Origin: a phage | Sequence record: PZ386972.1 | Length of the DNA stretch: 64,000 bases | Direction: 5' to 3' (one strand) | Shown here: positions 1-64,000 of the stretch, one piece after another | How the letters are laid out: the number at the start of each line of letters is the position of its first letter | Numbering within the stretch: position 1 is the first letter of the stretch | Program-made: the position numbers and the translations under genes | Notes under the pieces: generated by a model | The model's input: only the letters and a program-made list of their open reading frames with translations | Database searches by the model: none | What the model was told of the DNA's origin: nothing

Positions 1-115
1 TAATAGGGTATTTACTAGTCATTGTCTCTATGTGATAAGTGGTTTGCTTACTACAATAATCCCAAAGTTCATCATCGGGCTTGAAATAGGCTTTATTAGA
101 TATAACAACCTTCAT
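1..115 (-). CDS. hypothetical protein, N-terminal fragment running off the window edge
   Basis: Minus-strand ATG at 113-115 overlaps the TGA stop of the 112..609 ORF (ATGA overlap); reading frame stays open to position 1. Confidence 0.3.
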   Translation of the reverse strand, partial: MKVVISNKAYFKPDDELWDYCSKQTTYHIETMTSKYPI

Positions 116-609
116 AATTTTATTCTAAGTCTAGGAATTTCAGGCTCCTCTTGATGGACTTGATAAATAACAGGGCTATTATTTACCAGAATATAGCTTA
201 TATAAGCTGGAACATAGGATAATACAAACGGATATGGAACTTTAGCTACATAGCATTGGTATTTTCCGTTATAAATTCTAGCTGAATGCAAAACTTTAGA
301 GGTAACAACATCATAGAACGTAGTTTTCTTCCAATTAATAAGATTTCCATCAGAATCTATAAATTGGCTACGCTTTGACCCAACTAATTGGGACAACATT
401 GATATTCTACCTCTAATAGGATAGAGCTTGTATGGTAATTCTTTCCGTTTCTCAAATAGAATAAGCCTACGTTGAGAAAAAGTGCCAGGCAACTTCCTAT
501 TATCTAGCACATATTTATTATATCTTGTTGTAATTACGGAATAATCACCTTCTTGCTCAATTGATACAAACGCCCGTAAAGCATATACGGGCAATTTGAA
601 ATCAAGCAC
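112..609 (-). CDS. hypothetical protein (165 aa)
   Basis: ORF track; ends 8 nt into the DNA polymerase gene, same strand, operon-like packing. Confidence 0.5.
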   Translation of the reverse strand: MLDFKLPVYALRAFVSIEQEGDYSVITTRYNKYVLDNRKLPGTFSQRRLILFEKRKELPYKLYPIRGRISMLSQLVGSKRSQFIDSDGNLINWKKTTFYDVVTSKVLHSARIYNGKYQCYVAKVPYPFVLSYVPAYISYILVNNSPVIYQVHQEEPEIPRLRIKL

Positions 610-3169
610 CGAGAATCCTTCTCACGTTATCCAAATCTTTACATACAGCAATAAACTTATCATCCTTGTATTTGCTATGATCTGGATGCTCTTTATCCAT
701 TGCAGCTAGTTTCTTATACTCGAACTCTGCATCAAGTAATACACCCTTGACATAACGAGTATATTCATCATCATCAATACAAGCGATTGATGGGTGCTGT
801 TTCTTCATCTTACCACAAGAGTAGTCACGAGAACCTCCAGCTTCAGAATCAGAATCAATACCAATCGGACAACCAGGAATACTGATACCACGGTCTTTCT
901 GAATATTACGAATCAGGATTTCATTGTATTGGTCGATCAAGTCTTCACGAACAATAGCAACTACGGAGTCATGAACCAGCATAACAATCTTCATCTCTTG
1001 TTCTAGGCCAAGAGAAATGATCTCATTATCTGCATCTACAGCACCTAAAAGGAGACTATCAGAAGAAGCAGACTGAATGATTGCGTTAAATCCAGAACGA
1101 ATTTCTTCACCCTGAACGCCACGGTCTTCGGAGTGGATATTATGCAGACGACGTTTACGACCAAAGTGACTATAGATAAATCCATGATTCTTGATCTGGT
1201 CGTGACACTTATCAATCCAACGCTTAAGCTGTGGGAACTGACCGAAGTAAGTTTCAATATAGTCCTTCGCATCCGCAACAGTACACTCTACAAACGGTTC
1301 ACCTGTCTTAGCAGCCTGTTCCAGAAGAGCTTCGTTAACAGAATGAGCTACTTTAGCTGGGCCAGAACCATACAGAATACCGAAGGTGATTGCTTTAGCT
1401 GCTTGACGCAGAGCTGGGAACAGCTTTTTAACATCACGTGGTTCGCATTGGAGTTTAAATACCATGTGTGCGATGTTAGAGTGGAAGTCCGGGTATTTAT
1501 CAGGTTCATTTCTCATGTTGATAAATACCTGTTGCATATTTCTATCACCAGATAGAACAGCAGCATAATAAACTTCCGCAGTTGTTAAGTCCCACGCGAT
1601 TACACGATACCCCGGAAGGGCTACTACACAACCCTTGATAATAGATTCATCACGAGGTAACTGCTGCAGGTTCAGTTTACCAGAAGAACTCAGACGACCA
1701 GAAGTAGTCATGTGTTCGTGGAAACCAGTACGAATGCAACCATCAGCATCAATGCTCAGAAGAATCTTCTCAACGTAAGTAGAGATCAGCTTAGTCAGCT
1801 TACGAATCTCTAGTAGAGTCTTAGCAATTGGATGCTGCGTAGACAATTCGTTCAGAGCTTCTGCATCTGTAGAGTCTGCTCCAGTATCCGTCAATTTACC
1901 TGTTGGAGTTAAGCCAACATAGTCAAACAGAAGAACACGGAGTTGTTTAACAGAGTTTGGGTTAAACGCTTCATTCTGATCTTTCTCTAGCTGAACGACT
2001 TCTGGATAAGTATACAGCTTTTCACGGGCTTTATTCAGATTATGGGTTAACTGGTACTGAGCTTCTTTTAAACGATCAATAGAAATAGGTACACCACGAT
2101 CCTCAACACGCTGGAGAAATACACAACCAGGCATTAGGACATCATAATACAGGCTGCAAAGTTTTTCATTCTTCTCAATTTTTGGTAAGAAGAAGTTGTG
2201 CAAACGTATGGTAGCATCTGTATCTTTCGCAGCGTAAGGCCACATAATATCAAACGGAATTAAATCATAGGTGAAATCTTCTTTCTTGATTTTATGTGCT
2301 TTGCAGTAGTCCTCTTTGAACTTATCTAGTTCGAAGTCATAGTCACCCATATCGGTGTACTTCATCGCTAGAGATTTCAAGCCATGAGTACCACGACGTT
2401 CATCTAGAACATAGTGCTGCAACATGGTATCATGGAGCCTGCGTTCTTTATGCGCTTTATCAAAAGTAAGTCCCAGATGGTACTTATAAAAGTGCATATC
2501 AAACTTCAAGTTGTGAAAAACAATAGTGTGGTTTTCACTATCCAGAATTTTCTGGAGATAATATACTGCAACCTCTGTGAGACAATCAGAATCGATATAT
2601 ACACCCTGATATTCTTGGTGAGACATAGAAACACCAAGCAGATAACCATCTCGACAGTATAGTGCTGAGGTTTCGGAGTCGAATGCGACAGGTCCGATAA
2701 CCATATTATACACCATCTTGATATATTCTTCTGCCTCATCAGGGTCAGTAATAGGACGGTAATCACCAGCTTTTGCAATCTTCTCACGACCATTGATAAT
2801 ATCGTGGATATTCTCTACTGTTGCATCAAAAACTGGTTTCATTTCAGGTTTAAAGTGTAACTGGGCTGGGCTGATACTCGCAATCCAGTTAGCATATCCA
2901 TTATATTCTACACGTTTACCGGTATAATCACCAATACCTTTCTTACCTGCAAAGTACAGGAAAGGTTCGGCACCTACCAGTATAACAAAATCATAATCAT
3001 TCGGATCAAATGGGTTTTCTGGTGTTCCAATAGTAATGTGCTTTTTAAGCAAACGACCAGATAACTTCTCGTTACACATATGAAATACATCAACTTCCTC
3101 GCCGTATAGCTGGAAATGTTTATCGTAACGAGTGTTATTTAGAGCTTTATCAACTACTGCGATTTTCAA
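602..3169 (-). CDS. DNA polymerase, family A, with 3'-5' exonuclease domain
   Basis: 855-aa ORF; exo motif DSETSALY; Pol I motif B KAITFGILYGSG; motif C LVHDSVV; upstream minus-strand promoter at 3231-3259. Confidence 0.9.
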   Translation of the reverse strand: MKIAVVDKALNNTRYDKHFQLYGEEVDVFHMCNEKLSGRLLKKHITIGTPENPFDPNDYDFVILVGAEPFLYFAGKKGIGDYTGKRVEYNGYANWIASISPAQLHFKPEMKPVFDATVENIHDIINGREKIAKAGDYRPITDPDEAEEYIKMVYNMVIGPVAFDSETSALYCRDGYLLGVSMSHQEYQGVYIDSDCLTEVAVYYLQKILDSENHTIVFHNLKFDMHFYKYHLGLTFDKAHKERRLHDTMLQHYVLDERRGTHGLKSLAMKYTDMGDYDFELDKFKEDYCKAHKIKKEDFTYDLIPFDIMWPYAAKDTDATIRLHNFFLPKIEKNEKLCSLYYDVLMPGCVFLQRVEDRGVPISIDRLKEAQYQLTHNLNKAREKLYTYPEVVQLEKDQNEAFNPNSVKQLRVLLFDYVGLTPTGKLTDTGADSTDAEALNELSTQHPIAKTLLEIRKLTKLISTYVEKILLSIDADGCIRTGFHEHMTTSGRLSSSGKLNLQQLPRDESIIKGCVVALPGYRVIAWDLTTAEVYYAAVLSGDRNMQQVFINMRNEPDKYPDFHSNIAHMVFKLQCEPRDVKKLFPALRQAAKAITFGILYGSGPAKVAHSVNEALLEQAAKTGEPFVECTVADAKDYIETYFGQFPQLKRWIDKCHDQIKNHGFIYSHFGRKRRLHNIHSEDRGVQGEEIRSGFNAIIQSASSDSLLLGAVDADNEIISLGLEQEMKIVMLVHDSVVAIVREDLIDQYNEILIRNIQKDRGISIPGCPIGIDSDSEAGGSRDYSCGKMKKQHPSIACIDDDEYTRYVKGVLLDAEFEYKKLAAMDKEHPDHSKYKDDKFIAVCKDLDNVRRILGA

Positions 3170-3230
3170 ATTTAATCTCCTCTTGGTAAGTAAGTATAAC
3201 TTCAGTGTTTCTTCTCTAACTTACCAATAT

Positions 3231-3259
3231 ATTATATCAAAATATTGGGATAATAGCAA
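3231..3259 (-). promoter_or_regulatory. early promoter (-35 TTGCTA, 17-bp spacer, -10 TATAAT) reading into DNA polymerase
   Basis: Plus strand shows ATTATA at 3231-3236 and TAGCAA at 3254-3259, the reverse complement of the conserved plus-strand promoter. Confidence 0.6.
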
Positions 3260-3262
3260 ATA

Positions 3263-3592
3263 CTATTTATAGGTGTGAAGTAATTTACGCATTTCATTGC
3301 GCTGCTTTTCTAGTACCCGAAATTCTTCATCTATACGCAGAAAAGCATCTAGCGCTTTCATAGATTGCTCAGTATTTTCTACAACAGCCCAATCATATGT
3401 TAGGTATACCTCTTGACCTGTATCTTTTACTTTAAAGTAAATATAAGATGCAGGTAATTTAGGATCACCAAATAAATGGAAATTCTTTCGTTTATTAAGG
3501 GACTCCAGTGTTGTAAACCGCTCTAGTTTAACCTCTTTGTGTGTTATACTATCATACACTGGAACATCCGCATAAATATATACATATTCCAT
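3263..3592 (-). CDS. hypothetical protein (109 aa)
   Basis: ORF track; same-strand operon context between primase and polymerase. Confidence 0.5.
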   Translation of the reverse strand: MEYVYIYADVPVYDSITHKEVKLERFTTLESLNKRKNFHLFGDPKLPASYIYFKVKDTGQEVYLTYDWAVVENTEQSMKALDAFLRIDEEFRVLEKQRNEMRKLLHTYK

Positions 3593-3618
3593 AGTAGCTC
3601 CTCAGTTATTTAGGACTA

Positions 3619-4509
3619 TTATACCAAATCTTTAAGCGATTCAGCAACTAAAATTTCAATACGTTTTGCTAACATATCAATTTCTTCTTTACTTAAGTCA
3701 CCTGGGTCTTTACCTTCAGGCAGAAGAAAGTTAGCAACTACAGGTGTTAAACGCGTTTTTGTACGAATTAACTTAGCCAGTGCTTGTGCAGCTTTATTAC
3801 CAGAAGCATCATTATCTAGTAAGATAACAACAACTTTAACACCAGCAATAATATACGGACTGAACTTATCTGCAATGTTGTCTGAAGTAAACTGATGTGT
3901 ACCAAAGCAACAAGAAGCATAGTCTATACCATTATCCTCTAGATTCAGCATATCAAAGATACCTTCAACTAGAATAAGAACTGGAGTATTATATCGTACA
4001 GGAAAAATTGGCGGTGAAACTTGTTTTGGTTTTACTAGGTATTTAGGAGGGGCAGAACTGTTTATAGAACGACCCAAAAATAGGATATTGCGTCCAACAG
4101 CATCTGTGATTGGGAATACAATTCTGCCTTCCCAGTCTGCTTGGTGTTGGAAAGCAAAATATTTCTTCAAGGTCTTAGAACTTATACCTCGGAAATCACC
4201 TTCGAAAAGGTAAGCAGATTCAGGAATTGCAAGATTCGTAGATCCATTCCTAATCTCTGAAATCTTTTTACGTACCTGTGATAGTCTTGGGGACTGTCGG
4301 TACTGAGTCTCATTAAAATAATGGTAAATGCTCGGTATACCTTTACCGAAGCCACAACTCAAGCAGTGCATAATACCTGTTTCAGGATCAATACGCAAAC
4401 TTGGGTGTTTATCGTCATGATCTGGATTGAGACAACAGATGAGGATGTCCCCACCTGTGTCTTTATATTCAATGCCTTTCAGATCAAGTAGTTCTGTTAT
4501 TCTACTCAT
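3619..4509 (-). CDS. DNA primase (DnaG-like zinc finger plus TOPRIM)
   Basis: 296-aa ORF; zinc-binding CLNPDHDDKHPSLRID...CLSCGFGKG; TOPRIM-like LVEGIFDMLNL and VILLDNDASGNKAA; start overlaps helicase stop. Confidence 0.75.
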   Translation of the reverse strand: MSRITELLDLKGIEYKDTGGDILICCLNPDHDDKHPSLRIDPETGIMHCLSCGFGKGIPSIYHYFNETQYRQSPRLSQVRKKISEIRNGSTNLAIPESAYLFEGDFRGISSKTLKKYFAFQHQADWEGRIVFPITDAVGRNILFLGRSINSSAPPKYLVKPKQVSPPIFPVRYNTPVLILVEGIFDMLNLEDNGIDYASCCFGTHQFTSDNIADKFSPYIIAGVKVVVILLDNDASGNKAAQALAKLIRTKTRLTPVVANFLLPEGKDPGDLSKEEIDMLAKRIEILVAESLKDLV

Positions 4510-5978
4510 ATATCGCTGGCCTGTTCACCTGTTGAATTTTCAGCTTTGTCTTTCTTAGCACGTTTAGGTTGAGCCGGCTTATCCTTCTCAATAGGGATAA
4601 CGAACTCAGCTTCCATTTGAGATATATCTTCCATTGCTAGGTTGGTAGTGTTATCCATCCGCAGGGTTTCCCAGTTCATTTTAGGCATAAACTTCACGCT
4701 ATCAGAAGAACGAGTCTTAACGAAGTCAAACATAATAGCACCTTGACCATTATCAGCTTTTGCAGCATTAAGATTAGCAGCCATGTCTGCAGAATCAAGA
4801 ATCCCCTTTGACATACGTGTTCTACCATCTTGATCGATCTGGTAAGGAGCTACGCCAGCCACGTTATGTTTCTGGCAGATAGATTTGAAAGACGAGCTAA
4901 CAACCATCTGTTCTTTCCAGTCATACATATCAATGGTTTTAGAGTCTGGAAGTCGGGTTTGGTTAATATAGTCCAGTAAAGCTACTGTAACTTTATCTCC
5001 GTATCTAGCAACTAATTTATTTAATTCTACGTCAACTGTTGTAATGGACAGTTCAGGATCATAAACAATAATCATGGGAGTATGTAGTTCATATCCCTCT
5101 ATTAGCTTACTCTCCATATCGTAGAAATCACTCATCTTAGCCATTGTGTACTGTTTAACGAAGTTATCAAAAAGCTCTTCACCTCCATTAAACATTCTAG
5201 CTCTAGTTCTGGCCAATCTCAACAGAGCTGCACCTTCTAGAGTATTATTACGCATTGCTAGTGCTGATACACCAGCTAACATGGCTAGATTACGTCTAAA
5301 TACTTCATGTTCTTTCATCTCAATTGAGAAGTATGGAGCAATATCCCCATTCAAATATTGCTGAACCTGTATGTTTGAACAGATAATGGATTTACCAGTA
5401 CCACGCCAACCACCAAGCAGTAACGTTTCTGTGCGAGCTAAACCAATTTGAGCGTCGAACTCATTACAAATACCAAGAGCGATTAAGTTCAGTTTGGTAT
5501 CTTCTTCTCTCTGGAAAATACGCATGTTATCTGCGTTGAATACTTTTCCAGTATTCGTTACTTTCTCTTCTAATTTTAAGTGAAGGGAGGCAACTCGGTT
5601 GAGAATTTCTCCCTGATCCAGCATTGTTAAATCTTGAAGCACGTCTGTTTCTAGAAGCTTCAGGAATAAATCCTGTGTATATTCGGCCTCTAGGACTTCA
5701 AGTGCCTGTTCCATGCTCACTTCTGGAATTTGAGTGTTAGCTAAGACGACTAGAGCTTGAGAAAGGCGGGCGTTCCTATTAGCCTCAAGCATCAGTGCAT
5801 CAATGGACGGCATTGTGTTATATTTTTTATAATAATTCTGGACGGCTTGGTAAATTGAGGAGAAAGCGTCATTAAAATGATCTTTATGCAGTTTTGAGAA
5901 TGTTTCCAATGCTATTTGCTTCTGTTCAGAAGCTAGAAGCATCTTCAACACTACAGCTTGCACGTTAAACAAGGTCAT
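4506..5978 (-). CDS. DnaB-like replicative helicase
   Basis: ORF track 4506..6029; start moved to internal ATG at 5978 preceded by AAGGAGA RBS; Walker A-like GGWRGTGKS. Confidence 0.65.
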   Translation of the reverse strand: MTLFNVQAVVLKMLLASEQKQIALETFSKLHKDHFNDAFSSIYQAVQNYYKKYNTMPSIDALMLEANRNARLSQALVVLANTQIPEVSMEQALEVLEAEYTQDLFLKLLETDVLQDLTMLDQGEILNRVASLHLKLEEKVTNTGKVFNADNMRIFQREEDTKLNLIALGICNEFDAQIGLARTETLLLGGWRGTGKSIICSNIQVQQYLNGDIAPYFSIEMKEHEVFRRNLAMLAGVSALAMRNNTLEGAALLRLARTRARMFNGGEELFDNFVKQYTMAKMSDFYDMESKLIEGYELHTPMIIVYDPELSITTVDVELNKLVARYGDKVTVALLDYINQTRLPDSKTIDMYDWKEQMVVSSSFKSICQKHNVAGVAPYQIDQDGRTRMSKGILDSADMAANLNAAKADNGQGAIMFDFVKTRSSDSVKFMPKMNWETLRMDNTTNLAMEDISQMEAEFVIPIEKDKPAQPKRAKKDKAENSTGEQASDI

Positions 5979-6022
5979 TCTCCTTTGCACGCTTTCGTGC
6001 CTTCTAAATGCAAAAAGGGGAA

Positions 6023-6055
6023 GGAGCATAGCCCCCTCCCCTTAGGTTTAATTTA
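6023..6055 (-). terminator. rho-independent terminator (minus strand)
   Basis: GC-rich hairpin AGGGGAGGGGGCTATGCTCCTTCCCCT followed by a T-run when read on the minus strand. Confidence 0.5.
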
Positions 6056-6060
6056 CCAGA

Positions 6061-6828
6061 TTATTCAGCAGCCGCAGCTTTTGCATCCAGTTTAGCACGC
6101 TTAGCGGCACCATCATAGTCCTTAGCAACCAGACCACGACGAGACAGCATAGATTTAACACCGCGCTCAGATTTACCAGTTTTCTCAGCGATCTCAGCAA
6201 CAGTCATGTTAGCCAGATCCAGACCTTCTAACAGATCTTCACGAGTTTTAGCACTTGAGGTTTCCTGTACCGGCATAGCAGCGATACGACCTTCACGAAG
6301 CAGGCTCAGAGCTTTACCACGGATCTGCTTGATATTACGACCGAAGTGAGCAGCGATAGCTTCAATAGTAGCACCAGCAACAACCTGATTAACAAAATCA
6401 GTTTCTTCATCCGGAGTAAAGGAACGAACAGCAGCAGCTTTTTCAGTTGGTTTAACAGAAGCAGTCATTTCCAGACTCAGGATCTTACCCTGTACCTGTT
6501 TAGCACCGAACTGACCACCAGCTACAGCAGCAGCGATTTCAGCATAGGTATACTGACCAGCATGAGCGTTCAGGAAATCAACCAGTTCAGCTTCCTGCTC
6601 AGGAGTCCACGGGGATTTCTGTACTTCGTTAGCTTTCTGTACTTCAAAACCTTCTTTACGCAGTTTAGAGCCAACAGAGCGAGCAGTAACATCTTTGCCA
6701 GTTTCAGCAGCCAGTTCAGTAGCGATAGCAGCTACTTGTTCTTGAGAGATTACAGAAACACCCAGAGCAGTGGCTTTTGCTTTCAGAGACTCGGTTACAC
6801 CTTCTACGTTCCAGTTCAGTTTAGACAT
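6061..6828 (-). CDS. hypothetical Ala/Lys-rich protein with internal repeats (255 aa)
   Basis: ORF track; repeated GK(A/I)LSL segments; sits between ligase and helicase. Confidence 0.5.
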   Translation of the reverse strand: MSKLNWNVEGVTESLKAKATALGVSVISQEQVAAIATELAAETGKDVTARSVGSKLRKEGFEVQKANEVQKSPWTPEQEAELVDFLNAHAGQYTYAEIAAAVAGGQFGAKQVQGKILSLEMTASVKPTEKAAAVRSFTPDEETDFVNQVVAGATIEAIAAHFGRNIKQIRGKALSLLREGRIAAMPVQETSSAKTREDLLEGLDLANMTVAEIAEKTGKSERGVKSMLSRRGLVAKDYDGAAKRAKLDAKAAAAE

Positions 6829-7603
6829 TATTATTTTTCTCCAATAGTTCTTTAATCGACAGGATTTCTATCCCATTCGTTTCGGCTTTCTTATAAGATG
6901 AGGAAGAACGCTTCGATTCATCCTCACAGATTAGGTATTTGACGTCTTTGGTAACGGATTTCTTAACCGTATACCCTAGACTTTCTAAATAGTTTGTTGC
7001 ATCCGTTCGATTTGCAAAATCTTGCAAAGATCCGGTAATACATACCGCGATTCCATTTGGCTGGGCAACTAATTCATCTGTAATGATGACGTCAGCTTTA
7101 GTGCCCTTAATACCAGTTGAAAATTTCCACGGTAATTCGATAACATCCTTGCCTTGTGGGGAATTTAGCCAGGCTTTATAATTTTCTCCAGCCTTGCCGT
7201 CAGCCTTCACATCATGGAAGCTAGTGCAATTTTGGGATAATTTCTTTGCTGCAACCTCTCCAATTAGAGGGATTCCTAAAGAACCGAGAACTGAACCAAA
7301 GTCAATGTCTCCGCGAACTTTAGTATTTAATTCGCTAATTAACTTAGCGGCAACCTTGCTACCCACGGCTCTAACCAAATCTTCTTCGGTTAGGTAAAAT
7401 AGTTCTGAGATCTTCGTCAGCTCCAGCTTCTCAATAGTTTTTGGACCAAAGCCCTTTAACTTCATTTTTGTACAGAAGTTCTCAATTAACTTACTTGATT
7501 GCGCTGGACAGTTGGACTTATTCCGACAAAATAATTGTCCGTTGACAAGATCTAGCTTAGAACCACAAGAGGGACATTGTGTTGGAATTTCGATTTTCAT
7601 CAA
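6821..7603 (-). CDS. ligB: NAD-dependent DNA ligase, C-terminal subunit (Zn finger, HhH, BRCT)
   Basis: 260 aa; Cys4 zinc finger CPSCGSKLDLVNGQLFCRNKSNCPAQ; HhH GFGPKTIEKL; BRCT-like C-terminus; own promoter at 7631-7659. Confidence 0.8.
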   Translation of the reverse strand: MMKIEIPTQCPSCGSKLDLVNGQLFCRNKSNCPAQSSKLIENFCTKMKLKGFGPKTIEKLELTKISELFYLTEEDLVRAVGSKVAAKLISELNTKVRGDIDFGSVLGSLGIPLIGEVAAKKLSQNCTSFHDVKADGKAGENYKAWLNSPQGKDVIELPWKFSTGIKGTKADVIITDELVAQPNGIAVCITGSLQDFANRTDATNYLESLGYTVKKSVTKDVKYLICEDESKRSSSSYKKAETNGIEILSIKELLEKNNNV

Positions 7604-7630
7604 ATTTCTTCCTTATCAATTTATATAAAT

Positions 7631-7659
7631 ATTATAGCAAGTATTTAAGCATTTAGCAA
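7631..7659 (-). promoter_or_regulatory. early promoter inside the gap between the two ligase ORFs
   Basis: Plus strand ATTATA 7631-7636 and TAGCAA 7654-7659 (minus-strand TTGCTA, 17 bp, TATAAT). Confidence 0.6.
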
Positions 7660-7802
7660 CTACAATTTTAACTAACTTTGCTTACCCTCGCCATAACTTT
7701 CTATCCCTCAACTGAATGATAATAGTATATACCTAAGCGGCGAAAATGTCAATAACCACTTTATAATTCCGATATGGTAGATGGGTAGCAAAGGGTTATG
7801 TA

Positions 7803-8774
7803 TTAATCGTATACTCGTTCTACTATGCACGGGATTACACCACCAGCACGAATCACTCGAATCTGGCAACCGATCTCTAGATCGAGAGAGTTAATATAAT
7901 CAACGTTATTAAGAGTCGCTTTAACAATTGTAGCATCATCAATAATTACCGGTTCGAAATAACCAACTGGAGTTACTTTACCAGAAGCCCCTACCTGCCA
8001 TTCAACTTTAGTAAGAGTTGTAACCTCGCCTTCTTCATCCTCTTTAATAGCGAATGCTCCACGAGGGAATTTATTAGTCCAGCCTTCACGGAAGAATTTG
8101 TTGTTGTCATTAATACGAACAACTTTACCATCCGTCGGAATCCATTTAAAGAAGGAACGCACATTAACAACTGTTAAGAAGTTCTCATTCTCCAGCCAAA
8201 GCATATCTTTTAAATATGCTTCTGTAATACCTACAGATTCAGCAGAACACTGGATACCATATGCAACGAAGATTAAACCACCTTCTCCGATACGTTGTAC
8301 AAAATCATCACTATCTTTGAGGTTAATAGCACCAGAGGCAAAGTTACGTTTATTTTCTACTTCTTTTGTAATTAGAACTTCACCAGTGATTTGAGTAGGT
8401 ATTTTTTGGGAAATCTTTTTAGGGATATTCAGCAATCTTACGTTGCTTGTGACATCATTTCCCAGAATACCATTGCCACGAGTTAGTGCTTGAACAAATT
8501 CTCCATTAATATATAACAGAGAAATCGCACAACCATCTAACTTATCAGTTTCTACCTGACCTAATGGGTTGAATGGGGGTTTATCTCCACGATTATAATA
8601 AACTTTCTGTAAAGAATACATACGATATAGATGTGGAATATCACCCTTAGGTCCGATCTCTTCTTCTAACGGGAAGCGTTTTACCAGGCAATCATACTCC
8701 TCATCTGAGATTAAAGACATACCTTGATAATATGCTTCTTGGCAACGTTTAATAAAGTCTTTTACATTGGTCAT
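7803..8774 (-). CDS. ligA: NAD-dependent DNA ligase, N-terminal adenylation subunit
   Basis: 323 aa; adenylation KxDG motif (ETDKLDGCAI); OB-fold region; separated from the C-terminal ORF by 199 bp. Confidence 0.8.
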   Translation of the reverse strand: MTNVKDFIKRCQEAYYQGMSLISDEEYDCLVKRFPLEEEIGPKGDIPHLYRMYSLQKVYYNRGDKPPFNPLGQVETDKLDGCAISLLYINGEFVQALTRGNGILGNDVTSNVRLLNIPKKISQKIPTQITGEVLITKEVENKRNFASGAINLKDSDDFVQRIGEGGLIFVAYGIQCSAESVGITEAYLKDMLWLENENFLTVVNVRSFFKWIPTDGKVVRINDNNKFFREGWTNKFPRGAFAIKEDEEGEVTTLTKVEWQVGASGKVTPVGYFEPVIIDDATIVKATLNNVDYINSLDLEIGCQIRVIRAGGVIPCIVERVYD

Positions 8775-9047
8775 TTATTCTGCCTCATAGTATGTGGGTT
8801 GTCTAGTGGATCCGTGCCATGTATAATTTTTGCAAAGATGCAAATATGTAGTTTTTACTAGCCTATCTGACAACGGAGAGTATATTTCAGCTACTAATAC
8901 TTCTTTTTCGTAATGAAGTGAAATCAGCTTATACCCACTTCTAGTTTTAGTATACTTTTCTCCATTAATCTTCTCCTCCCACATAAGTATAAGAGGCTGT
9001 CCGATGTACGGGAAAGGTTTAAGTGTACTTATACTTATCTTTTTCAC
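8775..9047 (-). CDS. hypothetical protein (90 aa)
   Basis: ORF track; directly abuts ligA start. Confidence 0.45.
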   Translation of the reverse strand: MKKISISTLKPFPYIGQPLILMWEEKINGEKYTKTRSGYKLISLHYEKEVLVAEIYSPLSDRLVKTTYLHLCKNYTWHGSTRQPTYYEAE

Positions 9048-9077
9048 TTTGCAACCCTCTCATTAATTTATATAAAT

Positions 9078-9106
9078 ATTATATAACAAAACTGAGTTGA
9101 AAGCAA
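9078..9106 (-). promoter_or_regulatory. early promoter (minus strand)
   Basis: Plus strand ATTATA 9078-9083 and AAGCAA 9101-9106; 17-bp spacer. Confidence 0.55.
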
Positions 9107-9133
9107 GTACATTTATAAAGAAAAAGCCAAGAA

Positions 9134-9442
9134 CTAGGCATTCTTGGCTTTGAGTTCTTCAGCTCGTTTCTGTACTTCATGTAAAACCTCAGATTCGCTA
9201 AGAATCTGTGTAAACGCATAGAAAAGCTGTGATGTTGTTTCTAGGGTGTAAGGAAAAGAGAAGCCAGATTTCGTTGGAAACCATTCATCATTAATATCAA
9301 GAAGCCAGTAACGAATACCCATGTATAGATTCCCACGAAATTCAGATACTGTTAATCTTACTTGTTCCCCCTCCTTCTCCCAAAGTATGATGGACTGGTC
9401 ATCAACGTGTCCTTCATAGTTTTGATTTACCTGTTCGCTCAT
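9134..9442 (-). CDS. hypothetical protein (102 aa)
   Basis: ORF track. Confidence 0.5.
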   Translation of the reverse strand: MSEQVNQNYEGHVDDQSIILWEKEGEQVRLTVSEFRGNLYMGIRYWLLDINDEWFPTKSGFSFPYTLETTSQLFYAFTQILSESEVLHEVQKRAEELKAKNA

Positions 9443-9454
9443 TTACATATCCCA

Positions 9455-9482
9455 AATACACAAAAAGCCCCATATAGGGGCT
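9455..9482 (-). terminator. rho-independent terminator (minus strand)
   Basis: Hairpin GCCCCTATATGGGGC followed by TTTTTG on the minus strand. Confidence 0.5.
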
Positions 9483-9492
9483 AATTGGTTTC

Positions 9493-9789
9493 TTATCGGC
9501 CTACTGGAGAAGCACGATCTAACTCTGATTGGAGGCTAGTCACACGACGGACTTTCTCGACAGGAATAAAACGGAAGCTATCATTAGTACGAGAGAAGAC
9601 AAGGATTTCATCATCTTTCGCTTTACGAATACGTTCACGTTTAATACGCTCAGCCAGATATTTATCTTGGGCTGGATCAAATTCCATCGTACCCTGAAGG
9701 TACGTGGTTCCTTTCTGACGAAGTTTCTCGTAATGAAGATAAAACTCACCAAATTTTTCACATTGTGCGATAATTTCAGCTTTGGTCAT
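9493..9789 (-). CDS. hypothetical protein (98 aa)
   Basis: ORF track. Confidence 0.5.
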   Translation of the reverse strand: MTKAEIIAQCEKFGEFYLHYEKLRQKGTTYLQGTMEFDPAQDKYLAERIKRERIRKAKDDEILVFSRTNDSFRFIPVEKVRRVTSLQSELDRASPVGR

Positions 9790-9825
9790 AACTGTGTTCC
9801 TTTTGTTGGTGGATTTATCTAAAAA

Positions 9826-10236
9826 TTACTTAGTGATAGCTCGGATTGCTTCTGCCAGATGAGCAGCCGCTTTACCGGTCAGTTTGTCGATAATCGCATC
9901 ATCCAGAAAATCTGGTGCTAGGCCAGCATCAGAGAATGCTGAACGAAGATCGGCGTGAGCTTGGGCTTTGGAGGTACGAGAACCACCGGAAGCTTTTTCT
10001 CCAGTAGATGCGCTAGATTTAGAAGCAGAGCCAGCAGCTTTCTTGATATATACACCTGCTTTGGTCAGCTTCATACGAAAACCGTTCGGAGTTACACCAT
10101 TTTCCTGAGCAATTTCGCTAACAATTTCCATGCTAACACCCGGACGTTCATCCTCTGGGAATTGCTCCATACGAGCAATGTATTCGGAAGACATTTTTTC
10201 GAACAGTTCATCAGTCCACTGAGTTGGAGTAGTCAT
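9826..10236 (-). CDS. hypothetical protein (136 aa)
   Basis: ORF track. Confidence 0.5.
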   Translation of the reverse strand: MTTPTQWTDELFEKMSSEYIARMEQFPEDERPGVSMEIVSEIAQENGVTPNGFRMKLTKAGVYIKKAAGSASKSSASTGEKASGGSRTSKAQAHADLRSAFSDAGLAPDFLDDAIIDKLTGKAAAHLAEAIRAITK

Positions 10237-10293
10237 ATTTTATATTTCCTTAATTAAGAATTAAACAGAATAGTTCTTTCAAACTATGAGAAT

Positions 10294-10322
10294 ATTATAT
10301 CAAGAATTATAGGATTAAGCAA
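10294..10322 (-). promoter_or_regulatory. early promoter (minus strand)
   Basis: Plus strand ATTATA 10294-10299 and AAGCAA 10317-10322; 17-bp spacer. Confidence 0.55.
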
Positions 10323-10342
10323 CTGAAATTTTTCGGTAACTG

Positions 10343-10630
10343 CTACACATCTAGTTCAACGATCTCCCAATCATCCGCCAATGCTTCCTCTAAGGTTAGA
10401 GATGTGGTTTTCCATGTTGCGTCTTTTATATCGAACTTGGTATATCCATCTTCATTGGGCCACCAGGTAAACTCGACAATATCATTATTATCAACATCTA
10501 CTTTTATAATAGTAGAGTAACAGGTACGAACATCCCAGTTACCCCAGCTATCCCGTTGGAGATATTTTACATCTCCATCTTTAAGCAAATCTGTTAGCTT
10601 ACTCACGGCGTTTTCCTTTCTCTTTATCAA
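10343..10630 (-). CDS. hypothetical protein (95 aa)
   Basis: ORF track. Confidence 0.45.
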   Translation of the reverse strand: MIKRKENAVSKLTDLLKDGDVKYLQRDSWGNWDVRTCYSTIIKVDVDNNDIVEFTWWPNEDGYTKFDIKDATWKTTSLTLEEALADDWEIVELDV

Positions 10631-11303
10631 GTTTCAAGGCGGCCTTAACAGCTTCGTTAATCAACGTAATAATTTCTTCACGAGTCCACTTATATCCTAG
10701 AGATTTTACGTCTACCCCTAACTTTTCCAGATGTTTAACAGAAGCCAGCTCGTAATTCATATAATGAACGTTCTGTTGTTTGCCTTCTGATAGAAGCCAT
10801 ACACGGTAGCAACCAACAGGATTATCCATTGCTTTTTTGATTTCACCGATACACTGGTATCCAGGAACCCAAACAAGCTCACCAACTGCAAATTCTTCTG
10901 CTACAGCATCATCAGGAATAATCGGAGGATTCAATGGATCTACAATATCATTCAAACGAAGTAGAGCACCATAGCGTTCCAGAACAGATTTAACCATTGC
11001 TACAGAACGATAATTACGATCGGCAATCTCTTCAAAAGAATCACCAGATAAATACTGCTCAATAACGTTGGCTAACTCGATGCCTTCAATGAGTGTGCCA
11101 CGTTTCTTTTTCTTCATTTCGGCAACTTGAATCTGGCGGTCTTGCCATTCTTCAATCATCCTTTCCATAGTTGGATTGGATGATACGCCGAGCATTTCAC
11201 ATGCTGCTTTCTTAGTACCACCGTTCTCCAGATGCTCTATAACCTTTTTAAAGACTTCATCCGGGATTTCATGGATATGTTTCTTTCTGCGAGAACCAGC
11301 CAT
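10599..11303 (-). CDS. putative DNA-binding protein (N-terminal HTH-like segment)
   Basis: 234 aa; GGTKKAACEMLGVSSNPTMERMI resembles a helix-turn-helix. Confidence 0.45.
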   Translation of the reverse strand: MAGSRRKKHIHEIPDEVFKKVIEHLENGGTKKAACEMLGVSSNPTMERMIEEWQDRQIQVAEMKKKKRGTLIEGIELANVIEQYLSGDSFEEIADRNYRSVAMVKSVLERYGALLRLNDIVDPLNPPIIPDDAVAEEFAVGELVWVPGYQCIGEIKKAMDNPVGCYRVWLLSEGKQQNVHYMNYELASVKHLEKLGVDVKSLGYKWTREEIITLINEAVKAALKLDKEKGKRRE

Positions 11304-11334
11304 ATTTAAACTCCTCTCTCAAATTTATGAATCT

Positions 11335-11363
11335 ATTATACAGAAAAATTTTCCTGAAAGCAA
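11335..11363 (-). promoter_or_regulatory. early promoter (minus strand)
   Basis: Plus strand ATTATA 11335-11340 and AAGCAA 11358-11363. Confidence 0.55.
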
Positions 11364-11371
11364 ATAAATTT

Positions 11372-11614
11372 TTACGATTCCTTGAGCAAAGAAGCAAGTT
11401 CAGCATAGACTTTATCTAACTCAAAGCCGATGCGAAGAGATACGTTAGTTTTCCGTTGTTTAAGTAACCACTCGGATATGTTAGGGATGCCAGCTAATCT
11501 ATGTGGTACCACCCTACATAGCTTTTCCGAAGTGTCGTAAACAGGAACTTTACGTTCTTTTACTGGGAACTTCCTTGTTTCCCATTTTTTATTCTTCACT
11601 GTCATTTCTAGCAC
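11372..11614 (-). CDS. hypothetical protein (80 aa)
   Basis: ORF track. Confidence 0.4.
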   Translation of the reverse strand: MLEMTVKNKKWETRKFPVKERKVPVYDTSEKLCRVVPHRLAGIPNISEWLLKQRKTNVSLRIGFELDKVYAELASLLKES

Positions 11615-14456
11615 CTAGCTCTGCCATTGCTTCATCATGCATATGTTTCTCCTCATCAGTCATAAACTTATATGGAATTGGCATACACTCGATTTTACAA
11701 TAAGTTCTGTACCAGTCTACAATATTCTCCGTGTTCATATCCTTACCAATACCCATCATACCAAGATACATTCTTGCATATTTTGGGTTAGCACTCTGAC
11801 CTGTTTTAAGGAAGAAATCTTTCTTTTTACCTTTCAAAGCTTCTATGAATGGTTTGATAGTGACATTTGAACACTTCTTAATATCCTCCCAGAACATCTC
11901 GTGCATCTTATGAAAGAATGCAGCTCTATCATTCGGTTTATCTTTGATATATTGTTCAACATGCTCAACCGTTACATCTTTAATAGACTCAAGATGATAA
12001 TAGCGAACAAGAAGTAGTTTAGCTTCATACGCATCTGCATGGCGGGGGGCACAATAATCAGGAGTTGAGTACAAAATGGCTTTGATTCGCTCTTCTGTAT
12101 ACTCTTTACCTGCACCTTCGATAGTTCCCCAGCTTTCACTGAAAATATCAATAGTTGCACCCTGATCAAGCAAGTAATAACGTAAAGTACTAGTATAGTT
12201 CCTAGACTCCAGCTCCCTGCGACGTGCGTATAATTGCTGTGCTAACTCCAGCCAACCCTCATCAATGTTATATTGTTCAGAACCTGCGGAAAATCCACTC
12301 GTAGATTTATCAATAAAATAATAAATGTTCTGAGCGCCACGGTCGCGCCTGATTGCTTGAAAACGCATGTTTGGCGCTTGGTTACTAGTTCTAGTAATAA
12401 CGAATACGTTATCAAAATAGTTGAAGTCAACACCACTCGTTACGGATGGACTACATAATAAGCAATCAATTTGTTGGTCAATTAGCTCATTAGTTGTGTA
12501 ATCCAGAATACGTCGAATATCCACATCAGACGTAGAGTTTGAGTGGATTTCCTTAACTAACGCACCCGTATTACGACGCAATGCCATGCCCTTCTCATTC
12601 AGTTCATCCGGACCACAGTCAGATACTAGGATAGATTTCTCACCCATCTCTAGGGAAGTCTGAAGTGCAACCCAAATACTGGATTCATCAGGGAACTCAT
12701 AAGCATGAGCTTTTGACAGCATTTTACGATGATGATTATAAAATGCAACCGGTTTATCAAACTCAATCAAAGAACCATATGCTTCAATTGTTTCTGCACT
12801 AATATCCCCATCAGATAATATAATGATTTTTGCAGTTGCAAGAATATCCCGAAGAACCTGAATGCACTCGCGACGTTGTTTAACAACCGGGGCGAATAAT
12901 AGGTCATTCATTACTGCATCACATTCATCAATAAAGATTGCATCAATTTGACCAATAAAACTCTTGAACTTATGCAAAGAGTGAATAGTTGTGGACATAC
13001 GGTCAATAGCACCACGCTTAAAATTAAGCATATCTACAGACTTATCATATTGTCCTGCGCTAAATTTCTTAGCGTTTGAAGATACCAGCGCTCTAGTATT
13101 TGTAACTGCTAAGAAATTACCTTTAATAACTCCTGAATCTAACCAACGCACAACCGCCGTGGTTTTACCTGTACCTAGACTTGCTTTTACAAAAGTCATA
13201 TAACCTTCTGGCGGTACAGTATTTAATTTCAAAAAGTTATCAGTTTCTAGGGAATTAGTTTCTAGCTTTTTAAGTGGAATACCTTTTAAAACATCAGGTA
13301 TATCACGTTTAGAATTATTAACAAACGCTTTCAGAGCCTGTTTACGACCGTTATTAAAGTAATCTTGAATATTACGACTATTATCTTTAGTTGCAATATA
13401 TTCTGATAAGGCTGGACGGATTTCTTTTTCTAGCCATGCAAAATCAACACCATCCTCTAAAGCTCTGTGATAGAGTTTAGGTATGATACGTAGATACACT
13501 CCATCCTCAGCTTCTTCTAGTTCGCTGATAGTTTCCTCTACTTTATCAGAGGCAGCTTTTTTACCTTTAATTTGATCGAGTAAAGAGTAAAACTCCTCCT
13601 TAAACTCACCTCTAGTTGTTTCATAGTCAACCAGATTATTAGGTAAATTTACTTTAGAACCCTTAACAAATACCAGACGTGAAGCACCCTCCGCCTTAAA
13701 CGGATCTACTATACCATCAGTAAATAACGGATCTGCAAAATAATGGAGCTGTACGGAAGAGTAATAAGCTAAGTCGGCAATATCAAAGCCATACTTTTGT
13801 CTACTACTTTCGTTGATAGATGTAAATAAGAATTTGATTTGACCCTGAGTTACTTTAACATTAGATTCTAGTATTAGGTGCATTCGGATACCTGGTTTTA
13901 GCCCAGCCGAAGACGATGCATGAGCGATAAACCCTGCATCGAGAGGAAACATGTCCTCACTAATACTATTTAACATTCTAATAATATGTCGAGCCATGCC
14001 AACAAGATCAAACTTGTTACAACCACCTGTATCTACAATACCATCCACGTCCATTGCAATTATATGACTTGGATTAGATACATTAAAGTTGCCCTTCTTA
14101 CGCCGCACATTATTTTTAGGTGCAAGACATCGACCTCGTACCGCAACGATATGAGGATCAGACGTTAAACGTCTCATAAGAGGGAGCATTTCTACTAGGG
14201 TTTGAGGATCAACTTCATCAATTACATCAAACTTGAAGGGCATTGAAGCTGGTTTACCTTCAGAATGCTTTGAGGAAAATCTTTTAGCAAAAAGATAGTC
14301 TTCTGCTTTAACTTCTCGCCAAATGCCTGTGGCTAAATCGCGATGAAATCCTGCATGACCTTGTAGGATTGAGAACACAACAATACTCCTGTGTTGGAAA
14401 TGAAATAAGTTTTCTTTAGGACTATTCAGAAAGAATAGAACAACTGTTACTGTCAA
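11589..14456 (-). CDS. large helicase-like protein with Walker A/B motifs, possible origin-binding or replication helicase
   Basis: 955 aa; Walker A SLGTGKTT; Walker B IFIDECD; embedded in the replication gene block. Confidence 0.55.
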   Translation of the reverse strand: MTVTVVLFFLNSPKENLFHFQHRSIVVFSILQGHAGFHRDLATGIWREVKAEDYLFAKRFSSKHSEGKPASMPFKFDVIDEVDPQTLVEMLPLMRRLTSDPHIVAVRGRCLAPKNNVRRKKGNFNVSNPSHIIAMDVDGIVDTGGCNKFDLVGMARHIIRMLNSISEDMFPLDAGFIAHASSSAGLKPGIRMHLILESNVKVTQGQIKFLFTSINESSRQKYGFDIADLAYYSSVQLHYFADPLFTDGIVDPFKAEGASRLVFVKGSKVNLPNNLVDYETTRGEFKEEFYSLLDQIKGKKAASDKVEETISELEEAEDGVYLRIIPKLYHRALEDGVDFAWLEKEIRPALSEYIATKDNSRNIQDYFNNGRKQALKAFVNNSKRDIPDVLKGIPLKKLETNSLETDNFLKLNTVPPEGYMTFVKASLGTGKTTAVVRWLDSGVIKGNFLAVTNTRALVSSNAKKFSAGQYDKSVDMLNFKRGAIDRMSTTIHSLHKFKSFIGQIDAIFIDECDAVMNDLLFAPVVKQRRECIQVLRDILATAKIIILSDGDISAETIEAYGSLIEFDKPVAFYNHHRKMLSKAHAYEFPDESSIWVALQTSLEMGEKSILVSDCGPDELNEKGMALRRNTGALVKEIHSNSTSDVDIRRILDYTTNELIDQQIDCLLCSPSVTSGVDFNYFDNVFVITRTSNQAPNMRFQAIRRDRGAQNIYYFIDKSTSGFSAGSEQYNIDEGWLELAQQLYARRRELESRNYTSTLRYYLLDQGATIDIFSESWGTIEGAGKEYTEERIKAILYSTPDYCAPRHADAYEAKLLLVRYYHLESIKDVTVEHVEQYIKDKPNDRAAFFHKMHEMFWEDIKKCSNVTIKPFIEALKGKKKDFFLKTGQSANPKYARMYLGMMGIGKDMNTENIVDWYRTYCKIECMPIPYKFMTDEEKHMHDEAMAELGARNDSEE

Positions 14457-14877
14457 TTTCTCAACAAATTAATTGCAAATACTGAAGTGGGGTGGCAACT
14501 TCCACTTTCACGCTGCGCTGCTGCTTTGCTATATCGCACAAATCCTTGAGGATGGCCGCTAAGCCAGATTTGCTCACCTAATGCTTCATATACTAGCTCA
14601 TACTAGATGCAATATAACTTACAGAATCACGTCTCGGAGTTTTTCACTCCTCCCGTCTCACTTCACAACCACCTCTATCTAGGTTGCTTCGAGGCCTTAC
14701 CAGGGTTCCTACGGGACGCAGATCGCTAAGTATTCTATTAACTATTTGTTTAAAAACTAACACGTAACAGTTAAAACAACCCTTAATGTGGCAGCCTAAC
14801 TGTTCCGTATCGCGGATTGTAAACAAGAAAAATTAGCAAAATCAATTTTTACTAATGTCTCTCAATTCAATATAAAT

Positions 14878-14906
14878 ATTATACCAAGATTTTGGGCATC
14901 ATGCAA
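14878..14906 (-). promoter_or_regulatory. early promoter (minus strand), about 420 nt upstream of the 955-aa gene
   Basis: Plus strand ATTATA 14878-14883 and ATGCAA 14901-14906 (minus-strand TTGCAT, 17 bp, TATAAT). Confidence 0.5.
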
Positions 14907-14945
14907 GTAAAATTTTCCGGATGGTGCTATCATTGGTCTTAAGTA

Positions 14946-14975
14946 CGGATAAAACCGAGCCAAAATGACTCGGTA
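14946..14975 (-). terminator. rho-independent terminator (minus strand)
   Basis: Minus-strand hairpin CCGAGTCATTTTGGCTCGG followed by TTTTAT. Confidence 0.5.
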
Positions 14976-14997
14976 ATCAGAGTTCAGCTAATAAAAA

Positions 14998-15390
14998 TCA
15001 TTCATCATTTAATCCTGGAACATAGATCCCAACACGATTTAATTGTTCTTTAGCTTCTGCGAGAATATCTGGAGTGTACTCCCAAATATCGTCTTCCACC
15101 TGTAAAAGATGGGAAGAACAACCATCATGCGGCACACGACATATGGCCAAACCACGTGGATGGAACAAAGAGAAATTTAGGGCAACAATTAAACCCATAG
15201 CAGACAACTCATTCCAATCCAACTCCCATTCCCCCGCGTAGCCGGATAGGAAAACACCAACACAGGGATCATCTATTTGCTGCTCCGGAAAAGTGAAGGA
15301 GGCTTGTCTTACCCCCAACCAACGTTGTAGCAGCTTCTCCGCACGTTTCACCAAACTAGGATCAATCTGACGCCAATATACTTGTTCCAT
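14998..15390 (-). CDS. hypothetical protein, tandem paralog A (130 aa)
   Basis: Shares WxELxxMGLxxALNxxLFxP and C-terminal PGL motifs with the adjacent 15400..15828 ORF. Confidence 0.5.
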   Translation of the reverse strand: MEQVYWRQIDPSLVKRAEKLLQRWLGVRQASFTFPEQQIDDPCVGVFLSGYAGEWELDWNELSAMGLIVALNFSLFHPRGLAICRVPHDGCSSHLLQVEDDIWEYTPDILAEAKEQLNRVGIYVPGLNDE

Positions 15391-15399
15391 TCTGCCTCC

Positions 15400-15828
15400 T
15401 TAAGCAGTTAAACCTGGGATCATATACCCGAAACGTCGAAGTTTCTGAATCCCATCATTTACTTCTTCCGGTGAGTAAGACCAACCGTAACGTTCATTAA
15501 CCTGAAAACCAGGAGATTCACTAGTTTTATAGTTAACAACAAGGCGATGCTTAGCAGGCATAAACAGCTTATAGTTTAACGCAAAAACTAAGCCCATTTC
15601 ATCTAACTCTTTCCAGCCGACAATTTCTTCAAGACCCTCCTCTACCTGAACAATTAAACCAATACAGGGAGCCTCATCAATATCATCTTTAAAAGCAAAG
15701 GAGATTTCGTTATTCTCACACCATATTTTCAAAGAGTTAATAGCCTCATTATATAGGCTAGCTGGGAGAGTACGCCAAAAGTTAACCAAAATTGGGTTAG
15801 CTTCTTTAGAGAATACATTATTGAACAT
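15400..15828 (-). CDS. hypothetical protein, tandem paralog B (142 aa)
   Basis: Paralogous to 14998..15390. Confidence 0.5.
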   Translation of the reverse strand: MFNNVFSKEANPILVNFWRTLPASLYNEAINSLKIWCENNEISFAFKDDIDEAPCIGLIVQVEEGLEEIVGWKELDEMGLVFALNYKLFMPAKHRLVVNYKTSESPGFQVNERYGWSYSPEEVNDGIQKLRRFGYMIPGLTA

Positions 15829-15830
15829 AT

Positions 15831-16337
15831 TTACACCTTAAATTGCTGTAAGGATTTACACATTTCAAGATCCGGACTAAATTCTAGCATATAGCTAACA
15901 GCTTTTAAATCTTGAAGATTTATCCCAGTCCTACCGTTGACTATAACCGTTGGATACTGATACATCATAGCACCCGCATCATCAAGCACACACCAATGTT
16001 TGAGCTTATGCTTTTCAACGAAGCGAAGAACAGAATTACCCCTAGATAATCCACCTCCAGTAAAATCCGTTGTACCAAGAAAGCGATCGATAAGACCTAA
16101 TCCGGTCATAATCTGAACGTTCTCCATCTCATTTCTAACAGAGAACCAAGATGATACCCCAACAATCATTATTGGGGAAGGACGAATAAAGTCCTGAAAA
16201 GCCTTGAGAAGTGGTTTGAAAACCCAGTCACTTCCAAAGAAAATCTTTTCATCATCAGGTGCATGATGGTGGGAGATGCTCGAATTGAGCACCCCATCAA
16301 TATCTAGAAAAATAATTGGAGTATTACTTATTTCCAT
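15831..16337 (-). CDS. HAD-superfamily phosphatase-like protein
   Basis: 168 aa; HAD motif I IIFLDIDGVLNS; C-terminal DD motif. Confidence 0.5.
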   Translation of the reverse strand: MEISNTPIIFLDIDGVLNSSISHHHAPDDEKIFFGSDWVFKPLLKAFQDFIRPSPIMIVGVSSWFSVRNEMENVQIMTGLGLIDRFLGTTDFTGGGLSRGNSVLRFVEKHKLKHWCVLDDAGAMMYQYPTVIVNGRTGINLQDLKAVSYMLEFSPDLEMCKSLQQFKV

Positions 16338-16506
16338 TTTTGTTCCTTTCTAAGAACGTATCATACTCAACCGTATCAACATATATAACACCATAGTCAT
16401 CGGATTTATAGTCCATTTCCCACAGCTCACAGCGATAGCACCAACTACCATCAGCCCATACAAATATATCATCGGGATGTGTATAAACAGATTTAACTAT
16501 GGACAT
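16324..16506 (-). CDS. hypothetical small protein (60 aa)
   Basis: ORF track; overlapping-stop packing. Confidence 0.3.
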   Translation of the reverse strand: MSIVKSVYTHPDDIFVWADGSWCYRCELWEMDYKSDDYGVIYVDTVEYDTFLERNKNGNK

Positions 16507-16682
16507 ACCTGTTTCTCCTCATCTCCAGAGGAGAACCACATATTATCCGTAGTATAGATAATTTTATATGTGTATCCCAACCGTTTTCTTACACTAGGAA
16601 ACCTGTAGGCAAACCTATAACACCAAGTGCCAGACTCAGTTATAAAAATATCCCATTCATTATTTCTTGCTTCTCGACACAT
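16497..16682 (-). CDS. hypothetical small protein (61 aa)
   Basis: ORF track. Confidence 0.3.
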   Translation of the reverse strand: MCREARNNEWDIFITESGTWCYRFAYRFPSVRKRLGYTYKIIYTTDNMWFSSGDEEKQVCP

Positions 16683-17478
16683 AAGGTCTACCCTCTAAAT
16701 GAGCTTCTACACGAGCAATAAAATCAGGATCACTGAAAGCATCTACCGCACCCTTACTCCAATAAGGGATACTACGTTCTTCCAGCTGGTACATCTCACT
16801 ACGAGTCATACCCTGATAGCCTGGCTCCGCTGCTAGGGCACTATCATAGTAGTTAACTACCATAAATTTCGCAGCAGTCCTATTAAGAACAGGAAATAAT
16901 TCCCAGTAGAAGTTAATTACTTGGTTAGAGCAACCAACCACAACGATCATATCTTGGCTGGTAATACCATCAAAAACATTGTACATTTCTGCATATGCTG
17001 GAGCATGCTCTCCAAAGAAGATTACATTAGGTTTAACCCATTTATAATCATCTGGATCAATAGAAGTATATCCTACATCAATAACCAGTTTATTGCTACT
17101 ATTGTAGCTATCAGCTACAACAACCTCTTTTAAATATCCGTGAATGTGCAGAATGTCACTATGTGGAACGCCAGCACGCTCAATAAGGTCATCGACGTTG
17201 GTAGTCAAGTTTACTACTTGACCTGGATATTGTTTATACCATTCACCAATACGCAAATGCGCAAGATTGGGTTCAACAGTTTTTAGCTCTTCACGACGCT
17301 TGTTGTAAAACATATGGGTTTTATGATAAAAATTACCACGAAAGGCATGAATATTACATACTTCTTCTAGATCATAATCATCCCACAATGCTTTACCACT
17401 AGCAGTATCAGTACGAAAAGCTCGTACACCACTTTCAACACTCAAACCTGCACCGCTAATAATAATTAATCTACGCAT
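16660..17478 (-). CDS. Sir2 (sirtuin)-like NAD-binding protein
   Basis: 272 aa; N-terminal GAGLSVESGVRAFR matches the sirtuin Rossmann signature GAGxSxxSGIPxFR. Confidence 0.5.
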   Translation of the reverse strand: MRRLIIISGAGLSVESGVRAFRTDTASGKALWDDYDLEEVCNIHAFRGNFYHKTHMFYNKRREELKTVEPNLAHLRIGEWYKQYPGQVVNLTTNVDDLIERAGVPHSDILHIHGYLKEVVVADSYNSSNKLVIDVGYTSIDPDDYKWVKPNVIFFGEHAPAYAEMYNVFDGITSQDMIVVVGCSNQVINFYWELFPVLNRTAAKFMVVNYYDSALAAEPGYQGMTRSEMYQLEERSIPYWSKGAVDAFSDPDFIARVEAHLEGRPYVSRSKK

Positions 17479-17692
17479 TTTTCACCTGTTCTCTGAAGTT
17501 TTGCCCAATACTGTCTAATAGCTCAGCTAATTCTTTATTGCCTTTCTCCGTTAAGGTATTAGCAATAACTTCTAGCATAGTAGCGCAGGATTCAACACCG
17601 TCCTTATAGCCAGCTTCCCATTGCTGCATTAATGCGTTTTCCAAAGCAGCGTTTAAACCCTTATCTGGTAGCATCGGCTTCGAGAATGCCAT
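17471..17692 (-). CDS. hypothetical protein (73 aa)
   Basis: ORF track. Confidence 0.4.
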   Translation of the reverse strand: MAFSKPMLPDKGLNAALENALMQQWEAGYKDGVESCATMLEVIANTLTEKGNKELAELLDSIGQNFREQVKNA

Positions 17693-17879
17693 AAAGTTTC
17701 TCCTCTAGTTCCATAACACGATTTTCATAAGAGGCACGCAACTTTTCAATTGCCAGCGCACGCACTGTAACCTCATTAGAGTTAATAGCTAATTGGGCCA
17801 GATCTTCTGTTTCCATACGTCCGTTGTAAATTAAGCGATATTTAAGATGTTTTACATTCTTCATAGTTTCTCCTCTCAA
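17661..17879 (-). CDS. hypothetical protein (72 aa)
   Basis: ORF track; first gene after promoter 17892-17920. Confidence 0.4.
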   Translation of the reverse strand: MRGETMKNVKHLKYRLIYNGRMETEDLAQLAINSNEVTVRALAIEKLRASYENRVMELEEKLYGILEADATR

Positions 17880-17891
17880 ATTTATAAATCA

Positions 17892-17920
17892 ATTATACAT
17901 AAGTTTTAGCTCGAAAGCAA
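17892..17920 (-). promoter_or_regulatory. early promoter (minus strand)
   Basis: Plus strand ATTATA 17892-17897 and AAGCAA 17915-17920. Confidence 0.55.
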
Positions 17921-17962
17921 ATAAAATAAAAGCCAGGTCGACTAGCAACCCGGCTGATTAGC

Positions 17963-19837
17963 TTATTTAGCTCGAATATCCTGATGTTTCACCCTACCCA
18001 TAACTTCATGTTGTTTGCCGGGGTTAAATGGACGAGCACCCGGATTTCCAAGATACCCACAAACTCGACGAGTTACTTCAAGAGTTTCTGGGTCATGATT
18101 ACCACAGATAGGGCACTTAAATCCATCTTCGGATGCTATTGTTTCACCTAAGAATCCACATTTACCACAAGAATCTACTGGAGTATTAATACCGAAGTAA
18201 TGAACCTTACTAGCAGCATAATTAATAACCCATTCGAGTGCATCTGGGAATCGTTTCATATCCGGTAGTTCTACATAGGAAATACACCCACCAGAAGCAA
18301 TCGGAGTAAAGTTAGATTCATAATCAAATTTCACGTTAGGAGCAACTTTACGTTCTACATCAAGGTGATGCGAGTTAGTATAGTATCCTTTGGACAGAAT
18401 ATCTTCATGCTCCGGGAAATATTCACGATCTAGACGACAAAAACGGTCACATAGGGACTCTGATGGTGTAGCATACAGGCTATAACCTAACTTAGTTTCT
18501 TCCTTCTTCTGATCTACCCTATCCCGCATGTACTGCAGTACACGCTGAACAAACTTGATGCAGGTCTCGGACATTGTGTCTATATCTTTGCCAAACATGA
18601 ACTGTAGCATTTCATGGCAACCAATATACCCTAGAGATACAGAAGCACGGTTATAGAAATGATCGAATACGTATTCATCAGGCTCCAAGCGCAGTCCAAA
18701 GGCTCCTGACATATAGAGGATGGGTGCAGCTTTAGCTTGAATGTATTTTAAGCGATCAACTCTCCACTCCAATGCTTTTAACGCTGTATCCACACGTAGC
18801 TCAAGCAAATCAAAGAATAGGTCAATATTTCCTTCAGCTTCGATAGCAATTCTAGGCAAGTTTACAGAAACAACACCTAAGTTATTACGACCGGCAGTTT
18901 CACCATCTTCTGTAGCAGCTAGGAATGAACGGCAGCCCATAGAAACTTTGTAGTCTCCAGTAACTTCTACAACTTTGTCATAGCTGATATAATCTGGATA
19001 CATACGTTCAGCAGTACATTTCATAGCTAACTTCTTGATGTCATAATTAACATCTCCTGGTTTCATATTTACGCCATCACGAAGCACAAATACCAGTTTC
19101 GGGAAGATAGCTGTACGTTTATTGATACCTAAACCATCCATGCGTACTTTCAGTATTGCTTTCTGTACTAGACGTGCTTCCCAAGAAGTTCCTAGACCAA
19201 AACCAAAGGTAATAAATGGACTCTGACCATTAGAGTTGAACATCGTATTGATTTCATACTCTAGACCCTGACAAGCATCATAGACTTCTTTTTCAGTCAT
19301 CTCCGTAGCCATTACTGATGCTTTGGCTTCATCCTTAGTCCAACGTTTTGCAAAGGCATGATTTTTGTCATAGGATTTACGAACATAAGGAGCTAATACC
19401 TCATCTAATCGGTCTACAGAAGTACCACCATACTGATGGGAGCTAACCTGTGTGATAATCTGAGCTGTAATAGCCGCCGCAGTAGTAATAGAGTTTGGAG
19501 TACTAATTTCAGCATTACCAACCTTCATACCATTCTTCAACATATCTTCCAGAGCTACCAGACAACAATTAGTCATGCCTAATGCAGCATAATCAGCATC
19601 ATGGAAATGAATATCCCCAATCATATGAGCATTTCGAATCTGAATTGGCATTTCTTCTAGAATCAGATACTTACTCAATTCACCTGCAAGCATATCCCTC
19701 TGTGTAGGGAAACGTTCTGAGGGTTTATTGGCATTATTAAACAGCAGCTCTTCATCTGCTGACCCTTCGATAATCTCTTTGCAGTTTCTAATTAACGCCT
19801 GCATTTCTTTATACTTTAGTTCTTCATTGCGATTCAT
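17963..19837 (-). CDS. nrdD: anaerobic ribonucleoside-triphosphate reductase (class III, glycyl radical)
   Basis: 624 aa; C-terminal zinc ribbon CGKCGF...CPICG and glycyl-radical motif RRVCGYLG. Confidence 0.85.
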   Translation of the reverse strand: MNRNEELKYKEMQALIRNCKEIIEGSADEELLFNNANKPSERFPTQRDMLAGELSKYLILEEMPIQIRNAHMIGDIHFHDADYAALGMTNCCLVALEDMLKNGMKVGNAEISTPNSITTAAAITAQIITQVSSHQYGGTSVDRLDEVLAPYVRKSYDKNHAFAKRWTKDEAKASVMATEMTEKEVYDACQGLEYEINTMFNSNGQSPFITFGFGLGTSWEARLVQKAILKVRMDGLGINKRTAIFPKLVFVLRDGVNMKPGDVNYDIKKLAMKCTAERMYPDYISYDKVVEVTGDYKVSMGCRSFLAATEDGETAGRNNLGVVSVNLPRIAIEAEGNIDLFFDLLELRVDTALKALEWRVDRLKYIQAKAAPILYMSGAFGLRLEPDEYVFDHFYNRASVSLGYIGCHEMLQFMFGKDIDTMSETCIKFVQRVLQYMRDRVDQKKEETKLGYSLYATPSESLCDRFCRLDREYFPEHEDILSKGYYTNSHHLDVERKVAPNVKFDYESNFTPIASGGCISYVELPDMKRFPDALEWVINYAASKVHYFGINTPVDSCGKCGFLGETIASEDGFKCPICGNHDPETLEVTRRVCGYLGNPGARPFNPGKQHEVMGRVKHQDIRAK

Positions 19838-19866
19838 TATACTCTCCTTCTCTAACTAAGACTACT

Positions 19867-19895
19867 ATTATAACTCATTCGAGGGCGGATGTCAA
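19867..19895 (-). promoter_or_regulatory. consensus sigma70-type promoter for nrdD (TTGACA, 17 bp, TATAAT)
   Basis: Plus strand ATTATA 19867-19872 and TGTCAA 19890-19895. Confidence 0.6.
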
Positions 19896-19946
19896 CAATA
19901 TTTTACTATAAAGTTCTGTAACATGATCTGAGTCAAAAAATTTTAT

Positions 19947-19975
19947 TTGCCAATTTCTATTAAAAATTGTATAAT
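19947..19975 (+). promoter_or_regulatory. early promoter (TTGCCA, 17 bp, TATAAT) followed by palindromic CGTGCACG element
   Basis: -35 at 19947-19952, -10 at 19970-19975. Confidence 0.5.
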
Positions 19976-20087
19976 CACGCACTCGTGCACGCGATATAAA
20001 ATGATTATCTAGTATCACACATCTCACGTTAAAAGCAAGCAAATTTTTTATTTAAATGCAATATCATAGGCTTATTTAAAATTGTAG

Positions 20088-20116
20088 TTGCTTTTTACTG
20101 TATATATTGGTATAAT
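20088..20116 (+). promoter_or_regulatory. early promoter (TTGCTT, 17 bp, TATAAT)
   Basis: -35 at 20088-20093, -10 at 20111-20116. Confidence 0.55.
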
Positions 20117-20189
20117 ATATTTGTAAGTTGATAAACAAGATCTTTTTGTTGATCCTCTGTTAGCGAAGTACACTATAGGAGTGTTATTT

Positions 20190-20942
20190 ATGGGAAAAGC
20201 ACGTCAAAAAAGAGAGAACCGCAATGGTTCAAGAAAGCGTGGCAACAAATATGAGAATAACGTAATTCAGGCTGATTTTTCTAATGATTACGCTAACCCA
20301 GTTGCTAAATCCCTAGTAGGTAAAAACCGCGAGCAAAAATCATATATCAATATGATCAAGAACAACACAGTGACTGTGGGTATCGGTGAGCCAGGTACTG
20401 GTAAAACCTTTATTCCGTCCGTTCTTGCAGCTCAGGAACTCGTAGACATTCACTCAGATATTGAGCAAGTGATCCTCGTACGTCCTAATGAACCTCTAGG
20501 TAAGTCTCTTGGTATGCTTCCTGGTGATCTAGCAGAAAAGCTAGAGCCTTGGTTGGAGCCAATAGCTGATGGTATGAAATGGGCCATCGGCGAACATGCC
20601 TATAAGGGATATGTCGAACGTCAGAAAATTAAATTTTTGGCTATCGAACATGCTCGTGGCAGAACTTTCAACAACTCCTATGTAATTGTCGATGAAGCTC
20701 AGAATATTTCCGTTGAGGCAATGATTTGTCTCCTAACTCGTGTAGGACAAGACTGCCGTTTAATTATCTGCGGAGATATAGCTCAGAAAGACATTAAAGG
20801 TGACTCAGGTCTAGCACTCCTTATGGAAGTCTATGAGAAATACGAAAATGCCCCATTCTCAATGATCGAATTGATTGATAACGTTCGTTCTGTTGAGTCT
20901 AAAGCATTCTATGACATCTTTAAAGACATGGGGAAGGTGTAA
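20190..20942 (+). CDS. phoH: PhoH-like ATPase
   Basis: Walker A GEPGTGKTF; Walker B VIVDEAQN; start set to ATG 20190 with AGGAG RBS. Confidence 0.75.
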   Translation: MGKARQKRENRNGSRKRGNKYENNVIQADFSNDYANPVAKSLVGKNREQKSYINMIKNNTVTVGIGEPGTGKTFIPSVLAAQELVDIHSDIEQVILVRPNEPLGKSLGMLPGDLAEKLEPWLEPIADGMKWAIGEHAYKGYVERQKIKFLAIEHARGRTFNNSYVIVDEAQNISVEAMICLLTRVGQDCRLIICGDIAQKDIKGDSGLALLMEVYEKYENAPFSMIELIDNVRSVESKAFYDIFKDMGKV

Positions 20943-20943
20943 T

Positions 20944-21165
20944 ATGGGAAACGTCGTTCATCTGAGCCGTAAAACTAAAATACATCGTACTTCACTGAGT
21001 GCTGCTAATATGATTACACGTAAGGAAGGGGAAGAAAGTCCTAAGACAACCCTAGCGTGGAAAATTGTAACCTCAAATCCAAATAAACCATTCAATTATA
21101 ACGAGCTGAGCACCTCCATAGATATTCTATTAAAAGAAGTAGCTAGAGCTAAAGTAATTGAATAA
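20944..21165 (+). CDS. hypothetical protein (73 aa)
   Basis: ORF track 20875..21165, start moved to ATG 20944 immediately after the phoH stop. Confidence 0.4.
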   Translation: MGNVVHLSRKTKIHRTSLSAANMITRKEGEESPKTTLAWKIVTSNPNKPFNYNELSTSIDILLKEVARAKVIE

Positions 21166-21307
21166 GCTAAAAAGCTAGACTGGTAATATACAGGGCCTGG
21201 GTATGAAAATACTCGGGCCTTTTCTATCAGAAAATTTTATTTGCCTAATGACCGATAATAAAGTAGAATATTCCTTAAATCCTGATAACTATAAAAAGGA
21301 AAGCCAA

Positions 21308-23638
21308 ATGAGCCATCGCATTGAAAAAGTAATTAAACGTGACGGTACTGTAGAAGACTTTGCTCCTGAAAAACTCAATGGTTGGGCAGAGTATGGTTGC
21401 AAAACAGTTGATGTAAGTTGGTCCGCCATTACTATGGCTGCTCAAAAAACGCTACCTAAAGGGGTTGTAGATTCCGACACTCTGATGGACGCATTAATTA
21501 AAGCTGCTGAAAGTCTTATCAAAGATAACCCAGCATACGATGTGCCAGCAAAGGAATTACGTCTTGCGCAAATGCGTAAACGCCTTTATGACTCTTTCGA
21601 ACCGCCTTCTCTACGCTTCTTCCATGACCACATGGTTAGCGTAGGTGCATGGGAAGACATGAGTGCATGGATTACCGATGAGCAATTTGAAGCTCTGAAT
21701 CAGGTTATCGACCATGATCGTGACCGTCTTTTTACTAGTGGTGGGCTGAAGCAGTTCTTTGATAAGTATTCCCGTCGTAACATAGCCACTGGTGAAATTT
21801 ACGAAACTCCGCAGTTTGCCTACATGGGTATGGCAATGGCGATGCTATCTCAACCTAACTGGACAATTCTAGATGCAATCGACCTCTACAACGCAATGTC
21901 ACTCCACAAAATCAACGTTCCTACGCCGCCACTGGTTGGTCTGCGCTCTAGTGACCGTGGATTTGCTAGTTGCTGCCTCGTGGATTCCACTGACACGTTG
22001 GATTCAATCGACACCGCCGAGCACATCGTCTTCAAAATGGTCGCAGCCAGAGCGGGAATCGGGTATCATCTTGAAAGCCGATCAATTGCTGATCCGGTGC
22101 GAAATGGGGCATTCCCGCATTCCGGAAAACTGCCATATTATCGACACATTGACCGCTCAGTAAAGGCCAATACTCAGCAAACTCGTGGTGGTTCTGCTAC
22201 AGTATCTTATCCATACTTCGACCCTGAAATCATTCAATTGATGCAGGTTAAGCAACAACGTGCTACAGATGAGAATAAAATCGATAAGATGGATTATTCT
22301 CTGAGCTTTAACAACCTTTTGTTAAAACGTTATCTTAAAAACGAAGATATTACGCTAATGTCATACTTCTATGCTCCAGAAGTTCATGAAGCGTTTTATA
22401 GTGATGACGAGGCTAAATTTGAAGAAATCTACGTGGCAGCGGAGAAACGTGTGGCATCTCTTACAAAGATCGACCACGAAGGAAAAACAGTTCCTGCAGC
22501 TCCTAAAGTCTCTGCAAAAGAAATCCTAGATACTTGGCTACGTATCCGAATGGAAACAGGACGTATGTATGCTCACCACATTGGAGAATCTAATCGTCAC
22601 GGTAACTTCCTTGATCCGATCCGTATGACAAACCTTTGTGTTGAAATTACTCAGCCTACACGCCCGTTCCATCACATTACAGAGCTGTACAAGACAAAAG
22701 AGCAGCTTGATCAAATGAAGCCGGAGGATATTGGTGAAGTATCTCTGTGTAACTTAGGTGGTGTTGTACTTGGACGCATGGAATCTCTGGCTGAGTGGGA
22801 AAAAACTTGCTACATCCTTCTGAAATTTGTTGACACAATTATTGAAATTCAGGATTATCCGTTCCCAACTATGGAATATACGGCTAAGAAACGTCGTAAT
22901 GTTGGTATTGGCCTGATGAACGCAGCGGGTGCAATGGCAGCAGAAGGTCTGGCTTACGAAGGTATTGAAGCCCGTAACTGGATTCACCGTGAGGCTGAAA
23001 AACTGTCTTACTTCCTGCATAAAGCCTCTGTACGCCTGGCTAAAGAACAGGGTGCATGTGAGTGGTTTGATCGTACTAAACCATCTAAAGGAATTCTAGT
23101 AATCGACACGTATAAGAAAACTGTTGATGAACTGGTATCCGTAGGTCTAGAAATGGATTGGGAGTCTCTACGTGCAGATATTCTGAAATATGGTATGCGT
23201 AACTCTGTTCTGACTGCTCAGATGCCGGGAGAAAGTTCTTCTGTTCTGCTAGGAGTTACTAACTCTATTGAACCGCCTCGTAAGATTGTATCTATCAAGG
23301 GTAGTGCAGTGAATAAAGTAATTGCAATTGCTCCGGGTGCAACCGATTGGGAAACGTTAATGAGCTATAAACTGGCTTATGATGTAGATCGTATCGAGTG
23401 GATCAAATGGGTAGCAACTATGCAAAAATTCTTCAGTCAGTCTATCAGTACGAATATGTACTATGACTACACCAAGTTTGAGAATGAAATCATTCCTGGC
23501 CCAGTAGTAGTTCGTGATTTCATGACTGCTGTTAAGTATGGGTGGAAAACTTTCTACTATGCAAACTTCAATACCGCAAATGGTGGAGGTGCTGGAGAAG
23601 AAGCAGCCGGTTGTGCATCCGGTGGTTGTACTATTTAA
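21308..23638 (+). CDS. nrdA: ribonucleotide reductase class Ia large subunit
   Basis: ATP-cone start MSHRIEKVIKRDGTVEDF; active site NLCVEI; C-terminal Cys pair; start moved from 21203 to ATG 21308 with RBS. Confidence 0.85.
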   Translation: MSHRIEKVIKRDGTVEDFAPEKLNGWAEYGCKTVDVSWSAITMAAQKTLPKGVVDSDTLMDALIKAAESLIKDNPAYDVPAKELRLAQMRKRLYDSFEPPSLRFFHDHMVSVGAWEDMSAWITDEQFEALNQVIDHDRDRLFTSGGLKQFFDKYSRRNIATGEIYETPQFAYMGMAMAMLSQPNWTILDAIDLYNAMSLHKINVPTPPLVGLRSSDRGFASCCLVDSTDTLDSIDTAEHIVFKMVAARAGIGYHLESRSIADPVRNGAFPHSGKLPYYRHIDRSVKANTQQTRGGSATVSYPYFDPEIIQLMQVKQQRATDENKIDKMDYSLSFNNLLLKRYLKNEDITLMSYFYAPEVHEAFYSDDEAKFEEIYVAAEKRVASLTKIDHEGKTVPAAPKVSAKEILDTWLRIRMETGRMYAHHIGESNRHGNFLDPIRMTNLCVEITQPTRPFHHITELYKTKEQLDQMKPEDIGEVSLCNLGGVVLGRMESLAEWEKTCYILLKFVDTIIEIQDYPFPTMEYTAKKRRNVGIGLMNAAGAMAAEGLAYEGIEARNWIHREAEKLSYFLHKASVRLAKEQGACEWFDRTKPSKGILVIDTYKKTVDELVSVGLEMDWESLRADILKYGMRNSVLTAQMPGESSSVLLGVTNSIEPPRKIVSIKGSAVNKVIAIAPGATDWETLMSYKLAYDVDRIEWIKWVATMQKFFSQSISTNMYYDYTKFENEIIPGPVVVRDFMTAVKYGWKTFYYANFNTANGGGAGEEAAGCASGGCTI

Positions 23639-23647
23639 TAAAAACAA

Positions 23648-23670
23648 GGAGATCTTCGGGTCTCCTTTTT
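23648..23670 (+). terminator. rho-independent terminator after nrdA
   Basis: Hairpin GGAGATCTTCGGGTCTCC followed by TTTTT. Confidence 0.6.
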
Positions 23671-23684
23671 CTTTGAAATTTTAC

Positions 23685-23713
23685 TTGCTAATCGCTACCA
23701 GATTTGCTATAAT
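23685..23713 (+). promoter_or_regulatory. early promoter (TTGCTA, 17 bp, TATAAT)
   Basis: -35 at 23685-23690, -10 at 23708-23713. Confidence 0.55.
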
Positions 23714-23719
23714 ATTTAT

Positions 23720-24217
23720 ATGAAATTAACACAGAGTAGATTAAAAGAGCTAATCTCCTATGATCCTGAAACTGGTGAATTTACCTGGCTTCCAAGAAAA
23801 AATTTAGCAAAGCATTTATGGAACGCTAAAGCAGGAACCTACGATAAGCTAGGGTATCTTCGTATAAAAGTGGAAGGAGTTCAATACTTAGCTCATCGCC
23901 TAGCCTTCTTGTATATGACTGGAGAAATACCAGAAGGAAAAATTGACCATAAAGATACTAATCCGTCCAATTGTGCCTGGAATAATCTACGTGAAGCCAC
24001 GAGTTCCCAAAATTCTATGAACTCATGCGCAAGAGTGGATAACCAGCTTGGAATGAAAAATATTCGTGTAAAAGGCAATTCATTTCAGGTTAGGATAGGC
24101 AAAGACGGTAAATCTTATACAAAAACTTTAAAAACCATAGAAGAAGCTATAGAGTGGAGAGATACCAAACTACTAGAACTTCATGGGGACTTTGCAAACA
24201 ACGGAGAAGCTAAATGA
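23720..24217 (+). CDS. HNH homing-endonuclease-like protein
   Basis: 165 aa; HRLAFLYMTGE...IDHKDTNPSNCAWNNLREATSSQN matches the HNH signature; inserted between nrdA and nrdB. Confidence 0.7.
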   Translation: MKLTQSRLKELISYDPETGEFTWLPRKNLAKHLWNAKAGTYDKLGYLRIKVEGVQYLAHRLAFLYMTGEIPEGKIDHKDTNPSNCAWNNLREATSSQNSMNSCARVDNQLGMKNIRVKGNSFQVRIGKDGKSYTKTLKTIEEAIEWRDTKLLELHGDFANNGEAK

Positions 24218-25359
24218 CTACTTTACTTAACTTAGAATGGGATCATACTAACGCTGATCTTTTCCTCGGTGATTCTTTGGGTATCGCAGATTATGTGCGT
24301 GTGGCACATCCCGAACTGGAGCGATTAGCTCTGTTGCAGCGTTCCCAATTCTGGACTGAAACTGAAATTAGTCTTGAAGCTGATAAAAAGCAGTGGGGTA
24401 ATCTCCCGCGTGAAATTCAGGAAATTACACTCCTGAACTTAGCATGGCAAACTCAAACTGATTCCTTTATCAGTCGTGCCCCTGAAGCAGCTATTATGCC
24501 GCTTGTAAGTCGTCCAGAATTGGAAGGTATGCTCAAGCAGTGGAGCTACTTCGAAGATCTGCATAGCCGTGCATATAGTAATATTATTCGTAATGTGCTG
24601 ACTGATCCAGCAGAATTTATTGATTCTGTAACCAAAAACCAGGAAGCATTCGCACGCATCGCTGATTCTGTTGAACTATTCGATGAACTGTATCAGTTAG
24701 GTCAGTATTTCATCGCAGTACGCGATCATCGTGGTGACAATACATATCCAGAAACTGAGTTCCCTGAAGTTAAACGTGAAACTCAGGCTAAACTATTAGA
24801 CGCTTACTTTGCGATCTATGGTCTGGAAGCAATGCAGTTTTACGCATCCTTTGCATGTACCTTTGCATTAGCAGAGAACGATATTCTGCAAGGTATTGCT
24901 AAAAATCTGCAATTAATCGCTAAAGATGAAGCTCTGCACACTCAGATGTCCAAAGCAATCATCCAGATTATGTTCCAGCAGTTTGACAAAGATCTGGTGA
25001 ATGAAGCAGTGGCTAAAGCACCAGCACAGCTCCTGAAAACTCTGAAAACTGAAATTGAATGGGGTCATTTCATTTTCAAAGGTCGTAGTCTGATTGGCTT
25101 GAATGCAGAACTTCTAGAAGAATATCTGTACTTTGTGGGGCGTAATGCATTTATGCACATCGGTGTAGAATGGCCTAGTCATTTACCAGTAATCACCAAG
25201 AACCCCATTCCGTGGATCATGAACTGGCTGGATACCACTTCTTTACAGCCTGCTCCACAAGAAATCCAGATTGGTGCAGCATATCGTGTAGGTCAGGTAA
25301 CTGAGACCTCTACTGATACTCTGAAAGATCTGGGTAATGAATTTGGAGATTTCTTATGA
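24214..25359 (+). CDS. nrdB: ribonucleotide reductase class Ia small subunit
   Basis: 381 aa; ferritin-like fold with iron-ligand EALHT motif; overlaps upstream and downstream stops. Confidence 0.8.
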   Translation: MTTLLNLEWDHTNADLFLGDSLGIADYVRVAHPELERLALLQRSQFWTETEISLEADKKQWGNLPREIQEITLLNLAWQTQTDSFISRAPEAAIMPLVSRPELEGMLKQWSYFEDLHSRAYSNIIRNVLTDPAEFIDSVTKNQEAFARIADSVELFDELYQLGQYFIAVRDHRGDNTYPETEFPEVKRETQAKLLDAYFAIYGLEAMQFYASFACTFALAENDILQGIAKNLQLIAKDEALHTQMSKAIIQIMFQQFDKDLVNEAVAKAPAQLLKTLKTEIEWGHFIFKGRSLIGLNAELLEEYLYFVGRNAFMHIGVEWPSHLPVITKNPIPWIMNWLDTTSLQPAPQEIQIGAAYRVGQVTETSTDTLKDLGNEFGDFL

Positions 25360-25889
25360 TTACAGCAATGTATGCAGTTGGGCCGAATGGAGAGTTCGGC
25401 CTCCGCGGTAAACTTCCCTGGGGTTCCTTCAAAGAAGAACTAGATGCCTTCTATTCTCAACTGGACGTGTTGAATCCAGATAACATCATCATTGGTGCTG
25501 GTACTTATTTAGCTCTTCCATACGCCGTTAGGGAACGTATGATTGGAGCTTCTGATCTATTTATTCGTGCTGATCGTCCACTGCCAGACGATATTACGCA
25601 TGATATTTACACCCCAATTTCAAAGATTGGGGATACATTACCTACTTTTCTAAAAGATCAGCAAACAGTAGTTCTAGGTGGAGCTAATCTTCTTCTAGAA
25701 ATGTACCAACATGGGCATATAGAAAGTGCTTTTGTATCTACAATCTTTAGCGAACAGAAGCTAGAGGCAGATATACACCTAGATAGTATGATACTGGATT
25801 ATAACTATGAATCCACCCGATTAGTCTATGCAGTTGGCGCAAACAGTGATAACAGCCTGCGATTTGTACAGGAATTGGTTACTTATTAA
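25356..25889 (+). CDS. frd: dihydrofolate reductase
   Basis: 177 aa; N-terminal MITAMYAVGPNGEFGLRGKLPW matches the DHFR signature. Confidence 0.75.
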   Translation: MITAMYAVGPNGEFGLRGKLPWGSFKEELDAFYSQLDVLNPDNIIIGAGTYLALPYAVRERMIGASDLFIRADRPLPDDITHDIYTPISKIGDTLPTFLKDQQTVVLGGANLLLEMYQHGHIESAFVSTIFSEQKLEADIHLDSMILDYNYESTRLVYAVGANSDNSLRFVQELVTY

Positions 25890-26728
25890 TGCAACAATAT
25901 TTAAAAATTTTGACAGATGTAATTTTACTAGGTGAACCCCGTAATGACCGTACAGGAACAGGCACAGTTTCAATTTTTGATTCCTATGCTAAGTTCGACC
26001 TACGTGAAGGGTTCCCGGCTGTAACTACCAAACGCCTGGCCTGGAAATCAGTAGTAGGAGAACTTTTATGGTTCTTGTCTGGTTCCACAAATCTTCATGA
26101 TCTACGTGTATTCACATTCGGTCGTGACGAAGGACAGTGGACCATCTGGACTCCAAATTATGAAGACCAAGCCATAAGTATGGGGTATGATAAGGGTAAT
26201 CTAGGACCAGTATATGGTAAACAGTGGCGTAACTTTGGTGGGCGAGATCAGATTCTAGAACTTATTGAAGGACTCAAGAATAATCCTCATGGCCGCAGAC
26301 ATCTAGTTTCTGCATGGAACGTAGCTGAACTTGATAAAATGGCATTACCACCCTGTCACTACGGCTTCCAGTGCTATGTAAGTAACGAGGGATACCTAGA
26401 CCTTAAATGGACACAACGTTCTGTAGATTGTTTCCTCGGTTTACCTTTCAATATTGCTAGTTATGCTTTATTAACGCATATATTAGCAAAACTGACAGGG
26501 TTAAAACCTCGTTATCTTATCTTTAGTGGCGGTGATACTCATATCTATAATGACCACATGGAACAGGTAGAAGAACAGGTAAAACGTAAACCTCGTGCTT
26601 TACCTACTCTAGTAATGCCAGAGTTTGTAGATCTTTACGATTTATTAGAAAATAATACAGCAGCTTGGTCCTTCCAGCTTGAAGGATATGATCCGCATCC
26701 GGCTCTTAAAGCTAAAATGTCCTCTTAA
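25889..26728 (+). CDS. thyA: thymidylate synthase
   Basis: 279 aa; active-site LPPCHYGFQCYV. Confidence 0.85.
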   Translation: MQQYLKILTDVILLGEPRNDRTGTGTVSIFDSYAKFDLREGFPAVTTKRLAWKSVVGELLWFLSGSTNLHDLRVFTFGRDEGQWTIWTPNYEDQAISMGYDKGNLGPVYGKQWRNFGGRDQILELIEGLKNNPHGRRHLVSAWNVAELDKMALPPCHYGFQCYVSNEGYLDLKWTQRSVDCFLGLPFNIASYALLTHILAKLTGLKPRYLIFSGGDTHIYNDHMEQVEEQVKRKPRALPTLVMPEFVDLYDLLENNTAAWSFQLEGYDPHPALKAKMSS

Positions 26729-26733
26729 CTTAA

Positions 26734-26757
26734 ATAGCCCTTCGGGGCTATTATATT
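26734..26757 (+). terminator. rho-independent terminator after thyA
   Basis: Hairpin TAGCCCTTCGGGGCTA followed by a T-rich run. Confidence 0.55.
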
Positions 26758-26767
26758 TAAATTTCAT

Positions 26768-26796
26768 TTGCTTATTTAGTGAAATCTAAATATAAT
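26768..26796 (+). promoter_or_regulatory. early promoter
   Basis: TTGCTT 26768-26773, TATAAT 26791-26796, 17-bp spacer. Confidence 0.6.
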
Positions 26797-26821
26797 ATAT
26801 TTTATAAATTGGAGGTATACA

Positions 26822-27103
26822 ATGATTTCAGCCAAAGAAGCTCAAGAACTTGCAGGATTAACAGAAGTACCCGCATTTCTAAAGTTTATAGAAGAAAAGA
26901 TTGTAGAAGCTGCTAAGTCTGGAAATACAGAAGTAATTATTCGAGATAATCCTTACGCTAGGTGGCTATATAATCCTAGAGAAATGCCAGGAGCAGCTAA
27001 ATCGGTACTAAAAACCTTATCGGATAAGGGGTATCATCTCTCACAATACTACCGAGAAGCCGCCTTTGTAGACATGGGTCTTAAAATTAGTTGGGAGGTA
27101 TAA
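26822..27103 (+). CDS. hypothetical protein (93 aa)
   Basis: ORF track; GGAGG RBS. Confidence 0.5.
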   Translation: MISAKEAQELAGLTEVPAFLKFIEEKIVEAAKSGNTEVIIRDNPYARWLYNPREMPGAAKSVLKTLSDKGYHLSQYYREAAFVDMGLKISWEV

Positions 27104-27579
27104 TGTCGGTTTTCCACATTTATACAGATGGTGCTTGTAAGTCTAATCCAGGTCCAGGTGCTTGGGGTTTTATTGTCTATGATGATAACGACGATCGTTT
27201 AGGTTCTAAATCTGGATATAGTCCTAAAACTACAAATAATGAGATGGAACTCACGGCTATTGTAGAAGCTCTACGTTGGTCTGTTAAAAAAGATAATAGA
27301 CCAATTGCTATCTATACTGACTCTGCTTATTGCAAAAATGGCATGGAAAGTTGGATGTTTTCTTGGCAAAGGAAAGGCTGGAAGAAAGCAGATGGTGAAG
27401 TCCCTCTTAATCTAGAACTTTGGCAGGAAGCATTTAAATTAACACAGCAGTATATCAACTTTCACAATACTAATCCTACCTTTATTAAGGTTAAAGGACA
27501 TTCTGGTATTAGTGGTAATGAAGCTGTAGATGCATTGTGTAACACAGTTATTACTGAGGCTGAAATGGCCGAGATGTGA
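27103..27579 (+). CDS. rnh: ribonuclease H
   Basis: MSVFHIYTDGACKSNPGPGAWGF matches the RNase HI N-terminus; start set to ATG 27103 after GGGAGG. Confidence 0.75.
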   Translation: MSVFHIYTDGACKSNPGPGAWGFIVYDDNDDRLGSKSGYSPKTTNNEMELTAIVEALRWSVKKDNRPIAIYTDSAYCKNGMESWMFSWQRKGWKKADGEVPLNLELWQEAFKLTQQYINFHNTNPTFIKVKGHSGISGNEAVDALCNTVITEAEMAEM

Positions 27580-27599
27580 TAAATAAATTAAAAATTTTC

Positions 27600-27628
27600 T
27601 TGCTTAAAGCCACCTAATTTAGTATAAT
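27600..27628 (+). promoter_or_regulatory. early promoter
   Basis: TTGCTT 27600-27605, TATAAT 27623-27628. Confidence 0.6.
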
Positions 27629-27655
27629 ATTCGTATTGAAAGTGAGGAGGGCTTT

Positions 27656-27940
27656 ATGCGAATTTATAACTCAAATTCATTAGGATTTAAACCATTGAGA
27701 AAACGTGCACAATCACCTCGTCAAATAAGAAAGGCTAATATTGGTGAGCCAGAAACACGTCTTCCACCTCCTCCAGAACAACGTTTAGTTTATCTGGACG
27801 AAGAATTAGCTGAACGCGAAAGAAAAGCTCAAGAAGAGATTGAGCGTAAGAAAATGTGTACTGCCCCAGCCTACTCCAAAGGGGCTTATCAGTATATCTA
27901 TACAGCCGAAGAGGCCAAAGATGCGGGGCGTAAAAAATGA
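27656..27940 (+). CDS. hypothetical protein (94 aa)
   Basis: ORF track. Confidence 0.5.
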   Translation: MRIYNSNSLGFKPLRKRAQSPRQIRKANIGEPETRLPPPPEQRLVYLDEELAERERKAQEEIERKKMCTAPAYSKGAYQYIYTAEEAKDAGRKK

Positions 27941-28386
27941 AGATTACTGAATTTAAAGGTGCTTATAGTTTCTTATCTAACTTTTATTTATCACCAATTA
28001 CTTTCGAATATCTGAATGAAATATGGCATGCTGATACTGTAGAACATGCTTTTCAGGCTATGAAATCCGACCAAAAAGATGATGTAGCTCATGTACTACG
28101 CTCCCTAAATGCAGGAGTTGCTAAACGTAGAGGACGTAAATTAATTCTACGCTCTGACTGGGATAAGGTAAAAGATGATGTAATGTTAGAGCTTTTACGG
28201 TTAAAGTTTGCAATCCCTGATTTGAGAGACAAACTGTTAGCAACAGAAAATGCAACTTTGATTGAAGGAAATACCTGGGGGGATACATATTGGGGTGTTT
28301 GCCGAGGCATCGGGGATAATACTTTAGGAGTTCTTTTGATGCAGGTAAGGTCTGAAATTAAAAGAAGCTTACAGTTAATAAATTAA
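27937..28386 (+). CDS. NADAR (YbiA/DUF1768-like) domain protein
   Basis: 149 aa; YSFLSNFYLSPI...EHAFQAMK matches the NADAR signature. Confidence 0.6.
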   Translation: MKITEFKGAYSFLSNFYLSPITFEYLNEIWHADTVEHAFQAMKSDQKDDVAHVLRSLNAGVAKRRGRKLILRSDWDKVKDDVMLELLRLKFAIPDLRDKLLATENATLIEGNTWGDTYWGVCRGIGDNTLGVLLMQVRSEIKRSLQLIN

Positions 28387-28394
28387 AAATTCAT

Positions 28395-28423
28395 TTGCTA
28401 AACGCTTCAAATTCTCGTATAAT
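28395..28423 (+). promoter_or_regulatory. early promoter
   Basis: TTGCTA 28395-28400, TATAAT 28418-28423. Confidence 0.6.
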
Positions 28424-28461
28424 ATACTTCATAAATTGATAAACAAAAAGGAAAATAAATA

Positions 28462-28977
28462 ATGGCTAAGCAGAAAAACGCAAAAACTCAAGCAGCTCCG
28501 GCAGTTAAAACTTTCCCCCAGACTGAGGCTAACCGCAAAGCTCGTCTGGAACGCCACCTGCGTAAGCATCCTACCGATGCTCAGGCTGCGCAAGCACTGA
28601 ATAATCCGGCTCCGATTCGTCAAAAGCCGAAGGCTAAGAACGCTACTCGTTCTGTAGCCCGCCTTGTGACCTATGTACAGGGTTACGGTCACAAATCTGT
28701 TCCCGTAGCACTGAGTTTCAATGCTGGAGCAGAATTGTTCCCTCGTAATGGCATGGCCATGAAAGATTATGAGAAAGCAGTTAACCAGAAACGCAAACCA
28801 ACGGCAGATGTATTGCGTGATACTCGTGGACAGTTTGGTTCTGTTAAGCCAAATATCTTTGGCGTAGAGTATAGTAAAGATAATGTTCGTGCTCTGTGTT
28901 ACGGTGTAGGCATTAAGTTCACGGGTGATTCTGCTCGTAAATCTGCTAAACCAGCTCGTAAACGTAAAGAGAAGTAA
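28462..28977 (+). CDS. hypothetical basic (Lys/Arg-rich) protein (171 aa)
   Basis: ORF track; RBS. Confidence 0.5.
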   Translation: MAKQKNAKTQAAPAVKTFPQTEANRKARLERHLRKHPTDAQAAQALNNPAPIRQKPKAKNATRSVARLVTYVQGYGHKSVPVALSFNAGAELFPRNGMAMKDYEKAVNQKRKPTADVLRDTRGQFGSVKPNIFGVEYSKDNVRALCYGVGIKFTGDSARKSAKPARKRKEK

Positions 28978-29040
28978 TAGATAAATAGGGGCTTCTGCCC
29001 CTAGAATCTACTAATTCTCTAACTAATCAAGGATATTTTT

Positions 29041-29256
29041 ATGTTCTCTAAGAAACCACGTTCTGTTACTGAAATCGTTGCTTCCTTTACCACTATCACT
29101 GATGAGCTTCAAGCTCGTATTGAGGCTGATCAAAAAATTGCTGCGGATATTCAGAAACAGCAGGAAGAACTCGCTTTAAAGTTGGCTGAAACCAACAAGA
29201 GTGAAAAATCTGCCCAAACTATTATGGAAAATATCCTTAAACTGCTGGGCAAGTGA
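29041..29256 (+). CDS. hypothetical protein (71 aa)
   Basis: ORF track. Confidence 0.45.
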   Translation: MFSKKPRSVTEIVASFTTITDELQARIEADQKIAADIQKQQEELALKLAETNKSEKSAQTIMENILKLLGK

Positions 29257-29264
29257 TTTAAATC

Positions 29265-29288
29265 AGGGGGCGAAAGCCCCTCTTATTT
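29265..29288 (+). terminator. rho-independent terminator
   Basis: Hairpin GGGGGCGAAAGCCCC followed by TCTTATTT. Confidence 0.5.
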
Positions 29289-29297
29289 GGAGAAACT

Positions 29298-29534
29298 ATG
29301 CGTAATTTTGTAGCAAAGAATGATTTTAACCGTGCTAGCACCCATAAGTCAGCTAGGGATTATACACGACTTTCTAGTCATGAGGTAATGGATGCCTGTT
29401 ATGAAGAGCTGGAAGGTAGCTGGAATGAATGGCCCGACTTCTCTATGGAAGAGAACTGGGATGTCAGTGAGGATATGCTTCCTGGTTTTAAAGACCCCAA
29501 GAAGTGGGAGTCTATTAAAGAGACAGCTCTTTAA
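29298..29534 (+). CDS. hypothetical acidic protein (78 aa)
   Basis: ORF track. Confidence 0.45.
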   Translation: MRNFVAKNDFNRASTHKSARDYTRLSSHEVMDACYEELEGSWNEWPDFSMEENWDVSEDMLPGFKDPKKWESIKETAL

Positions 29535-29562
29535 TAGTTTTCTACACAATAAAGGATAGATT

Positions 29563-30264
29563 ATGAAAGTAAAACCATTTGGTATGCTAGATATTGAATC
29601 TCTAGGAACTCCAGGAGATTGTGGTACTACTCATATCGCAATGCCTTCTTTCGCTTTTGTGGCTATGCATGGGATTGATAAAGACCCTGACTTAGTATTT
29701 GTTACTTTGGATGTGCAGGATCAGCTTAATTCTGGTGCCAAAGTTACAGCATCTACTCTAGCATTCTGGATGGATCAAGCTAAAAATAGCCCCTCTGCTA
29801 TTCACATAATGGAAGCTATGAAGGAACGTAATCCAAAACTGATTGCCTTCCAAAATGGTAAACATCATTGCACTAATAAATTAGGCTCAAACTATGCTGC
29901 CTTCTCTATGGCGCAAAATATTATGGAGTTGGCTCTAGGCGAAAATGCTTTGTATTATGGCAATGGCCCAGAGTTTGATATGACTATCTACTCTGCAAAC
30001 ACGTTCCATGCTGGAACCAATGAAGAGGTAGTTCCGTGGAAATTCTGGAATTTAGGCAATGTTCGATCTCTTCGTAATCTCTGGATGCAAGCTGGTTATA
30101 GTTACAAAGATCTAGAGGCTGAAGGTATTAGCTGGGCAAAAGCTAAAATGGAAAAGATGGACACCATTCGTTATGGGATCTATCCGGTTAAGCACGACCC
30201 AGCATTCGATGCCCTAGTTGAGGGCTATTGTGTTGCAGCTATGATCGAAAAAATGAAAATTTGA
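29563..30264 (+). CDS. DEDDh-type 3'-5' exonuclease-like protein
   Basis: 233 aa; N-terminal LDIESLG (Exo I-like D-x-E) and C-terminal HDPAFDAL (H-x4-D). Confidence 0.4.
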   Translation: MKVKPFGMLDIESLGTPGDCGTTHIAMPSFAFVAMHGIDKDPDLVFVTLDVQDQLNSGAKVTASTLAFWMDQAKNSPSAIHIMEAMKERNPKLIAFQNGKHHCTNKLGSNYAAFSMAQNIMELALGENALYYGNGPEFDMTIYSANTFHAGTNEEVVPWKFWNLGNVRSLRNLWMQAGYSYKDLEAEGISWAKAKMEKMDTIRYGIYPVKHDPAFDALVEGYCVAAMIEKMKI

Positions 30265-30265
30265 T

Positions 30266-30294
30266 TTGCTTCCGGCTCCAAAATTCTGTATAAT
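30266..30294 (+). promoter_or_regulatory. early promoter
   Basis: TTGCTT 30266-30271, TATAAT 30289-30294. Confidence 0.6.
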
Positions 30295-30334
30295 ATATTC
30301 ATAAATTTGAGAAAACAATAAAAGGAAAACAAAT

Positions 30335-30517
30335 ATGCCAGTATCTAAAAATGTTCGTAAAAATGGTAAGAAAGCTACTCGTAATCTTGGTATCCGTCGT
30401 ATGGCTGAACGTCAATCAGGTATCCAGAAAATCTTTGATCTGCTAAATCGTGCTAATCCTAAAATTGATAACAGTAACGATACTGTTCTGCGCACTCTGC
30501 TGGCAATTGGTCTGTAA
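30335..30517 (+). CDS. hypothetical small basic protein (60 aa)
   Basis: ORF track. Confidence 0.45.
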   Translation: MPVSKNVRKNGKKATRNLGIRRMAERQSGIQKIFDLLNRANPKIDNSNDTVLRTLLAIGL

Positions 30518-30570
30518 TAGACCAAGTTTAAACAAATTCAAATCTCAAACTTCATATAAGGAAGCAAATA

Positions 30571-31209
30571 ATGACTACTCGTATTTCTAAAACTCGTGCT
30601 CTGGCAACCATCAAATCTCTGGAAGCTAAAATCCGTAAAGCTACTGAACAACAGCTCCTGATCGCTGTTGGTGAAGGTAAGGATAAAAATAAGGTTGTAG
30701 TTGGCGCTGCAATCGAAGTAGACGATCTATCTGCTCGTATTAAGGCAGATTTCCAATCTCTCCTAGATATGATGTCCCAGCGTGATCGTATAAAAGCTGC
30801 TCTGATTAAGAGCAATGCGGAAACAGTAGTTGAGATTGGTTCTCGTAAGATGACTGTTGCGGAAGCAATTGAAGCTAAGCGTTCTATGGAACTTAAAGCT
30901 CAACTGCTGGCTAACATGCGTAAACAGTTCCATGCCGCTACGGTTAAGTTTAATACGCAGAAAGCACAGTTTGATGCTAAATATGAGCGTCTGCAGGATA
31001 GCATGGCTACCCGCGATAAGAAAACTTCCGAAGATGAAGTTAAAATGCAGCTCAACCTGCTGGAACTCAAGAATACTCCATTCTTGATTGATCCGCTGGA
31101 ACTGGAAAAGCTGATTAAGCAGCATGACGAGGAATATCAGGACTTTGCAACAAATGTTGACTTTGTTCTGTCCGAGTCTAACGCCTCTACCTTCATTGAA
31201 GTAGAGTAA
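30571..31209 (+). CDS. hypothetical coiled-coil protein (212 aa)
   Basis: ORF track. Confidence 0.5.
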   Translation: MTTRISKTRALATIKSLEAKIRKATEQQLLIAVGEGKDKNKVVVGAAIEVDDLSARIKADFQSLLDMMSQRDRIKAALIKSNAETVVEIGSRKMTVAEAIEAKRSMELKAQLLANMRKQFHAATVKFNTQKAQFDAKYERLQDSMATRDKKTSEDEVKMQLNLLELKNTPFLIDPLELEKLIKQHDEEYQDFATNVDFVLSESNASTFIEVE

Positions 31210-31592
31210 TAATTTAAAAGCTAGTAAATCGGTAGACGAAAGCCCAAGCATCTTACCTCGCAGCAGCGGTTGAAATACGAGGTTAAATAAGACCGCTGAC
31301 CATACTATAAAGTATAATCTATTGGAGATTATGTTTATTACACCAGCCTTTTAAGCTGACACGTAAGAACAAAGCGTCGTTGATATTACCGACACAACTT
31401 CAAAGATCAACATTTAAGTATGAAAGCTGAAAAGTTTAAAGAACTCAAACTTCTAAACTTCTAAAGCTAAAAGATGCAAAGTATTCGTTGATGATTCAAA
31501 CCCTAGATCAAAGGTACATGGCTTATAAGATATGGCCTGTGGCGCCTCTAGGCTGTTTATCGGTTTACTAGTTTCACAATTTAAAAATGTAT

Positions 31593-31621
31593 TTGCTAAT
31601 TTACTAAGTTATTTGTATAAT
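31593..31621 (+). promoter_or_regulatory. early promoter
   Basis: TTGCTA 31593-31598, TATAAT 31616-31621. Confidence 0.6.
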
Positions 31622-31651
31622 ATATTTTTAAATTGATGAAACGAGGCTATT

Positions 31652-31969
31652 ATGACTTTTCATATTTTGATTGATGATGTGCGTAATCTTCACGGAATGG
31701 ACATTATCATTCGAACCCCAGAAGCCGCTGTAGAGTTTCTGAATAAAACTGATACCACAGGCCACTTCGTTTATATGGATAATGACTTGGCTGTAGATGG
31801 TATGGAAGGTTATCAAATTCTTCGTTTACTATTAGAATTTGGGCAGAGACCAAAGAAAGTGGTACTAGTAACCTCGAACCCAGTAGCTAAGCAAAATATG
31901 CGTAATGATTTGCTTGACTTAGGGTATAAAGAAAATCCCAATCGTGTTGAATATGATTGGCAGGAGTAA
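31652..31969 (+). CDS. hypothetical protein (105 aa)
   Basis: ORF track. Confidence 0.5.
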   Translation: MTFHILIDDVRNLHGMDIIIRTPEAAVEFLNKTDTTGHFVYMDNDLAVDGMEGYQILRLLLEFGQRPKKVVLVTSNPVAKQNMRNDLLDLGYKENPNRVEYDWQE

Positions 31970-32424
31970 AAAGAATGAAGGCAGCTTTGCTTTTAGTAGC
32001 TGCCCTTACCTTCAGCTTTAGTAGTCAGGCATCGCACGATGCAAAAGAAATAGATTGCATTGCTAAAAATATCTATTTCGAGAGTCGTGGTGAGGGCATA
32101 AAGGGAATGACGGCGATAGCACATGTTACTAAAAACCGTGTAAACTCCGGTAAATTCCCAGATTCCTACTGTAAAGTAGTATATCAGTCTAACCAGTTCT
32201 CTTGGGTATCTAAGAGACCAAAAGTTGATAAAACTGATGAGGCTTGGCAAACCGCTAAGAATTTAGCTAGAGTGATATACTACGTTGATTTACCACAAGA
32301 TCCTACACATGGAGCACTATACTTCCATAGTGGTAAAGATAAACCTTACTGGACAAAGAAGTTTAAGAAAACAACTAAGATTAAGGGACATACGTTTTAT
32401 AAACCTGTTGTCACTAAAACTTAA
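31957..32424 (+). CDS. secreted SleB-like cell wall hydrolase (Hydrolase_2 family)
   Basis: 155 aa; signal peptide MKAALLLVAALTFSFSSQA; NIYFESRGE...AHVTKNRV...QSNQFSW matches the SleB signature. Confidence 0.6.
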   Translation: MAGVKRMKAALLLVAALTFSFSSQASHDAKEIDCIAKNIYFESRGEGIKGMTAIAHVTKNRVNSGKFPDSYCKVVYQSNQFSWVSKRPKVDKTDEAWQTAKNLARVIYYVDLPQDPTHGALYFHSGKDKPYWTKKFKKTTKIKGHTFYKPVVTKT

Positions 32425-32433
32425 AAATTTACT

Positions 32434-32461
32434 TGCTTAAATACTTAAATTTCTGTATAAT
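32434..32461 (+). promoter_or_regulatory. early promoter
   Basis: TTGCTT 32434-32439, TATAAT 32456-32461. Confidence 0.55.
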
Positions 32462-32492
32462 ACTTTCATAAATTAATGAGAGGAAGCGAATT

Positions 32493-32663
32493 ATGAAATC
32501 AGTTGTAATTATTGGTGTTAACACTCGCGGTATTCGTACTACGAAAACTGTTAAAACTTCTAACGTTGCTGAAATCACTACGAACCCTAAAAAGTTTGAT
32601 TTCGCCAAAGTCTCAGCAGTTATGACAGAACAATCTTTTAACCAAGCATTGGGGATGAAATAA
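32493..32663 (+). CDS. hypothetical small protein (56 aa), below the ORF-track size cutoff
   Basis: ATG 10 nt after GAGAGGAAG RBS, directly downstream of promoter 32434-32461; stop overlaps next start. Confidence 0.35.
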   Translation: MKSVVIIGVNTRGIRTTKTVKTSNVAEITTNPKKFDFAKVSAVMTEQSFNQALGMK

Positions 32664-33097
32664 TGGGTACGAATATGCTTCGTGTGCTGCGAGAATTAAT
32701 TGAAAAAGCTCGCAAACACGGTGATACTGTGTCAGTCAAGCACCTTAGTACGATTTTAGGCGACTTACAACGAATTGATAAAGATTGCGTATCTAGACTA
32801 GAGTTTACTAACTGGGTTAAATCACAGTTCAAAGCAATTGAGAATACAATGACTTCTGCTGCAAAAGCAAATATCGAATATACTCCAGATGCTGAATATC
32901 TCGACTTGTTAGCAGGTCTAGAGCATGAATATGCTCTGGAGCAGTTAACTGAAGTTCAGATTCGTGAGTATTTTGCAGAACTGGTTAAATTAAACCCAGG
33001 TATTACCAAAGCTCTATTAATGAAAACTATTAAGGCAGAATTTCCTGGACGTTATGATGGTAAAACAACTGCTTTGATTGCTAGTGAATTTTTCTAA
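32663..33097 (+). CDS. hypothetical protein (144 aa)
   Basis: ORF track. Confidence 0.5.
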   Translation: MGTNMLRVLRELIEKARKHGDTVSVKHLSTILGDLQRIDKDCVSRLEFTNWVKSQFKAIENTMTSAAKANIEYTPDAEYLDLLAGLEHEYALEQLTEVQIREYFAELVKLNPGITKALLMKTIKAEFPGRYDGKTTALIASEFF

Positions 33098-33105
33098 AAA
33101 TTCAT

Positions 33106-33134
33106 TTGCTAAATACTTATAAATTCTGTATAAT
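33106..33134 (+). promoter_or_regulatory. early promoter driving an ~0.8 kb non-coding transcript
   Basis: TTGCTA 33106-33111, TATAAT 33129-33134. Confidence 0.6.
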
Positions 33135-33357
33135 ATATTCATAAATTAGGGAACAGCGAGCCGATTACGCTGAGTGCAGAATCCCAACCGGAGCGCATTG
33201 AATAGAGTCGGTGGGTTAGTTGTAAAACTAGTACACAGGGGGCGGCAATCCCGGTTAGTGGCTAGAACGTGTAAAATGAGGCGTCTGAAACCTCTCCCCT
33301 AAACTCTTCTCTGATTTATAAATAGTGGGGTGTGGAAATCACTTATGTAGTAACACT

Positions 33358-33429
33358 GCCGTCCTAGTATAATTGGTATTATCAAGCCGTAACTGGTGGA
33401 AGATGTAGGTTCGAATCCTACGGTCGGTA
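33358..33429 (+). ncRNA. tRNA-like element with canonical T-arm but no anticodon arm found by hand
   Basis: T-arm GTAGGTTCGAATCCTAC at 33405-33421; 5' segment GCCGTCC pairs to 3' GGTCGGT with one mismatch. Confidence 0.3.
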
Positions 33430-33931
33430 AGAACTGGATAACTGATGCTTTTAACGTAAAAGCTTCCTAGGTTAGTTGCGCACTGCCTAAACCACGCGGT
33501 AGTTGGTTCCAGACTAACCAACCAGTCTGCTGAATAGTTTTATTACGATTTAACTATGTCCAGGCTAAAGAAGAACTTTAGAAGGTATTCTAGGATAGTG
33601 AAGTTCTTTCTCCATATCGGAGTAGTTTTTCAAGCTATCCACAAAGTGGGAAATGCTGACATGAGAGATGTCACTAATGGTGCACAATAGCACAGGTAAT
33701 TCGCGATAACTCCTGTTGAGTAGCAGCAAAAGGTGGGAAGTCATGACCCCAAGCCTAACCGAGTCCTCAATATACCGCAGGACATAACCACTAAGTCACC
33801 CTGACTTAAACTGGAAAATAATAGACGTTACTGTATTTTGTCTTGAAATACTTAATGAGTGAGACTTATGACTCTCCCGGTATCGTCTGTATTTTTAAGA
33901 GTTTTTACGAGAGTTCTTAAAAATACTTAAA

Positions 33932-34006
33932 CGGGGTGTAGTCTAAGGGAGAGGCAGGAGTCTTCTAAATTCCTTTATGCAGGTTCGAATCCTGTCACCT
34001 CGGCCA
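33932..34006 (+). tRNA. tRNA-Arg (anticodon UCU)
   Basis: Acceptor CGGGGTG/CACCTCG; D-stem; anticodon loop CTTCTAA; T-arm GCAGGTTCGAATCCTGT; encoded CCA. Confidence 0.6.
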
Positions 34007-34040
34007 ATTTTATTAACTGTAACTAAAACAAAGGAAATAT

Positions 34041-34988
34041 ATGTTTAATACTAAAAATATGAAAGAACTGACTTCTGAGCAGAAAGTAATTCGTACTATT
34101 AAACGTTGGGGTATTGGTGCTGTAGTTGGTTTAGCAGGCTTGATTCTAGCCTTTAATTCATATACTATTGTTTCTGATGGTACGGTTAAAACTCAAACAT
34201 TCCTGGGTAAAGTAGATCCTAATCCAGTATTGCCGGGTTTCCATCTTGTAAACCCGTTTGCATCTTTCGATACTTTTAGTACAAAAGATATTGCTGTAAA
34301 ATTAGATAAACTTCAGGTTCCTAGTCAGGATAAGTTTAAATCCACTGTTGACCTGACTGTTATGTTGCAATTTGATGGTTCTAAGGCACCGATTAACCGT
34401 ATTAACGCAGGTACTCAGGATCAGGCACTAGACAAGTATGTAACTGAAAAATTACTGTCTACTATTCGTGAGTTTGGTAAGTCTGTACCTAAAGCACAAG
34501 ATTTGTTTGATGCTAAAATTCAGGCTCAATTGCAAACTGCAATTCAACAGGAAGTTGAAGAGTATGCGCGCCCATATGGTTACACAGTTAAGCAGGTATT
34601 CCTTCAGGATATTACCTTGCCGCCAGTAATCATGGAACAGGTACAGAATACCAAAGTTCGTGAAGAGCAAGTTAATGCTGCGAAAGCTGAACTTGCTCGC
34701 GTTGAACAGGAAGCACAGCAAAAAGTTAAACAAGCAGAAGCAGATCGTGAAGCTCGTAACAACCAAGCTATTGCTAATGAACGTGACGCAGATGCTAAAC
34801 TGTACGCAGCTAAGAAAGAAGCTGAAGCTAACGCCGCATTGCAACGTACCATTACTCCTGAAATGATTCGTTGGAAACAACTGGAAGTTGAAATGATCCG
34901 TGCTCAGAAGTATCAAGGTGGTGTACCTCAGACTGTGGTAGGTACTGGCTACGATGGTCAAATGATCATGGATATGCGTAATAAATAA
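34041..34988 (+). CDS. SPFH/band-7 (stomatin/prohibitin-like) membrane protein
   Basis: 315 aa; N-terminal TM helix; SPFH-like core (GFHLVNPF...); C-terminal Ala/Glu/Lys-rich coiled coil. Confidence 0.55.
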   Translation: MFNTKNMKELTSEQKVIRTIKRWGIGAVVGLAGLILAFNSYTIVSDGTVKTQTFLGKVDPNPVLPGFHLVNPFASFDTFSTKDIAVKLDKLQVPSQDKFKSTVDLTVMLQFDGSKAPINRINAGTQDQALDKYVTEKLLSTIREFGKSVPKAQDLFDAKIQAQLQTAIQQEVEEYARPYGYTVKQVFLQDITLPPVIMEQVQNTKVREEQVNAAKAELARVEQEAQQKVKQAEADREARNNQAIANERDADAKLYAAKKEAEANAALQRTITPEMIRWKQLEVEMIRAQKYQGGVPQTVVGTGYDGQMIMDMRNK

Positions 34989-35013
34989 TACCCGCATGTA
35001 ACATCTGAAGTAA

Positions 35014-35046
35014 GCCCTGCGTTTCCTGGAGAGCGCAGGGCTTTTC
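35014..35046 (+). terminator. rho-independent terminator
   Basis: Hairpin GCCCTGCGTTTCCTGGAGAGCGCAGGGC followed by TTTTCT. Confidence 0.6.
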
Positions 35047-35084
35047 TATATAATGTAATTATAAAACTAACTAGGAGATTAAAC

Positions 35085-35603
35085 ATGGGTGTTGATGAAT
35101 TAACACAGCATCTTCTATCTAGAGGATTTGATGCGGATAAATATCATTGCTGGTTAAGTCCGGAAGGATGGCTAACAGTCCCGTTGTATGATTTCTCTGG
35201 GATGTTGAGGGGCTATCAAACTTATAATCCTTCTGCTCCAAAAGGTCATGGTAAGTGTCCCTTTGAAGCTAAATATTTTACCTATTCTACTACCCAGTGT
35301 GTATGGGGATTAGAAACTCTCAATGGAGATGAAAAAGTAGTATTGATCGCTGAATCTGTATTTAAGGCAGTTGCGTTACATAATGCTGGTTATCCAGCCC
35401 TAGCAATGTTGGGTTCTTCTCCAGGAAAAGCGTTATTAAAGCAACTGAAATTATTACCTTTTAAATTGGTAGCTGTCGGGGATAACGATCCTGCGGGTGA
35501 AAAATTTGCTAGAAAATTAAACGGCTTTGTTTCTCCTGTAGATGTGGATGAGATGTCTACAGAAAACTTGAAAAATTTTCTTGCTATGAAGCTAAATTTC
35601 TAA
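35085..35603 (+). CDS. TOPRIM-like domain protein
   Basis: 172 aa; VVLIAESVFKAVAL...VAVGDNDPAGEKFA resembles a TOPRIM fold. Confidence 0.4.
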   Translation: MGVDELTQHLLSRGFDADKYHCWLSPEGWLTVPLYDFSGMLRGYQTYNPSAPKGHGKCPFEAKYFTYSTTQCVWGLETLNGDEKVVLIAESVFKAVALHNAGYPALAMLGSSPGKALLKQLKLLPFKLVAVGDNDPAGEKFARKLNGFVSPVDVDEMSTENLKNFLAMKLNF

Positions 35604-35609
35604 TATAAT
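35581..35609 (+). promoter_or_regulatory. early promoter embedded in the 3' end of the 35085..35603 CDS
   Basis: TTGCTA 35581-35586, TATAAT 35604-35609. Confidence 0.55.
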
Positions 35610-35624
35610 ATATCTTATAAATTC

Positions 35625-35713
35625 GGAAGAATAGCATAACGGTATTGCAGCAGATTGCTAATCTGTCGGTTTGAAATATAGCCTTGTGGGTTCGATTCCC
35701 ACTTCTTCCACCA
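35625..35713 (+). tRNA. tRNA-Ser (anticodon GCU), long variable arm
   Basis: Acceptor GGAAGAA/TTCTTCC; anticodon loop TTGCTAA; T-arm GTGGGTTCGATTCCCAC; CCA encoded; 89 nt. Confidence 0.6.
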
Positions 35714-35719
35714 AATTCT

Positions 35720-35797
35720 GGTTCTCAAGCTCATATGGTATGAGCACCCGGCTCATAACCGGAAGGTACGTAGGTTCGAATCCTCGGGGAGCCACCA
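35720..35797 (+). tRNA. tRNA with CAU anticodon (Met, fMet or Ile2)
   Basis: Acceptor GGTTCTC/GGGAGCC; D-arm GCTC/GAGC; anticodon loop CTCATAA; weak T-stem; CCA. Confidence 0.5.
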
Positions 35798-35816
35798 AAT
35801 TAAATAAGGACAACTA

Positions 35817-36005
35817 ATGGAATTATTCATAGTTTCTGTTAAATTTGCACAAGATAGAGAACGTTCGGATGAGTTTAAACAAGGGTACAGACTAGTAAAG
35901 GCTACATCTGAACTCCATGCTATGGACAAAGTAGTAGACTATATGTATAATGTAGAAGATGTTTACTACGTCAATGCTTTAGAAGCCTCAAAAGTAATTA
36001 ACTAG
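35817..36005 (+). CDS. hypothetical protein (62 aa)
   Basis: ORF track. Confidence 0.4.
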   Translation: MELFIVSVKFAQDRERSDEFKQGYRLVKATSELHAMDKVVDYMYNVEDVYYVNALEASKVIN

Positions 36006-36014
36006 GGAGACTAT

Positions 36015-36191
36015 ATGTCTAAGTTTCAAGAACTCAAGCAAGAGCTAGAAGAGTGTGCCTGCCCTGAGTGTAGGGGAATTGGTGAAAGTTCTGATGCAGA
36101 AGCAGGAGATACTTTTTGCAATATCTGGGTTTGCCCAAATTGCAGTGGTACAGGTATTAATCCTAACTGCGGTATTTCCCCTAGATATTGA
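36015..36191 (+). CDS. small Cys-rich zinc-ribbon-like protein (58 aa), below the ORF-track cutoff
   Basis: CPECRG...CNIWVCPNCSG Cys pairs; GGGAGA RBS. Confidence 0.35.
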   Translation: MSKFQELKQELEECACPECRGIGESSDAEAGDTFCNIWVCPNCSGTGINPNCGISPRY

Positions 36192-36302
36192 ACGAGGGTA
36201 ACACCTGTGAAACTAAAAGATTATTATATTGGTTGGTTTGTGGGACTAGTAGTAGGATTTTCACTAGGCTATAATATGTATCAACTAATAAACTGATTAC
36301 AT

Positions 36303-36379
36303 GGGGGTGTAATCGAATTGGCATAGGTACTGGACTTAAAATTCAGGTTTTGTGGGTTCGAATCCCACCACCCCTACCA
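36303..36379 (+). tRNA. tRNA, anticodon uncertain (hand fold gives UAA)
   Basis: Acceptor GGGGGTG/CACCCCT; T-arm GTGGGTTCGAATCCCAC; CCA; D-arm not resolved. Confidence 0.45.
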
Positions 36380-36554
36380 ACTTAAGGAAATAAGATGTAT
36401 AGACATCCACCTCCGCCAACACGTCGTTCTAGAGAAGTTATCCTCATGGAATTGACGAAAAACTTCAAGGCAACTCTTGAAGATAGAGATCTAGGCACGG
36501 ATGAAGACATTGATTTTATTTGTAGACTATTAAAGATGAAACTGGAGAAACAAC

Positions 36555-36761
36555 ATGGCTAATCCTGAAATTACCGCACAACGTTTCATGCTTAAAGGCA
36601 TGATTGCTGAGGCAGGTATGACCCAAGAGGTTGCAGACTTTCATAAGCAATTTCTTGATATTATAACTCTAGCTAAAGAGACAGGAGAAAGAGAACACGG
36701 AGCAGCAATTATGGCTATATCTCTTATTAGCCTAGACTTAGCTGAAGAATCTGGAGTTTAG
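36555..36761 (+). CDS. hypothetical protein (68 aa)
   Basis: ORF track. Confidence 0.4.
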   Translation: MANPEITAQRFMLKGMIAEAGMTQEVADFHKQFLDIITLAKETGEREHGAAIMAISLISLDLAEESGV

Positions 36762-36791
36762 CTCCTCCAAACAGAATTTTTAAAAATGTAC

Positions 36792-36821
36792 TTGCCTTTT
36801 GCTTTAAATTTCTGGTATAAT
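36792..36821 (+). promoter_or_regulatory. early promoter
   Basis: TTGCCT 36792-36797, TATAAT 36816-36821, 18-bp spacer. Confidence 0.55.
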
Positions 36822-36851
36822 AGTTATATAAATTGATGAAGGAGTTAACGA

Positions 36852-37127
36852 ATGCAAAATCGTGTTATAGCAACTGGTATTGAAAGTGCAATCTGTAAAT
36901 CCTGGGAAGGCTGGGAAGGTGAGATTGAATGGCTTTATTTCTACGATGTAGAACTTCTGCCGGAAGTTAAAGCTAAATGTGTTGAAGCTGGCATGGCTCC
37001 AGATGCAAAAGCTGATATTGATATTTCAATGTCTGAACTTAAAGGTCGTGTAATTACTGTTAGTGATGAGGGCGAAGAAGTTTTCGAACTTCCATTCTCC
37101 TTAACTGTCGCTCCTAAGTTCGACTAA
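36852..37127 (+). CDS. hypothetical protein (91 aa)
   Basis: ORF track; GGAG RBS. Confidence 0.45.
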   Translation: MQNRVIATGIESAICKSWEGWEGEIEWLYFYDVELLPEVKAKCVEAGMAPDAKADIDISMSELKGRVITVSDEGEEVFELPFSLTVAPKFD

Positions 37128-37132
37128 CTAAT

Positions 37133-37173
37133 ACAGCACTGAGCAAGTTCTTTAAAATTTGACTTGCTCAGTG
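37133..37173 (+). terminator. 12-bp-stem hairpin whose 3' arm overlaps the next promoter's -35
   Basis: GCACTGAGCAAG ... CTTGCTCAGTGC inverted repeat. Confidence 0.4.
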
Positions 37174-37192
37174 CCATAAAACTTGATATAAT
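37164..37192 (+). promoter_or_regulatory. early promoter
   Basis: TTGCTC 37164-37169, TATAAT 37187-37192. Confidence 0.5.
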
Positions 37193-37255
37193 AGTTATCT
37201 AATTTGGAAACATATCTAAAAGTGTTTAAACTAGTATTTGAATACTTTTAAATAT

Positions 37256-37343
37256 GGGCGTTTATTCCGTAGATGGTAGCGGAGGGGATTGTAAATCCCT
37301 GGTCATTGCGACTCGAGTGGTTCGACTCCATTAACGCCCACCA
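37256..37343 (+). tRNA. tRNA-Tyr (anticodon GUA), long variable arm
   Basis: Acceptor GGGCGTT/AACGCCC; anticodon stem GGGGA/TCCCT with loop TTGTAAA; variable stem-loop; CCA. Confidence 0.65.
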
Positions 37344-37361
37344 AATTTAAAGGTAAAATAT

Positions 37362-37844
37362 ATGTACACTGATAGAATTGTTCAAGAAGCTGCAAACAGA
37401 GGTCTTATTGATCTGGGATCACCAGTTGATATAACTAAAGAGCTAATAACAGAGAGCCTTACGTTTGGCACAGCTAACTTTGGCCGAGATAGTAACCGTC
37501 GGTATAGCTTGAAACTATCAGCATTATCTTTTATTAAGTACAATAAGAGTATTGGAGAAAAATCAAGTTGTGGTTTTATCTACGCGATAACTAATCCAGC
37601 TTGGACTGATTATGTAAAAATTGGCATGTCTTCTGACCCAAAAACAAGATTAGCCAATTACCAGACATATTCTCCACTACGTGACTATAAGTTAATACAT
37701 TGGTCATTTTGGTTTAATGCTAGAGAAGCAGAGAAAATGCTTCATAATAGCTTTCCAAAAAGAATTAATGAATGGGTAGTTTTGGACAGAAGTGTAGATG
37801 AAACACTTGCTGATTTTAATAAACTATCTAATAAACAATTTTAA
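37362..37844 (+). CDS. GIY-YIG-like (T5orf172-type) domain protein within the tRNA cluster
   Basis: 160 aa; GFIYAITNPAWTDYVKIGMSSDPKTRLANYQT resembles the GIY-YIG/T5orf172 core. Confidence 0.5.
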   Translation: MYTDRIVQEAANRGLIDLGSPVDITKELITESLTFGTANFGRDSNRRYSLKLSALSFIKYNKSIGEKSSCGFIYAITNPAWTDYVKIGMSSDPKTRLANYQTYSPLRDYKLIHWSFWFNAREAEKMLHNSFPKRINEWVVLDRSVDETLADFNKLSNKQF

Positions 37845-37845
37845 T

Positions 37846-37920
37846 GCACCTATCATCTATCGGTTAGGACATCAGGTTTTCAACCTGAGAAGCTTGGTTC
37901 GATTCCGTGTGGGTGTACCA
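37846..37920 (+). tRNA. tRNA-Glu (anticodon UUC)
   Basis: Acceptor GCACCTA/TGGGTGT; anticodon stem TCAGG/CCTGA with loop TTTTCAA; CCA. Confidence 0.55.
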
Positions 37921-37928
37921 AATTCTGC

Positions 37929-38005
37929 ATTCCTAGAGTGTTACTGGACAGCATGTCGGTCTCCAAAACCGTACGGTCTAGGTTCGAGTCCTAGTAGGTT
38001 TGCCA
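37929..38005 (+). tRNA. tRNA candidate, anticodon uncertain (possibly CCA/Trp)
   Basis: T-arm CTAGGTTCGAGTCCTAG and CCA end are clear; acceptor pairing needs two U-U mismatches. Confidence 0.35.
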
Positions 38006-38011
38006 AAATTT

Positions 38012-38086
38012 GCACCTTTAGCTGAGATGGATTAGCGCTTGCCTGAAGAGCTTGAGAGGTTCGTTCGATACGAACAGGGTGCACCA
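38012..38086 (+). tRNA. tRNA candidate, anticodon uncertain (possibly GAA/Phe)
   Basis: Acceptor GCACCTT/AGGGTGC; D-arm GCTG/TAGC; T-arm GTTCGTTCGATACGAAC; CCA; loop CTGAAGA with weak stem. Confidence 0.4.
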
Positions 38087-38088
38087 AA

Positions 38089-38376
38089 TTGAGGGAGCTG
38101 CTGATGCATCCTGAAAACTTCTTTATTTACTGCGCGGATAAGTTGCTGAAACGTAGAATTAACAAAGTCTATCATTATCGTGCTAGTCAACAGCCTTATG
38201 TATACGCTTTTGACGGTGATCACATCCCATTAGAACAACTATCTTGTGATTACATGATATTGAAGAACTTTGACGAGACAAAGATCTCAAGCGTTCATAA
38301 TCGACAGAATCCCTTAACGTGGAAATATAAGAAGAAAAAGAAAGGCATCAAATTCTTAAAAAATGTAGTTGCTTAG
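38089..38376 (+). CDS. hypothetical protein (95 aa)
   Basis: ORF track. Confidence 0.4.
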   Translation: MRELLMHPENFFIYCADKLLKRRINKVYHYRASQQPYVYAFDGDHIPLEQLSCDYMILKNFDETKISSVHNRQNPLTWKYKKKKKGIKFLKNVVA

Positions 38377-38397
38377 TTTCCAAAAGTTCTGTATAAT
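38369..38397 (+). promoter_or_regulatory. early promoter
   Basis: TTGCTT 38369-38374, TATAAT 38392-38397. Confidence 0.55.
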
Positions 38398-38425
38398 AAT
38401 TACATAAATTGAACTGGAGAAGCAA

Positions 38426-38713
38426 ATGAAACGATTAGTTAGATTTAAGTGTTGTGGTTCTGAACATATTTTCACACATCTTCGTGAATTTAAAATGTGT
38501 GATTGTGGTAAATCAGGCTATGACTCAGGAGATGGGTTCTACACCCGTACTCTAGGGAACTTCAATGATCTAGAATTTGAAGATCTCGAAAAACAAGAAA
38601 AAGAATTATGTATCTGTTATGAATGTGGTGATCAAGATTACTACTCTAAAACAGGTAAGAAAGTGTGTAGCAATTGTGGTTCCGATCATGTAGCTACACA
38701 TTATGAAAGATAA
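38426..38713 (+). CDS. Cys-rich zinc-finger-like protein (95 aa)
   Basis: Multiple CxxC pairs (CDCGKSG, CYECGD, CSNCGSDH). Confidence 0.45.
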   Translation: MKRLVRFKCCGSEHIFTHLREFKMCDCGKSGYDSGDGFYTRTLGNFNDLEFEDLEKQEKELCICYECGDQDYYSKTGKKVCSNCGSDHVATHYER

Positions 38714-38718
38714 TAAAC

Positions 38719-38794
38719 CGACCGTTGGCTGAATGGCTTAGGCGAAGGATTGCAAATCCTTTTTATGTGAGTTCAAATCTCATGCGGTCGTCCA
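38719..38794 (+). tRNA. tRNA-Cys (anticodon GCA)
   Basis: Acceptor CGACCGT/GCGGTCG; anticodon stem AAGGA/TCCTT with loop TTGCAAA; T-arm GTGAGTTCAAATCTCAT; CCA. Confidence 0.6.
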
Positions 38795-38796
38795 AT

Positions 38797-38936
38797 TTGC
38801 TGAAAGAATTGTTAAATCAATTCAGGCACGCGTAGGAACACTGTCTCCGTAATTGAAAGATGAGACACGGTTTGGAGAGGTATGCCGCTACACGCTACGG
38901 TGCTAACTCCGTCTAGGTGAAAATCCTAGTCAGCAA
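38797..38936 (+). ncRNA. structured RNA (~140 nt) with terminal pairing and T-arm-like hairpin, not a canonical tRNA
   Basis: 5' TTGCTGA pairs with 3' TCAGCAA; hairpins GTCTC...GAGAC and CTAGGTGAAAATCCTAG. Confidence 0.3.
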
Positions 38937-38946
38937 TATAAATTTA

Positions 38947-39029
38947 GGGTCGTTAGCCAAGCGGTTTGGCGGTGGACTGTTAATCCATGTCGAAAGACAA
39001 CGTAGGTTCGAATCCTACACGGCCCGCCA
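38947..39029 (+). tRNA. tRNA with GUU anticodon (Asn-like) and an atypical 13-nt variable stem-loop
   Basis: Acceptor GGGTCGT/ACGGCCC; anticodon stem GTGGA/TCCAT with loop CTGTTAA; variable GTCGAAAGACAAC; CCA. Confidence 0.45.
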
Positions 39030-39131
39030 AATTCTGTGTAGAGTTAAGTAAACCGGTAGCCAACCAGCTATCATTGCTGACATCGAATTCAGCCACAGAT
39101 ACCATTTTCATTAATAACTGAGGAAACAAGC

Positions 39132-39317
39132 ATGTCCAAGAATGTAATTGCACAGTTAGAAGTTCATCGTGATAACACAGCTAATAACATTAAGTGCCGA
39201 CAAAAAGATATTGAAGCTCAAAAGGCTGATCTTTTAATGAGTATTCGAGAGCTTAATGTACGAAAAGAGTTTCTTAAAGAACTTAATGCAGCTATTGAAA
39301 AACTCAAAGCTGAGTAA
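39132..39317 (+). CDS. hypothetical protein (61 aa)
   Basis: ORF track; AGGAAACAAGC RBS. Confidence 0.35.
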   Translation: MSKNVIAQLEVHRDNTANNIKCRQKDIEAQKADLLMSIRELNVRKEFLKELNAAIEKLKAE

Positions 39318-39326
39318 ATGAATTAT

Positions 39327-39403
39327 GCGACCGGGGCTGGCTTGGTAATGGTACTCCCCTGTCACGGGAGGGAATGTGGGTTCGAATCCCATCGGTCGCG
39401 CCA
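39327..39403 (+). tRNA. tRNA-Asp (anticodon GUC)
   Basis: Acceptor GCGACCG/CGGTCGC; anticodon stem CTCCC/GGGAG with loop CTGTCAC; CCA. Confidence 0.6.
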
Positions 39404-39420
39404 AATAAGGTAGGTTAGCT

Positions 39421-39579
39421 ATGGAACGTAGGGAGTTTACTCCGGAAGAGATAGAGCAGATAAAAGAATCTGCTATGAAAAATGCTAGAATATCTCTGTC
39501 ACTGGAAGGTATCATTATAAGTGATGTAAACTTTGAAAAAATCAAAGCCATAGCTGATGAACTGGAAAAAGTAATTTAA
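39421..39579 (+). CDS. hypothetical small protein (52 aa), below the ORF-track cutoff
   Basis: ATG after AAGGTAGG; fills the gap between two tRNAs. Confidence 0.3.
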   Translation: MERREFTPEEIEQIKESAMKNARISLSLEGIIISDVNFEKIKAIADELEKVI

Positions 39580-39580
39580 T

Positions 39581-39656
39581 ACATCCATAGCTCAATGGTT
39601 AGAGCTACCGCCTCTTAAGCGGAGGGTTCTAGGTTCAAGTCCTAGTGGGTGTACCA
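39581..39656 (+). tRNA. tRNA-Lys (anticodon CUU)
   Basis: Acceptor ACATCCA/TGGGTGT; D-arm GCTC/GAGC; anticodon loop CTCTTAA; T-arm CTAGGTTCAAGTCCTAG; CCA. Confidence 0.55.
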
Positions 39657-39682
39657 AACTAAACTAGCACGAGAAATATGCT

Positions 39683-40030
39683 ATGATTAATGCTAAAGAA
39701 GAGTTGTTACTTGCCCTAAAGAATACTAAGTCTGAAGTTAAGTGTATTAAGATAGAATTCGGTTATTATGGGAACAAAGAAGTTTGGATATTACCCGTAG
39801 GTTATACAGAAAAAGATATTGAAGATTTTCTAAATAATCTAGACTTCAAATATGATTCTGGTTTCGGTGGACAATTGCTTTACGGTAACGTATGGTTTAC
39901 TGATGGAACTTGGTTAGAGCGTGGTGAATATGATGGTTCTGAATGGTGGGAGTATAAGACTACACCAGCAATCCCAGAAGAATGCCGAACAATTAATGGT
40001 GAAGTAGATCGTACTTTACTATTAAATTAA
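39683..40030 (+). CDS. hypothetical protein (115 aa)
   Basis: ORF track. Confidence 0.45.
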   Translation: MINAKEELLLALKNTKSEVKCIKIEFGYYGNKEVWILPVGYTEKDIEDFLNNLDFKYDSGFGGQLLYGNVWFTDGTWLERGEYDGSEWWEYKTTPAIPEECRTINGEVDRTLLLN

Positions 40031-40038
40031 CAAAATTT

Positions 40039-40277
40039 CAGTGCAGAACACGGAGCTAGCAATTCGGAAGTGCTGACTCATGATAGGCTGCCTATGTACT
40101 TGCGAAGCGGTCGTGTCCAAGACTCGGACTCTTGCACTGAAAACAATCAAACATTCTAGCGTGGTTGATGGGGAAACCAGCTTGGCTAGGGCAGAAGCTC
40201 GTTCGATTCGAGTGAAAGAATGGTTCTCGTAAGTCCGCACAAGTGATAACAGGTTCGAGTCCTGTCTAGAATGACAC
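40039..40277 (+). ncRNA. composite structured RNA region with closing stems and two T-arm-like hairpins, unresolved
   Basis: CAGTGCAG (40039-46) pairs CTGCACTG (40132-39); ATTCTAG (40153-59) pairs CTAGAAT (40267-73); T-arm-like hairpins at 40197-40213 and 40250-40266. Confidence 0.3.
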
Positions 40278-40422
40278 TATAAAGTTTACTTATTATGTAG
40301 GTTCCGATAGATCGGCGGGTCTATTCTGGCATTTAAGAGAGGTCTCGCAAACTTCTTTGTCAGCCGTGGGGTTGATAGCCTCCAGGTGGCCTACACAATA
40401 AGTAAATTTATTAAAAATTCAT

Positions 40423-40451
40423 TTGCTATTCTGCTTAATTATCTGTATAAT
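40423..40451 (+). promoter_or_regulatory. early promoter
   Basis: TTGCTA 40423-40428, TATAAT 40446-40451. Confidence 0.6.
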
Positions 40452-40481
40452 ATATTTTATAAAGTGAGTTAACAAAATTAA

Positions 40482-40557
40482 CAGTGCGTAGCGCAGTTGG
40501 TAGCGTGGGAGCCTTGGATGCTTCGGGTCGCAGGTTCGAGTCCTGCCGCACTGACCA
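40482..40557 (+). tRNA. tRNA-Pro (anticodon UGG)
   Basis: Acceptor CAGTGCG/CGCACTG; anticodon stem GGAGC/GCTTC with loop CTTGGAT; T-arm GCAGGTTCGAGTCCTGC; CCA. Confidence 0.65.
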
Positions 40558-40563
40558 AACAAT

Positions 40564-40641
40564 TGCGGGTTAGATCTCTGGTAGAGATCGCTAGTCTCAT
40601 AAGCTAGAAAGAGGTAGGTTCGATTCCTGCACCCGCTTCCA
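40564..40641 (+). tRNA. tRNA with CAU anticodon and a 1:72 mismatch (initiator- or Ile2-like)
   Basis: D-arm GATC/GATC; anticodon stem CTAGT/GCTAG with loop CTCATAA; T-arm with TTCGATT loop; CCA. Confidence 0.55.
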
Positions 40642-40661
40642 TTTTAATAGAGGATTTCGAA

Positions 40662-40829
40662 ATGAAAGTATTTCGATTAGTAGTAAGTGACAAACGTTTA
40701 GGTAAGAATACCTCAAAATCCTTACTTGCTCATTATGGAAAAGATGAGAAAGAAGTAATGGCGGAGTTTGGGATTAATCACCCTTACTTGAAAGTTCACT
40801 CTATTAAAGAAGTATATAATGGTTACTAA
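40662..40829 (+). CDS. hypothetical small protein (55 aa), below the ORF-track cutoff
   Basis: ATG after GAGGA; between two tRNAs. Confidence 0.3.
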   Translation: MKVFRLVVSDKRLGKNTSKSLLAHYGKDEKEVMAEFGINHPYLKVHSIKEVYNGY

Positions 40830-40830
40830 T

Positions 40831-40909
40831 AGATCGCTAGCTCAATAGGTTTAGTAGCATCCGACTTTTAATCGGAAGGTTCTGGGTTCGAGTCCCAGGC
40901 GATCTACCA
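40831..40909 (+). tRNA. tRNA-Lys (anticodon UUU)
   Basis: Acceptor AGATCGC/GCGATCT; anticodon stem TCCGA/TCGGA with loop CTTTTAA; T-arm CTGGGTTCGAGTCCCAG; CCA. Confidence 0.55.
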
Positions 40910-40927
40910 ATTTCAAGAAAAACGCAG

Positions 40928-40956
40928 TTGCTTGATGCTTAATTTCTTGTTATAAT
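40928..40956 (+). promoter_or_regulatory. early promoter followed by a 9-bp-stem leader hairpin
   Basis: TTGCTT 40928-40933, TATAAT 40951-40956; hairpin TGATGAGGA-TTT-TCCTCATCA at 40969-40989. Confidence 0.55.
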
Positions 40957-41194
40957 ATTTATATAAATTGATGAGGATTTCTCCTCATCATAGTTCACTA
41001 AGGTATTAGCTCGACCTAGGACTGGCTGCCAAAAAGCACGATCCCTACGATTCGGGAGAAGTTCTAGATTAGTCCACTAGATTCAGCGGCAACTGAATAG
41101 TGTATCGGGTTTGCGAGATGACGCGGTTCCTTCCGCTCGAAGCGAAGGTGCTGTAGTTACGCCGAGCTAATAGCCTTAGTAAACTAAAGAATTT

Positions 41195-41273
41195 GGGGAA
41201 TGGGTCTGCATGGAGTGGACACCTCGCTTGCACCGAGGACATCAGAACGGTTCGATTCCGTTATTCTCCACCA
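41195..41273 (+). tRNA. tRNA-Ala (anticodon UGC)
   Basis: Acceptor GGGGAAT/ATTCTCC; anticodon stem CCTCG/CGAGG with loop CTTGCAC; T-arm AACGGTTCGATTCCGTT; CCA. Confidence 0.6.
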
Positions 41274-41278
41274 AATAC

Positions 41279-41355
41279 GCGTGATTGATGGAATTGGCAT
41301 ACATACCGTCCTTAGAAGTCGGGTTTTGAGGGTTCGAATCCCTTGTCACGCACCA
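41279..41355 (+). tRNA. tRNA, anticodon uncertain (hand fold gives UAG)
   Basis: Acceptor GCGTGAT/GTCACGC; D-arm ATG/CAT; T-arm GAGGGTTCGAATCCCTT; CCA; anticodon stem has a U-U mismatch. Confidence 0.4.
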
Positions 41356-41440
41356 AATTTGATGGTCAGAGTAAATTAAACCTACTATCTCGGTTGAGCT
41401 GTTTTAATGGGTTCGAATCCCAGCGAGGCGTAACTGCCTG
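41356..41440 (+). ncRNA. orphan T-arm-like hairpin plus adjacent hairpin; possible tRNA remnant or small RNA
   Basis: TGGGTTCGAATCCCA at 41408-41422 and AGGCGTAACTGCCT at 41427-41440; no acceptor partner found. Confidence 0.25.
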
Positions 41441-41467
41441 GCGTGATAGAGGCATCATCTTATTATT

Positions 41468-41558
41468 GGAAGAGCAAATCGAATTGGCGACGAAAACCGC
41501 TTGGAAAGTGGCTGACTGGTAAAACGGCTTGAGAGTTCAAATCTCTCCTCTTCCGCCA
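41468..41558 (+). tRNA. tRNA-Ser (anticodon GGA), long variable arm
   Basis: Acceptor GGAAGAG/CTCTTCC; anticodon loop TTGGAAA; T-arm GAGAGTTCAAATCTCTC; CCA; 91 nt. Confidence 0.55.
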
Positions 41559-41570
41559 AACAATTTATAT

Positions 41571-41665
41571 GGTAGGTCAATCCAATGGCTGGCGCTGGAC
41601 TCCGACTTGAAATCGGTTGATCGTAGTGATACGGTGTAAGGGTTCGATCCCCTTACCTACCTCCA
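41571..41665 (+). tRNA. tRNA-Ser (anticodon UGA), long variable arm
   Basis: Acceptor GGTAGGT/ACCTACC; anticodon loop CTTGAAA; variable stem CGTA/TACG; T-arm AAGGGTTCGATCCCCTT; CCA; 95 nt. Confidence 0.55.
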
Positions 41666-41670
41666 AGTCT

Positions 41671-41802
41671 TGAAGTATGCCGGAATCGGTAGACGGGGCT
41701 GCCTAAAAGGTTTATAGGGAACATCCACTCCCTACAACATACCTCATAAAGCGGCTGAGATAAATGGTCTATCTCGTGAAGGTTCAAGTCCTTCTGCTTC
41801 TT
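41671..41802 (+). ncRNA. structured region with terminal T-arm (GAAGGTTCAAGTCCTTC) and internal hairpins, unresolved
   Basis: Hairpins TAGGGA...TCCCTA (41714-41734) and GAGATA...TATCTC (41757-41775); T-arm 41778-41794; no CCA. Confidence 0.25.
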
Positions 41803-42031
41803 GATACATCTATGGCTCAAAGTGTAACGGTGCTATTTGATGCTCTTAGTAAGACTTTCCCGACATGCGTTCGGGAGTAAGCTGCTAAGGCTAGAATAGA
41901 AGAGTTTCTGAGAGCCGCCACAATTGAAAATTCGTACTCGTCTTGAGCTGCGTGCAATAGGAGATAACTTGATTAGTATTCTAGAACATGCTAATTGAGG
42001 ATGGTTTCGCTAACCCTGCGAGTTTTCAATT

Positions 42032-42108
42032 GTGGCTATATCATAATTGGTTAATGATCCTGATTGTGAATCAGGCCTATGTGGATTCGAATTCCACTAG
42101 CCACCCCA
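42032..42108 (+). tRNA. tRNA-His (anticodon GUG)
   Basis: Acceptor GTGGCTA/TAGCCAC; D-arm TCAT/ATGA; anticodon stem CCTGA/TCAGG with loop TTGTGAA; T-arm GTGGATTCGAATTCCAC; CCA. Confidence 0.65.
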
Positions 42109-42133
42109 AATTAACTTAAATAGGAAATAAAAT

Positions 42134-42331
42134 ATGGCTGATTTCTGCAAACAATGCTCCATTGATATGTGGGGCAGAGATACTGGTGATCTTTCTGGTT
42201 TGATTACAGAAGCTGAGGTCAAAGAAGGTTATGGTGCAGTTGTGATTTGCGAAGGATGCGGAGTTATTCGAGTAGATCATGAAGGCAAACGTTTAGAAGA
42301 ACAGGAAAACTTAGGAGAAACAAATGAGTAA
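42134..42331 (+). CDS. hypothetical Cys-containing protein (65 aa)
   Basis: ORF track; RBS. Confidence 0.4.
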   Translation: MADFCKQCSIDMWGRDTGDLSGLITEAEVKEGYGAVVICEGCGVIRVDHEGKRLEEQENLGETNE

Positions 42332-42560
42332 TGCTTTAATTAGTGAAATTATGTTAACACGTCTTGCAGAACTGCAAACTCTTCGAGATGAATCTCAGAA
42401 TAACTTAGCCTACCATAAACAGATGGTAGATACTCTTACTACTCGTATTGATACTTACGAGCGTGATATTGCAGCATTACAAGCTCTTTTCTCTGTATCA
42501 GCACCAGATACGTTAGAACAGCCTGCTGTATCTCAGCCAGTAGAAACAGCATCTAGCTAA
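42324..42560 (+). CDS. hypothetical protein (78 aa)
   Basis: ORF track; overlapping start and stop. Confidence 0.4.
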   Translation: MSNALISEIMLTRLAELQTLRDESQNNLAYHKQMVDTLTTRIDTYERDIAALQALFSVSAPDTLEQPAVSQPVETASS

Positions 42561-42569
42561 TAGCATTCT

Positions 42570-42645
42570 TGGGATGTAGATCAATTGGCAGATCGTCGGC
42601 CTCTGACTCCGAAGGTTCCACGTTCGATCCGTGGCATCCCAGCCA
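42570..42645 (+). tRNA. tRNA-Gln (anticodon CUG)
   Basis: U1-A72 acceptor TGGGATG/CATCCCA; D-arm GATC/GATC; anticodon loop CTCTGAC; T-arm CCACGTTCGATCCGTGG; CCA. Confidence 0.6.
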
Positions 42646-42651
42646 AACAAT

Positions 42652-42727
42652 TGGAGAGTAGTGTAACGGTTAGCACAACGGCCTTTGACTCCGTTAATGG
42701 TAGGTTCGATTCCTCCTTCTCCAGCCA
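42652..42727 (+). tRNA. tRNA-Gln (anticodon UUG)
   Basis: U1-A72 acceptor TGGAGAG/TTCTCCA; D-arm GTGT/GCAC; anticodon loop CTTTGAC; CCA. Confidence 0.6.
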
Positions 42728-42735
42728 AGTAATAA

Positions 42736-42811
42736 GCGGTTAAGCACACGGGTTGTGTCGCAGGCCTTCCAAGCCTCGCTGAGTAGGGTTCGATTCCCTC
42801 TAGCCGCTCCA
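42736..42811 (+). tRNA. tRNA-Gly (anticodon UCC)
   Basis: Acceptor GCGGTTA/TAGCCGC; anticodon stem AGGC/GCCT with loop CTTCCAA; T-loop TTCGATT; CCA. Confidence 0.55.
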
Positions 42812-42827
42812 ACTTTAAGGAAACATT

Positions 42828-43079
42828 ATGCACGTTTTTGAGTTTCGTAATAAAAGTACCGATAAACGAGTTATTGTTATTGGAGAAACATACCGAGCAT
42901 ACGAACAAACTGACGGCTCTGTTATCCTAAACGATGAGAAAGGAGGTTTTAGCTTTTATCCAGAAGAACCTTATGAAGAGTTTCGAAAACAATTTAACCT
43001 AGACTGGAGAAAGCATTTAAACACTGTTGCTTCATCTGTAGTATTGCCAACTACCAGTACTGTACTCTCTAATGGCTGA
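42828..43079 (+). CDS. hypothetical protein (83 aa)
   Basis: ORF track; AAGGAAACA RBS. Confidence 0.4.
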   Translation: MHVFEFRNKSTDKRVIVIGETYRAYEQTDGSVILNDEKGGFSFYPEEPYEEFRKQFNLDWRKHLNTVASSVVLPTTSTVLSNG

Positions 43080-43236
43080 TAACCTAAAAGTCAAGATCGA
43101 TAAACAAAAGAAACGTGTAGAAGTAGAGATTGGTGAAGAACGTGTAGCCTTCACCTTTGAATTTCTACAACAAATGGCAATGGCGGTTATGACTGATAAG
43201 TCTCCTGTTATTGAAAAAGAAATCCCGTTGAAATAA
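43072..43236 (+). CDS. hypothetical small protein (54 aa), below the ORF-track cutoff
   Basis: ATG overlapping the upstream stop region. Confidence 0.3.
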   Translation: MADNLKVKIDKQKKRVEVEIGEERVAFTFEFLQQMAMAVMTDKSPVIEKEIPLK

Positions 43237-43244
43237 CGGGTTCT

Positions 43245-43331
43245 GCTGGGTTGGCAGAATGGTTGAATGCACCTGATTTGTAATCAGGAGGAGTAATCCC
43301 GTTGCAGGTTCGAATCCTGTGCCCAGCACCA
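43245..43331 (+). tRNA. tRNA with UGU anticodon (Thr-like) and an atypical 15-nt variable region
   Basis: Acceptor GCTGGGT/GCCCAGC; anticodon stem CCTGA/TCAGG with loop TTTGTAA; T-arm GCAGGTTCGAATCCTGT; CCA. Confidence 0.5.
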
Positions 43332-43345
43332 ACTTAAGGACTATT

Positions 43346-43513
43346 ATGTTTAAATTATTAGTAGTTATCTGGTATAGTCAATCAAATAGAGCGAATACCT
43401 CCCACGTTATAGACTTTAATACTAAAAATGAAGCTGAAAAAGCATATTCTAATTTAATAGAACGTAATAAAGAATCTCGTAGTATAGTTTATGAAGTGAC
43501 TAAACTTTATTAA
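43346..43513 (+). CDS. hypothetical protein (55 aa)
   Basis: ORF track 43319..43513, start moved to ATG 43346 after AAGGA so it no longer overlaps the tRNA. Confidence 0.35.
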   Translation: MFKLLVVIWYSQSNRANTSHVIDFNTKNEAEKAYSNLIERNKESRSIVYEVTKLY

Positions 43514-43521
43514 AAATTCAT

Positions 43522-43550
43522 TTGCTTTCTCTCTTATTTATTGTTATAAT
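43522..43550 (+). promoter_or_regulatory. early promoter
   Basis: TTGCTT 43522-43527, TATAAT 43545-43550. Confidence 0.6.
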
Positions 43551-43580
43551 ATTTATATAAATTAATGAGAGGGAAGCCAA

Positions 43581-43874
43581 ATGAAACGTTATCTTTCTGT
43601 TGTGTTCCAAACTGGTGGTCAACGCTATACCTATGAATTTCCTGGCTCTTGGAAGATCAAAGAGGGTGATCAAGTAGTAGTGTTAACACCGCGTGAGGGT
43701 TTCAAGGTAGTAACGGTTAAGCAAGTATTTCCAAAAGAGCATGAACCAGCTAAAGGCATTCGCTATAAGATGATTCATGGTGTAGTTCGTCAAGTACCAC
43801 GAGCGGAAGTCGAAATCAAAGTAGATAAAGATGGTAGACTTAAATATACCTCTTGCTTAGATGAGCTGCTATAA
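43581..43874 (+). CDS. hypothetical protein (97 aa)
   Basis: ORF track; GAGGGAAG RBS. Confidence 0.45.
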   Translation: MKRYLSVVFQTGGQRYTYEFPGSWKIKEGDQVVVLTPREGFKVVTVKQVFPKEHEPAKGIRYKMIHGVVRQVPRAEVEIKVDKDGRLKYTSCLDELL

Positions 43875-44080
43875 TGAGGATTACTTTCACAGAAAAGATC
43901 ATGAGTAATGGTGTTATGATCATTACTGCATGGGATGGCAATCAGTGGTGTAGTGTTTCAGGTATTAAGCCTGAAGAACAAACACTAGAAAATATCTCAA
44001 AGATTAAGCGAAGAATGGCAGAACGTGCACGACTTCCAGGTGCACCTAGAAATGGCAAACGTTCTGCTGCAAAATGTTAA
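43874..44080 (+). CDS. hypothetical protein (68 aa)
   Basis: ORF track. Confidence 0.45.
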   Translation: MRITFTEKIMSNGVMIITAWDGNQWCSVSGIKPEEQTLENISKIKRRMAERARLPGAPRNGKRSAAKC

Positions 44081-44081
44081 T

Positions 44082-44158
44082 GCTTCGGTAGCTTAGCGAT
44101 CTAAAGCACTCGGCTGATAACCGAGAGATCGGGGGTTTAAATCCCTCCCGGAGTACCA
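44082..44158 (+). tRNA. tRNA-Ile (anticodon GAU)
   Basis: Acceptor GCTTCGG/CCGGAGT; D-arm GCTT/AAGC; anticodon stem CTCGG/CCGAG with loop CTGATAA; T-loop TTTAAAT; CCA. Confidence 0.6.
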
Positions 44159-44244
44159 AATTTAGGAATTAAGACTATGCGTCCAGGAAAGTTTAAAAAA
44201 GCTAATTGGTCTAAAGAGTATAAAGAATACTTACTTAGTCTAGT

Positions 44245-44320
44245 AAAACATAACAGTTAGTTGGCAGAGTGGTTATGCACCTCCTTCATACGGAGCGACT
44301 ACAGTGGTTCAAATCCACTA
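44245..44320 (+). tRNA. tRNA with CAU anticodon (third CAU tRNA in the cluster)
   Basis: Acceptor AGTTAGT/ACTAACT; anticodon loop TTCATAC; T-arm AGTGGTTCAAATCCACT; CCA. Confidence 0.55.
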
Positions 44321-44367
44321 CTAACTACCATTAAAAGAGCTAGAGATAGCTAAATTTAGGAGCAGCT

Positions 44368-44562
44368 ATGTTAACAATTAAAATAATGTCAGCCAAGAAT
44401 GGTGAACATATCCATACAGGCAAAAGTGTGAGCTTTAATCCTAGAAATAAAAGATTGGCTATAGTTGGAGTAGACCAAGCCATCTTTTTAAAAGAAGATG
44501 AAGTAGCATATGTCATGAACCAAACTGGTAAGACAGTTTCCGTATACTATGGAAAAGTATAA
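44368..44562 (+). CDS. hypothetical protein (64 aa)
   Basis: ORF track; GGAG RBS. Confidence 0.4.
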   Translation: MLTIKIMSAKNGEHIHTGKSVSFNPRNKRLAIVGVDQAIFLKEDEVAYVMNQTGKTVSVYYGKV

Positions 44563-44604
44563 AGAATAAATAGCTGAGCCAAATTCTAACATCTGGGAGA
44601 TCTA

Positions 44605-44973
44605 ATGAAAGCATATCAAAATCTTAAATCTGGCGTAATTAACCTTGTTCATGAAAATCAGATTATTCAGCTATACTCCGACAACGGTGAACTTAAACAG
44701 AAAGTTCTAGTTGAAGATCTAGAAGGTATCACACCACAATTCGATCCCGAAGCCTTCCGTGAAGTCAAAGTGGAAGTCGCCCCTCAAATCGAAGGTGGTC
44801 AGCACCTAAATGTCAATGTGTTAAGCCGTGATCAGCTTTTGGATGCGCAGAAACATCCTGAAAAATATCCTCAGTTGACCATCCGTGTCTCTGGCTACGC
44901 TGTTCGATTTAACGCACTGACTCGTGAACAACAGAACGACGTTATTAGTCGTACATTTACTCAGGCGATGTAA
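44605..44973 (+). CDS. grcA: GrcA/YfiD-like autonomous glycyl radical cofactor
   Basis: 122 aa; [11 protein letters not shown]...[21 protein letters not shown]...[11 protein letters not shown] closely matches the GrcA family and its RVSGY glycyl-radical motif. Confidence 0.75.
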
Positions 44974-45054
44974 TGGGGTTTGGGTACGATTTCTCCGAAC
45001 TACGTGAGGTAGTCGAGCAAACTCCATTTATCTCCCAAGTTTTAGGAGAAATGT

Positions 45055-45369
45055 GTGGATCGAGCATTAAGACGCCATCACCGGCAACGTGTGAAGAACA
45101 ACCGCAGGAAGTATTGGACAGTCTTCCCACATGAAGAAAGCCCTAAGCGGTTAGGTATTATCACTACTACTCCTTGCATCTGTTCTTGTTGGATGTGTGG
45201 GAACCCTCGCAAATACTATAAGAATAGTAAAGCAGGCATGAAAATTTCGGAGATTAGAAAAATGGAAGCAATGATTATGGGCATCTCAAATGATGAATTT
45301 GATGGCTTTGTAGGATTCGGAGAAGGAATCAGCTCAAGCTGTTTCGAAGATGAACGCCCCGATCTGTGA
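45055..45369 (+). CDS. hypothetical Arg-rich protein (104 aa, GTG start)
   Basis: ORF track; an alternative 52-aa ORF at 44973..45131 in another frame is equally plausible. Confidence 0.3.
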   Translation: MDRALRRHHRQRVKNNRRKYWTVFPHEESPKRLGIITTTPCICSCWMCGNPRKYYKNSKAGMKISEIRKMEAMIMGISNDEFDGFVGFGEGISSSCFEDERPDL

Positions 45370-45380
45370 TTAATAACAAA

Positions 45381-45414
45381 CCCCAGCTATTGAATAAGTA
45401 GTCTGGGGTTTTTC
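45381..45414 (+). terminator. rho-independent terminator
   Basis: Stem CCCCAG/CTGGGG followed by TTTTTCT. Confidence 0.55.
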
Positions 45415-45490
45415 TGTATATAGGTAAATAATTTATGTATAACAAAATTCATCCACATTAGGTTAATTTAAAAGACTTAATGGAGGTAAT

Positions 45491-45838
45491 ATGAGCCGTA
45501 CTTATCGTAAACAATCTGGTGATCAGTGGTGGAAGTCTAAAGAACAATTCTCTCAAGAATATTCTTTCTTCAAAGAAAATGGCTACTGGATTCGTGTTAT
45601 TTATGCTAAATCCTGGGATGATATAAGACAGGAAATGAAGGAAGCAACCATTCGTAATGAGAAAAAGGATGGTTATAACTGGAATTCTATTAGTAAGAAT
45701 GTTAAGTGGCATTCTAATAAAATGGTTCGTCAAGGGAATCGTCAAGAACTCCACCGCGTGATGAAAGATCCAGAAAATTACGACTATAATCGCGATCATG
45801 ACATGCGTAAGCGTGGATTATGGTGGTGCTATGACTAA
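45491..45838 (+). CDS. hypothetical Trp-rich protein (115 aa)
   Basis: ORF track; GGAGG RBS; preferred over the antisense ORF 45458..45799. Confidence 0.45.
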   Translation: MSRTYRKQSGDQWWKSKEQFSQEYSFFKENGYWIRVIYAKSWDDIRQEMKEATIRNEKKDGYNWNSISKNVKWHSNKMVRQGNRQELHRVMKDPENYDYNRDHDMRKRGLWWCYD

Positions 45839-45855
45839 ATTCTGAAATAATTCAT

Positions 45856-45884
45856 TTGCTAAACCTCTCTTTTCTTGATATAAT
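45856..45884 (+). promoter_or_regulatory. early promoter
   Basis: TTGCTA 45856-45861, TATAAT 45879-45884. Confidence 0.6.
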
Positions 45885-45914
45885 ATATTTATAAATTGAT
45901 GAGAGAGGTTTGAA

Positions 45915-46196
45915 ATGAAAAATCGCCTAGACTGTGCTGTTCATGTTCTTGAACATGATGTTGTGGGAACCTGTATGTCTTACCATGAAGCAGGTCGTTT
46001 AATTAAAGAACGTGTGGCAGATGTGTGCGGGTTGAAGATTACTGCTGAGGAAGCTGATGATCTCTTAGGTCAAGCACTGGAGAAAACCGAAATGTTCCTC
46101 TGCGATTCTTGTTCTTGGTGGTGTGAAGCTCACGAACGTTCTTTCAACGATTATGATGTATGTCGTGATTGTAGCGGGGAGGATGAAGATGAATAA
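45915..46196 (+). CDS. hypothetical Cys-rich protein (93 aa)
   Basis: ORF track; CDSCSWWC...CRDCSG. Confidence 0.45.
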   Translation: MKNRLDCAVHVLEHDVVGTCMSYHEAGRLIKERVADVCGLKITAEEADDLLGQALEKTEMFLCDSCSWWCEAHERSFNDYDVCRDCSGEDEDE

Positions 46197-46488
46197 GTTT
46201 ATTATTGCACTGATGATCTCCGCAGTTAGTTTCGGTTCTCTGGCATCTACCAAAGTTTCTATGAAAAATGGTAATGTTAAAGTCCAACAGAACGGCATTA
46301 TTACTGAATATGGTAAAGTTCGTGATGTTAAGGAACGTAATGGTAAAGTAGAAATATATACTAATAAAAACTTCTCTACTCCAGCCGTTACTATTAGCAA
46401 ACGCGGTGAAATAACCACTCAACGTACTAATAGCTCTAGTTCTTTTACTTGTCGTTATGATTGCGACTTTGAAGGTGAAGATGAATAA
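46189..46488 (+). CDS. hypothetical exported protein with signal peptide (99 aa)
   Basis: ORF track 46123..46488, start moved to ATG 46189 after GGGGAGG; N-terminus MNKFIIALMISAVSFGSLAS. Confidence 0.4.
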   Translation: MNKFIIALMISAVSFGSLASTKVSMKNGNVKVQQNGIITEYGKVRDVKERNGKVEIYTNKNFSTPAVTISKRGEITTQRTNSSSSFTCRYDCDFEGEDE

Positions 46489-46900
46489 TTTAGACCCTAG
46501 AATTAAATTTGCAATTACAGAAATCCAAGATCAAATTGATGAGGACTTCACTGTTTGGTCAAGGTCTGGTAATGGAGAATATTGCCAGCTTTATAGCATG
46601 AAAATGGGTATCTCAATTGAGCTTAATATCAACTCTGAAGGTAGAGTAGAAGCCCAACCCATGTTCAGTGTTCCAGGCTTCTCTGGATTTGTTTCAGGTA
46701 TAAAATTGTGTCTACCAAATAACCATCTTCATCGAGTTATTTGTCAGCTAGAGACTATCAAGCATTTCTTGCCAGAAGATAACATTAATGACTACTACCA
46801 CGAAGTTATAGCAGCTCATATGATGAAAGAATGTAAACGTCGGAGAGAAGAACGTGAAAAGGCTAAACATCAACAGCACGGTGCAGATTCCAGCAACTAA
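46481..46900 (+). CDS. hypothetical protein (139 aa)
   Basis: ORF track 46457..46900, start moved to ATG 46481. Confidence 0.4.
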   Translation: MNNLDPRIKFAITEIQDQIDEDFTVWSRSGNGEYCQLYSMKMGISIELNINSEGRVEAQPMFSVPGFSGFVSGIKLCLPNNHLHRVICQLETIKHFLPEDNINDYYHEVIAAHMMKECKRRREEREKAKHQQHGADSSN

Positions 46901-47150
46901 GGATATTTTAACATTCCTACGTAGTGAGAATACCCAGTTTTGGCATGACTATATTCAGGAAAATAAAAATAATCCAGATATAGTTGCTTTTGCCAAGAAA
47001 CGTATTGGGGAGTATAAAGATCCAGAGATTAAAGATGGGATGATTACTATGCAGTTATGGATAGCTATGAAAACCTTTGGACCCACTATGAGTCTAGGAT
47101 TTACTCCACTGTTTACTGATATTCTAATTAATGAAAAGGATCTGAAATGA
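46854..47150 (+). CDS. hypothetical protein (98 aa, non-ATG start)
   Basis: ORF track only; overlaps the upstream gene end. Confidence 0.3.
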   Translation: MKRLNINSTVQIPATKDILTFLRSENTQFWHDYIQENKNNPDIVAFAKKRIGEYKDPEIKDGMITMQLWIAMKTFGPTMSLGFTPLFTDILINEKDLK

Positions 47151-47431
47151 TTATCTCTCCCTTTGCTCTTTGGTTCGTCATCGGGTCTGTGGTTGCTATT
47201 TACAGCTTGATTGATGATCTATATATTTCTAAGAATAAAGATGTAATATTATACGTTATACATAAAACCCGACCATTAGACCTACCACCTCTTGATGATA
47301 AAACATTACTCAGGTGTGCTAGATCTATGATATTTATTATGGATATTCTTTTAGGGCCAGCATCTGTACTTTTCTTTTATAGAAAAACTCGTAATATGAA
47401 AAAGTTTAAAGCTGAAATGCGGAATATTTAA
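47147..47431 (+). CDS. hypothetical membrane protein (94 aa)
   Basis: ORF track; hydrophobic N-terminus. Confidence 0.4.
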   Translation: MIISPFALWFVIGSVVAIYSLIDDLYISKNKDVILYVIHKTRPLDLPPLDDKTLLRCARSMIFIMDILLGPASVLFFYRKTRNMKKFKAEMRNI

Positions 47432-47541
47432 AGAACTCGCGTAGGACCGAGTTGCGTCACCTGCAACTGTTACGGATAAGGGAGTCGTGCCCCTTAGTGC
47501 GGTAAGTGGTGAGGTGGCTGCTAGCCATAACTGGAGATGAT

Positions 47542-47886
47542 ATGACTATATTACTAATTCTTGTTACAACTTGGTTTTTAATTGGTGCTGGATATGCGAT
47601 AGCTATTATTAGACATTTGGACGAATATTCTGCTGAATGGTTTGTTAAGTATCTACGTATTGATGATCAGGAACATGAATTTAAGGATGAAAAGCAGAAA
47701 AAGGCAGTAGAGAAAATGACAGGCAAAGAATGTTTATTCTACATGCGTATTGTAGGATTCTTTGGGTTATTAATTGCTGGCCCAATTGGTTCTACTATTG
47801 CTCCGTACAAAGAAACAGTTGCTGACATCAAATTATGGAGAAATGCAGGGGTACTACGCAAAGCTAGAGAAACTAATATCACATAA
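47542..47886 (+). CDS. hypothetical membrane protein (114 aa)
   Basis: ORF track 47506..47886, start moved to ATG 47542 after GGAG; two hydrophobic segments. Confidence 0.4.
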   Translation: MTILLILVTTWFLIGAGYAIAIIRHLDEYSAEWFVKYLRIDDQEHEFKDEKQKKAVEKMTGKECLFYMRIVGFFGLLIAGPIGSTIAPYKETVADIKLWRNAGVLRKARETNIT

Positions 47887-47980
47887 GATTGACACTAAGT
47901 CAACTTACTAGCAAAAGCAAATAATGACAAAGCCCAGCCTGCACTTTTGCGACTGGGCTATTTTTGTAATAAAATTTTAG

Positions 47981-48009
47981 TTGCATAGATGCCCGAACTT
48001 TTGTATAAT
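47981..48009 (+). promoter_or_regulatory. early promoter
   Basis: TTGCAT 47981-47986, TATAAT 48004-48009. Confidence 0.55.
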
Positions 48010-48040
48010 ATATTCATAGATTGAGGCAAGAGGATTAAAT

Positions 48041-48739
48041 ATGAGGATTATTTCTAAATTCGCAGATGTATATGATTTGCAGAACAGTTTGTTTGATCCC
48101 GATCGTGTTTGGGAGCGTAAAACTGAAGAGTTACTGGTTAAAGTAACTGATGATGCAGAAAAGAACATCGTGCATAGTCGCCAGGTATTTCGTGAAGATT
48201 CACTATCTTTCCGTGGAGACTTCGAATACTTTGTAAATCCATTGTTCGTTGCAGGTGAAGTTTACTGGTTACACGAGCTGTACTGCTGGCATCCAGAGTT
48301 TAGCTTCAAAACGTTCGACCTCGACACTATGTTCGATAAAATGGAAGAGATGGGATTGCATGCTCGCTCTTACTTAATGGATAAGAGTCGTGGAGATGTT
48401 CGTGAAACAATGCGTGATTTGCTCGTTGAAGCAAAACCTAAAGCAGAACGTATCTTGTCCGAACTGCGTGTACCGATTGCATATGTGAAAGGTATCAAGA
48501 AGAACGATAACGATGATGTTCGTAACTTCGTGATTCAGACTAACATTCGTTTCCATCAGTCAGGTATTCCGTGGCAGGAAATTGAAAGTAACTTATACCG
48601 TTTACACCAAGTTCTCGAACAGTATATCTTCGGTGTACTAGGAACTGGTGAGCCTGATATGATTAAAGTATCAGATAAAGATAGGTTAGCAGCGCATGGA
48701 TTTGATACAAAAACTTCTTTCAGGAATATGGCATGGTAA
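48041..48739 (+). CDS. hypothetical protein (232 aa)
   Basis: ORF track; AGGATTAAAT RBS. Confidence 0.5.
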   Translation: MRIISKFADVYDLQNSLFDPDRVWERKTEELLVKVTDDAEKNIVHSRQVFREDSLSFRGDFEYFVNPLFVAGEVYWLHELYCWHPEFSFKTFDLDTMFDKMEEMGLHARSYLMDKSRGDVRETMRDLLVEAKPKAERILSELRVPIAYVKGIKKNDNDDVRNFVIQTNIRFHQSGIPWQEIESNLYRLHQVLEQYIFGVLGTGEPDMIKVSDKDRLAAHGFDTKTSFRNMAW

Positions 48740-49145
48740 GTGGTATATCCTGGGAGCAGGTCTAGCGATAGGCATCGGATTCGGTGCTTATCACTTAGTA
48801 GATAAAGTGGAGACTTTAGCGGGAGATCTTGCAGTAGCTACTAAAAAGATCTCTTCTCTAGAGACTTCCCTTAATAAGGTGAAAGCTGAAAGCGAACTTC
48901 GTGAGACTAGAATGAATCAGTATTTCACGATGAATAATATTTCTCAAGCAGATCTAGACAAAAAGATTAAGCAGCTAGATAAAGCTCTTAGTCGTCAAGA
49001 TGTTATCGCTGCAAAACCTGGATTGGTAACATTAATTGCTAAAAAGCAGAATAAAGAGTTCGAGGAAAGATTAGCGTGTTTAACTGGAAACTTGGAGTAC
49101 TGCTCGCAGCCACAATCACAATCACAGGCTGTGCAGAAGAAATAA
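48696..49145 (+). CDS. i-spanin-like protein (N-terminal TM anchor plus coiled coil)
   Basis: 149 aa; TM WYILGAGLAIGIGFGAYHL; coiled-coil body; C-terminal Cys residues. Confidence 0.4.
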   Translation: MDLIQKLLSGIWHGKWYILGAGLAIGIGFGAYHLVDKVETLAGDLAVATKKISSLETSLNKVKAESELRETRMNQYFTMNNISQADLDKKIKQLDKALSRQDVIAAKPGLVTLIAKKQNKEFEERLACLTGNLEYCSQPQSQSQAVQKK

Positions 49146-49429
49146 AACCAGAGCCATCTCATGAGTTAAAGCAAGCTCATGTAGATTGGCCTAAAGGACT
49201 TCAACCTTGTAGCTTTGACTTTAAATTTGAAAAGAAATTAGCTACAAATGGGGAAGATGGCGTAGTAGTTGTTATACCATACAAAGATTGGAATGCAAAA
49301 GCAAAATGTGAGGAAGCAGTTTACTCTTACATTTCACGACTGACTGGTATGGTCTGCTTTTATCGTCAAGATTTACAAGAAAAACGTTGCTTAGTTTACT
49401 ATCCACCAATTAACAATAGGAAAGATTAA
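49076..49429 (+). CDS. o-spanin-like outer-membrane lipoprotein, start overlapping the i-spanin-like gene
   Basis: GTG start after GAGGA; lipoprotein signal with lipobox ITGC (MFNWKLGVLLAATITITGC). Confidence 0.45.
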   Translation: MFNWKLGVLLAATITITGCAEEIKPEPSHELKQAHVDWPKGLQPCSFDFKFEKKLATNGEDGVVVVIPYKDWNAKAKCEEAVYSYISRLTGMVCFYRQDLQEKRCLVYYPPINNRKD

Positions 49430-50181
49430 TGTCAGTATTAGTCGGTTTACATGGTGAAGCTGGTTCGGGAAAAGATACCGTTGCAAAATTAATTATCGAT
49501 TGGTGTAATGACACGTATCCAACGTGTTTATCTCGTCGTTATAGTTTTGCTAAGCCCGTTTATGAACTTGCATCCGTAATCCTCGGTGTAACTCCAGAGT
49601 TTCTAGGAGAGCGCAGGGGGAAAGAGATTGACCAATGGTTTACGGTCACACAATCTCAGTTGGAACGAGCCAGGGATGTGTGGTTTAAGTACGGTATCGA
49701 TAAGTTTGAAGACTTCTCGTACGTTTGGCCTATTTTTGAGGAAAAATATCTTAATCCTCAACAACTTATCTCAGAGAATAAAGAAGACGGACTTTATAGT
49801 TTATTTATTTCTCCGAGAAAAATGTTACAGCTCGTAGGGACAGAGCTAGGAAGGCAGCTGGTGCATGAACGCATTTGGCTCATAATTCTGGAGCAATCCA
49901 TCGCTAAAGACGACCCAGACGTCGCCGTAATAACAGATGTTAGATTCCCCAATGAAGGAGAGCTACTCAGAGAAACAAACCATTTAGATATGGATTCTTT
50001 GATAGTAAATGTAGTACCCGCTGAGCAGAAGTTTACTATTAAATCAGATCATCCATCTGAAAGTGGTATTCCTGCAAAATATATTACCCACGAATTAGTT
50101 AATAAATTCGATGGTATCAATAACCTTAAACTAGAAGTTTATAACTTCTGTGACTTAGAGCTAGAACCACTAGTTGAATAA
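49429..50181 (+). CDS. deoxynucleoside monophosphate kinase-like protein
   Basis: 250 aa; N-terminal P-loop LHGEAGSGKDT as in phage dNMP kinases. Confidence 0.55.
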   Translation: MSVLVGLHGEAGSGKDTVAKLIIDWCNDTYPTCLSRRYSFAKPVYELASVILGVTPEFLGERRGKEIDQWFTVTQSQLERARDVWFKYGIDKFEDFSYVWPIFEEKYLNPQQLISENKEDGLYSLFISPRKMLQLVGTELGRQLVHERIWLIILEQSIAKDDPDVAVITDVRFPNEGELLRETNHLDMDSLIVNVVPAEQKFTIKSDHPSESGIPAKYITHELVNKFDGINNLKLEVYNFCDLELEPLVE

Positions 50182-50193
50182 TCAAGGATCGCT

Positions 50194-50793
50194 ATGACTA
50201 ATAAAAAAGAAGAAAAGACTAACCTGTTTCACTCCATTCGCCAATCTAATGAGTATACCTTTTTCTTTGATGAAGAATTAGGCCCGCCGGATGAATACCG
50301 TGATTTATCAATGGTACTTATGCAGGCAAATGAGGACGACGAAATTAATCTGATGATTAATGGCCCGGGTGGTTATGTTGATACTGCTGCACAGTTATCT
50401 AACTTAATTGCTAATTGCCGTGGAACAGTTATAGGACATCTGGTTGGTCCTAGTGCTTCTGCTTACTGCACAATTTTCCTATCCTGTCATGGATGGGTGG
50501 TACATCCACATGCTACGCTAATGGGACACACGTTCTCTGGCGGATTCTGTGAGAAAGGTCAAGAAATCAAGAAAGCCTATGAATCTTACAACAAGTTCGT
50601 AGAAGATATGATGCTAGATGTCTACTATCCGTTCTTCTCAATAGATGAAATCGACGAGATGGTAAAAGACAACAAAAATATCTATCTAGATAGCAAGGAA
50701 ATCCATAAGCGTATTGAAATCTTGGCAAAATATCGATCTGAGCAATATAATAAAGCCCATTTACCTAAATCCGAGAAGCACAACGAAGAGTAA
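50194..50793 (+). CDS. ClpP-like (S14-fold) protease family protein
   Basis: 199 aa; INLMINGPGGYV resembles the ClpP YINSPGG motif; downstream Ser and His in register. Confidence 0.45.
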   Translation: MTNKKEEKTNLFHSIRQSNEYTFFFDEELGPPDEYRDLSMVLMQANEDDEINLMINGPGGYVDTAAQLSNLIANCRGTVIGHLVGPSASAYCTIFLSCHGWVVHPHATLMGHTFSGGFCEKGQEIKKAYESYNKFVEDMMLDVYYPFFSIDEIDEMVKDNKNIYLDSKEIHKRIEILAKYRSEQYNKAHLPKSEKHNEE

Positions 50794-50803
50794 GTAATTT
50801 TAA

Positions 50804-50833
50804 GCCAGGGTTTAACGACCCTGGCTTTTCTTT
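50804..50833 (+). terminator. rho-independent terminator
   Basis: Hairpin GCCAGGGTTTAACGACCCTGGC followed by a T-run. Confidence 0.6.
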
Positions 50834-50896
50834 TATCTAAAATTCTTCTTGACAACGACAAAATTTTATGCTCCAGAAGTGATCTTTAAAAACACA

Positions 50897-50925
50897 TTGT
50901 AATTTTCCTCCAAAATTAGTATAAT
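50897..50925 (+). promoter_or_regulatory. promoter (TTGTAA, 17 bp, TATAAT) for the holin-endolysin operon
   Basis: -35 at 50897-50902, -10 at 50920-50925; an additional TTGACA at 50849-50854. Confidence 0.5.
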
Positions 50926-50949
50926 GGTAATGGTTAGAGGAGGTTACAA

Positions 50950-51606
50950 TTGGAAAAGTTCTTACAATTATTAACAGTACTGCTCCAAGAAGCGAAAGAT
51001 CCAGCATCGCTTCTTAAACGTCTGCTAACTATCTTAGTTGCTGTCATTATTTTCTTATTTGTTAGTAATACTAGCGAGGTGATGTCATTCTTAAAGACTT
51101 TCTCCACGTCTGCGGTTCTACAGGATGTTCAAACTCAAAGGATAGATAACTTTCCCAATGTAGCTAGAGAAAAGAGCATGGTACTCTTTTCTCAAACGGG
51201 TGCGGATGCTGTTTTTGTCGTCAAGTATAAACCCGATGCCATTAATGATTATTCTAACATTATTGCATGGGAAAGCAATGCGCAATTAGATAGGGCTGAC
51301 TTGGCCGATAAAGCGGTAAATAAAACGTCTGAGCTATATAGACGTCACTTGGAAGGCTTTAACTACGCATCGGATTTAAGTGTAAAAGTAAATAAATACA
51401 TGGGGTTAAATATACCTGCGTTTAAGAACGTTACTTTTAATTACATATACACTTGTCCGTATTTCAATCTAAACAATATCTATGCTGGATATATTGGTAT
51501 TGCTTGGAAAGATAATCCTGTAGATGCGGCCGATTCTGAGAAATTTAACGAGTATTTAACAAAGCTCTGTTCTCCACAACAGAGATCTTTAGGTAGATCA
51601 ATATGA
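50950..51606 (+). CDS. holin-like membrane protein
   Basis: 218 aa; strong TM segment LLTILVAVIIFLFV; immediately upstream of and overlapping the endolysin. Confidence 0.5.
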   Translation: MEKFLQLLTVLLQEAKDPASLLKRLLTILVAVIIFLFVSNTSEVMSFLKTFSTSAVLQDVQTQRIDNFPNVAREKSMVLFSQTGADAVFVVKYKPDAINDYSNIIAWESNAQLDRADLADKAVNKTSELYRRHLEGFNYASDLSVKVNKYMGLNIPAFKNVTFNYIYTCPYFNLNNIYAGYIGIAWKDNPVDAADSEKFNEYLTKLCSPQQRSLGRSI

Positions 51607-52016
51607 GTTTTAAATTTGGTAAAAATAGCGAAAAACAATTAGCTACCGTTAAGCCAGAGCTACAAAAAGTAGCTCGTAGAGCTTTAGAATTATCTCCATA
51701 TGATTTCACGATCGTACAGGGTATTCGTACAGTAGCACAAAGTGCCCAGAATATTGCTAATGGTACTTCATTTTTAAAAGATCCTAGTAAAAGCAAGCAT
51801 ATTACTGGGGATGCCCTTGATTTTGCTCCATACATTAATGGCAAAATTGATTGGAATGATTTAGAAGCATTTTGGGCAGTTAAAAAGGCTTTTGAACAAG
51901 CTGGTAAAGAACTGGGCATTAAACTTCGTTTTGGTGCTGATTGGAATGCTTCGGGAGATTATCACGACGAAATAAAACGTGGTACCTATGATGGTGGTCA
52001 TGTCGAACTAGTTTAA
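51603..52016 (+). CDS. endolysin, L-alanyl-D-glutamate peptidase (peptidase M15-like)
   Basis: 137 aa; HITGDALDFAP...DWNASGDYHDE...GGHVELV zinc-peptidase motifs. Confidence 0.8.
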   Translation: MSFKFGKNSEKQLATVKPELQKVARRALELSPYDFTIVQGIRTVAQSAQNIANGTSFLKDPSKSKHITGDALDFAPYINGKIDWNDLEAFWAVKKAFEQAGKELGIKLRFGADWNASGDYHDEIKRGTYDGGHVELV

Positions 52017-52026
52017 TTAATAACTG

Positions 52027-52050
52027 AGGCGGGGATATTCCCGCCTTTTT
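52027..52050 (+). terminator. rho-independent terminator after the endolysin
   Basis: Hairpin AGGCGGGGATATTCCCGCCT followed by TTTTT. Confidence 0.65.
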
Positions 52051-52093
52051 AGGCAAAGGGGGCTTTAATAATTTTTGAAGATAGGAGAAAGCC

Positions 52094-52510
52094 ATGTTTG
52101 CAGAACTATTCACTATGATGCTGCTAGGTATCTGGAAAATAAGTCTAGTAGTATTCGTTTTAATGATAGTCTTTACTATCATTGCATTAACTACCCGAAA
52201 TAGCTTATTAATAAAGGTTATTCACGGACTAGAGTATATAATTATGGGTTCATTCGGCGTTTGTAAATGCAATTGCCATAGAGATACGAAATATTGTTGG
52301 TTATGGATGGAACTAGAGAATCCTATATCCATAGCTTTGGCTGTTTCATTCGGTATGATTCTTATGGCCCTTACTCTAGCATTAATACCTTTGATGTTAG
52401 CTGGGGGAGTTACAGCGTATTTCACCCTTTTCTCCCCGATACTTATGTACTCAATTTACCCAATAACTATGTATCTAGTTAGGAAAAAATTTATACATAC
52501 AGTAGATTAA
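52094..52510 (+). CDS. hypothetical multi-pass membrane protein (138 aa)
   Basis: ORF track; several hydrophobic segments. Confidence 0.4.
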   Translation: MFAELFTMMLLGIWKISLVVFVLMIVFTIIALTTRNSLLIKVIHGLEYIIMGSFGVCKCNCHRDTKYCWLWMELENPISIALAVSFGMILMALTLALIPLMLAGGVTAYFTLFSPILMYSIYPITMYLVRKKFIHTVD

Positions 52511-52523
52511 GATAAAAAAGTAG

Positions 52524-52552
52524 TTGACTTTTAGCCCTAGTTATTATATAAT
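52524..52552 (+). promoter_or_regulatory. promoter (TTGACT, 17 bp, TATAAT)
   Basis: -35 at 52524-52529, -10 at 52547-52552. Confidence 0.55.
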
Positions 52553-52585
52553 ATATACATAAATTAGTTAAGAGAGGTATATATT

Positions 52586-53017
52586 ATGTCTGATCGTTTC
52601 TATACTCAAATGGCGGAACATTTTCGTATACCACATTACGAGCTAAACATTGCACTCCGTGATCATGACTCTCCTGAGTACAAAAAGCTCGAAAAGAAAG
52701 CGGAAAAATCTATTGATACAAAGGTAGGTGCATCTATGTCTAAGGGCAAAAAGTTAACTCGTCTTGATCTTAATAAAATTTTAACTGAACTTTTGGGTAC
52801 TGATATTGAAGGTGCTAAATTACCGCTTCTTGTATTAGAGACTATGATTAAAAAGGTCAAAAATAAAGAATATAAGAAGGTAGAAGTGCCAGAAGGCAGA
52901 TTAAAGGCTCCTTATCAGGAAGCATTAACCGAGTGTTTGGGTGTAAATCTTGATCTGAGCACCGCAACCGTAAAAACTATGAAAAACTTCTTAGAGGCCA
53001 TTAATAACTATGAGTAA
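52586..53017 (+). CDS. hypothetical protein (143 aa)
   Basis: ORF track; GAGAGG RBS. Confidence 0.45.
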   Translation: MSDRFYTQMAEHFRIPHYELNIALRDHDSPEYKKLEKKAEKSIDTKVGASMSKGKKLTRLDLNKILTELLGTDIEGAKLPLLVLETMIKKVKNKEYKKVEVPEGRLKAPYQEALTECLGVNLDLSTATVKTMKNFLEAINNYE

Positions 53018-53300
53018 ACTAGTATATCTATTGAAAGGTTCCACTTGCAATCCTTGCAAAATGTTTGAGCCAGTATTTGATAAAGTAGTCAATGACTATA
53101 ATTTGGAAATCCATAAAGAGACTGATAACACAGAATTAATGCAGAAATTTGGTGTGCGCCAAGTTCCTGTAGTAGTTCTGGCGGATCGCTTACCTAATGG
53201 TCGAGTAGAAGCTAATCATATTCTGATTGGACGTCAGCTTCGTAAAGAAACTATGCACGAAGCTATTAAAAATTTCCTGGATGATAATCCAGAGGACTAA
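53010..53300 (+). CDS. thioredoxin/glutaredoxin-like protein
   Basis: 96 aa; CxxC active-site-like STCNPCKMF; cis-Pro-like VRQVPVVV. Confidence 0.5.
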   Translation: MSKLVYLLKGSTCNPCKMFEPVFDKVVNDYNLEIHKETDNTELMQKFGVRQVPVVVLADRLPNGRVEANHILIGRQLRKETMHEAIKNFLDDNPED

Positions 53301-53308
53301 TAAACAAA

Positions 53309-53337
53309 GCCTGATCTTAGCGGATCAGGCTTTTATT
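53309..53337 (+). terminator. rho-independent terminator
   Basis: Hairpin GCCTGATCTTAGCGGATCAGGC followed by TTTTATTTT. Confidence 0.65.
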
Positions 53338-53341
53338 TTAC

Positions 53342-53370
53342 TTGCTTTTTGCTAAAAATTTTGGTATAAT
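53342..53370 (+). promoter_or_regulatory. early promoter
   Basis: TTGCTT 53342-53347, TATAAT 53365-53370. Confidence 0.6.
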
Positions 53371-53397
53371 ATTTATATAAATTGACCGGAGGATTAA

Positions 53398-53643
53398 ATG
53401 TTAGCGGAACAGGCAAAACGTTTAGCCAGAATAAATAGAGCTGCACTTCTTAAAAGCAGAAAGAAACAATATAAGTATGTTAAAAAGAGAATAGTTTCTT
53501 CTGTGGGGATTGGAGGTTCTTTTGTACAGTTTAATCGTGATGAAATTAGTTATGAAGCTATAAAAGCCCTCTATAAAGAGGGTTATACCCTCCAACTATC
53601 TAATGATTATGGTACAACTATTTTAACTGTTATTTGGGAATAA
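53398..53643 (+). CDS. hypothetical protein (81 aa)
   Basis: ORF track; GGAGG RBS. Confidence 0.4.
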   Translation: MLAEQAKRLARINRAALLKSRKKQYKYVKKRIVSSVGIGGSFVQFNRDEISYEAIKALYKEGYTLQLSNDYGTTILTVIWE

Positions 53644-54509
53644 TTATGAAAAAAGAATTTAATGTACATAAAACTCTAGTAGTGCCGGATGATGCCAACT
53701 TGTTTTTCGTTGGTGATATTCATGGATGCAACGATTTGCTAGAAGATGCGTTGAAATTAGCTGGGTATAATAGCAAAAAAGATTGCGTAGTATGTGTTGG
53801 TGATTTAATTGACCGAGGCACGCAAAACCTACAAGTTTTAGCCAAATTCCTGTATAATCCACGCTTTATCAGTGTCCGTGGTAATCATGACCAATTTATG
53901 ATTGTGGGAGATTGGGCTAATTGGATGTATAATGGCGGTATGTGGGCCATGAATGAACTAGATGCAGACACCATTAAAAATATTGCCGAAGATATGGCTG
54001 AAAAAATGCCAGTATTCCTAACTGTTAGACATCGTGGTAAGAAGTTTGGTGTTGTTCATGGTGGTGTACCTTTTACATACAAAGAATGTGGTAATGAAGT
54101 AGAAACCCCAGTATGGGATAATCTTATTGCACAAGTAGAAGCAACTAAGGAAGACCCACATGACCATCCGGGATACCATGTTGAACCATATTTATGGGAT
54201 CGAGATGTAATCCAAGAAATAGGCTTCTACTTGTCCAAAAATGGTGAGGAACACCCATATTTCCAGCGTTATGCAGGATTTAAAGAAAAATACATGGTAG
54301 AAGTGCCAGAAGTTAAAGGGGTAGATTTCGTATTTCACGGGCATACTGGGGTCCCTTACCCGCTTCTTTATAAAAACCGTGTTTATCTTGATACTGGCGG
54401 TGTTTTCAACGGGCAGTTGACGGTTGCGCAGGTTAATGATGAAACGGGCAAAATCACCACATTTACTACACTCCGGGAAGATAGCTGTGGTGTACAGAGG
54501 ATTCTTTAA
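53634..54509 (+). CDS. Ser/Thr protein phosphatase (PPP-family metallophosphatase)
   Basis: 291 aa; GDIHG...GDLIDRG...RGNHD signature. Confidence 0.7.
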   Translation: MGIIMKKEFNVHKTLVVPDDANLFFVGDIHGCNDLLEDALKLAGYNSKKDCVVCVGDLIDRGTQNLQVLAKFLYNPRFISVRGNHDQFMIVGDWANWMYNGGMWAMNELDADTIKNIAEDMAEKMPVFLTVRHRGKKFGVVHGGVPFTYKECGNEVETPVWDNLIAQVEATKEDPHDHPGYHVEPYLWDRDVIQEIGFYLSKNGEEHPYFQRYAGFKEKYMVEVPEVKGVDFVFHGHTGVPYPLLYKNRVYLDTGGVFNGQLTVAQVNDETGKITTFTTLREDSCGVQRIL

Positions 54510-54808
54510 TGAATGATAGAATGAAAGAAGTACGAGAAGAATTACGAGCAATGCGTATTGATGCCCTTCGTTGGAGGGCATTAGTTAATGCTTTCGTCAA
54601 AGGAGATACTGGGGTAATATATTCTGGGATAGCAGTCAATTTTTGTTTTAATTCTCCTACTGAAATAGAGGTAGAAACAAGGCTTACTACCTATCTTAAT
54701 GAGGTAGACCTTAAGGAAGGAGAGACTTCCGAGGAGTTTAAAACCAAAGTGTTAACCTCTTGGGTTGATAGTTTAATACAGAATAAGGAAAAGAGTAATG
54801 AAAGTTAA
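54509..54808 (+). CDS. hypothetical protein (99 aa)
   Basis: ORF track. Confidence 0.4.
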   Translation: MNDRMKEVREELRAMRIDALRWRALVNAFVKGDTGVIYSGIAVNFCFNSPTEIEVETRLTTYLNEVDLKEGETSEEFKTKVLTSWVDSLIQNKEKSNES

Positions 54809-55388
54809 ATTCTGGTCAGACTTGCACCTAGACCACCCTGGAGCGTTACGTTTCCGTCCGTGGTTTAAGAACATGAAGGAGCACGATGAGTATATTCTAG
54901 ACACTTTGTCCAAGCATATTGGTAAACGAACAAAACTTATTTTGCTAGGGGATATTGCAGTAGGTCGTGAAGGTCTGGCCAAATTAAAGTCGGTTATCCA
55001 CAATGTTCCTAACCAACTTATAATGGGCAACCACGATGCGGAACGTCAAGGACTGAGTATTAGGGACTTAGCAGAAGTTTATGACGATATTCAGGCTCTA
55101 GGTAAACAGACTGGAGGCGGCAAAAAGTTTTGGCTATCTCACTGCCCTTTGCACCATAATGAACTTCGTGGCAAACTAAATATTCACGGACACGTACATA
55201 CTACTTCTCTACGTGATCCACGTTATATCAATGTCTCATTTGAAATGAGTAAAACTCCAATTCCACTAGAAGATATTGTGTCTGGTAAGTTTACTAGTTA
55301 TGATAGAGTAGTTAATTGTACTACCGGCGAGGTATTACAAATAGGGGAAGACGTAGCTGCTGTATTGCGTGGTGATATAAATGTCTGA
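54798..55388 (+). CDS. calcineurin-like metallophosphoesterase
   Basis: 196 aa; SDLHLDHP, LLGDIAVGREG, MGNHD, GHVH motifs. Confidence 0.6.
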   Translation: MKVKFWSDLHLDHPGALRFRPWFKNMKEHDEYILDTLSKHIGKRTKLILLGDIAVGREGLAKLKSVIHNVPNQLIMGNHDAERQGLSIRDLAEVYDDIQALGKQTGGGKKFWLSHCPLHHNELRGKLNIHGHVHTTSLRDPRYINVSFEMSKTPIPLEDIVSGKFTSYDRVVNCTTGEVLQIGEDVAAVLRGDINV

Positions 55389-55496
55389 GTATATAGCTGA
55401 GGCTATTATTAAACGAATTATACAAGCGGTAGCAATACTTATAATCATTTGTATTGCTATTGGCACAGGATTAGGCATTTTAATTAAAAGTTTTAT

Positions 55497-55525
55497 TTGC
55501 TAAAATGCTTAAGTTTCTGTATAAT
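55497..55525 (+). promoter_or_regulatory. early promoter overlapping the end of a 39-aa hydrophobic mini-ORF (55384..55503)
   Basis: TTGCTA 55497-55502, TATAAT 55520-55525. Confidence 0.55.
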
Positions 55526-55555
55526 TACTTTATAAATTGATGAGAAGGAATCAAA

Positions 55556-55984
55556 ATGAACAAAGTTGATAAAGCTCTAGTTTTCGCAGCAGCAGATAAG
55601 TTTGAACAAGTTAAGGCAACTTTCCGAACCTTGTTCCAGTCTTACGTTCAGGATAAGTCTAACCCTATCTCTGAACGTTTGATGGTCTGGGAATGTTACG
55701 CAACTGATGCCCTATTAATGGCAGATTACAGAGGTGAGGCAGACGAAGAGATCGAAGAACTCTTTGCTGAAGAAGCACCACGTTACCAGGCAGTTTATTT
55801 CCAGGATCTAGCTGAACGCATCATTCCTGATGATCTTTGGGACAAATACTATGGCAATCCTGAAGATGATGGAATGACACCAGAAGCGTGTATTGAGCTG
55901 ATCTGCAAAGATCATCCTGAAATCGCAGAAAAATTTGAGCAAGTATTGGCTTCTGAGTTTTCAGGTTTCGTTAACGATTGGTAA
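55556..55984 (+). CDS. hypothetical acidic protein (142 aa)
   Basis: ORF track; GAAGGAA RBS. Confidence 0.45.
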   Translation: MNKVDKALVFAAADKFEQVKATFRTLFQSYVQDKSNPISERLMVWECYATDALLMADYRGEADEEIEELFAEEAPRYQAVYFQDLAERIIPDDLWDKYYGNPEDDGMTPEACIELICKDHPEIAEKFEQVLASEFSGFVNDW

Positions 55985-56001
55985 GTAATTAAAAAATTCA
56001 G

Positions 56002-56030
56002 TTGCTTTAAGCCTTAAAATTCTGTATAAT
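56002..56030 (+). promoter_or_regulatory. early promoter
   Basis: TTGCTT 56002-56007, TATAAT 56025-56030. Confidence 0.6.
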
Positions 56031-56062
56031 AAGTTCATAAATTAATGAGAGAGGAAATTCTA

Positions 56063-56314
56063 ATGGAAAACATGACTAAAAATGAAATGGCTAACGTTCT
56101 GGCAATTCTCCTCGACATGCAGGGTTTTGAGGGCCAGCTCATGAAGATGTCTATTCCGGCAATGAAAAAGATGTATGATTCCCTGAATAAGAATGCTATG
56201 GCGTTCAACCTCGCAAAACAGGAAGCACGTTTTGCGAAAGAACATCAGGCGACTGCCGAACGCCGTGCAGCATCTTTTGAGCGTGAAGTTAAGCAACTGA
56301 AAGGTAAGAAATAA
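56063..56314 (+). CDS. hypothetical protein (83 aa)
   Basis: ORF track 56045..56314, start moved to ATG 56063. Confidence 0.4.
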   Translation: MENMTKNEMANVLAILLDMQGFEGQLMKMSIPAMKKMYDSLNKNAMAFNLAKQEARFAKEHQATAERRAASFEREVKQLKGKK

Positions 56315-56478
56315 TGGAAAGAGTATCAATTTCAATACTGTCATTCCTTATAGGAGTACTAATATATAATATGGTTGCTCTTAACATACACTTAACTGAA
56401 GTAGACAAGTCTCTTCATGAGCTAAATGTAGAGATTTGCAAAGTAACTCCAAATAACGAAAAATGTAAGGGTATTTAA
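56314..56478 (+). CDS. hypothetical small membrane protein (54 aa), below the ORF-track cutoff
   Basis: Overlapping start and stop with neighbours; hydrophobic N-terminus. Confidence 0.3.
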   Translation: MERVSISILSFLIGVLIYNMVALNIHLTEVDKSLHELNVEICKVTPNNEKCKGI

Positions 56479-56759
56479 TGTTAATTGAAATTCTTATTGG
56501 ACTGCTAGTGCTTATGACACTAGCAGCGATTGGTGGAATTATTGGTATTGTAAGCATACGAAAAAATATGGAAGGTATGCTCATTACTAACAGCGGATTG
56601 CACCACCGTTTACTAGAGCAAGAACAAGATATTGAACTGGCCCAAAGACGCTCAGATATTCTTAAAGAAAAGTTAAATAATATTGAAGTAATAGTTGGAA
56701 ATAATAAATTACCTGCTAAAGTAATGCGTGCGCAGATAATTACGGAGATTAAAAAATGA
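56478..56759 (+). CDS. hypothetical membrane protein (93 aa)
   Basis: ORF track; N-terminal TM. Confidence 0.4.
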   Translation: MLIEILIGLLVLMTLAAIGGIIGIVSIRKNMEGMLITNSGLHHRLLEQEQDIELAQRRSDILKEKLNNIEVIVGNNKLPAKVMRAQIITEIKK

Positions 56760-57001
56760 TGATGTTTATTCTCGCATTTTATTTAGTTGTGGTTGGTGTA
56801 CTAGTTACTAAATACCACACATGGACACCAAAGAATGTAGCTAAGGTAGCTTTATTTGTTATTCCAGTACCTTTTATTATCTTCTCTATGTTACTGGTAA
56901 TGCTAATTGGTAAAGTAACAAAAACCGATGTTAAACGTATTGCTGATGAATTGCAACAGTCTTGTGATATGGTAGAGGATATTATTAAAGATGAAGCTTA
57001 A
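56756..57001 (+). CDS. hypothetical membrane protein (81 aa)
   Basis: ORF track; two hydrophobic segments. Confidence 0.4.
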   Translation: MMMFILAFYLVVVGVLVTKYHTWTPKNVAKVALFVIPVPFIIFSMLLVMLIGKVTKTDVKRIADELQQSCDMVEDIIKDEA

Positions 57002-57317
57002 TTTTAATGAATTAAATACCTTACATGAGATATTACAGTTTGTGAATAATAATATTAGTATTCCGGATGATACAGTAGAAGTTCTCAAGATAATTGAGAA
57101 AAAAGTAGGAATTGAGATTGAGGACTCCTGGAAGCCACTTTCTGTATTAACACCTCTTAATATGAAAGTGATAGTTAAAAATATTGATACTGGTGAAGAA
57201 TGTGAAATGATTCGTAAAGAACTAGCTGATAGCTATTCACCAAAGTCTGTAGTAATGTACCATGATGATACCGCTAAGATTCTACAGACAGCTAATTACG
57301 TATGGCGTCTCCCATGA
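56991..57317 (+). CDS. hypothetical protein (108 aa)
   Basis: ORF track. Confidence 0.4.
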   Translation: MKLNFNELNTLHEILQFVNNNISIPDDTVEVLKIIEKKVGIEIEDSWKPLSVLTPLNMKVIVKNIDTGEECEMIRKELADSYSPKSVVMYHDDTAKILQTANYVWRLP

Positions 57318-57416
57318 TTGATTTAGTACCAATTACTGCGGGGCTAATAGCACTATTAGTGCTCGCAGTTTTTATTATTGTGGAGCAGGCCAAAGTAATA
57401 AGGAGACTTAAAAACA

Positions 57417-57617
57417 ATGATTGATTTTTATAACCCTAACATTCCCACAGCAGCAACAGAGTATTGTGTATTGCTCCCTTTTGCCGCTCTGTTAGCAGCA
57501 CTCTTTAATATAGTTTTTAAAACAATAGGTCTAGATGTTCCTCCATATTATATTTCTGACCTCATTCCTTATATGTATGAGATGCTTCCAGTAGCGTTTA
57601 ATGGAGTTCGTAAATGA
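57417..57617 (+). CDS. hypothetical protein (66 aa)
   Basis: ORF track. Confidence 0.35.
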   Translation: MIDFYNPNIPTAATEYCVLLPFAALLAALFNIVFKTIGLDVPPYYISDLIPYMYEMLPVAFNGVRK

Positions 57618-58075
57618 CAGCACTACAACAACTACAGAATTACTGGTTTGATAATCAATTTAACGATCTCTTTATCCAGTTATTTGTCGAAACGAACGGA
57701 CGCTTCAACTACCGATTCTTTAATAAGTTTCACGAAACAAAATTCTCTCATACAGAAATTAATGCAGCGATCCAAGACCTAACGGGTTCTAAAGTAATTC
57801 AGTATCGTGAAGTAGACTTCACACCAGATTGTTTTGGGTTTGAATTGTTTAAGAAAGCGTATAAATTTGGTAAGTTTGAGGATGCTCGTCAATGGGTTCA
57901 CGATTTCTGGTACAACACTGATATTGTTCCTAGTCGTGTACTGATTCTTAACTGGATTGCTAAACAACATCCACCTAAAATGCAGTCATCCTTCTTACCA
58001 ACTGACACAGGAAACCTCTACCATGACAGAAAAGAAAAATCCATTGCTGGAGCAGATGAAGGAATGGGAGAGTAA
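57614..58075 (+). CDS. hypothetical protein (153 aa)
   Basis: ORF track. Confidence 0.45.
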   Translation: MTALQQLQNYWFDNQFNDLFIQLFVETNGRFNYRFFNKFHETKFSHTEINAAIQDLTGSKVIQYREVDFTPDCFGFELFKKAYKFGKFEDARQWVHDFWYNTDIVPSRVLILNWIAKQHPPKMQSSFLPTDTGNLYHDRKEKSIAGADEGMGE

Positions 58076-58394
58076 TATTGAATCTGGTCTAGTAGACGGA
58101 GAAGATATTGTTAACTCTATGCTAGAAATAACAATAGATAATGTTAACCCTATCTTGGCCAGTGAAACCTCAGATCTTATAGGACTTTCTAGTACTTTCG
58201 ATTCTTTAGCTAAATTAGCTTTAGATAATGAAGAGATAACCAAAGAAGATCTCGCCTCAGCTATGAATATGGCTATTAACGCTTACATTGGCAAACGTAC
58301 CGATGAACTTGACAAACAAATCAAAAAGCGTGATACAACGTTAAATCTTATGGAAACGGCCACTATTTTAAGAAGTGGTAAACAACTTCATTAA
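58023..58394 (+). CDS. hypothetical protein (123 aa)
   Basis: ORF track 57957..58394, start moved to internal ATG 58023. Confidence 0.4.
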   Translation: MTEKKNPLLEQMKEWESNIESGLVDGEDIVNSMLEITIDNVNPILASETSDLIGLSSTFDSLAKLALDNEEITKEDLASAMNMAINAYIGKRTDELDKQIKKRDTTLNLMETATILRSGKQLH

Positions 58395-58401
58395 TTTTAG
58401 A

Positions 58402-58430
58402 GGCCAGGACTTAATTGTTCTGGCCTTTTG
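58402..58430 (+). terminator. rho-independent terminator
   Basis: Stem GGCCAG/CTGGCC followed by TTTTG. Confidence 0.55.
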
Positions 58431-58448
58431 TGTTTCAAGGAACTTCAA

Positions 58449-58652
58449 ATGCAAGTATATGTCCTTACTAGAGATATAAATGAGTATAATCAGGATGGTG
58501 AGTATTTTGTAAAAGTATTCGCTGAAAAGCCAAGTAAACAACAATTATTAGATGCTGGAGTACCAGAAGACCAGGCTAAGTGTATACTACAAGATAAAGA
58601 GTTTACTGGTGATGCTTACGAATGTTTCTACCTTAGCTGTGAGAATATCTAA
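58449..58652 (+). CDS. hypothetical protein (67 aa)
   Basis: ORF track 58428..58652, start moved to ATG 58449 after AAGGA. Confidence 0.4.
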   Translation: MQVYVLTRDINEYNQDGEYFVKVFAEKPSKQQLLDAGVPEDQAKCILQDKEFTGDAYECFYLSCENI

Positions 58653-58653
58653 T

Positions 58654-59094
58654 ATGAGAGAAAAAGTAAATGAATTACTAATCAAGGAAGCTAACAACTT
58701 TCCAATAAATAGATTCATCAAATCGGATGGATCTATTAATAGAACTAAGATTAAGCAGCTACATCCCGACTTTCAACAAGAAGCACTAAACCTTATATTT
58801 ATCAAGAAAGCTGTTGCAGCTCATGGAGCTTTCTTTGGGTATGAGCGTGTAAATTACAAAACAATGCAACAGCAAGTAGAAATCTATTGTCCAGATCATG
58901 AAGGATATTACTGGCAAACTGCTAGATCTCATTTAGAAGGGCACGGTTGTCGACTGTGTGCACACAAGGTTGTGCAGCGTGTCACGGATTATGGAACTTA
59001 TACCGTACCAGCATGTTATCATAAATTTGTAATTGACGATAATCACATAGTTTGGTATAATAAGTTTTCAAAGTTAAGAATGGAGATAAAATAA
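58654..59094 (+). CDS. hypothetical Cys/His-containing protein (146 aa)
   Basis: ORF track 58552..59094, start moved to ATG 58654; CPDHEGYYW...GHGCRLCAH. Confidence 0.4.
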   Translation: MREKVNELLIKEANNFPINRFIKSDGSINRTKIKQLHPDFQQEALNLIFIKKAVAAHGAFFGYERVNYKTMQQQVEIYCPDHEGYYWQTARSHLEGHGCRLCAHKVVQRVTDYGTYTVPACYHKFVIDDNHIVWYNKFSKLRMEIK

Positions 59095-59279
59095 TGGAAA
59101 CTCTTTTTATTTTAATGCTAGTAGGTTCCTTGCTAGTTATACTAGCACTTCTATTTATTTGCAGTCTTCTTAATAAAGAGAACCTAGAGTTAAAGTGTGA
59201 GAACCAAATCCTTAATCGTGAACTTGAACAATATAACCTAGCAGCCCATAAACTGTTAGACAAACTGGAGAATAAATAA
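59094..59279 (+). CDS. hypothetical small membrane protein (61 aa)
   Basis: ORF track; N-terminal TM. Confidence 0.4.
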   Translation: METLFILMLVGSLLVILALLFICSLLNKENLELKCENQILNRELEQYNLAAHKLLDKLENK

Positions 59280-59884
59280 TGACTTTTAATGCACAACAAT
59301 CTATTCAAGTAGTACCGGATCATGAATTGAATACGTGGGATTATAGCTTTAAAGATTTAACTGCTACTGTACAATTCAAATCTATGAAGCTAACATTTGC
59401 ACACGCTGACATTAGCGCCTGTAAAGATCTTGAAAGTAAGCTCGAAGATGCTCGTAAGATTTTTGGTACGGCTCGCATCCCCGCTGATAACCTGATTAAT
59501 GCACTGATCGATGCAGGGTACAAACTCGTGAAGACCGAGGTGAACCGCCCTAGTACTCCAGTGACTATTAGAGATCCGTGGCAATCAGGGTCAATCGCAC
59601 TGTTAAATAAATCATCGGATTTGCACAATATTCCATGCGGTGGTACGCTGTCATCTAACCAATCCTATCGAGTTGGGGAAGATTATGGCCCTTCTGTACA
59701 GTTGAAACATACTCAAGAAGCTTTTGAATCTGATATGCGAAGCGTAGCACCTGCGGATGCTGGAGTTTCTAGGAGTTCTGTTTGTACTATTCATTTTAAT
59801 AATCCTGGTAAACATGGAAGTTTAGAGGATGCTATTATGGAGGCGTTGGGAGCTGCTATTAACGAGAGTAAAAAAGATCAATAA
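59279..59884 (+). CDS. hypothetical protein (201 aa)
   Basis: ORF track. Confidence 0.45.
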   Translation: MTFNAQQSIQVVPDHELNTWDYSFKDLTATVQFKSMKLTFAHADISACKDLESKLEDARKIFGTARIPADNLINALIDAGYKLVKTEVNRPSTPVTIRDPWQSGSIALLNKSSDLHNIPCGGTLSSNQSYRVGEDYGPSVQLKHTQEAFESDMRSVAPADAGVSRSSVCTIHFNNPGKHGSLEDAIMEALGAAINESKKDQ

Positions 59885-59903
59885 AGATCGTTAACTAATT
59901 TAT

Positions 59904-59929
59904 AGGTCTACGCCTCTCCAGACCTTTTA
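59904..59929 (+). terminator. rho-independent terminator
   Basis: Stem GGTCT/AGACC followed by TTTTATT. Confidence 0.5.
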
Positions 59930-59956
59930 TTAGGGGAGGCACATTAGGAGAATAAT

Positions 59957-60340
59957 ATGTTACATTACACAATCGCATTAAATCGTCAAATAACTAGTCA
60001 AACTCGTGTTATCATTCGTGAGCTGGATGCAAATAGAGTCCATCCAGAAGAGGAGGGAATAATCATAGAAGTATCTTTAGTTACTAATGGAGTGGATGAA
60101 GTAATCTATGAATCTCAAGCCTTAGCTGTACATCAGGTTGAAGATGCAAAAAAGATCCTAGAGATTTTGGTAGAAGAAATCATAAAGCTCAAACCTAATC
60201 GTAAGATCTTCAAAGAGTCTTTTATTAATGAACTGCGTTATATCCAGAATACTGCTGATTACTTAAGTTTTGAGTTCTTTACTGCTCACTACAATTCACT
60301 AGAAGATTTCTATCCGGCAGACAAAGTTCAGGAGGCTTAA
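59957..60340 (+). CDS. hypothetical protein (127 aa)
   Basis: ORF track; GGGGAGG RBS. Confidence 0.45.
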   Translation: MLHYTIALNRQITSQTRVIIRELDANRVHPEEEGIIIEVSLVTNGVDEVIYESQALAVHQVEDAKKILEILVEEIIKLKPNRKIFKESFINELRYIQNTADYLSFEFFTAHYNSLEDFYPADKVQEA

Positions 60341-60341
60341 T

Positions 60342-61073
60342 ATGAGTATTAGTGAGAATTTAAAGACTATTATTAAGCTGGCTAAGAATGCAGACGGCAA
60401 ATGTGTTTCTGAACTAACTCCTGATGAAGCTCATGCAGTAGCATTCTGTTCTGAGTTTCATCCCGCAGCTTATACAGAAGCTGGAATTGTTAAATATAAT
60501 AAAGAAGAAAAATTCGTAACTCTATCTCCTTCTTATATTGCAATGAGAAAGATCATCAATTCTGTTGGTGATAAGATTGTAGGGTTCAAGGCAGATTCAT
60601 ATCATGTCTTTGCAGATCAGGAACTTCCAGTATTTAAAGAAGGAAATGTTAGAGTTGCACTAGAATTATATCCCGAGGAAAAGTTCATTCCACCTAAACG
60701 TTGTGAATATGATCATCTTCCTAGACTCCAAAGAAAAGATACTGGATTCCCTTATACAAAAGATGAAGTGTTGCTAGGGATTGCTTCTACGATTGCGCAG
60801 GTTCATCTATGTCTCGAAAAGAACCTAGAGATGCCATTAATCTTACAGTCTGCACATAAAGCAATGTTAAATGACTGGGATCAATTCTTTAAGATTATAG
60901 GAGCTGTCGGATTAGCACGTTTACTTCCTGCATTTGAGAACTCTGAAGTATTTGGCGAAGGTTCTTTCGGAACTGTAGATTATGATGCGCTAAAATCCCC
61001 ACACTCCTATCTTGCAACTTTTCTCTTCATGGTCTCGAAGGGTATCGTTCTCAAATACAAGCGGAAGGAATAA
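60342..61073 (+). CDS. hypothetical protein (243 aa)
   Basis: ORF track; last plus-strand gene before the repeat region. Confidence 0.5.
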   Translation: MSISENLKTIIKLAKNADGKCVSELTPDEAHAVAFCSEFHPAAYTEAGIVKYNKEEKFVTLSPSYIAMRKIINSVGDKIVGFKADSYHVFADQELPVFKEGNVRVALELYPEEKFIPPKRCEYDHLPRLQRKDTGFPYTKDEVLLGIASTIAQVHLCLEKNLEMPLILQSAHKAMLNDWDQFFKIIGAVGLARLLPAFENSEVFGEGSFGTVDYDALKSPHSYLATFLFMVSKGIVLKYKRKE

Positions 61074-61090
61074 ACGTTAACAAAATCTTC

Positions 61091-61120
61091 TTGACAACTC
61101 ATTAAGGTACATGTTATAAT
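61091..61120 (+). promoter_or_regulatory. consensus sigma70-type promoter (TTGACA, 18 bp, TATAAT) pointing into the repeat region
   Basis: -35 at 61091-61096, -10 at 61115-61120; no plus-strand ORF downstream. Confidence 0.5.
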
Positions 61121-61156
61121 AATCTCATAGATTAAAAACAACTTCTGTTTTTAGCT

Positions 61157-61438
61157 CTAGGCAACAAGATTATTGCTATCCCAACTCGAAGAGTACACCA
61201 GAGCCCCTGGCGCTAGGATGTATTCTGCAGCAGTTTTCACGGGATTAGCATACAGATCTTGAACGCCTAGAGCAGCAGACTTACGAGATTGGGGGATCTT
61301 ATATTTAAAATAAAAGTAAAACTTTTGACCACATAATTTACATTCAAGATGATACACCTGTTGCCGCTCATCTGCTAGGATGGCACAACACTTTCCTAGA
61401 AACTCCAGAGTTCTCACGAAATAATCACGAGATACCAC
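61157..61438 (-). CDS. hypothetical protein (93 aa)
   Basis: ORF track only; no promoter or RBS support found. Confidence 0.3.
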   Translation of the reverse strand: MVSRDYFVRTLEFLGKCCAILADERQQVYHLECKLCGQKFYFYFKYKIPQSRKSAALGVQDLYANPVKTAAEYILAPGALVYSSSWDSNNLVA

Positions 61439-61446
61439 TCTTTCTA

Positions 61447-61518
61447 GGGCGGTTCTCCTAAGTTTCTAGGAACATATACTAGGCGGTTTAATACAGGGCG
61501 GTTATTGGGAGGGCGGTT
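61447..61518. repeat. four direct copies of GGGCGGTT
   Basis: Copies at 61447, 61482 (GGCGGTT), 61496 and 61511. Confidence 0.7.
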
Positions 61519-61636
61519 ATTTCTAGGAGACATTTTTTGAAAACACATTTCCAGAAATTACTGTCGGATTTGCACATTGTGTTTCTAGAAATTTATGGTC
61601 GGATTTGCACAATCGCCTAAGTTTTTAGGAACATAT
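61456..61636. repeat. 22-bp direct repeat CCTAAGTTT(C/T)TAGGAACATATA, two copies
   Basis: Copies at 61456-61477 and 61615-61636, one mismatch. Confidence 0.7.
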
Positions 61637-62161
61637 AATCTCTTGAAAATGGCAGCATTATTTCGGGCCGAAGGCCCATGATTGCCTGAGTTTTTAGAGC
61701 CACAAGAATTTTCACTTGTCAAGCTATTTTGCCCCATTTTGCTAATAAAATTTTACTTTATCTGCACTTATCTCAAATTAACCCAAATCTTCTCAACTCT
61801 TCTCCAAAATCCCCGCAAATCAGGTGCTCCGCACCAAACATGCGCCCCTCCCGCAGTTCCCCCAAATTTCTCTCGCTCTCTCAACTTCTCCCCAAACTCA
61901 CACAATCACACACCCTCTAATCGAAGTCACAAAAATCTTGTCGGATTCGCACATCTTAATCCTAGAAAAACCATGTCGGATTTGCACATACCCCACAGGA
62001 TTCGAACGCAGTTCGTGATTGCTGGAGTTTTTAGGAAAATTCATTGTCGGATTTGCACACTATAAAAATTTTTCGGGTCGGATTTGCACACTACCAAAAA
62101 TTGTCGGATTTGCACATACACGCCCCCGCGTAATCCATGGGGGCAAATGTCGGTTTTGCAC
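61563..62161. repeat. eight direct copies of the 15-mer TGTCGGATTTGCACA, irregularly spaced
   Basis: Copies at 61563, 61597, 61939, 61974, 62044, 62075, 62101 and 62147; variants GGTCGG, GATTCG, GGTTTTG. Confidence 0.8.
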
Positions 62162-62167
62162 AAAAGC

Positions 62168-62185
62168 GCAGGGCAATTGCCCTGC
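62168..62185. repeat. perfect 18-bp palindrome GCAGGGCAATTGCCCTGC
   Basis: Self-complementary sequence read directly. Confidence 0.8.
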
Positions 62186-62191
62186 CCACCT

Positions 62192-62345
62192 GAATGCAAA
62201 TAAAAATGAGAATCGTTTGCATTTAAAAAGTGAAATGAGAATGATAATGATTCGCATTTAGAAAGTGAAATGATTCTCATTTAGAAAGTGGAATGATTCT
62301 CATTTAGATAGTGAAATACAAATGATAATGATTCGCATTTAAGAA
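62192..62345. repeat. array of AATGAGAAT / ATTCTCATT and AATGATAATGATT (Fur-box-like) palindromic repeats
   Basis: AATGATAATGATTCGCATTT twice (62242, 62320); GAAATGATTCTCATTTAGA twice; inverted partner AATGAGAATCG at 62205. Confidence 0.7.
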
Positions 62346-62372
62346 CGGAAGTGAGAAACACTATTATTTAAG

Positions 62373-62381
62373 TTATCCACA
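62373..62381. promoter_or_regulatory. perfect DnaA box TTATCCACA
   Basis: Exact 9-mer match. Confidence 0.6.
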
Positions 62382-62445
62382 GACTTATTAACAGCACGAT
62401 TTGACTTGACAGAATCCTAGCCATTTTGAGGCGTTATTAACAGAC

Positions 62446-62454
62446 TTATCCACA
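62446..62454. promoter_or_regulatory. perfect DnaA box TTATCCACA (second copy, 73 bp from the first)
   Basis: Exact 9-mer match within repeated CAGACTTAT context. Confidence 0.6.
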
Positions 62455-62462
62455 GCTTATCC

Positions 62463-62482
62463 TACTGTATAAATATACAGTA
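62463..62482. promoter_or_regulatory. LexA (SOS) box-like palindrome TACTGTATAAATATACAGTA
   Basis: Matches CTGT-N8-ACAG with AT-rich core. Confidence 0.55.
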
Positions 62483-62847
62483 TTCCTACGCAGTGAATAA
62501 TTCTAATATAGCGTTAAAACGTCCTAGATCGCATTCTAACGCGTTTAATTTTGGTGGGGATACTAAAACAAGGGCAAAATTGGAGGAGGCTTGAAAATTA
62601 GTTAGCTCGCTAACGATCACACAAGGCGACACGTAACATCCTAATCATTAGCAGGCTAACCATCGCGGGCGCGGTCAAATAAGAATGATTCTCATTTGAG
62701 AATTGGGGCACTTCCTGATAGTTGCGCCCCGTGATTATTACAGTAGTGGGCAACCGTTACGCTTTGCCCATTCCCGCCACTCATCTTGATGTCTAGACTT
62801 GCGACGGCGTACTAAAAACCGTTTATACCAGTGATTAAACCATCGTT

Positions 62848-63081
62848 TCATAAATCCTCCTCCGGTAGTCGATGCGTGATTTTTTCCTCCTCCCCATAGG
62901 AATCCGCCAAATGCTGATAATAACCCTCGTGATCATAAATCACTTTATCATACTCGCCACGCTCGACCGCTTGCCGATTCTCTGGCGTATCGGGCACGTA
63001 AAAAACGTCTACCATCGTAGTAGTTTTGGTCACAATAATTTTATTGCTCATAGTAACTCCTAGTAAATATATTTTTGCCAA
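62848..63081 (-). CDS. hypothetical protein (77 aa)
   Basis: ORF track; GGAGG RBS on the minus strand upstream of ATG. Confidence 0.4.
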   Translation of the reverse strand: MAKIYLLGVTMSNKIIVTKTTTMVDVFYVPDTPENRQAVERGEYDKVIYDHEGYYQHLADSYGEEEKITHRLPEEDL

Positions 63082-63151
63082 TAGTGGCGAACGTTATCGC
63101 CACCAGCGGAATCATTAGCTGCCTCAACATTACCAACGAAAATATATAATT

Positions 63152-63511
63152 TCATTGCGCCACCTTTCGAAACGCTGTTTCAATACTATCAGCCGTGGAT
63201 TGAATATACGCGCCTTTCATTATCAGGCGCTCGGTGCATACCTTGCGGAAAATATTAATAAAATCCTCTTCATTTTCTGCAATCAATGCTTCCCCCATGA
63301 CCTGAATATCACAAGATGCAAAGGTCAAAAATTGAAATGCTAGTTCACGGGCAACGACCGCATTGATTTTATAATGCGCCTTGCCCTCATAAATATTAAT
63401 AACGCCCTTGTAAGCTGGGGAAAGCTGATTTAAGTAATTTGCTAGTAATGCCGGACGGCAATTAGCAACAAAGCGATTGCCTTCATAAATTATCATTTGC
63501 ATAGCTCCCAA
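63152..63511 (-). CDS. hypothetical protein (119 aa)
   Basis: ORF track; GGAGCTATGCAA start context. Confidence 0.45.
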   Translation of the reverse strand: MGAMQMIIYEGNRFVANCRPALLANYLNQLSPAYKGVINIYEGKAHYKINAVVARELAFQFLTFASCDIQVMGEALIAENEEDFINIFRKVCTERLIMKGAYIQSTADSIETAFRKVAQ

Positions 63512-63738
63512 ATAGTTCCGCCGATGATCATTAGCTGACTAATAATTATCAGAATAAAACCAATTGAAGGCAGGACGCCCCAATATTGGAACGCCCTTTT
63601 AATTTGTTGAATCATTTGTTAGCCTCCCAATCAGATAGCCAGATAAAAGCATAAAAATCCCCAATGAAAGGGGATCATTTTTAAATAAGGTGGCGGTAAA
63701 ACCGCCAACCATTGCAAGGATAATAATAATAACGCTTT

Positions 63739-63951
63739 TCATAGTACCCCACGAAAGGCCGCGTAAAAGGTGGCAAAGTGTTTAACCGTTTCAGCGATAA
63801 CGTTGCCGCGCTTATCAAATTTCTTTTCTGTAACACGGAAGGCGTTTTTATTCCGCGCTACATATTCGATTTTACAATCAGGACGCTCAAACGTGTTTAC
63901 ATCCACCAGCTTAAAGCCTTTCGAACGTGCAAGGGAAACGTTGCGAATCAT
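63739..63951 (-). CDS. hypothetical protein (70 aa)
   Basis: ORF track; AGGAGAATAAAAAATG start context. Confidence 0.4.
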   Translation of the reverse strand: MIRNVSLARSKGFKLVDVNTFERPDCKIEYVARNKNAFRVTEKKFDKRGNVIAETVKHFATFYAAFRGVL

Positions 63952-64000
63952 TTTTTATTCTCCTTTACTAGTCATGCAGCCCAGCAGATAAGAAAATGCA

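What the first reader, a model, noticed from the sequence alone, without database searches (positions are those of the whole stretch)
17963..44973. Glycyl-radical pair NrdD plus GrcA-like spare part with no NrdG activase in the window
The phage encodes anaerobic RNR NrdD (RVCGY motif) and, 25 kb away, a 122-aa GrcA/YfiD homolog whose C-terminus duplicates the glycyl-radical loop (RVSGY). No radical-SAM activase with a CxxxCxxC motif is found here. The GrcA-like protein might repair oxygen-cleaved NrdD, or serve another glycyl radical enzyme, relying on a host activase.
Basis: partly seen in the sequence, partly recalled or inferred. Interest (0 to 1): 0.5.

Follow-up and report, generated by a model that had tools for sequence, protein, structure and literature searches.

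The report
Phage NrdD and GrcA, no activase
A T5-like phage carries an oxygen-sensitive anaerobic ribonucleotide reductase and, 25 kb away, a small "spare-part" glycyl-radical protein that fits the host's pyruvate formate-lyase, with no activating enzyme of its own; this is real but already recorded for T5-like and T4 phages.

Summary
The window is a T5-like phage (Tequintavirus, about 98% nt identity to BB1, SP15 and T5_ev212). ORF 17963-19837(-) is an intact class III ribonucleotide reductase NrdD. ORF 44605-44973(+) is a 122-aa GrcA/YfiD-type glycyl-radical protein. No NrdG- or PflA-like radical-SAM activase is encoded in the window, in 20-kb flanks of two relatives, or in the complete SP15 genome.

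The two proteins are not a repair pair. The GrcA-like C-terminal 62 residues are 79% identical to E. coli PflB, as close as E. coli's own GrcA. They show no detectable similarity to the phage NrdD. The protein is a full-length homologue (52%) of T4 vs.6/Y06I, which was shown in 2001 to be activated by host PFL-activase and to rescue oxygen-cleaved PFL. Identical proteins are already annotated as GrcA or PFL in many T5-like genomes. nrdD without nrdG in T5 and its relatives was published in 2013. So this is already known.

One lead goes beyond the finding. In Aeromonas phage 65, the Klebsiella jumbo phage RaK2 and Aeromonas phage BUCT695, grcA sits inside the nrdD(/nrdG) operon. That suggests a functional coupling. 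My inference is that rescued PFL supplies formate, the reductant of this NrdD type.

The parts
17963..19837 (-). nrdD, class III (anaerobic) ribonucleoside-triphosphate reductase, 624 aa. It lacks the first ~110 residues of E. coli NrdD. AAGGAG ribosome-binding site upstream.
   Evidence: PF13597 E 1.5e-172 and PF01228. NF006732 and TIGR02487 above cut-off. 54% identity to E. coli NrdD, aligning from E. coli residue 113. PDB T4 NrdD 1h78 E 1.5e-177. Conserved TNCC (89), MGCRS (300), NNLGV (318), and Zn-ribbon CGKCG (557) and CPICG (575).
18056..18058 (-). Codon of Gly594, the predicted glycyl-radical residue of NrdD (RRVCGYLG).
   Evidence: It aligns with the RRVCGYLG motif of E. coli NrdD. 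That this motif holds the radical glycine, numbered G681, rests on the title of Sun 1996 as listed and on my own knowledge.
44605..44973 (+). grcA-like gene (T4 vs.6/Y06I family), 122 aa. Stand-alone PFL-type glycyl-radical domain. GGGAG ribosome-binding site 8 nt upstream. It lies just past the last tRNA of the tRNA cluster.
   Evidence: PF01228 E 3.7e-18. phrog_1209 over full length, E 8e-48. PDB 6owr (E. coli GrcA) E 1.4e-30 and PFL 1h16 E 5e-27. Comparisons. tRNA map.
44893..44895 (+). Codon of Gly97, the predicted radical glycine of the GrcA-like protein ([12 protein letters not shown], identical to PflB around G734).

Best explanation
The phage encodes two separate glycyl-radical proteins, each of which depends on a different pre-existing host activase. 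(1) NrdD is the phage's own anaerobic ribonucleotide reductase. It makes dNTPs when oxygen is too low for the phage class Ia enzyme (NrdAB, 21203-25359). Its Gly594 radical must be installed by host NrdG. (2) The 122-aa protein is a phage version of the 'spare-part' protein GrcA/YfiD. Host PFL-activase (PflA) puts a radical on Gly97. The activated domain then docks onto host pyruvate formate-lyase whose own C-terminal radical domain has been cut off by oxygen, and restores pyruvate -> acetyl-CoA + formate. So the phage brings only the parts that oxygen destroys irreversibly and reuses the host's catalytic activases. The two genes are probably linked through metabolism, not repair. PFL is the main source of formate, and formate is the reductant of the E. 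coli/T4-type NrdD to which this enzyme belongs. Shown here: the identities, the homologies and the absence of an activase. Taken from the literature: the T4 homologue's activation by PFL-AE and its rescue of PFL, and formate as reductant. Inferred: use of host NrdG, and the formate coupling. The confidence given is for the core statement (two host-activase-dependent radical proteins, with GrcA serving host PFL). The formate coupling alone I put at about 0.45.
For: Family assignments. The GrcA-like C-terminal 61 aa match E. coli PflB at 49/61 positions, while E. coli GrcA itself matches PflB at 48/61. The same block stays at 47-50/61 in five phage lineages whose NrdDs range from 42 to 58% identity to E. 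coli NrdD. Full-length homology to T4 vs.6 includes the MKAYQ N-terminus. T4 Y06I and YfiD are activated by PFL-AE and rescue cleaved PFL (PMC8683613, citing Wagner 2001). No activase in the window or in complete relatives. NrdD catalytic Cys, Zn-ribbon and Gly are all conserved. Its radical-loop segment matches E. coli NrdD at 25/31 positions, against 18/31 for T4 NrdD, which has its own NrdG. Formate is the reductant of E. coli, L. lactis and T4 NrdD (subtype NrdD1), and PFL is its source (PMC4493059; PMC4390871). grcA is embedded in nrdD(/nrdG) operons in Aeromonas phage 65, RaK2-like jumbo phages and BUCT695. BUCT695, like the T5-likes, has no activase in its whole genome.
Against: No experiment exists for any T5-like NrdD or GrcA. 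From memory, and not verified here, T4 NrdD needs its own NrdG when expressed in E. coli, so activation of a phage NrdD by host NrdG is not guaranteed. The GrcA-like protein scores below NCBIfam's equivalog cut-off for bacterial GrcA (121 vs 170 bits), because its N-terminal half diverges. In this window the two genes are 25 kb apart and on opposite strands, so linkage here gives no support. The coupling rests on other phages. Operon linkage fits the formate idea but does not prove it.
Confidence: 0.8

Rival explanations
1. One reading: the GrcA-like protein is a spare part for the phage's own NrdD, replacing its oxygen-cleaved C-terminal radical domain.
For: Both proteins carry PF01228. grcA lies next to nrdD in several other phages. 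Nolan 2006 guessed at a role for vs.6 in nucleotide metabolism (PMC1524935). PMC8683613 speculates that spare parts for other glycyl radical enzymes may exist.
Against: There is no detectable similarity between the two window proteins beyond RVxGY (E 5.9). The NrdD radical domain follows a Zn-ribbon that GrcA lacks. The GrcA domain stays at 77-82% identity to PflB in every phage lineage while the accompanying NrdDs diverge to 42-58%. That is the reverse of what co-evolution with NrdD would give. The T4 homologue demonstrably works on PFL.
Confidence: 0.04
2. The GrcA-like protein rescues host PFL only to keep fermentative energy supply going (acetyl-CoA -> acetate + ATP) during infection in fluctuating oxygen. 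It has no specific relation to NrdD.
For: This is the role proposed for bacterial GrcA/YfiD. In T4 and the T5-likes, grcA and nrdD are unlinked, 17 and 25 kb apart.
Against: Repeated, independent placement of grcA inside nrdD/nrdG operons is hard to explain without a shared function. The arrangements differ in gene order: nrdD-nrdG-grcA, nrdD-grcA-x-nrdG and nrdD-grcA. Every GrcA-bearing phage lineage I could check as a whole genome also has NrdD.
Confidence: 0.25
3. The phage does encode an unrecognised activase, for example the Cys-motif ORF 45055-45369 next to grcA or another hypothetical protein, so no host activase is needed.
For: ORF 45055-45369 contains CICSCWMC, a literal CX3CX2C, 82 nt downstream of grcA. 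It is a conserved real gene.
Against: The conserved part is only about 78 aa, whereas NrdG at 154 aa is among the smallest radical-SAM proteins. It has no significant Pfam or NCBIfam hit even at E 10. It shows no similarity to NrdG or PflA. Homologues occur in Erwinia, Rhizobium and Psychrobacter phages with no grcA context seen. T4 vs.6 has no such neighbour.
Confidence: 0.02
4. Without NrdG the phage NrdD is an inactive relic.
For: No activase in the genome. From memory, T4 NrdD is reported to need its cognate NrdG.
Against: The ORF is intact with every catalytic residue. The region is kept at 80-99% nt identity in 459 T5-like records. The radical loop is more host-like than that of T4. An nrdD-only arrangement recurs in other phages (PMC3653736; BUCT695).
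Confidence: 0.05

Closest known systems
Bacteriophage T4 vs.6 / Y06I (autonomous glycyl radical cofactor)
   Same: Same family over the full length: 52% identity, same MKAYQ start, 120 vs 122 aa, and an invariant [10 protein letters not shown]...[19 protein letters not shown] block. Both phages also encode NrdD. Y06I is activated by host PFL-AE and reconstitutes O2-cleaved PFL.
   Different: The T4 C-terminal domain is almost identical to E. coli GrcA (59/61). The window protein is equidistant from GrcA (48/61) and PflB (49/61) and ends ...FTQAM like PflB. T4 also encodes NrdG; the T5-like phage does not.
E. coli GrcA (YfiD), PDB 6owr
   Same: Stand-alone ~14-kDa PFL-type glycyl-radical domain. 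74% identity over residues 51-122. Best PDB hit, E 1.4e-30.
   Different: The N-terminal ~50 residues are not alignable by BLAST. The protein falls below the TIGR04365 equivalog cut-off (121 vs 170 bits). It is phage-borne and belongs to the phage clade phrog_1209.
E. coli pyruvate formate-lyase PflB, C-terminal radical domain (residues 699-760)
   Same: 79% identity over 62 aa, including the G734 loop.
   Different: It lacks the ~700-residue catalytic barrel, so it cannot be a lyase itself. GenBank labels such as 'pyruvate formate-lyase', '2-ketobutyrate formate-lyase' or 'acetyltransferase' for this ORF are over-annotations.
T4 NrdD/NrdG and E. coli NrdD/NrdG class III RNR systems
   Same: The window NrdD is 54% identical to E. 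coli NrdD and matches T4 NrdD structures at E 1.5e-177. It has the same catalytic Cys, Zn-ribbon and Gly loop. By homology it belongs to the formate-using subtype.
   Different: There is no cognate NrdG in the genome. It lacks the first ~110 residues of E. coli NrdD, where I take the ATP-cone to lie (my own knowledge; the alignment starts at E. coli residue 113). This resembles T4 NrdD.
Reference phage T5 and other Tequintavirus / Epseptimavirus genomes
   Same: Same genes in the same places. T5 itself (121,750 bp, L031) encodes a 95%-identical GrcA-like protein and the NrdD cited in BB1's annotation. 100%-identical GrcA-like proteins occur in Salmonella phages Th1, HMD-7 and STP-SP2. nrdD with nrdAB and phoH but no nrdG is described for T5, SPC35 and EPS7.
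   Different: Nothing of substance. The window lacks a 126-aa hypothetical ORF that some relatives carry just downstream of nrdD.

Membership tests
GrcA/YfiD autonomous glycyl radical cofactor (spare-part protein) | Small stand-alone protein (~120-130 aa) consisting essentially of a glycyl-radical domain | tested here: met
   122 aa. PF01228 covers residues 62-103 and is the only Pfam family matched.
GrcA/YfiD autonomous glycyl radical cofactor (spare-part protein) | Radical domain of the PFL type: RVSGYAV loop and flanks matching PflB 699-760 | tested here: met
   79% identity to PflB over 62 aa. 49/61 identical, against 48/61 for E. coli GrcA itself.
GrcA/YfiD autonomous glycyl radical cofactor (spare-part protein) | Scores above the curated equivalog cut-off of the bacterial GrcA model (TIGR04365) | tested here: not met
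   121 bits against a cut-off of 170. Only residues 50-122 match. It is therefore filed as the phage subfamily (T4 vs.6 / phrog_1209, E 8e-48 over full length), not as a bacterial GrcA equivalog.
GrcA/YfiD autonomous glycyl radical cofactor (spare-part protein) | Activated by PFL-activating enzyme and restores activity to O2-cleaved PFL | not testable with these tools
   Shown for the T4 homologue Y06I and for YfiD (Wagner 2001, via PMC8683613). Not shown for any T5-like protein.
Class III ribonucleotide reductase NrdD | NRDD barrel plus C-terminal glycyl-radical domain, above curated cut-offs | tested here: met
   PF13597 575.6 bits and PF01228 81.2 bits. NF006732 843.8 > 657 and TIGR02487 589 > 326.
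Class III ribonucleotide reductase NrdD | Thiyl-radical Cys on the finger loop, second active-site Cys, four-Cys Zn-ribbon, RVCGY glycine | tested here: met
   MGCRS (300), TNCC (89), CGKCG (557), CPICG (575) and RVCGY (591) align with the E. coli residues.
Class III ribonucleotide reductase NrdD | Cognate radical-SAM activase NrdG encoded with it | tested here: not met
   No NrdG in the window, in flanks of relatives, or in the complete SP15 genome. This concerns the two-gene system, not the identity of NrdD.
Glycyl-radical-enzyme activase (radical SAM: NrdG / PflA) | CX3CX2C cluster motif within a radical-SAM core of at least ~150 aa, with homology to NrdG or PflA | tested here: not met
   The only open-frame CX3CX2C is in the 104-aa ORF 45055-45369. 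It has no significant Pfam or NCBIfam hit and no similarity to the activases.

The most novel reading that the evidence does not exclude
Phage GrcA (the vs.6 family) is a dedicated accessory of phage class III ribonucleotide reduction, not a general stress protein. By keeping host PFL alive under traces of oxygen it secures formate, the stoichiometric reductant of NrdD. This would explain three things. First, grcA has been inserted into nrdD/nrdG operons at least three times: phage 65 has nrdD-nrdG-grcA-nrdC, RaK2-like phages have nrdD-grcA-DUF4326-nrdG, and BUCT695 has nrdD-grcA. Second, every GrcA-bearing lineage checked also carries NrdD. Third, some lineages (T5-like, BUCT695) carry both radical proteins yet no activase. 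I found no paper in the searchable library that states this link. I could not read Wagner 2001, which may discuss it.
Probability: 0.45. Interest if true: 0.5.

Novelty: already known. Interest (0 to 1): 0.25.

Why it matters
For this window, little: it confirms standard T5-like gene content and corrects mislabels in GenBank ('pyruvate formate-lyase', 'acetyltransferase', 'ribonucleotide reductase subunit') for a GrcA-type spare part. More generally, it shows phages carrying the oxygen-destroyed, single-use halves of radical enzyme systems while borrowing the host's reusable activases. If the formate coupling is right, phage GrcA would be an auxiliary metabolic gene that supports anaerobic DNA-precursor synthesis in the gut. 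That could be tested directly with T4 or T5 mutants.

Tried and rejected
(1) I searched for a hidden activase with a six-frame CX3CX2C regex, and with tblastn and phmmer --max using E. coli NrdG, T4 NrdG and E. coli PflA. I ran the same on 20-kb flanks of BB1 and L6jm, and motif scans plus annotation on the whole SP15 genome. Nothing turned up.

(2) I examined the Cys-motif ORF 45055-45369 as a possible mini-activase and rejected it on size and lack of any family match.

(3) I tested direct similarity between GrcA-like and NrdD; there is none.

(4) I checked the 126-aa ORF that relatives carry in the spot downstream of nrdD where other phages have nrdG. It has no Pfam match and no CX3CX2C, and it is absent from this window.

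(5) I looked for PflA in 80 phage grcA loci; there is none at E 1e-5.

(6) I tried to read Wagner 2001 and Bowman 2019; neither is held.

(7) Loci fetched by accession were not exported to the Python sandbox, so whole-genome checks on SP15 and BUCT695 used the DNA search plus manual frame checks. A genome-wide count of grcA/nrdD co-occurrence over the 1586 GrcA-bearing records was not possible with the tools.

(8) I did not model a GrcA-NrdD or GrcA-PflB complex, because the structure tool takes single chains from the window only.


Full report
WHAT THE WINDOW IS. The 64-kb window is about 98% identical at the nucleotide level to T5-like phages (Demerecviridae, Tequintavirus): BB1, SP15, T5_ev212, slur09 and many Salmonella phages. 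Gene order matches the T5 early region. A replication module lies on the minus strand (DNA polymerase, primase, ligase, origin-binding protein, Sir2-like), ending with nrdD. Facing it on the plus strand are phoH, nrdA, nrdB, DHFR and thymidylate synthase. A cluster of 22 tRNA genes follows (33.9-44.3 kb), then a run of small early genes.

CHECK OF THE OBSERVATION. ORF 17963-19837(-) encodes 624 aa ending ...EVTRRVCGYLGNPGARPFNPGKQHEVMGRVKHQDIRAK. It hits PF13597 (NRDD) at E 1.5e-172 and PF01228 at 9.4e-23. It passes the NCBIfam NrdD equivalog cut-offs. It is 54% identical to E. coli NrdD, aligning from E. coli residue 113 onward, so it lacks E. coli's first ~110 residues. It matches the T4 NrdD crystal-structure sequence at E 1.5e-177. 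The finger-loop Cys (MGCRS), the second active-site Cys (TNCC), the four Zn-ribbon cysteines and the radical glycine (Gly594) are all in place.

ORF 44605-44973(+) encodes 122 aa ending ...[38 protein letters not shown]. Its only Pfam match is PF01228, at E 3.7e-18 and 66.4 bits against a cut-off of 22.2. Both genes have good Shine-Dalgarno sequences.

THE MISSING ACTIVASE. A six-frame regex for CX3CX2C finds only one instance in an open frame of meaningful length. It is a real, conserved small gene (phrog_4499). Residues 1-78 are conserved in T5-likes and, distantly, in Erwinia, Rhizobium and Psychrobacter phages. But it is 78-104 aa long. Its only Pfam match at E up to 10 is a sub-threshold SinI hit (E 0.24, 11.6 bits against a cut-off of 31.4), and it has no NCBIfam match. 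It has no similarity to NrdG or PflA, so it cannot be a radical-SAM activase.

tblastn and phmmer --max with E. coli NrdG, T4 NrdG and E. coli PflA against the window gave nothing better than E 0.29. I addressed it in relatives. The complete annotation of SP15 (110,964 bp) has no NrdG. A CX3CX2C DNA scan of SP15 outside the window-equivalent part finds only out-of-frame or antisense matches (frames checked by hand against the annotation). The 20 kb beyond each window end in BB1 and L6jm has no activase hit at E<=1 and no credible motif ORF. This agrees with Dwivedi et al. [quoted passage not shown] WHAT THE 122-aa PROTEIN IS. It is not a copy of the NrdD loop. BLASTP of the two window proteins gives E 5.9 and does not align the radical domains. 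Its last 62 residues are 79% identical to the C-terminus of E. coli PflB (699-760). Residues 51-122 are 74% identical to E. coli GrcA/YfiD. The best solved-structure hits are GrcA (6owr, E 1.4e-30) and PFL.

Over its whole length it is 52% identical to T4 vs.6, including the MKAYQ N-terminus. RefSeq names vs.6 "autonomous glycyl radical cofactor GrcA". To my knowledge vs.6 is the protein called Y06I, and its position between regB and denV fits. Y06I and YfiD are the only two experimentally validated spare-part proteins. PFL-activating enzyme installs the glycyl radical on them, and they then restore activity to oxygen-cleaved PFL (Wagner et al. 2001, as summarised in PMC8683613).

A tblastn of the window protein finds homologues in 1586 phage records. 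These include T5-likes (100% identity in Salmonella phages Th1, HMD-7 and STP-SP2; 99% in T5_ev212, annotated "gcrA putative autonomous glycyl radical cofactor GrcA"), T4-likes (vs.6) and others. T5 itself has a 95%-identical copy (L031). The protein misses NCBIfam's bacterial GrcA equivalog cut-off (121 vs 170 bits) because the N-terminal half is phage-specific. It matches the phage family phrog_1209 end to end.

HOW IT MOST LIKELY WORKS. The radical domain is as similar to PflB (49/61) as E. coli's own spare part is (48/61). The same block is held at 47-50/61 in T4, T5-like, RaK2-like, phage 65 and BUCT695 proteins. The NrdDs of those phages vary between 42 and 58% identity to E. coli NrdD. 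The constraint on the small protein is therefore fit to host PflB and PflA, not to the phage NrdD. I conclude that it is activated by host PflA and rescues oxygen-damaged host PFL. This is inferred from 52% homology to a characterised protein.

NrdD must receive its radical from host NrdG. That is an inference. It is supported weakly by the radical-loop segment being more host-like (25/31 identical to E. coli) than that of T4 NrdD (18/31), which has its own NrdG. The phage thus encodes the oxygen-destroyed, single-use proteins and borrows the reusable activases. T5-type phages are known to shut off the host early (my own knowledge). If so, this works only in cells that already made NrdG, PflA and PflB, which means cells already adapted to low oxygen.

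IS THERE A LINK BETWEEN THE TWO GENES? Not by repair, but probably by metabolism. I collected 79 viral-contig loci that encode relatives of the GrcA-like protein and searched the 10-kb flanks for NrdD, NrdG and PflA.

- In T5-likes and T4-likes nothing lies within 10 kb.
- In Aeromonas phage 65 the order is nrdD / nrdG / grcA (vs.6) / nrdC-like, with overlapping or 1-10-bp junctions (L071).
- In the Klebsiella jumbo phage RaK2 and its relatives K64-1 and Muenster the order is nrdD / grcA / DUF4326 / nrdG (L042-L044).
- In Aeromonas phage BUCT695 (Grimontviridae) grcA starts 10 bp after nrdD (L011).

BUCT695 has no annotated activase. Its only in-frame CX3CX2C is in a 75-aa HNH endonuclease (frames checked by hand). 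In all these phages the small protein is PFL-type (...[12 protein letters not shown]...). No PflA homologue was found in any locus.

Formate is the reductant of the E. coli, L. lactis and T4 NrdD subtype (PMC4493059). PFL is the source of formate under anaerobiosis, a connection noted in PMC4390871. The simplest reading is that phage GrcA protects the formate supply for phage NrdD. This is an inference, to which I give about 0.45. I found no statement of it in the searchable literature. Nolan et al. [quoted passage not shown] I could not read Wagner 2001.

COMPARISON AND NOVELTY. Every element of the finding as written is already on record: the T5-like NrdD, the GrcA-like ORF, the lack of an NrdG, and the precedent of a phage spare part served by a host activase. 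The finding is therefore already known, and the interpretation "repairs NrdD" is not supported. The extra lead (grcA inside class III RNR operons in other phages, and a second lineage with both radical proteins and no activase) is modestly interesting and testable. But it lies outside this window and rests on gene order.

VERDICT. Novelty: already known. Interest 0.25.

Noticed in passing
L071 7679-10631 (Aeromonas phage 65); L042 8039-11082 (Klebsiella phage RaK2); L043 and L044; L011 17757-20234 (Aeromonas phage BUCT695): PFL-type grcA (vs.6 family) sits inside class III RNR operons in three other phage lineages, in three different gene orders: nrdD-nrdG-grcA-nrdC, nrdD-grcA-DUF4326-nrdG and nrdD-grcA. 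BUCT695, like the T5-likes, has no activase anywhere in its genome. This suggests coupling between GrcA and NrdD, possibly through formate.
   Followed up: partly
window 45055-45369 (+): Small conserved ORF 82 nt downstream of grcA. It has a basic N-terminus and the motif PCICSCWMCGNPRK, a literal CX3CX2C. It matches phrog_4499 (unknown function). The motif region is conserved as far as Erwinia, Rhizobium and Psychrobacter phages. Relatives annotate it inconsistently, as 35, 58 or 104 aa. It is probably a small metal-binding or nucleic-acid-binding protein, not an activase.
   Followed up: partly
window 17880-17962, between nrdD and ORF 17661-17879; compare L003 4680-5060 (SP15 gp123) and L091 38578-38958 (BB1_0034): Some close relatives (SP15, BB1, T5_ev212, MM-1) carry an extra 126-aa hypothetical ORF immediately downstream of nrdD, the position nrdG occupies in other phages. 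The window and phage LmqsSP1 lack it, a ~377-bp presence/absence difference. The ORF has no Pfam match and no CX3CX2C.
   Followed up: partly
window 16660-17478 (-): A Sir2-family protein (PF02146, E 1.9e-24) lies three small genes downstream of nrdD on the same strand. It is annotated as an NAD-dependent deacetylase in relatives. A second ORF labelled Sir2 in SP15 corresponds to window 15831-16337.
   Followed up: no
window 44605-44973 as annotated in GenBank relatives: The same 122-aa protein is variously labelled 'pyruvate formate-lyase', '2-ketobutyrate formate-lyase', 'formate acetyltransferase', 'putative acetyltransferase-like protein', 'ribonucleotide reductase subunit' or 'hypothetical protein'. 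Only some records call it GrcA. Most of these names are over- or mis-annotations.
   Followed up: yes
window 33932-44330 (+): 22 tRNA genes interleaved with small ORFs, the typical T5-like tRNA region. grcA lies 275 nt after the last one (tRNA-Met, 44255-44330). A thioredoxin-like ORF is at 53010-53300.
   Followed up: no
L068, L070, L074, L077 (IMG/VR 'viral' contigs): Several hits to the GrcA query are the C-termini of full-length glycyl radical enzymes, with stop-to-stop frames of 644 aa (L068) and 765 aa (L070, L074, L077) and no PflA nearby. The 765-aa size fits bacterial tdcE on prophage-flanking or misbinned host DNA (my reading, not tested). They are not phage spare-part genes.
   Followed up: no

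Follow-up and report, generated by a model that had tools for sequence, protein, structure and literature searches.

The window (the whole 64,000-nt stretch of phage DNA analysed here) is identified by its sequence similarity as the early region of a T5-like phage, most blocks of its alignment with T5-like phages being 88-98% identical and a few 82-86%. It carries a promoter module in many copies. The strict pattern TTGCTW-N17-TATAAT, one mismatch being allowed, gives 28 matches in the whole window against 2.27 expected, a number that 0 of 100 shuffles reached. The matches are found 21 times on the + strand (19947 to 56002) and 7 times on the − strand (3231, 7631, 9078, 10294, 11335, 14878 and 17892). 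A position-weight scan, in which spacers of 16-18 bp were permitted, returned 30 sites of at least 31 bits (shuffle maximum 10.8) and three weak ones, i.e. 33 copies, including additional copies whose −10 hexamer lies at 36816(+), 3618(−) or 52547(+) and the weak TTGAC-type sites at 59056(+) and 61115(+). The repeated module is confirmed as genuine. Every coordinate listed in the first-pass annotation is correct by the strict search, and its count of at least 25 copies is correct for the whole window (28 by the strict and 30-33 by the relaxed search) but not for the + strand within 19947-56030, where 23 are present.

In the description that follows, the box is the conserved block downstream of the −10 hexamer (ATAAATT or, in full, the 13-mer ATAAATTGAKGAG), SD is the Shine-Dalgarno site and ITS the initial transcribed sequence. 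On the − strand, the module at 3199-3273 (−49 to +26) precedes the DNA polymerase gene and has the ITS variant GTAAGTTAG and a 55-nt leader with a 5' hairpin, and the one at 3586-3660 (TTGCTG, 18-bp spacer, no ATAAATT) precedes an extra 109-aa ORF; the sequence downstream of −10 in the former and upstream of −10 in the latter is the same as in the T5 promoter feature at 70987. The P-K28a ortholog (7599-7673, 75/75 identical to T5), with full box and SD, stands before ligase subunit B, and the module at 9046-9120, with a terminator directly 5', before a 90-aa ORF and ligase subunit A. The P-N26 ortholog (10262-10336, ITS variant ATAGTTTGA, long leader) is located before D3, and the P-N25 ortholog (11303-11377, sequence ATAAATTTGAGAGAGGAG, +1 taken from PMC7472727) before D2. 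The module at 14846-14920, with the ITS variant ATTGAATTGAGAGAC and 73/75 identity to the T5 feature 58999, precedes the gene of the replication-origin-binding protein. The one at 17860-17934 has box and SD, and directly 5' of it a hairpin with a T-run was recognized by eye, unflagged by the terminator script.

On the + strand, a tandem pair is found before phoH-nrdAB. Its first member (19933-20007) is a variant promoter with the UP-like tract, TTGCCA and TATAAT, a GC-rich discriminator and ITS (CACGCACTCGTGCACGCG) and no box (its downstream block scores −19); T5 and Vibrio phage D115 have similar GC-rich promoters at the equivalent position. The module at 20074-20148, directly before phoH, shows the ITS variant GTAAGTTGA, a 67-nt leader and 75/75 identity to T5 53638. 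The next modules precede an HNH endonuclease gene and nrdB (23671-23745) and a 93-aa ORF and RNase H (26754-26828, box shifted by +1, then SD), both with a terminator 5'. At 27586-27660 the SD is present without ATAAATT (ATTGAAAGTGAGGAGG; 72/75 to T5 46337). The P-H207 ortholog (28381-28455) has a box shifted by +1 and a 32-nt leader, the module at 30252-30326 the box ATAAATTTG and a 34-nt leader, that at 31579-31653 the box TTAAATTGA and an SD, and the P-D/E33 ortholog (32419-32493) box and SD. The region of tRNAs and stable RNAs follows, with the orthologs of P16-17 (33092-33166, box without SD, before a stretch free of ORFs, annotated as RNAX in T5, and tRNA-Arg), P15b (35567-35641, box without SD, tRNA-Ser from about +10), P15c (36779-36853, TTGCCT, 18-bp spacer, box and SD), P14a (37150-37224, ITS variant CTAATTTGG, before tRNA-Tyr), P14b (38355-38429, box and SD) and P13a (40409-40483, box ATAAAGTGA shifted by +1, no SD, before tRNA-Pro and tRNA-Met). 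The P13b ortholog (40914-40988) precedes a region of stable RNA, annotated as RNA2H in T5, and tRNA-Ala; its full 13-mer box belongs to a hairpin and is not an SD. Box and SD are both present in the P11 ortholog (43508-43582) and in the modules at 45842-45916 (exact 13-mer), 47967-48041 (TTGCAT, box ATAGATTGA), 52510-52584 (−35 TTGACT, box ATAAATTAG, 75/75 to T5 19368), 53328-53402 (a terminator ends 8 nt before −35), 55483-55557 (position of T5 P-F30, exact 13-mer) and 55988-56062 (75/75 to T5 16245). Two weak relatives lie further downstream, at 59019-59093 (−35 TTGACG, TATAAT, degenerate box; T5 feature at 13212) and 61078-61152 (−35 TTGACA, TATAAT, ATAGATTAA; no T5 counterpart).

The modules coincide with annotated T5 promoters (GenBank AY543070) in 30 of the 33 cases, 29 of them at features of 75 nt and the other at the short feature P-F30, in agreement with the proposed assignment to the early promoters of the T5 P_N25 class. 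The counterparts with names in T5 are P-N25, P-N26, P-K28a, P-H207, P11, P13a/b, P14a/b, P15b/c, P16-17, P-D/E33 and P-F30.

Calculated column by column over the 28 strict copies, the information content stays above background from −45 to about +17, so the predicted conservation past −10 into the transcript is borne out. The conserved blocks are AAAA[A/T]TT from −45, the −35 hexamer, the 3' half of the spacer, the −10 hexamer, the discriminator and +1 to +17. In the A-tract, A is found at −45 to −42 in 23-27 of the 28 copies and T at −40 in 26; in copies adjoining a terminator, the T-run of the terminator stands in place of this tract. UP elements are sites of the alpha-CTD, with a proximal subsite of A/T-rich consensus upstream of −35. 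The A-tract appears to resemble this proximal subsite, and a UP element is labelled in T5 promoters in Fig. S5 of PMC7472727. The spacer is 17 bp as a rule, with TGn in about half of the copies. The AT-rich discriminator (column consensus A-T-(a/t)-T-t) has A at −6, directly after the −10 hexamer, in 25/28 copies and T at −3 in 24/28. The early-promoter discriminator consensus was given as ATATT by Klimuk et al. 2020; individual copies match it at 4/5 or better in only 13 of 33 cases, and the discriminator is GC-rich in one copy (19970).

The downstream box consists of two separable, adjacent elements, ATAAATT at +1 to +7 and a G-rich SD at +10 to +18. The gap between the −10 hexamer and ATAAATT is 6 bp for the most part, but 7 bp in six copies of the 33 (3618, 14878, 26791, 28418, 35604 and 40446). 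ATAAATT is matched at 6/7 or better in 22 of the 30 strong sites (0.9% of random positions) and at 5/7 or better in 28 (5.8% of random positions), and the information over +1 to +9 amounts to 5.8 bits in sites picked without use of the downstream sequence. The motif is missing from the copies at 19970(+), 27623(+) and 3618(−), of which the last two are otherwise good copies. The full 13-mer, with up to two mismatches, occurs 19 times against 6.25 expected; 11 occurrences are linked to promoters, and the other eight are at the chance level, none of them in any initiation context. The mean match to ATAAATT is 6.4/7 before tRNAs and stable RNAs and 6.5/7 in copies with short mRNA leaders, and the motif is also retained before leaders of 32-67 nt, in which the SD is far off. 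In the 35604 copy the tRNA-Ser gene starts at +10, thus ATAAATT there cannot be a ribosome site. The G-rich segment is limited to 18 copies with a start codon at +19 to +28 (G fraction of +10 to +18 is 0.46, vs 0.14-0.24 in the rest), where it is purine-rich and placed 5-10 nt before the start codon of a real ORF, as an SD should be; it is present because about 18 operons have minimal leaders of 19-28 nt. The suggestion that the box doubles as a ribosome binding site therefore fails for ATAAATT, which is equally well kept ahead of tRNA genes, stable-RNA genes and long leaders and is not enriched away from promoters, and the notion of one transcription-translation cassette applies to about 18 of the 33 copies and not to the remainder.

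The position of +1 was taken from T5 N25, whose sequence TATAATAGATTCAT is numbered −12 to +2 (PMC7472727), and the N25 copy in the window is identical to the T5 feature from −10 to +20. Carried over by this identity, +1 of all copies would be the A of ATAAATT, 7 nt after −10, which is consistent with the 6-8 bp predicted by the first-pass annotation. T5 N25 and other T5 promoters are transcribed by the host sigma-70 holoenzyme with early kinetics, from an A 7 nt after −10 (PMC7472727, PMC12464699), and the same use is expected for the window copies. N25 is rate-limited at promoter escape (PMC12464699): replacement of its +3 to +20 by the 'antiDSR' sequence lowers full-length RNA about tenfold and prolongs escape from a half-life of 3 min to one of about 45 min, and backtracking and abortive release are more frequent with initial sequences rich in pyrimidines. 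The nearly C-free, purine-rich transcribed start of the copies fits these results. C makes up 1.4% of +1 to +10, vs 17.6% of the background, the first C is found at a median position of +18, vs 4 in random 30-mers, and the purine fraction of +1 to +20 is 0.69 for the promoter class in the window.

We consider it probable (roughly 0.8) that the copies are T5-type sigma-70 early promoters in which the box is an escape sequence joined, in about 18 copies, by an ordinary SD. Host sigma-70 RNA polymerase would read them at roughly one promoter per 2 kb, each at the head of a short operon made up of early genes, tRNAs or stable RNAs. The polymerase would be recruited by stacked elements: the UP-like A-tract near −43, a deliberately sub-consensus −35 (TTGCTw), the 17-bp spacer and a perfect −10, followed by a 6-bp AT-rich discriminator and a Y(−1) A(+1) T(+2) start site. 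The first half of the box, ATAAATT(G)A, would then serve as an AT-rich, purine-rich and nearly C-free initial transcribed sequence, which may allow the very tightly bound polymerase a quick exit instead of abortive cycling, and the second half (GAGAGG-like, +10 to +17) would act as an ordinary SD in about 18 operons. The escape function of all copies is inferred from N25, the one sequence where it was measured. An AT- and purine-rich composition is not obviously the cause of the fixed T at +2 and TT at +6/+7, which are kept from E. coli to Vibrio phages.

A much less probable explanation is that the discriminator and ATAAATT act chiefly as a regulatory handle specific to the early class. Neither the pre-early promoters annotated in T5 (P-H22 and the one at 6411) nor the late promoters (P-G25, P-J5, oad) contain the box, and the early-expressed lpp promoter does; the absence of the box from active pre-early and late promoters makes it class-specific, which hints at a regulatory role beside escape. 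In one variant of this explanation, gpT5.026 acting on RNA polymerase, or the DNA-binding protein D5, turns off the early class together. All known early promoters have the ATATT discriminator in common, gpT5.026 lowers polymerase binding to a −12/+2 non-template oligonucleotide about 8-fold, and its deletion raises early and lowers late RNA, although its effect in vitro is moderate and transcription is not strongly affected (PMC7472727). The window encodes a gp026 homolog (57614-58075, + strand) and, as assigned by position relative to T5 D5, the D5 protein (6061-6828, − strand). The gp026 homologs found by tblastn (E ≤ 1e-3) belong to Klebsiella, Proteus, Pectobacterium and Providencia phages; the matches listed include none from a Vibrio phage, yet Vibrio phage GRLPWR has the box. 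In the other variant, a −10-like element holds sigma-70 and the polymerase pauses at about +16 to +20. TAnnnT is found at +2 to +7 in 27 of the 33 copies, and a consensus −10, a 6-bp spacer and YR(+1)Y, the prerequisites of E. coli sigma-70-dependent proximal pauses (PMC7876045), are all present. The likeness to the pause elements of lambda PR' and the E. coli G1 pauses, which extends to the TAnnnT hexamer among the first transcribed bases, is a resemblance only; the hexamer is 13-14 bp from the real −10 here vs 11 bp for distal pauses (PMC7876045), and no report of a pause at N25 was found in the literature searched. Regulation of this kind would be compatible with the escape explanation and does not exclude it.

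It is very improbable that the whole box is an RNA-level translation-initiation signal, i.e. a ribosome binding site with an A/U-rich enhancer, kept for translation rather than transcription. The start codon at +19 to +28 in 18 copies places their whole leader inside the ribosome footprint, and +10 to +18 is a good SD in these copies. This reading is largely refuted by the copies before tRNA and stable-RNA genes, by the long leaders and by the spacing of the box, which is fixed to −10 and not to the start codon; the motif is also not above chance before internal genes that have no promoter.

ATAAATT and the discriminator are conserved across the phage family. The consensus after −10 (AtTT.y, ATAAAtTgA, aGAaA) is also found in Klebsiella, Proteus and Vibrio relatives with polymerases 57-78% identical, and a weaker ATAAA core at 49% identity. 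Among 16 orthologous promoter pairs, identity is 0.64 both in the discriminator and in +1 to +9, while the 5' spacer half and the far flanks are at 0.27 and 0.33, respectively; this points to selection on the downstream sequence and not to recent copying. Of the 72 ends of homology blocks between the window and T5, 18 fall inside modules, against 3.2 expected for uniform breakpoints and about 20 for breakpoints confined to non-coding DNA; the enrichment is indistinguishable from indels falling in intergenic DNA. One insertion has a −10 hexamer at either boundary, with the crossover inside TATAATA, and is polymorphic, being present in 51 of 439 genomes. A functionless similarity, left by recent duplication or gene conversion of the promoter cassette, would suit the modules, which do act as homology islands at indel junctions between this phage and T5, but is disfavoured and scarcely credible, given that the consensus persists at 49-78% polymerase identity while the spacer 5' half is randomized, and that orthologs inherit locus-specific ITS variants (ATAGTTTGA at N26, GTAAGTT at the polymerase promoter), which argues against homogenization.

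The junctions recall the PeSL mobile regulatory cassettes of T4-type phages (Arbiol et al. 2010, PMC2839356; Comeau et al. 2014, PMC4122927), in which conserved early-promoter (and terminator) motifs likewise border variable ORFs and indel junctions; here one clear junction case was analysed, and no description of such cassettes in T5-like phages was found in the literature searched. The T4 early 'uber' promoters (UP/−35/TGn/−10; Hinton 2010, PMC2988021) are similar in stacking sigma-70 and alpha-CTD elements with extra consensus regions and in outcompeting host promoters. They differ in their consensus sequences, T4 also modifies the polymerase (Alt, AsiA/MotA), and a conserved initial transcribed sequence is absent from that review.

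Among the closest systems is T5 itself, and the module is already known, as the very strong early promoters of T5 and its relatives. Gentz and Bujard reportedly described P_N25, P_N26, P_K28a, P_H207 and other T5 early promoters in 1985, and P_N25 is used in expression vectors. Positions, genes and near-identical sequences are shared, including the −43 A-tract, TTGCTw, TATAAT, the AT-rich discriminator and the +1 region. The window phage is not T5, however: aligned blocks are 82-98% identical and interrupted by gene-cassette indels, and two promoters lie between primase and polymerase where T5 has one. The N25 downstream sequence region, or initial transcribed sequence, was reportedly treated by Kammerer and co-workers in 1986.

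For phage AKFV33 (vB_EcoS_AKFV33), 97.5% identical to the window over the stretch compared, 32 sigma-70 promoters were published with the consensus −43 AAAAATT, TTGCTw, 17-18 bp, TATAATA and +1 TAAATT (Niu et al. 2012, PMC3326045), which is the module of the first-pass annotation. That paper ascribed the flanking regions to AT-richness and curvature, did not separate ITS and SD, and made no cross-genus comparison. The +3 to +20 segment tested in the N25 'antiDSR' work of the Hsu laboratory (PMC12464699) forms the downstream box in the 11335(−) copy; that work concerned one promoter, whereas here the C-poor, purine-rich ATAAATT start holds for the promoter class and for the phage family.

Allowing a single mismatch at most, the core of the early-promoter module (TTGCTW, a 17-bp spacer and TATAAT) was matched 28 times in the 64 kb, where ~2.3 matches are expected; this number was never reached in 100 shuffles that preserve dinucleotides. 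Of these strict matches, 21 are located on the + strand, between 19947 and 56030, and 7 on the - strand; the latter coincide exactly with the seven - strand copies proposed by the first-pass annotation. A matrix scan allowing spacers of 16-18 bp gave 30 sites with at least 31 bits (the shuffle maximum is 10.8 bits), adding the copies at 36816(+), 3618(-) and 52547(+), as well as two weak relatives of the TTGAC type at 59056(+) and 61115(+). The module is thus a real one, and the similarity is visible by eye when each copy is printed with its flanks. The earlier figure of at least 25 copies holds for the total, and is too high for the + strand of the span to which it was applied, where 23 are present. 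The Rfam scan of the whole window returned tRNAs only.

The information content was computed on copies aligned at the -10. Values above background extend from -45 (AAAA[A/T]TT) to the -35, and are found again in the 3' half of the spacer (a T-run, followed by G at -14 or -13), the -10 and the discriminator, with A at -6 in 25/28 copies and T at -3 in 24/28. The start region shows a pyrimidine at -1 (26/28), A at +1 (19/28), T at +2 (24/28), AAA at +3 to +5 and TT at +6/+7 (20/28 and 25/28), and is purine-rich thereafter to ~+17. The downstream box, that is ATAAATT at +1 to +7 together with a G-rich part at +10 to +18, begins 6 bp past the -10 in most copies and 7 bp past it in 6/33. The first A of ATAAATT is taken as +1, because Klimuk et al. 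number TATAATAGATTCAT on the non-template strand of N25 as -12 to +2 (PMC7472727). From the -10 to +20, the N25 copy of the window has the same sequence as the T5 feature, and for N25, the sole promoter with data, the start lies within the expected 6-8 bp past the -10. No genome-wide study of T5 transcription starts was found in the literature searches.

Several hundred T5-like Escherichia and Salmonella phages match the window at 85-99% identity. Its colinear counterpart in T5, on the reverse complement, extends from ~8.0 to 74.3 kb and takes in nearly the whole early region; at its right end, the window runs into the left terminal repeat. The T5 record (AY543070) carries 75-nt "promoter" features, spanning ~-55 to +20, and 30 of the 33 modules coincide with annotated T5 promoters (29 with the 75-nt features and one with the short P-F30 feature). 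According to the T5 annotation, the copies at 11335(-), 10294(-), 7631(-) and 28395(+) are the orthologs of P-N25, P-N26, P-K28a and P-H207, respectively; the other named counterparts are P11, P13a/b, P14a/b, P15b/c, P16-17, P-D/E33 and P-F30. For phage AKFV33, which shares 97.5% identity with the window over the compared stretch, 32 host-polymerase promoters have been reported, with TTGCTw, 17-18 bp, TATAATA, and AT-rich segments at -43 (AAAAATT) and +1 (TAAATT) (PMC3326045). This published consensus is the module of the first-pass annotation, the +1 region included; its assignment to the PN25/PN26 class of T5 early promoters is borne out by both the AY543070 features and the AKFV33 consensus. 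The family was described decades ago (it has been studied since the 1980s, with P_N25 as a long-standing model promoter and the basis of commercial expression vectors) and is annotated in public records. The module is therefore a rediscovery, not a discovery, and current understanding is unchanged.

The copies were sorted by what lies downstream: mRNAs with short leaders, mRNAs with longer leaders, and tRNA or stable-RNA genes. In the case of the 18 copies with a start codon at +19 to +28, the mean match to ATAAATT is 6.5/7 and the G fraction at +10 to +18 is 0.46. For longer mRNA leaders (n = 7) the values are 5.6/7 and 0.14, and for tRNA or stable-RNA genes (n = 5) 6.4/7 and 0.24; random positions give a mean match of 2.7/7. 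The tRNA-Ser gene starts at +10 of the 35604 copy, and the stable RNAs RNAX and RNA2H of the T5 record are placed downstream of the 33129 and 40951 copies. Therefore, the box consists of two adjacent elements: a start and initial transcribed sequence intrinsic to the promoter, and an ordinary Shine-Dalgarno site where leaders are minimal. Conservation does continue into the transcript, as the first-pass annotation stated; its description of a box doubling as ribosome-binding site is imprecise, since the G-rich part is gene-specific and ATAAATT is kept before tRNA and stable-RNA genes. Past the 33129 and 40951 promoters, the stretches 33140-33930 and 40957-41190 (+) are free of ORFs and match RNAX (719 nt) and RNA2H, both called stable RNAs of unknown function in the T5 record. 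In the first of them, Rfam gives only a weak tRNA-like match (33358-33429).

In strong E. coli promoters, a -10 matching the consensus, a spacer of 6 bp and a YR(+1)Y start are described as typical (PMC7876045). N25 binds polymerase very tightly, and escape is its rate-limiting step; when +3 to +20 is replaced by the "antiDSR" of Kammerer, full-length RNA drops about tenfold and the escape half-life rises from 3 to about 45 min (PMC12464699). Initial sequences rich in pyrimidines promote the pre-translocated state as well as backtracking and abortive release (PMC12464699). Across the class, C makes up 1.4% of +1 to +10 versus 17.6% in the background, the first C of the transcript is found at a median of +18 versus 4 in random 30-mers, and purines account for 0.69 of +1 to +20. 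The escape-favourable composition is common to the whole class. According to Gentz and Bujard, both consensus hexamers are reportedly never combined in strong T5 promoters, a rule that the sub-consensus TTGCTw would fit. The UP-like tract and the near-consensus hexamers would ensure maximal capture of polymerase, and the initial transcribed sequence paired with them would allow its fast departure. We consider this combination of capture and quick escape the most likely working of the modules: the anatomy is observed directly, escape has been measured for N25, and we infer it for the other copies.

The box is a specific trait of early promoters. ATAAATT is missing from the annotated pre-early promoters of T5 (P-H22, feature at 6411) and from the annotated late ones (P-G25, P-J5, oad), whose -35 elements are mostly of the TTGACA type, and the full module is present at the early-expressed lpp promoter. 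This specificity keeps alive the published idea of the discriminator and start region as the site of early-to-late switching. Klimuk et al. describe a discriminator, ATATT, common to all early promoters, and report that the phage factor gpT5.026 reduces the affinity of polymerase for the -12/+2 non-template oligonucleotide; when the factor is lost, early RNA goes up and late RNA goes down (PMC7472727). ATAAATT with an ATATT-type discriminator, preserved from E. coli to Vibrio phages, could be more than a generic aid to escape, namely a sequence-specific mark of the early class across Demerecviridae, which either retains sigma-70 or pauses polymerase as the minimal leader emerges, or serves as target of gpT5.026, D5 or another factor shutting off the early units together. 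A pause would be consistent with the -10-like TAnnnT present at +2 to +7 in 27/33 copies, but this lies 13-14 bp from the real -10, whereas an 11-bp offset is reported for the distal pauses of E. coli (PMC7876045). The gp026 homolog of the window is encoded at 57614-58075, and tblastn finds relatives in Klebsiella, Proteus, Pectobacterium and Providencia phages, but no Vibrio phage is among the groups listed at E<=1e-3. We regard it as unlikely that such a regulatory role, be it class-wide shut-off or a sigma-dependent pause, is the main reason for the conservation; if true, it would offer a handle on the unsolved T5 early-to-late switch. The regulatory readings and the escape explanation are mutually compatible.

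In relatives, sites were picked by the upstream tract, -35 and -10 only. The consensus past the -10, AtTT.y / ATAAAtTgA / aGAaA, was recovered in stretches of four further genomes: T5, Klebsiella phage vB_Kpn_B01 (Sugarlandvirus, polymerase 78% identical), Proteus phage 2 (Novosibvirus, 68%) and Vibrio phage GRLPWR (Thalassavirus, 57%). In Vibrio phage D115 (49% identity) a weaker ATAAA core is left. For 16 orthologous pairs (promoters of D2, D3, ligB and the polymerase gene, compared with four distant genomes), the identity is 0.64 in both the discriminator and +1 to +9, 0.56 in +10 to +20 and 0.57 in the UP-like tract, with 0.27 in the 5' half of the spacer and 0.33 in the far flanks. Orthologs inherit the variants of individual loci (ATAGTTTGA for N26, GTAAGTT for the polymerase promoter), which argues against homogenisation by gene conversion, and the conservation of the module points to selection and not to recent copying. 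N25 is not alone in its C-poor, purine-rich ATAAATT start: the class and the phage family share it, and it is under purifying selection in the Klebsiella, Proteus and Vibrio relatives. An independent translational signal or enhancer is rejected, because the full 13-mer of the box occurs away from promoters at chance frequency only and never in an initiation or ribosome-binding context.

Some individual promoters deserve description. At 19933-20007 (+) a normal A-tract, -35 and -10 are followed by the GC-rich sequence CACGCACTCGTGCACGCG. Counterparts just past the -10 are CCTGCGCCTATGTACGCGG in T5 (53776-53850) and CCCGCGCATCATGCGCGCG in D115 (L010, around 27442, -), and all three share their position within the divergent nrdD/phoH region; in the window and T5 this promoter stands in tandem with a canonical copy. 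Such a GC-rich discriminator, at an operon of nucleotide metabolism, suggests that regulation differs here and possibly responds to growth state. The DNA polymerase mRNA leader (window 3166-3226, -; Klebsiella phage, L002, 19944-20003; Proteus phage, L006, 6290-6348, -; Vibrio phage, L007, 11752-11829, -) opens with a predicted hairpin whose arms vary in sequence with pairing kept in distant relatives: GGUAAGU/ACUUACC in the window and the Klebsiella phage, GUUGGAU/AUCCAAC in the Proteus phage, and GAGGUAAUUCGGA/UCUGGAUUACCUC followed by a U-run in the Vibrio phage. Single-sequence folds show the hairpins, with modest z-scores (-0.4 to -3.1); RNAalifold on the four leaders gave no consensus structure, since the 3' arms were misaligned by MAFFT. 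The predicted hairpin could be a translational operator or attenuator of polymerase synthesis. At 9121-9165, 23626-23670, 26709-26753 and 53283-53327, terminators (hairpin and T-run) directly abut modules on their upstream side. The T-run replaces the usual A-tract upstream of the -35, as in AAAGCCTGAT-cttagcgg-ATCAGGCTTT TATTTTAC TTGCTT at 53342, and thus terminator and promoter form one compact unit. Together with its flank, the early -35 reads (a/t)tTTGCT(t/a)a and resembles the MotA-box consensus of T4, (a/t)(a/t)TGCTT(t/c)a (PMC2988021); the likeness is probably a coincidence, because the early promoters keep the canonical 17-bp spacing for sigma region 4.

Where cassettes differ between this phage and T5, the promoter modules form homology islands at the junctions. 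Of the 72 ends of blastn homology blocks, 18 fall inside modules (3241, 3617, 9057, 10333, 17861, 23715, 26804, 28385, 33152, 37220, 38429, 40467, 40909/40913, 43510 and 59080/59090), clustering at the upstream module edge (~-54 to -45) or from -17 to +26. Several adjoin swapped or inserted ORFs, e.g. a different HNH endonuclease gene directly after the 23708 promoter. The apparent enrichment of breakpoints (3.2 expected, P ~1e-9 under a uniform null) is not robust, as a null of ~14% non-coding DNA gives approximately the observed number. Between the primase and DNA polymerase genes T5 has one promoter (AY543070 70987-71061) and the window two (3199-3660, -), which flank an extra 109-aa ORF (3263..3592) without a match in Pfam. 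The single T5 promoter is identical to the 3618 copy as far as TATAATA and to the 3231 copy from there on, which places the insertion junction within the -10 that they share. Of 439 T5-like genomes, 51 carry the insertion and most lack it; it looks like a cassette gained by recombination between promoter copies. This pattern of modules at junctions is reminiscent of the PeSL cassettes of T4.

What the first reader, a model, noticed from the sequence alone, without database searches (positions are those of the whole stretch)
23720..24217. Free-standing HNH endonuclease inserted between nrdA and nrdB with its own promoter
The 165-aa HNH ORF interrupts the RNR operon, preceded by a terminator (23648-23670) and a promoter (23685-23713). 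This is the classic position for homing endonucleases and a candidate mobile element targeting nrd genes of related phages.
Basis: partly seen in the sequence, partly recalled or inferred. Interest (0 to 1): 0.4.

Follow-up and report, generated by a model that had tools for sequence, protein, structure and literature searches.

The report
Homing endonuclease gene riding nrdB promoter
This is an ordinary, already annotated selfish nuclease gene lodged between the two ribonucleotide reductase genes of a T5-like phage; it has no promoter of its own, because it sits behind the resident nrdB promoter, and it is always inherited with the first ~185 bases of nrdB.

Summary
The ORF (23720-24217, 165 aa), the terminator and the promoter are all real. 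The window is a T5-like phage (Tequintavirus). The protein has an I-HmuI-like HNH nuclease domain followed by an AP2-type DNA-binding domain. Near-identical genes (90-98% nt) are annotated as HNH homing endonucleases in 29 phage records. The AKFV33 paper (2012) already discussed the gene as a mobE-like insert between nrdA and nrdB.

About 299 of 447 related records have an empty site. At least four other diverged HNH-AP2 genes occupy the same spacer in other records.

The "own promoter" claim is wrong. Empty alleles carry the identical terminator and promoter, so this is the resident nrdB promoter.

New details:
- The insert replaces the nrdB leader. Its ATG lies 6 nt after the -10, so the mRNA is probably leaderless. 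A 78%-identical Klebsiella-phage relative has the same layout.
- The 3' end of the ORF supplies nrdB's Shine-Dalgarno sequence.
- All 29 carriers, and no other record, share a distinct, mostly synonymous version of nrdB nt 1-185. This is a co-conversion or immunity tract and places the likely target in the nrdB 5' end, as for the unrelated T4 MobE.

Verdict: a known kind of element, of low to moderate interest.

The parts
21203..23638 (+). nrdA, the class Ia ribonucleotide reductase large subunit. It is the left neighbour and is not part of the mobile unit.
   Evidence: Pfam Ribonuc_red_lgC, E=2e-119. There are no fixed differences between insert-bearing and empty alleles in its last ~900 nt.
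23646..23677 (+). Intrinsic terminator after nrdA: a 9-bp stem, a UUCG loop and a U-rich tail. It is resident, because empty alleles have it too.
   Evidence: -12.5 kcal/mol. It is identical in empty alleles and in all insert types.
23685..23713 (+). Resident nrdB early promoter: -35 TTGCTA at 23685-23690, a 17-nt spacer, an extended -10 TG at 23705-23706, and -10 TATAAT at 23708-23713. The endonuclease gene has captured it rather than brought it in.
   Evidence: The same 29 nt occur in the empty allele L001 and in alleles of types B, C and D. It fits the T5 early-promoter pattern seen more than 20 times in the window.
23716..23719 (+). Left junction of the cassette. Insert-bearing and empty alleles start to diverge 2-3 nt after the -10 hexamer.
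23720..23720 (+). Predicted transcription start. It is the A of the HNH ATG and the 7th nt after the -10, so the mRNA would be leaderless. This is an inference, not a measurement.
   Evidence: T5 N25 (TATAAT-AGATTC-ATAAATTT) is primed with ApU, so its +1 is the 7th nt after the -10 (10.1101/042432). The type A sequence TATAAT-ATTTAT-ATGAAATT mirrors the canonical TATAAT-ATTTAT-ATAAATT. There is no Shine-Dalgarno sequence upstream. The same layout occurs in Klebsiella phage Sugarland.
23720..24217 (+). HNH-AP2 homing endonuclease gene ('type A'), 165 aa. The I-HmuI-like HNH nuclease domain spans about aa 1-105 (Pfam HNH_3 at aa 56-100, nt 23885-24019). The AP2-type DNA-binding domain spans about aa 107-160 (nt 24038-24199).
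24203..24206 (+). Shine-Dalgarno GGAG for nrdB, encoded inside the last codons of the HNH ORF (…NNGEAK). It replaces the SD that was lost with the original leader.
   Evidence: Cassette types A-D and the Sugarland relative all end with GGAGAA 5-7 nt before the nrdB ATG.
24214..24398 (+). The first ~185 nt of nrdB: a cassette-linked tract (co-conversion or presumed immunity tract) that is always inherited with the type A HNH gene.
   Evidence: There are 22 fixed differences between type A and empty alleles at nrdB nt 15-185 and none at nt 186-1100. Net divergence is 0.10-0.21 in this tract and about 0 beyond nt 200. In the database, exactly 29 records have this tract at 96.8% identity or more, all of them HNH carriers, and the next best is 87.4%.
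24324..24345 (+). Candidate target region in sensitive alleles (inferred). It holds the densest cluster of fixed differences between type A and empty alleles (7 in 22 nt, nrdB nt 111-132). It is homologous to the region where T4 MobE nicks T2 nrdB.
   Evidence: PMC2790892.
24214..25359 (+). nrdB, the class Ia ribonucleotide reductase small subunit. It is the second cistron of the promoter-HNH-nrdB unit.
   Evidence: Pfam Ribonuc_red_sm, E=5e-36.

Best explanation
The ORF is a free-standing homing endonuclease gene. Its protein combines an I-HmuI-like HNH nuclease domain with an AP2-type DNA-binding domain. It sits in the nrdA-nrdB spacer of a T5-like phage.

Shown here:
- The gene did not bring a promoter. 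It replaced the ~31-nt nrdB leader immediately downstream of the resident early nrdB promoter, so HNH and nrdB now form one promoter-proximal bicistron.
- The 3' end of the ORF provides nrdB's ribosome-binding site, and its stop codon overlaps the nrdB start codon.
- The gene is absent from most relatives and present on diverged genomic backgrounds.
- It is under purifying selection.
- It is in complete linkage with a distinct, mostly synonymous version of the first ~185 nt of nrdB.

Inferred:
- In a mixed infection, the enzyme nicks or cuts the HNH-less nrdB allele within its first ~190 nt. The most likely position is around nt 105-135.
- Recombinational repair from the HNH-bearing genome then copies the HNH gene together with the adjacent nrdB 5' segment. 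The silent substitutions in that segment would make the carrier immune.
- Transcription from the captured promoter starts at the A of the HNH ATG. The endonuclease would then be translated from a leaderless mRNA, probably at a low level, while nrdB keeps a normal Shine-Dalgarno sequence.
For: Identity of the protein:
- Pfam HNH_3, E=4.4e-16, and PHROG 99, E=6.6e-60.
- The family profile hits I-HmuI (7.5e-7) and plant AP2 domains (WRI1, 2e-8) among solved structures.
- 26 of 50 full-length homologues hit Pfam AP2.
- The motif residues D76, H77, N89, N98 and N101 are conserved.

Presence and absence:
- 447 phage records hold this nrdA-nrdB region.
- 299 have the empty leader and 29 have this gene at 90% nt identity or more.
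- 75 have the T5 hegH type, 34 a third type, and 43 a fourth type upstream of the promoter.

Resident promoter: the terminator and promoter are identical in empty and occupied alleles.

Mobility signature:
- Carriers include both Tequintavirus and Epseptimavirus genomes. Their flanks are 89-98% identical to the window, while the HNH gene is 90-95% identical irrespective of flank divergence.
- There are 22 fixed differences between carrier and empty alleles in nrdB nt 15-185 and none in nt 186-1100. Within-carrier diversity is 0.7-1.8% in nt 1-150 and 7-12% downstream. Only 2 amino-acid changes result.
- Linkage is perfect in the whole database: 29 of 29 carriers have the tract, and the next-best tract is 87.4% identical.
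- There is no association on the nrdA side.
- The allele classes (types A-D and the empty allele) are only 72-84% identical to each other in nrdB nt 1-190, but 92-98% identical in nt 191-850, apart from the type B/type C Epseptimavirus pair at 89.5%.

Functional constraint: 11 of 11 alleles are intact at 165 aa. The window differs from the carrier consensus at 15 synonymous and 6 non-synonymous codons.

Leaderless start:
- The ATG lies 6 nt after the -10 in all 11 carriers, and also in the 78%-identical Sugarland homologue, although its promoter sequence differs.
- The other early promoters in the window that precede an ORF put the start codon 25-40 nt downstream behind an SD, with a few at other distances.
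- The T5 N25 start site is the 7th nt after the -10.

Precedent: T4 MobE lies between nrdA and nrdB and nicks T2 nrdB at nt 122-126. Its recombination point falls within the first 189 nt (PMC2790892).
Against: - No nuclease activity, target site or transcription start site has been measured for this protein or for any of its relatives at this locus. The 'F-TflVIII nicking' label for the T5-type gene appears only in GenBank annotation, and no paper was found that supports it.
- The linked nrdB tract could simply be part of the DNA segment first imported from a diverged donor, and need not confer immunity.
- No donor lineage for the tract was identified. Sugarland nrdB is equally distant (64%) from the carrier and the empty tracts.
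- Pfam AP2 does not hit the window protein itself, even at E<=10. Foldseek against the PDB gave nothing significant.
- Leaderless translation is inferred only by analogy with N25. Read-through of the nrdA terminator could also supply mRNA with an AU-rich, SD-less leader.
Confidence: 0.8

Rival explanations
1. One reading: an autonomous mobile cassette that carries its own promoter (and terminator) into the RNR operon.
For: A strong promoter match and a terminator lie directly upstream of the ORF. The AKFV33 record annotates the same promoter and terminator beside its orthologue.
Against: The same terminator and promoter are present, base for base, in empty alleles, where they directly precede nrdB. 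They are also present in alleles carrying four different HNH genes. Carrier and empty alleles only begin to differ 2-3 nt after the -10 hexamer.
Confidence: 0.03
2. A passive passenger. The nuclease is no longer active as a homing enzyme. The gene and the linked nrdB 5' tract are a segment introgressed once from a diverged T5-like phage, and they spread only by ordinary homologous recombination and hitch-hiking.
For: No activity data exist. Homing endonuclease genes commonly decay after fixation. The gene is rare (29 of 447 records). ABTNLsp4 carries L90P in the conserved NLR motif.
Against: All 11 alleles examined are intact, and substitutions are mostly synonymous. The catalytic residues are conserved. 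Linkage is complete for ~185 nt on the nrdB side but nil on the nrdA side, and it holds across two genera. Neutral recombination should have eroded such linkage on both sides. The nrdB tract (96.8-99.5% identical) is more uniform among carriers than the backgrounds it sits in.
Confidence: 0.12
3. A domesticated function rather than selfish homing. Candidates are a regulator of nrdB expression through its AP2 DNA-binding domain, an exclusion weapon against co-infecting phages, or a DNA-processing enzyme (for example one making T5's genomic nicks, or a terminase-associated HNH).
For: The gene is co-transcribed and possibly translationally coupled with nrdB (ATGA overlap). AP2 domains act as transcription factors elsewhere. 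T5-type relatives are labelled nickases in annotation.
Against: Two thirds of related phages do without any gene at this site, so no core function is plausible. The gene lies in the early nucleotide-metabolism block and not next to a terminase. Interchangeable diverged alleles at one site, each with its own nrdB tract, are the pattern expected of competing homing elements. Exclusion of competitors is not really distinct from homing, because it is a by-product of it.
Confidence: 0.05

Closest known systems
AKFV33 ORF96 / SPC35 gp87 ('putative H-N-H-endonuclease P-TflVIII') and the other 27 type A records
   Same: These are orthologues, 90-98% nt and about 96% aa identical. They sit at the same position, have the same 500-nt distance from the -10 to the nrdB ATG, and carry the same linked nrdB tract. 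The AKFV33 gene was described in PMC3326045 as lying between nrdA and nrdB and as possibly mobE-like.
   Different: Nothing of substance differs. The window allele has 6 private amino-acid differences and a T instead of a C at 23716. None of these genes has been tested experimentally.
T5 hegH (P-TflVIII, labelled F-TflVIII 'nicking homing endonuclease' in DT57C and DT571/2)
   Same: It belongs to the same HNH-AP2 family, sits at the same insertion point behind the same promoter, and also supplies a GGAGAA SD for nrdB.
   Different: It is only 42% identical at the protein level. It has its own ~27-nt leader with an AAGGAG SD and a TTG start, so it is not leaderless. It is linked to a different nrdB 5' tract.
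T4 MobE (free-standing HNH homing endonuclease between nrdA and nrdB)
   Same: It occupies the same intergenic position. It depends on outside transcription signals rather than on a promoter of its own. It nicks the nrdB 5' region of the naive phage (T2 nt 122-126), with the recombination point in the first 189 nt (PMC2790892). Here the linked tract spans nrdB nt 15-185, and the densest differences fall at nt 111-132, in the homologous part of NrdB.
   Different: There is no detectable sequence relationship (BLASTP E=41; hhalign probability 0.2%). MobE has no AP2 domain. MobE is transcribed by read-through from nrdA, whereas this gene lies directly behind a promoter. The phage family is also different.
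I-HmuI (SPO1 intron-encoded HNH nicking endonuclease, PDB 1U3E)
   Different: I-HmuI is intron-encoded and has a different C-terminal DNA-binding region instead of an AP2 domain. This gene is free-standing.

Membership tests
HNH (ββα-Me) endonucleases, HNH_3 / I-HmuI-like | HNH motif with the catalytic His and the conserved Asn residues | tested here: met
   Pfam HNH_3, E=4.4e-16, over the full model 1-46. D76, H77, N98 and N101 are invariant and N89 is conserved in at least 90% of 50 homologues. They align with the I-HmuI motif.
HNH (ββα-Me) endonucleases, HNH_3 / I-HmuI-like | Fold similar to a solved HNH homing endonuclease | tested here: met
HNH (ββα-Me) endonucleases, HNH_3 / I-HmuI-like | Metal-dependent DNA nicking or cleavage activity | not testable with these tools
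   This needs purified protein or in vivo nick mapping.
AP2 DNA-binding domain (HNH-AP2 homing endonucleases) | C-terminal domain of three β-strands plus a helix, homologous to AP2/ERF | tested here: met
Free-standing homing endonuclease genes of phages | Presence/absence polymorphism at the same locus among close relatives | tested here: met
   There are 29 carriers and 299 records with an empty leader among 447 records. Empty alleles are as close to the window in the flanks as carriers are.
Free-standing homing endonuclease genes of phages | Intergenic insertion next to a conserved essential gene, with no intron or intein | tested here: met
   The gene lies between the nrdA stop and the nrdB start and leaves both reading frames intact.
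Free-standing homing endonuclease genes of phages | Flanking markers co-inherited with the gene (a co-conversion tract that includes the target site) | tested here: met
   There are 22 fixed differences in nrdB nt 15-185 and none beyond. Linkage is 29 of 29 across the database.
Free-standing homing endonuclease genes of phages | The enzyme cleaves the allele lacking the gene but not its own allele | not testable with these tools
   This needs a cleavage assay on the empty-type and carrier-type nrdB 5' fragments.
Free-standing homing endonuclease genes of phages | Nuclease-dependent over-transmission in mixed infection | not testable with these tools
   This needs phage crosses.
T4 mob (MobE) family | Sequence homology to MobE | tested here: not met
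   BLASTP E=41 and hhalign probability 0.2%. The resemblance is one of position and likely target only.
Leaderless mRNAs | Transcription start coincides with the A of the start codon | tested here: inconclusive
   The geometry fits: the ATG begins at the 7th nt after the -10, there is no SD, and the layout is conserved in 11 carriers and in Sugarland. The N25 analogy also fits. No start-site data exist.

The most novel reading that the evidence does not exclude
The endonuclease gene is expressed as a truly leaderless message. Its start codon was created at the +1 position of the captured nrdB early promoter (canonical ATAAATT became ATGAAATT). This layout is conserved in a 78%-identical Klebsiella-phage relative, which suggests it is a selected way of keeping nuclease levels low without disturbing nrdB. 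In addition, this HNH-AP2 enzyme would hit the same short stretch of nrdB (around codons 37-44) as the unrelated T4 MobE. That would make this nrdB motif a convergent target for homing endonucleases across phage families. At least five mutually diverged nuclease/target-tract allele pairs would then be competing for one site in T5-like phages.
Probability: 0.3. Interest if true: 0.45.

Novelty: already known. Interest (0 to 1): 0.28.

Why it matters
The element itself is a textbook selfish gene. It is already annotated, and it was discussed in 2012 for AKFV33. Its value is as a clean natural example.

- Hundreds of sequenced T5-like phages show an empty site, at least five interchangeable HNH-AP2 genes, and a sharply bounded, mostly silent nrdB tract linked to each. 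This predicts where each enzyme cuts and which substitutions confer immunity.
- The data give a ready-made system for studying competition between homing elements and recombination boundaries in therapeutic T5-like phages.
- The probable leaderless start offers a simple, testable case of how such genes are kept at low expression.

For annotation, the practical lesson is that the promoter upstream belongs to nrdB.

Tried and rejected
- Paralogues in the window: BLASTP of the HNH protein against all six-frame ORFs of at least 60 aa found none.
- An isogenic carrier/empty pair: Kenya-K15 (carrier) and Kenya-K16 (empty) are about 3% diverged and mosaic throughout, so they are not isogenic and do not define a conversion tract on their own. 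A population comparison of 11 carriers and 16 empties replaced this.
- IMG/VR: the scan added only three T5-like carriers. The other loci were distant homologues, mostly 31-52% identical, in unrelated contigs, and were not used for context.
- Pfam on the isolated N- and C-terminal pieces gave only noise.
- Donor of the nrdB tract: Sugarland-like Klebsiella phages were rejected, because they are 64% identical to both the carrier and the empty tracts.
- Homology to T4 MobE was rejected.
- Literature on F-TflVIII activity or on a mapped start site for this promoter: nothing was found.
- The terminator-like hairpin at 24252-24271 inside nrdB was considered as an internal attenuator, as in T4 mobE. 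It is weak (6 pairs, poor U-tract) and was not pursued.

Full report
**Observation.** The window is a T5-like phage genome. Over 24 kb, its best matches in the phage collection are Tequintavirus genomes at about 95-97.5% identity, and none is identical. The ORF at 23720-24217 (+) exists as described, with 165 codons. It matches Pfam HNH_3 at E=4.4e-16 and PHROG 99 'HNH endonuclease' at E=6.6e-60.

It lies between nrdA (21203-23638) and nrdB (24214-25359). Its TGA stop overlaps the nrdB ATG. The hairpin at 23646-23667 is followed by a U-tract and folds at -12.5 kcal/mol. The promoter TTGCTA-17-TGcTATAAT at 23685-23713 is also present.

**What the protein is.** The closest solved structure by sequence is the nicking homing endonuclease I-HmuI (E=1e-3 for the protein alone, 7.5e-7 for a 50-sequence family profile). 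The same profile matches plant AP2/ERF DNA-binding domains through its C-terminal third (WRI1, 2e-8). Of 50 full-length homologues, 26 hit Pfam AP2 individually, although the window protein does not.

**It is already annotated and discussed.** Twenty-nine phage records carry this gene at 90-98% nt identity. They label it 'HNH homing endonuclease' or 'putative H-N-H-endonuclease P-TflVIII'. Niu et al. 2012 (PMC3326045) described the AKFV33 orthologue ORF96 as lying between nrdA and nrdB, as 42% identical to T5's P-TflVIII, and as possibly analogous to T4 mobE. I reproduce the 42% figure.

**The promoter is not its own.** I aligned the nrdA-nrdB junction of the window with an insert-free relative (Lindwurm) and with other relatives. 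The terminator and the whole promoter are identical in all of them. The sequences diverge only 2-3 nt after the -10 hexamer.

In empty alleles the promoter is followed by a 31-nt leader, ATTCCTGAAATAGTGAGAAAGAGGAAAATCA, and then the nrdB ATG. This is the standard T5 early layout, seen more than 20 times in the window. The endonuclease gene has replaced that leader.

The last codons of the ORF (…AAC GGA GAA GCT AAA TGA) supply a GGAG 7 nt before the nrdB ATG. Cassette types A-D and the Sugarland relative all end the same way.

**The site is a hot spot with interchangeable occupants.** The 447 records that hold this region break down as follows:
- 299 have the empty leader.
- 29 carry the window's gene, here called type A.
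- 75 carry the T5 hegH type, type D.
- 34 carry a third type, C.
- 3 carry a phiLLS type, B, and 4 Klebsiella phages carry a 78%-identical relative.
- 43 of the 'empty leader' records carry yet another HNH-AP2 gene upstream of the promoter, the EPS7 type.

The proteins of these types are 31-78% identical to each other.

**Evidence for mobility.** Type A occurs in both Tequintavirus and Epseptimavirus genomes. Identity of the flanks to the window ranges from 89 to 98%. The HNH gene stays at 90-95% identical regardless of flank divergence, and empty alleles are as close to the window in the flanks as carriers are.

I compared 11 carriers with 16 empty alleles. There are 22 fixed differences in nrdB nt 15-185 and none in nt 186-1100. 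Net divergence between the two groups is 0.10-0.21 in the first 200 nt and about 0.00 beyond. Carriers are nearly identical to one another in nt 1-150 (0.7-1.8% diversity) but 7-12% diverged further downstream. Only two amino acids differ (N8E, P62G).

On the nrdA side there is no association at all. In the whole collection, exactly 29 records have this nrdB tract at 96.8% identity or more. All are carriers, and the next-best tract is 87.4% identical.

Type C shows the same behaviour, with a tract extending to about nt 231-237. The allele classes (types A-D and the empty allele) are only 72-84% identical to each other in nrdB nt 1-190. In nt 191-850 they are 92-98% identical, apart from the type B/type C Epseptimavirus pair at 89.5%.

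All 11 type A ORFs are intact. Fifteen codons with synonymous differences and six with non-synonymous ones separate the window from the carrier consensus.

This is the expected footprint of a homing endonuclease whose target lies in the nrdB 5' end and whose carrier allele is immune. Neither activity nor immunity has been shown.

**Parallel with T4.** MobE sits between nrdA and nrdB. It lacks its own promoter. It nicks T2 nrdB at nt 122-126, and the recombination point falls within the first 189 nt (PMC2790892).

MobE is not detectably related to the protein studied here. Even so, the densest cluster of carrier-versus-empty differences (7 in nt 111-132) falls in the homologous part of NrdB, just upstream of the conserved FW motif. 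I take this as a lead for where the enzyme cuts, not as a result.

**Expression.** The ATG at 23720 is the first in-frame start codon in the open frame. It has no Shine-Dalgarno sequence. It begins at the 7th nt after the -10 hexamer.

T5 N25, whose orthologue lies in this window at 11363-11335 (-), has TATAAT-AGATTC-ATAAATTT and is primed with ApU. Its +1 is therefore the 7th nt after the -10 (10.1101/042432). Type A reads TATAAT-ATTTAT-ATGAAATT, which is the canonical initial transcribed sequence ATAAATT with one extra G. The predicted transcript would therefore start with AUG.

The spacing is the same in all 11 carriers. It is also the same in the Sugarland homologue, although that promoter differs in sequence. 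Types B, C and D instead have 20-27-nt leaders with a strong SD and TTG or GTG starts.

Leaderless translation, probably inefficient, is my preferred reading, at about 0.5. The alternative is translation from terminator read-through RNA with an AU-rich, SD-less leader.

**Verdict.** The finding is real and its mobility interpretation holds. The 'own promoter' part is wrong, and the element is a known, annotated kind. The linked nrdB tract, the promoter capture and the probable leaderless start are useful refinements rather than surprises.

Noticed in passing
L007 (EPS7) 1020-1502; also L082, L084, L096: A different HNH-AP2 gene (160 aa, 41% identical to the window's) is inserted upstream of the nrdB promoter, between nrdA and the promoter. 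The nrdA terminator motif found in the other alleles is missing there. It is present in 43 phage records. The same 75-nt spacer therefore has two insertion points.
   Followed up: partly
window, both strands (for example 26768, 27600, 31593, 43522, 45856, 53342 on +; 11363, 9106, 7659 on -): More than 20 copies of the T5 early-promoter module occur in the window: TTGCTW-N17-TATAAT, then ATTTAT or ATATTC, then ATAAATTGATGAGAGG, with the ATG mostly 25-40 nt downstream. The copy at 11363-11335 (-) is the orthologue of the classic N25 promoter.
   Followed up: partly
window 23716: The window has T here, giving the ATATT discriminator seen in empty alleles and reported for T5 early promoters (PMC7472727). 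The 10 other type A alleles have C. This is either a point change or a slightly different left crossover.
   Followed up: no
PRF-SP13, PRF-SP12, STP-SP9, CRW-SP5 and CRW-SP6 records: These Salmonella phages have an nrdB 5' tract that is 87.4% identical to the type A tract. This is intermediate between carriers (96.8% or more) and all other records (85% or less). They may be partial recombinants or another allele class.
   Followed up: no
L104 (ABTNLsp4), HNH residue 90: This carrier has L90P in the conserved N-L-R part of the HNH motif. It may be an inactivated copy.
   Followed up: no
L005 (DT571/2) 923-1153 (-) and 942-1457 (+); DT57C: These records label the T5-type gene 'nicking homing endonuclease F-TflVIII' and also keep an overlapping antisense CDS called P-TflVIII. 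No paper describing F-TflVIII activity was found in the library.
   Followed up: partly
L007 (EPS7 RefSeq) 210-1020: nrdA is annotated as only 410 aa, and about 800 nt before the HNH gene are left unannotated. Part of that stretch aligns with the nrdA 3' end of other phages, so a frameshift or an annotation problem is likely.
   Followed up: no
L008 (rokbiter) 1797-2459: The type C gene is annotated as 220 aa, starting from a GTG inside the end of nrdA and reading through the terminator and promoter. The SE19 and ZJUN2 records start it at the GTG behind the AAGGAG SD (172 aa), which is the more plausible start.
   Followed up: no
window 24252-24271: A weak terminator-like hairpin (6 pairs) lies inside the type A-specific nrdB tract. 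The sequence differs in empty alleles. It is probably a chance match.
   Followed up: no
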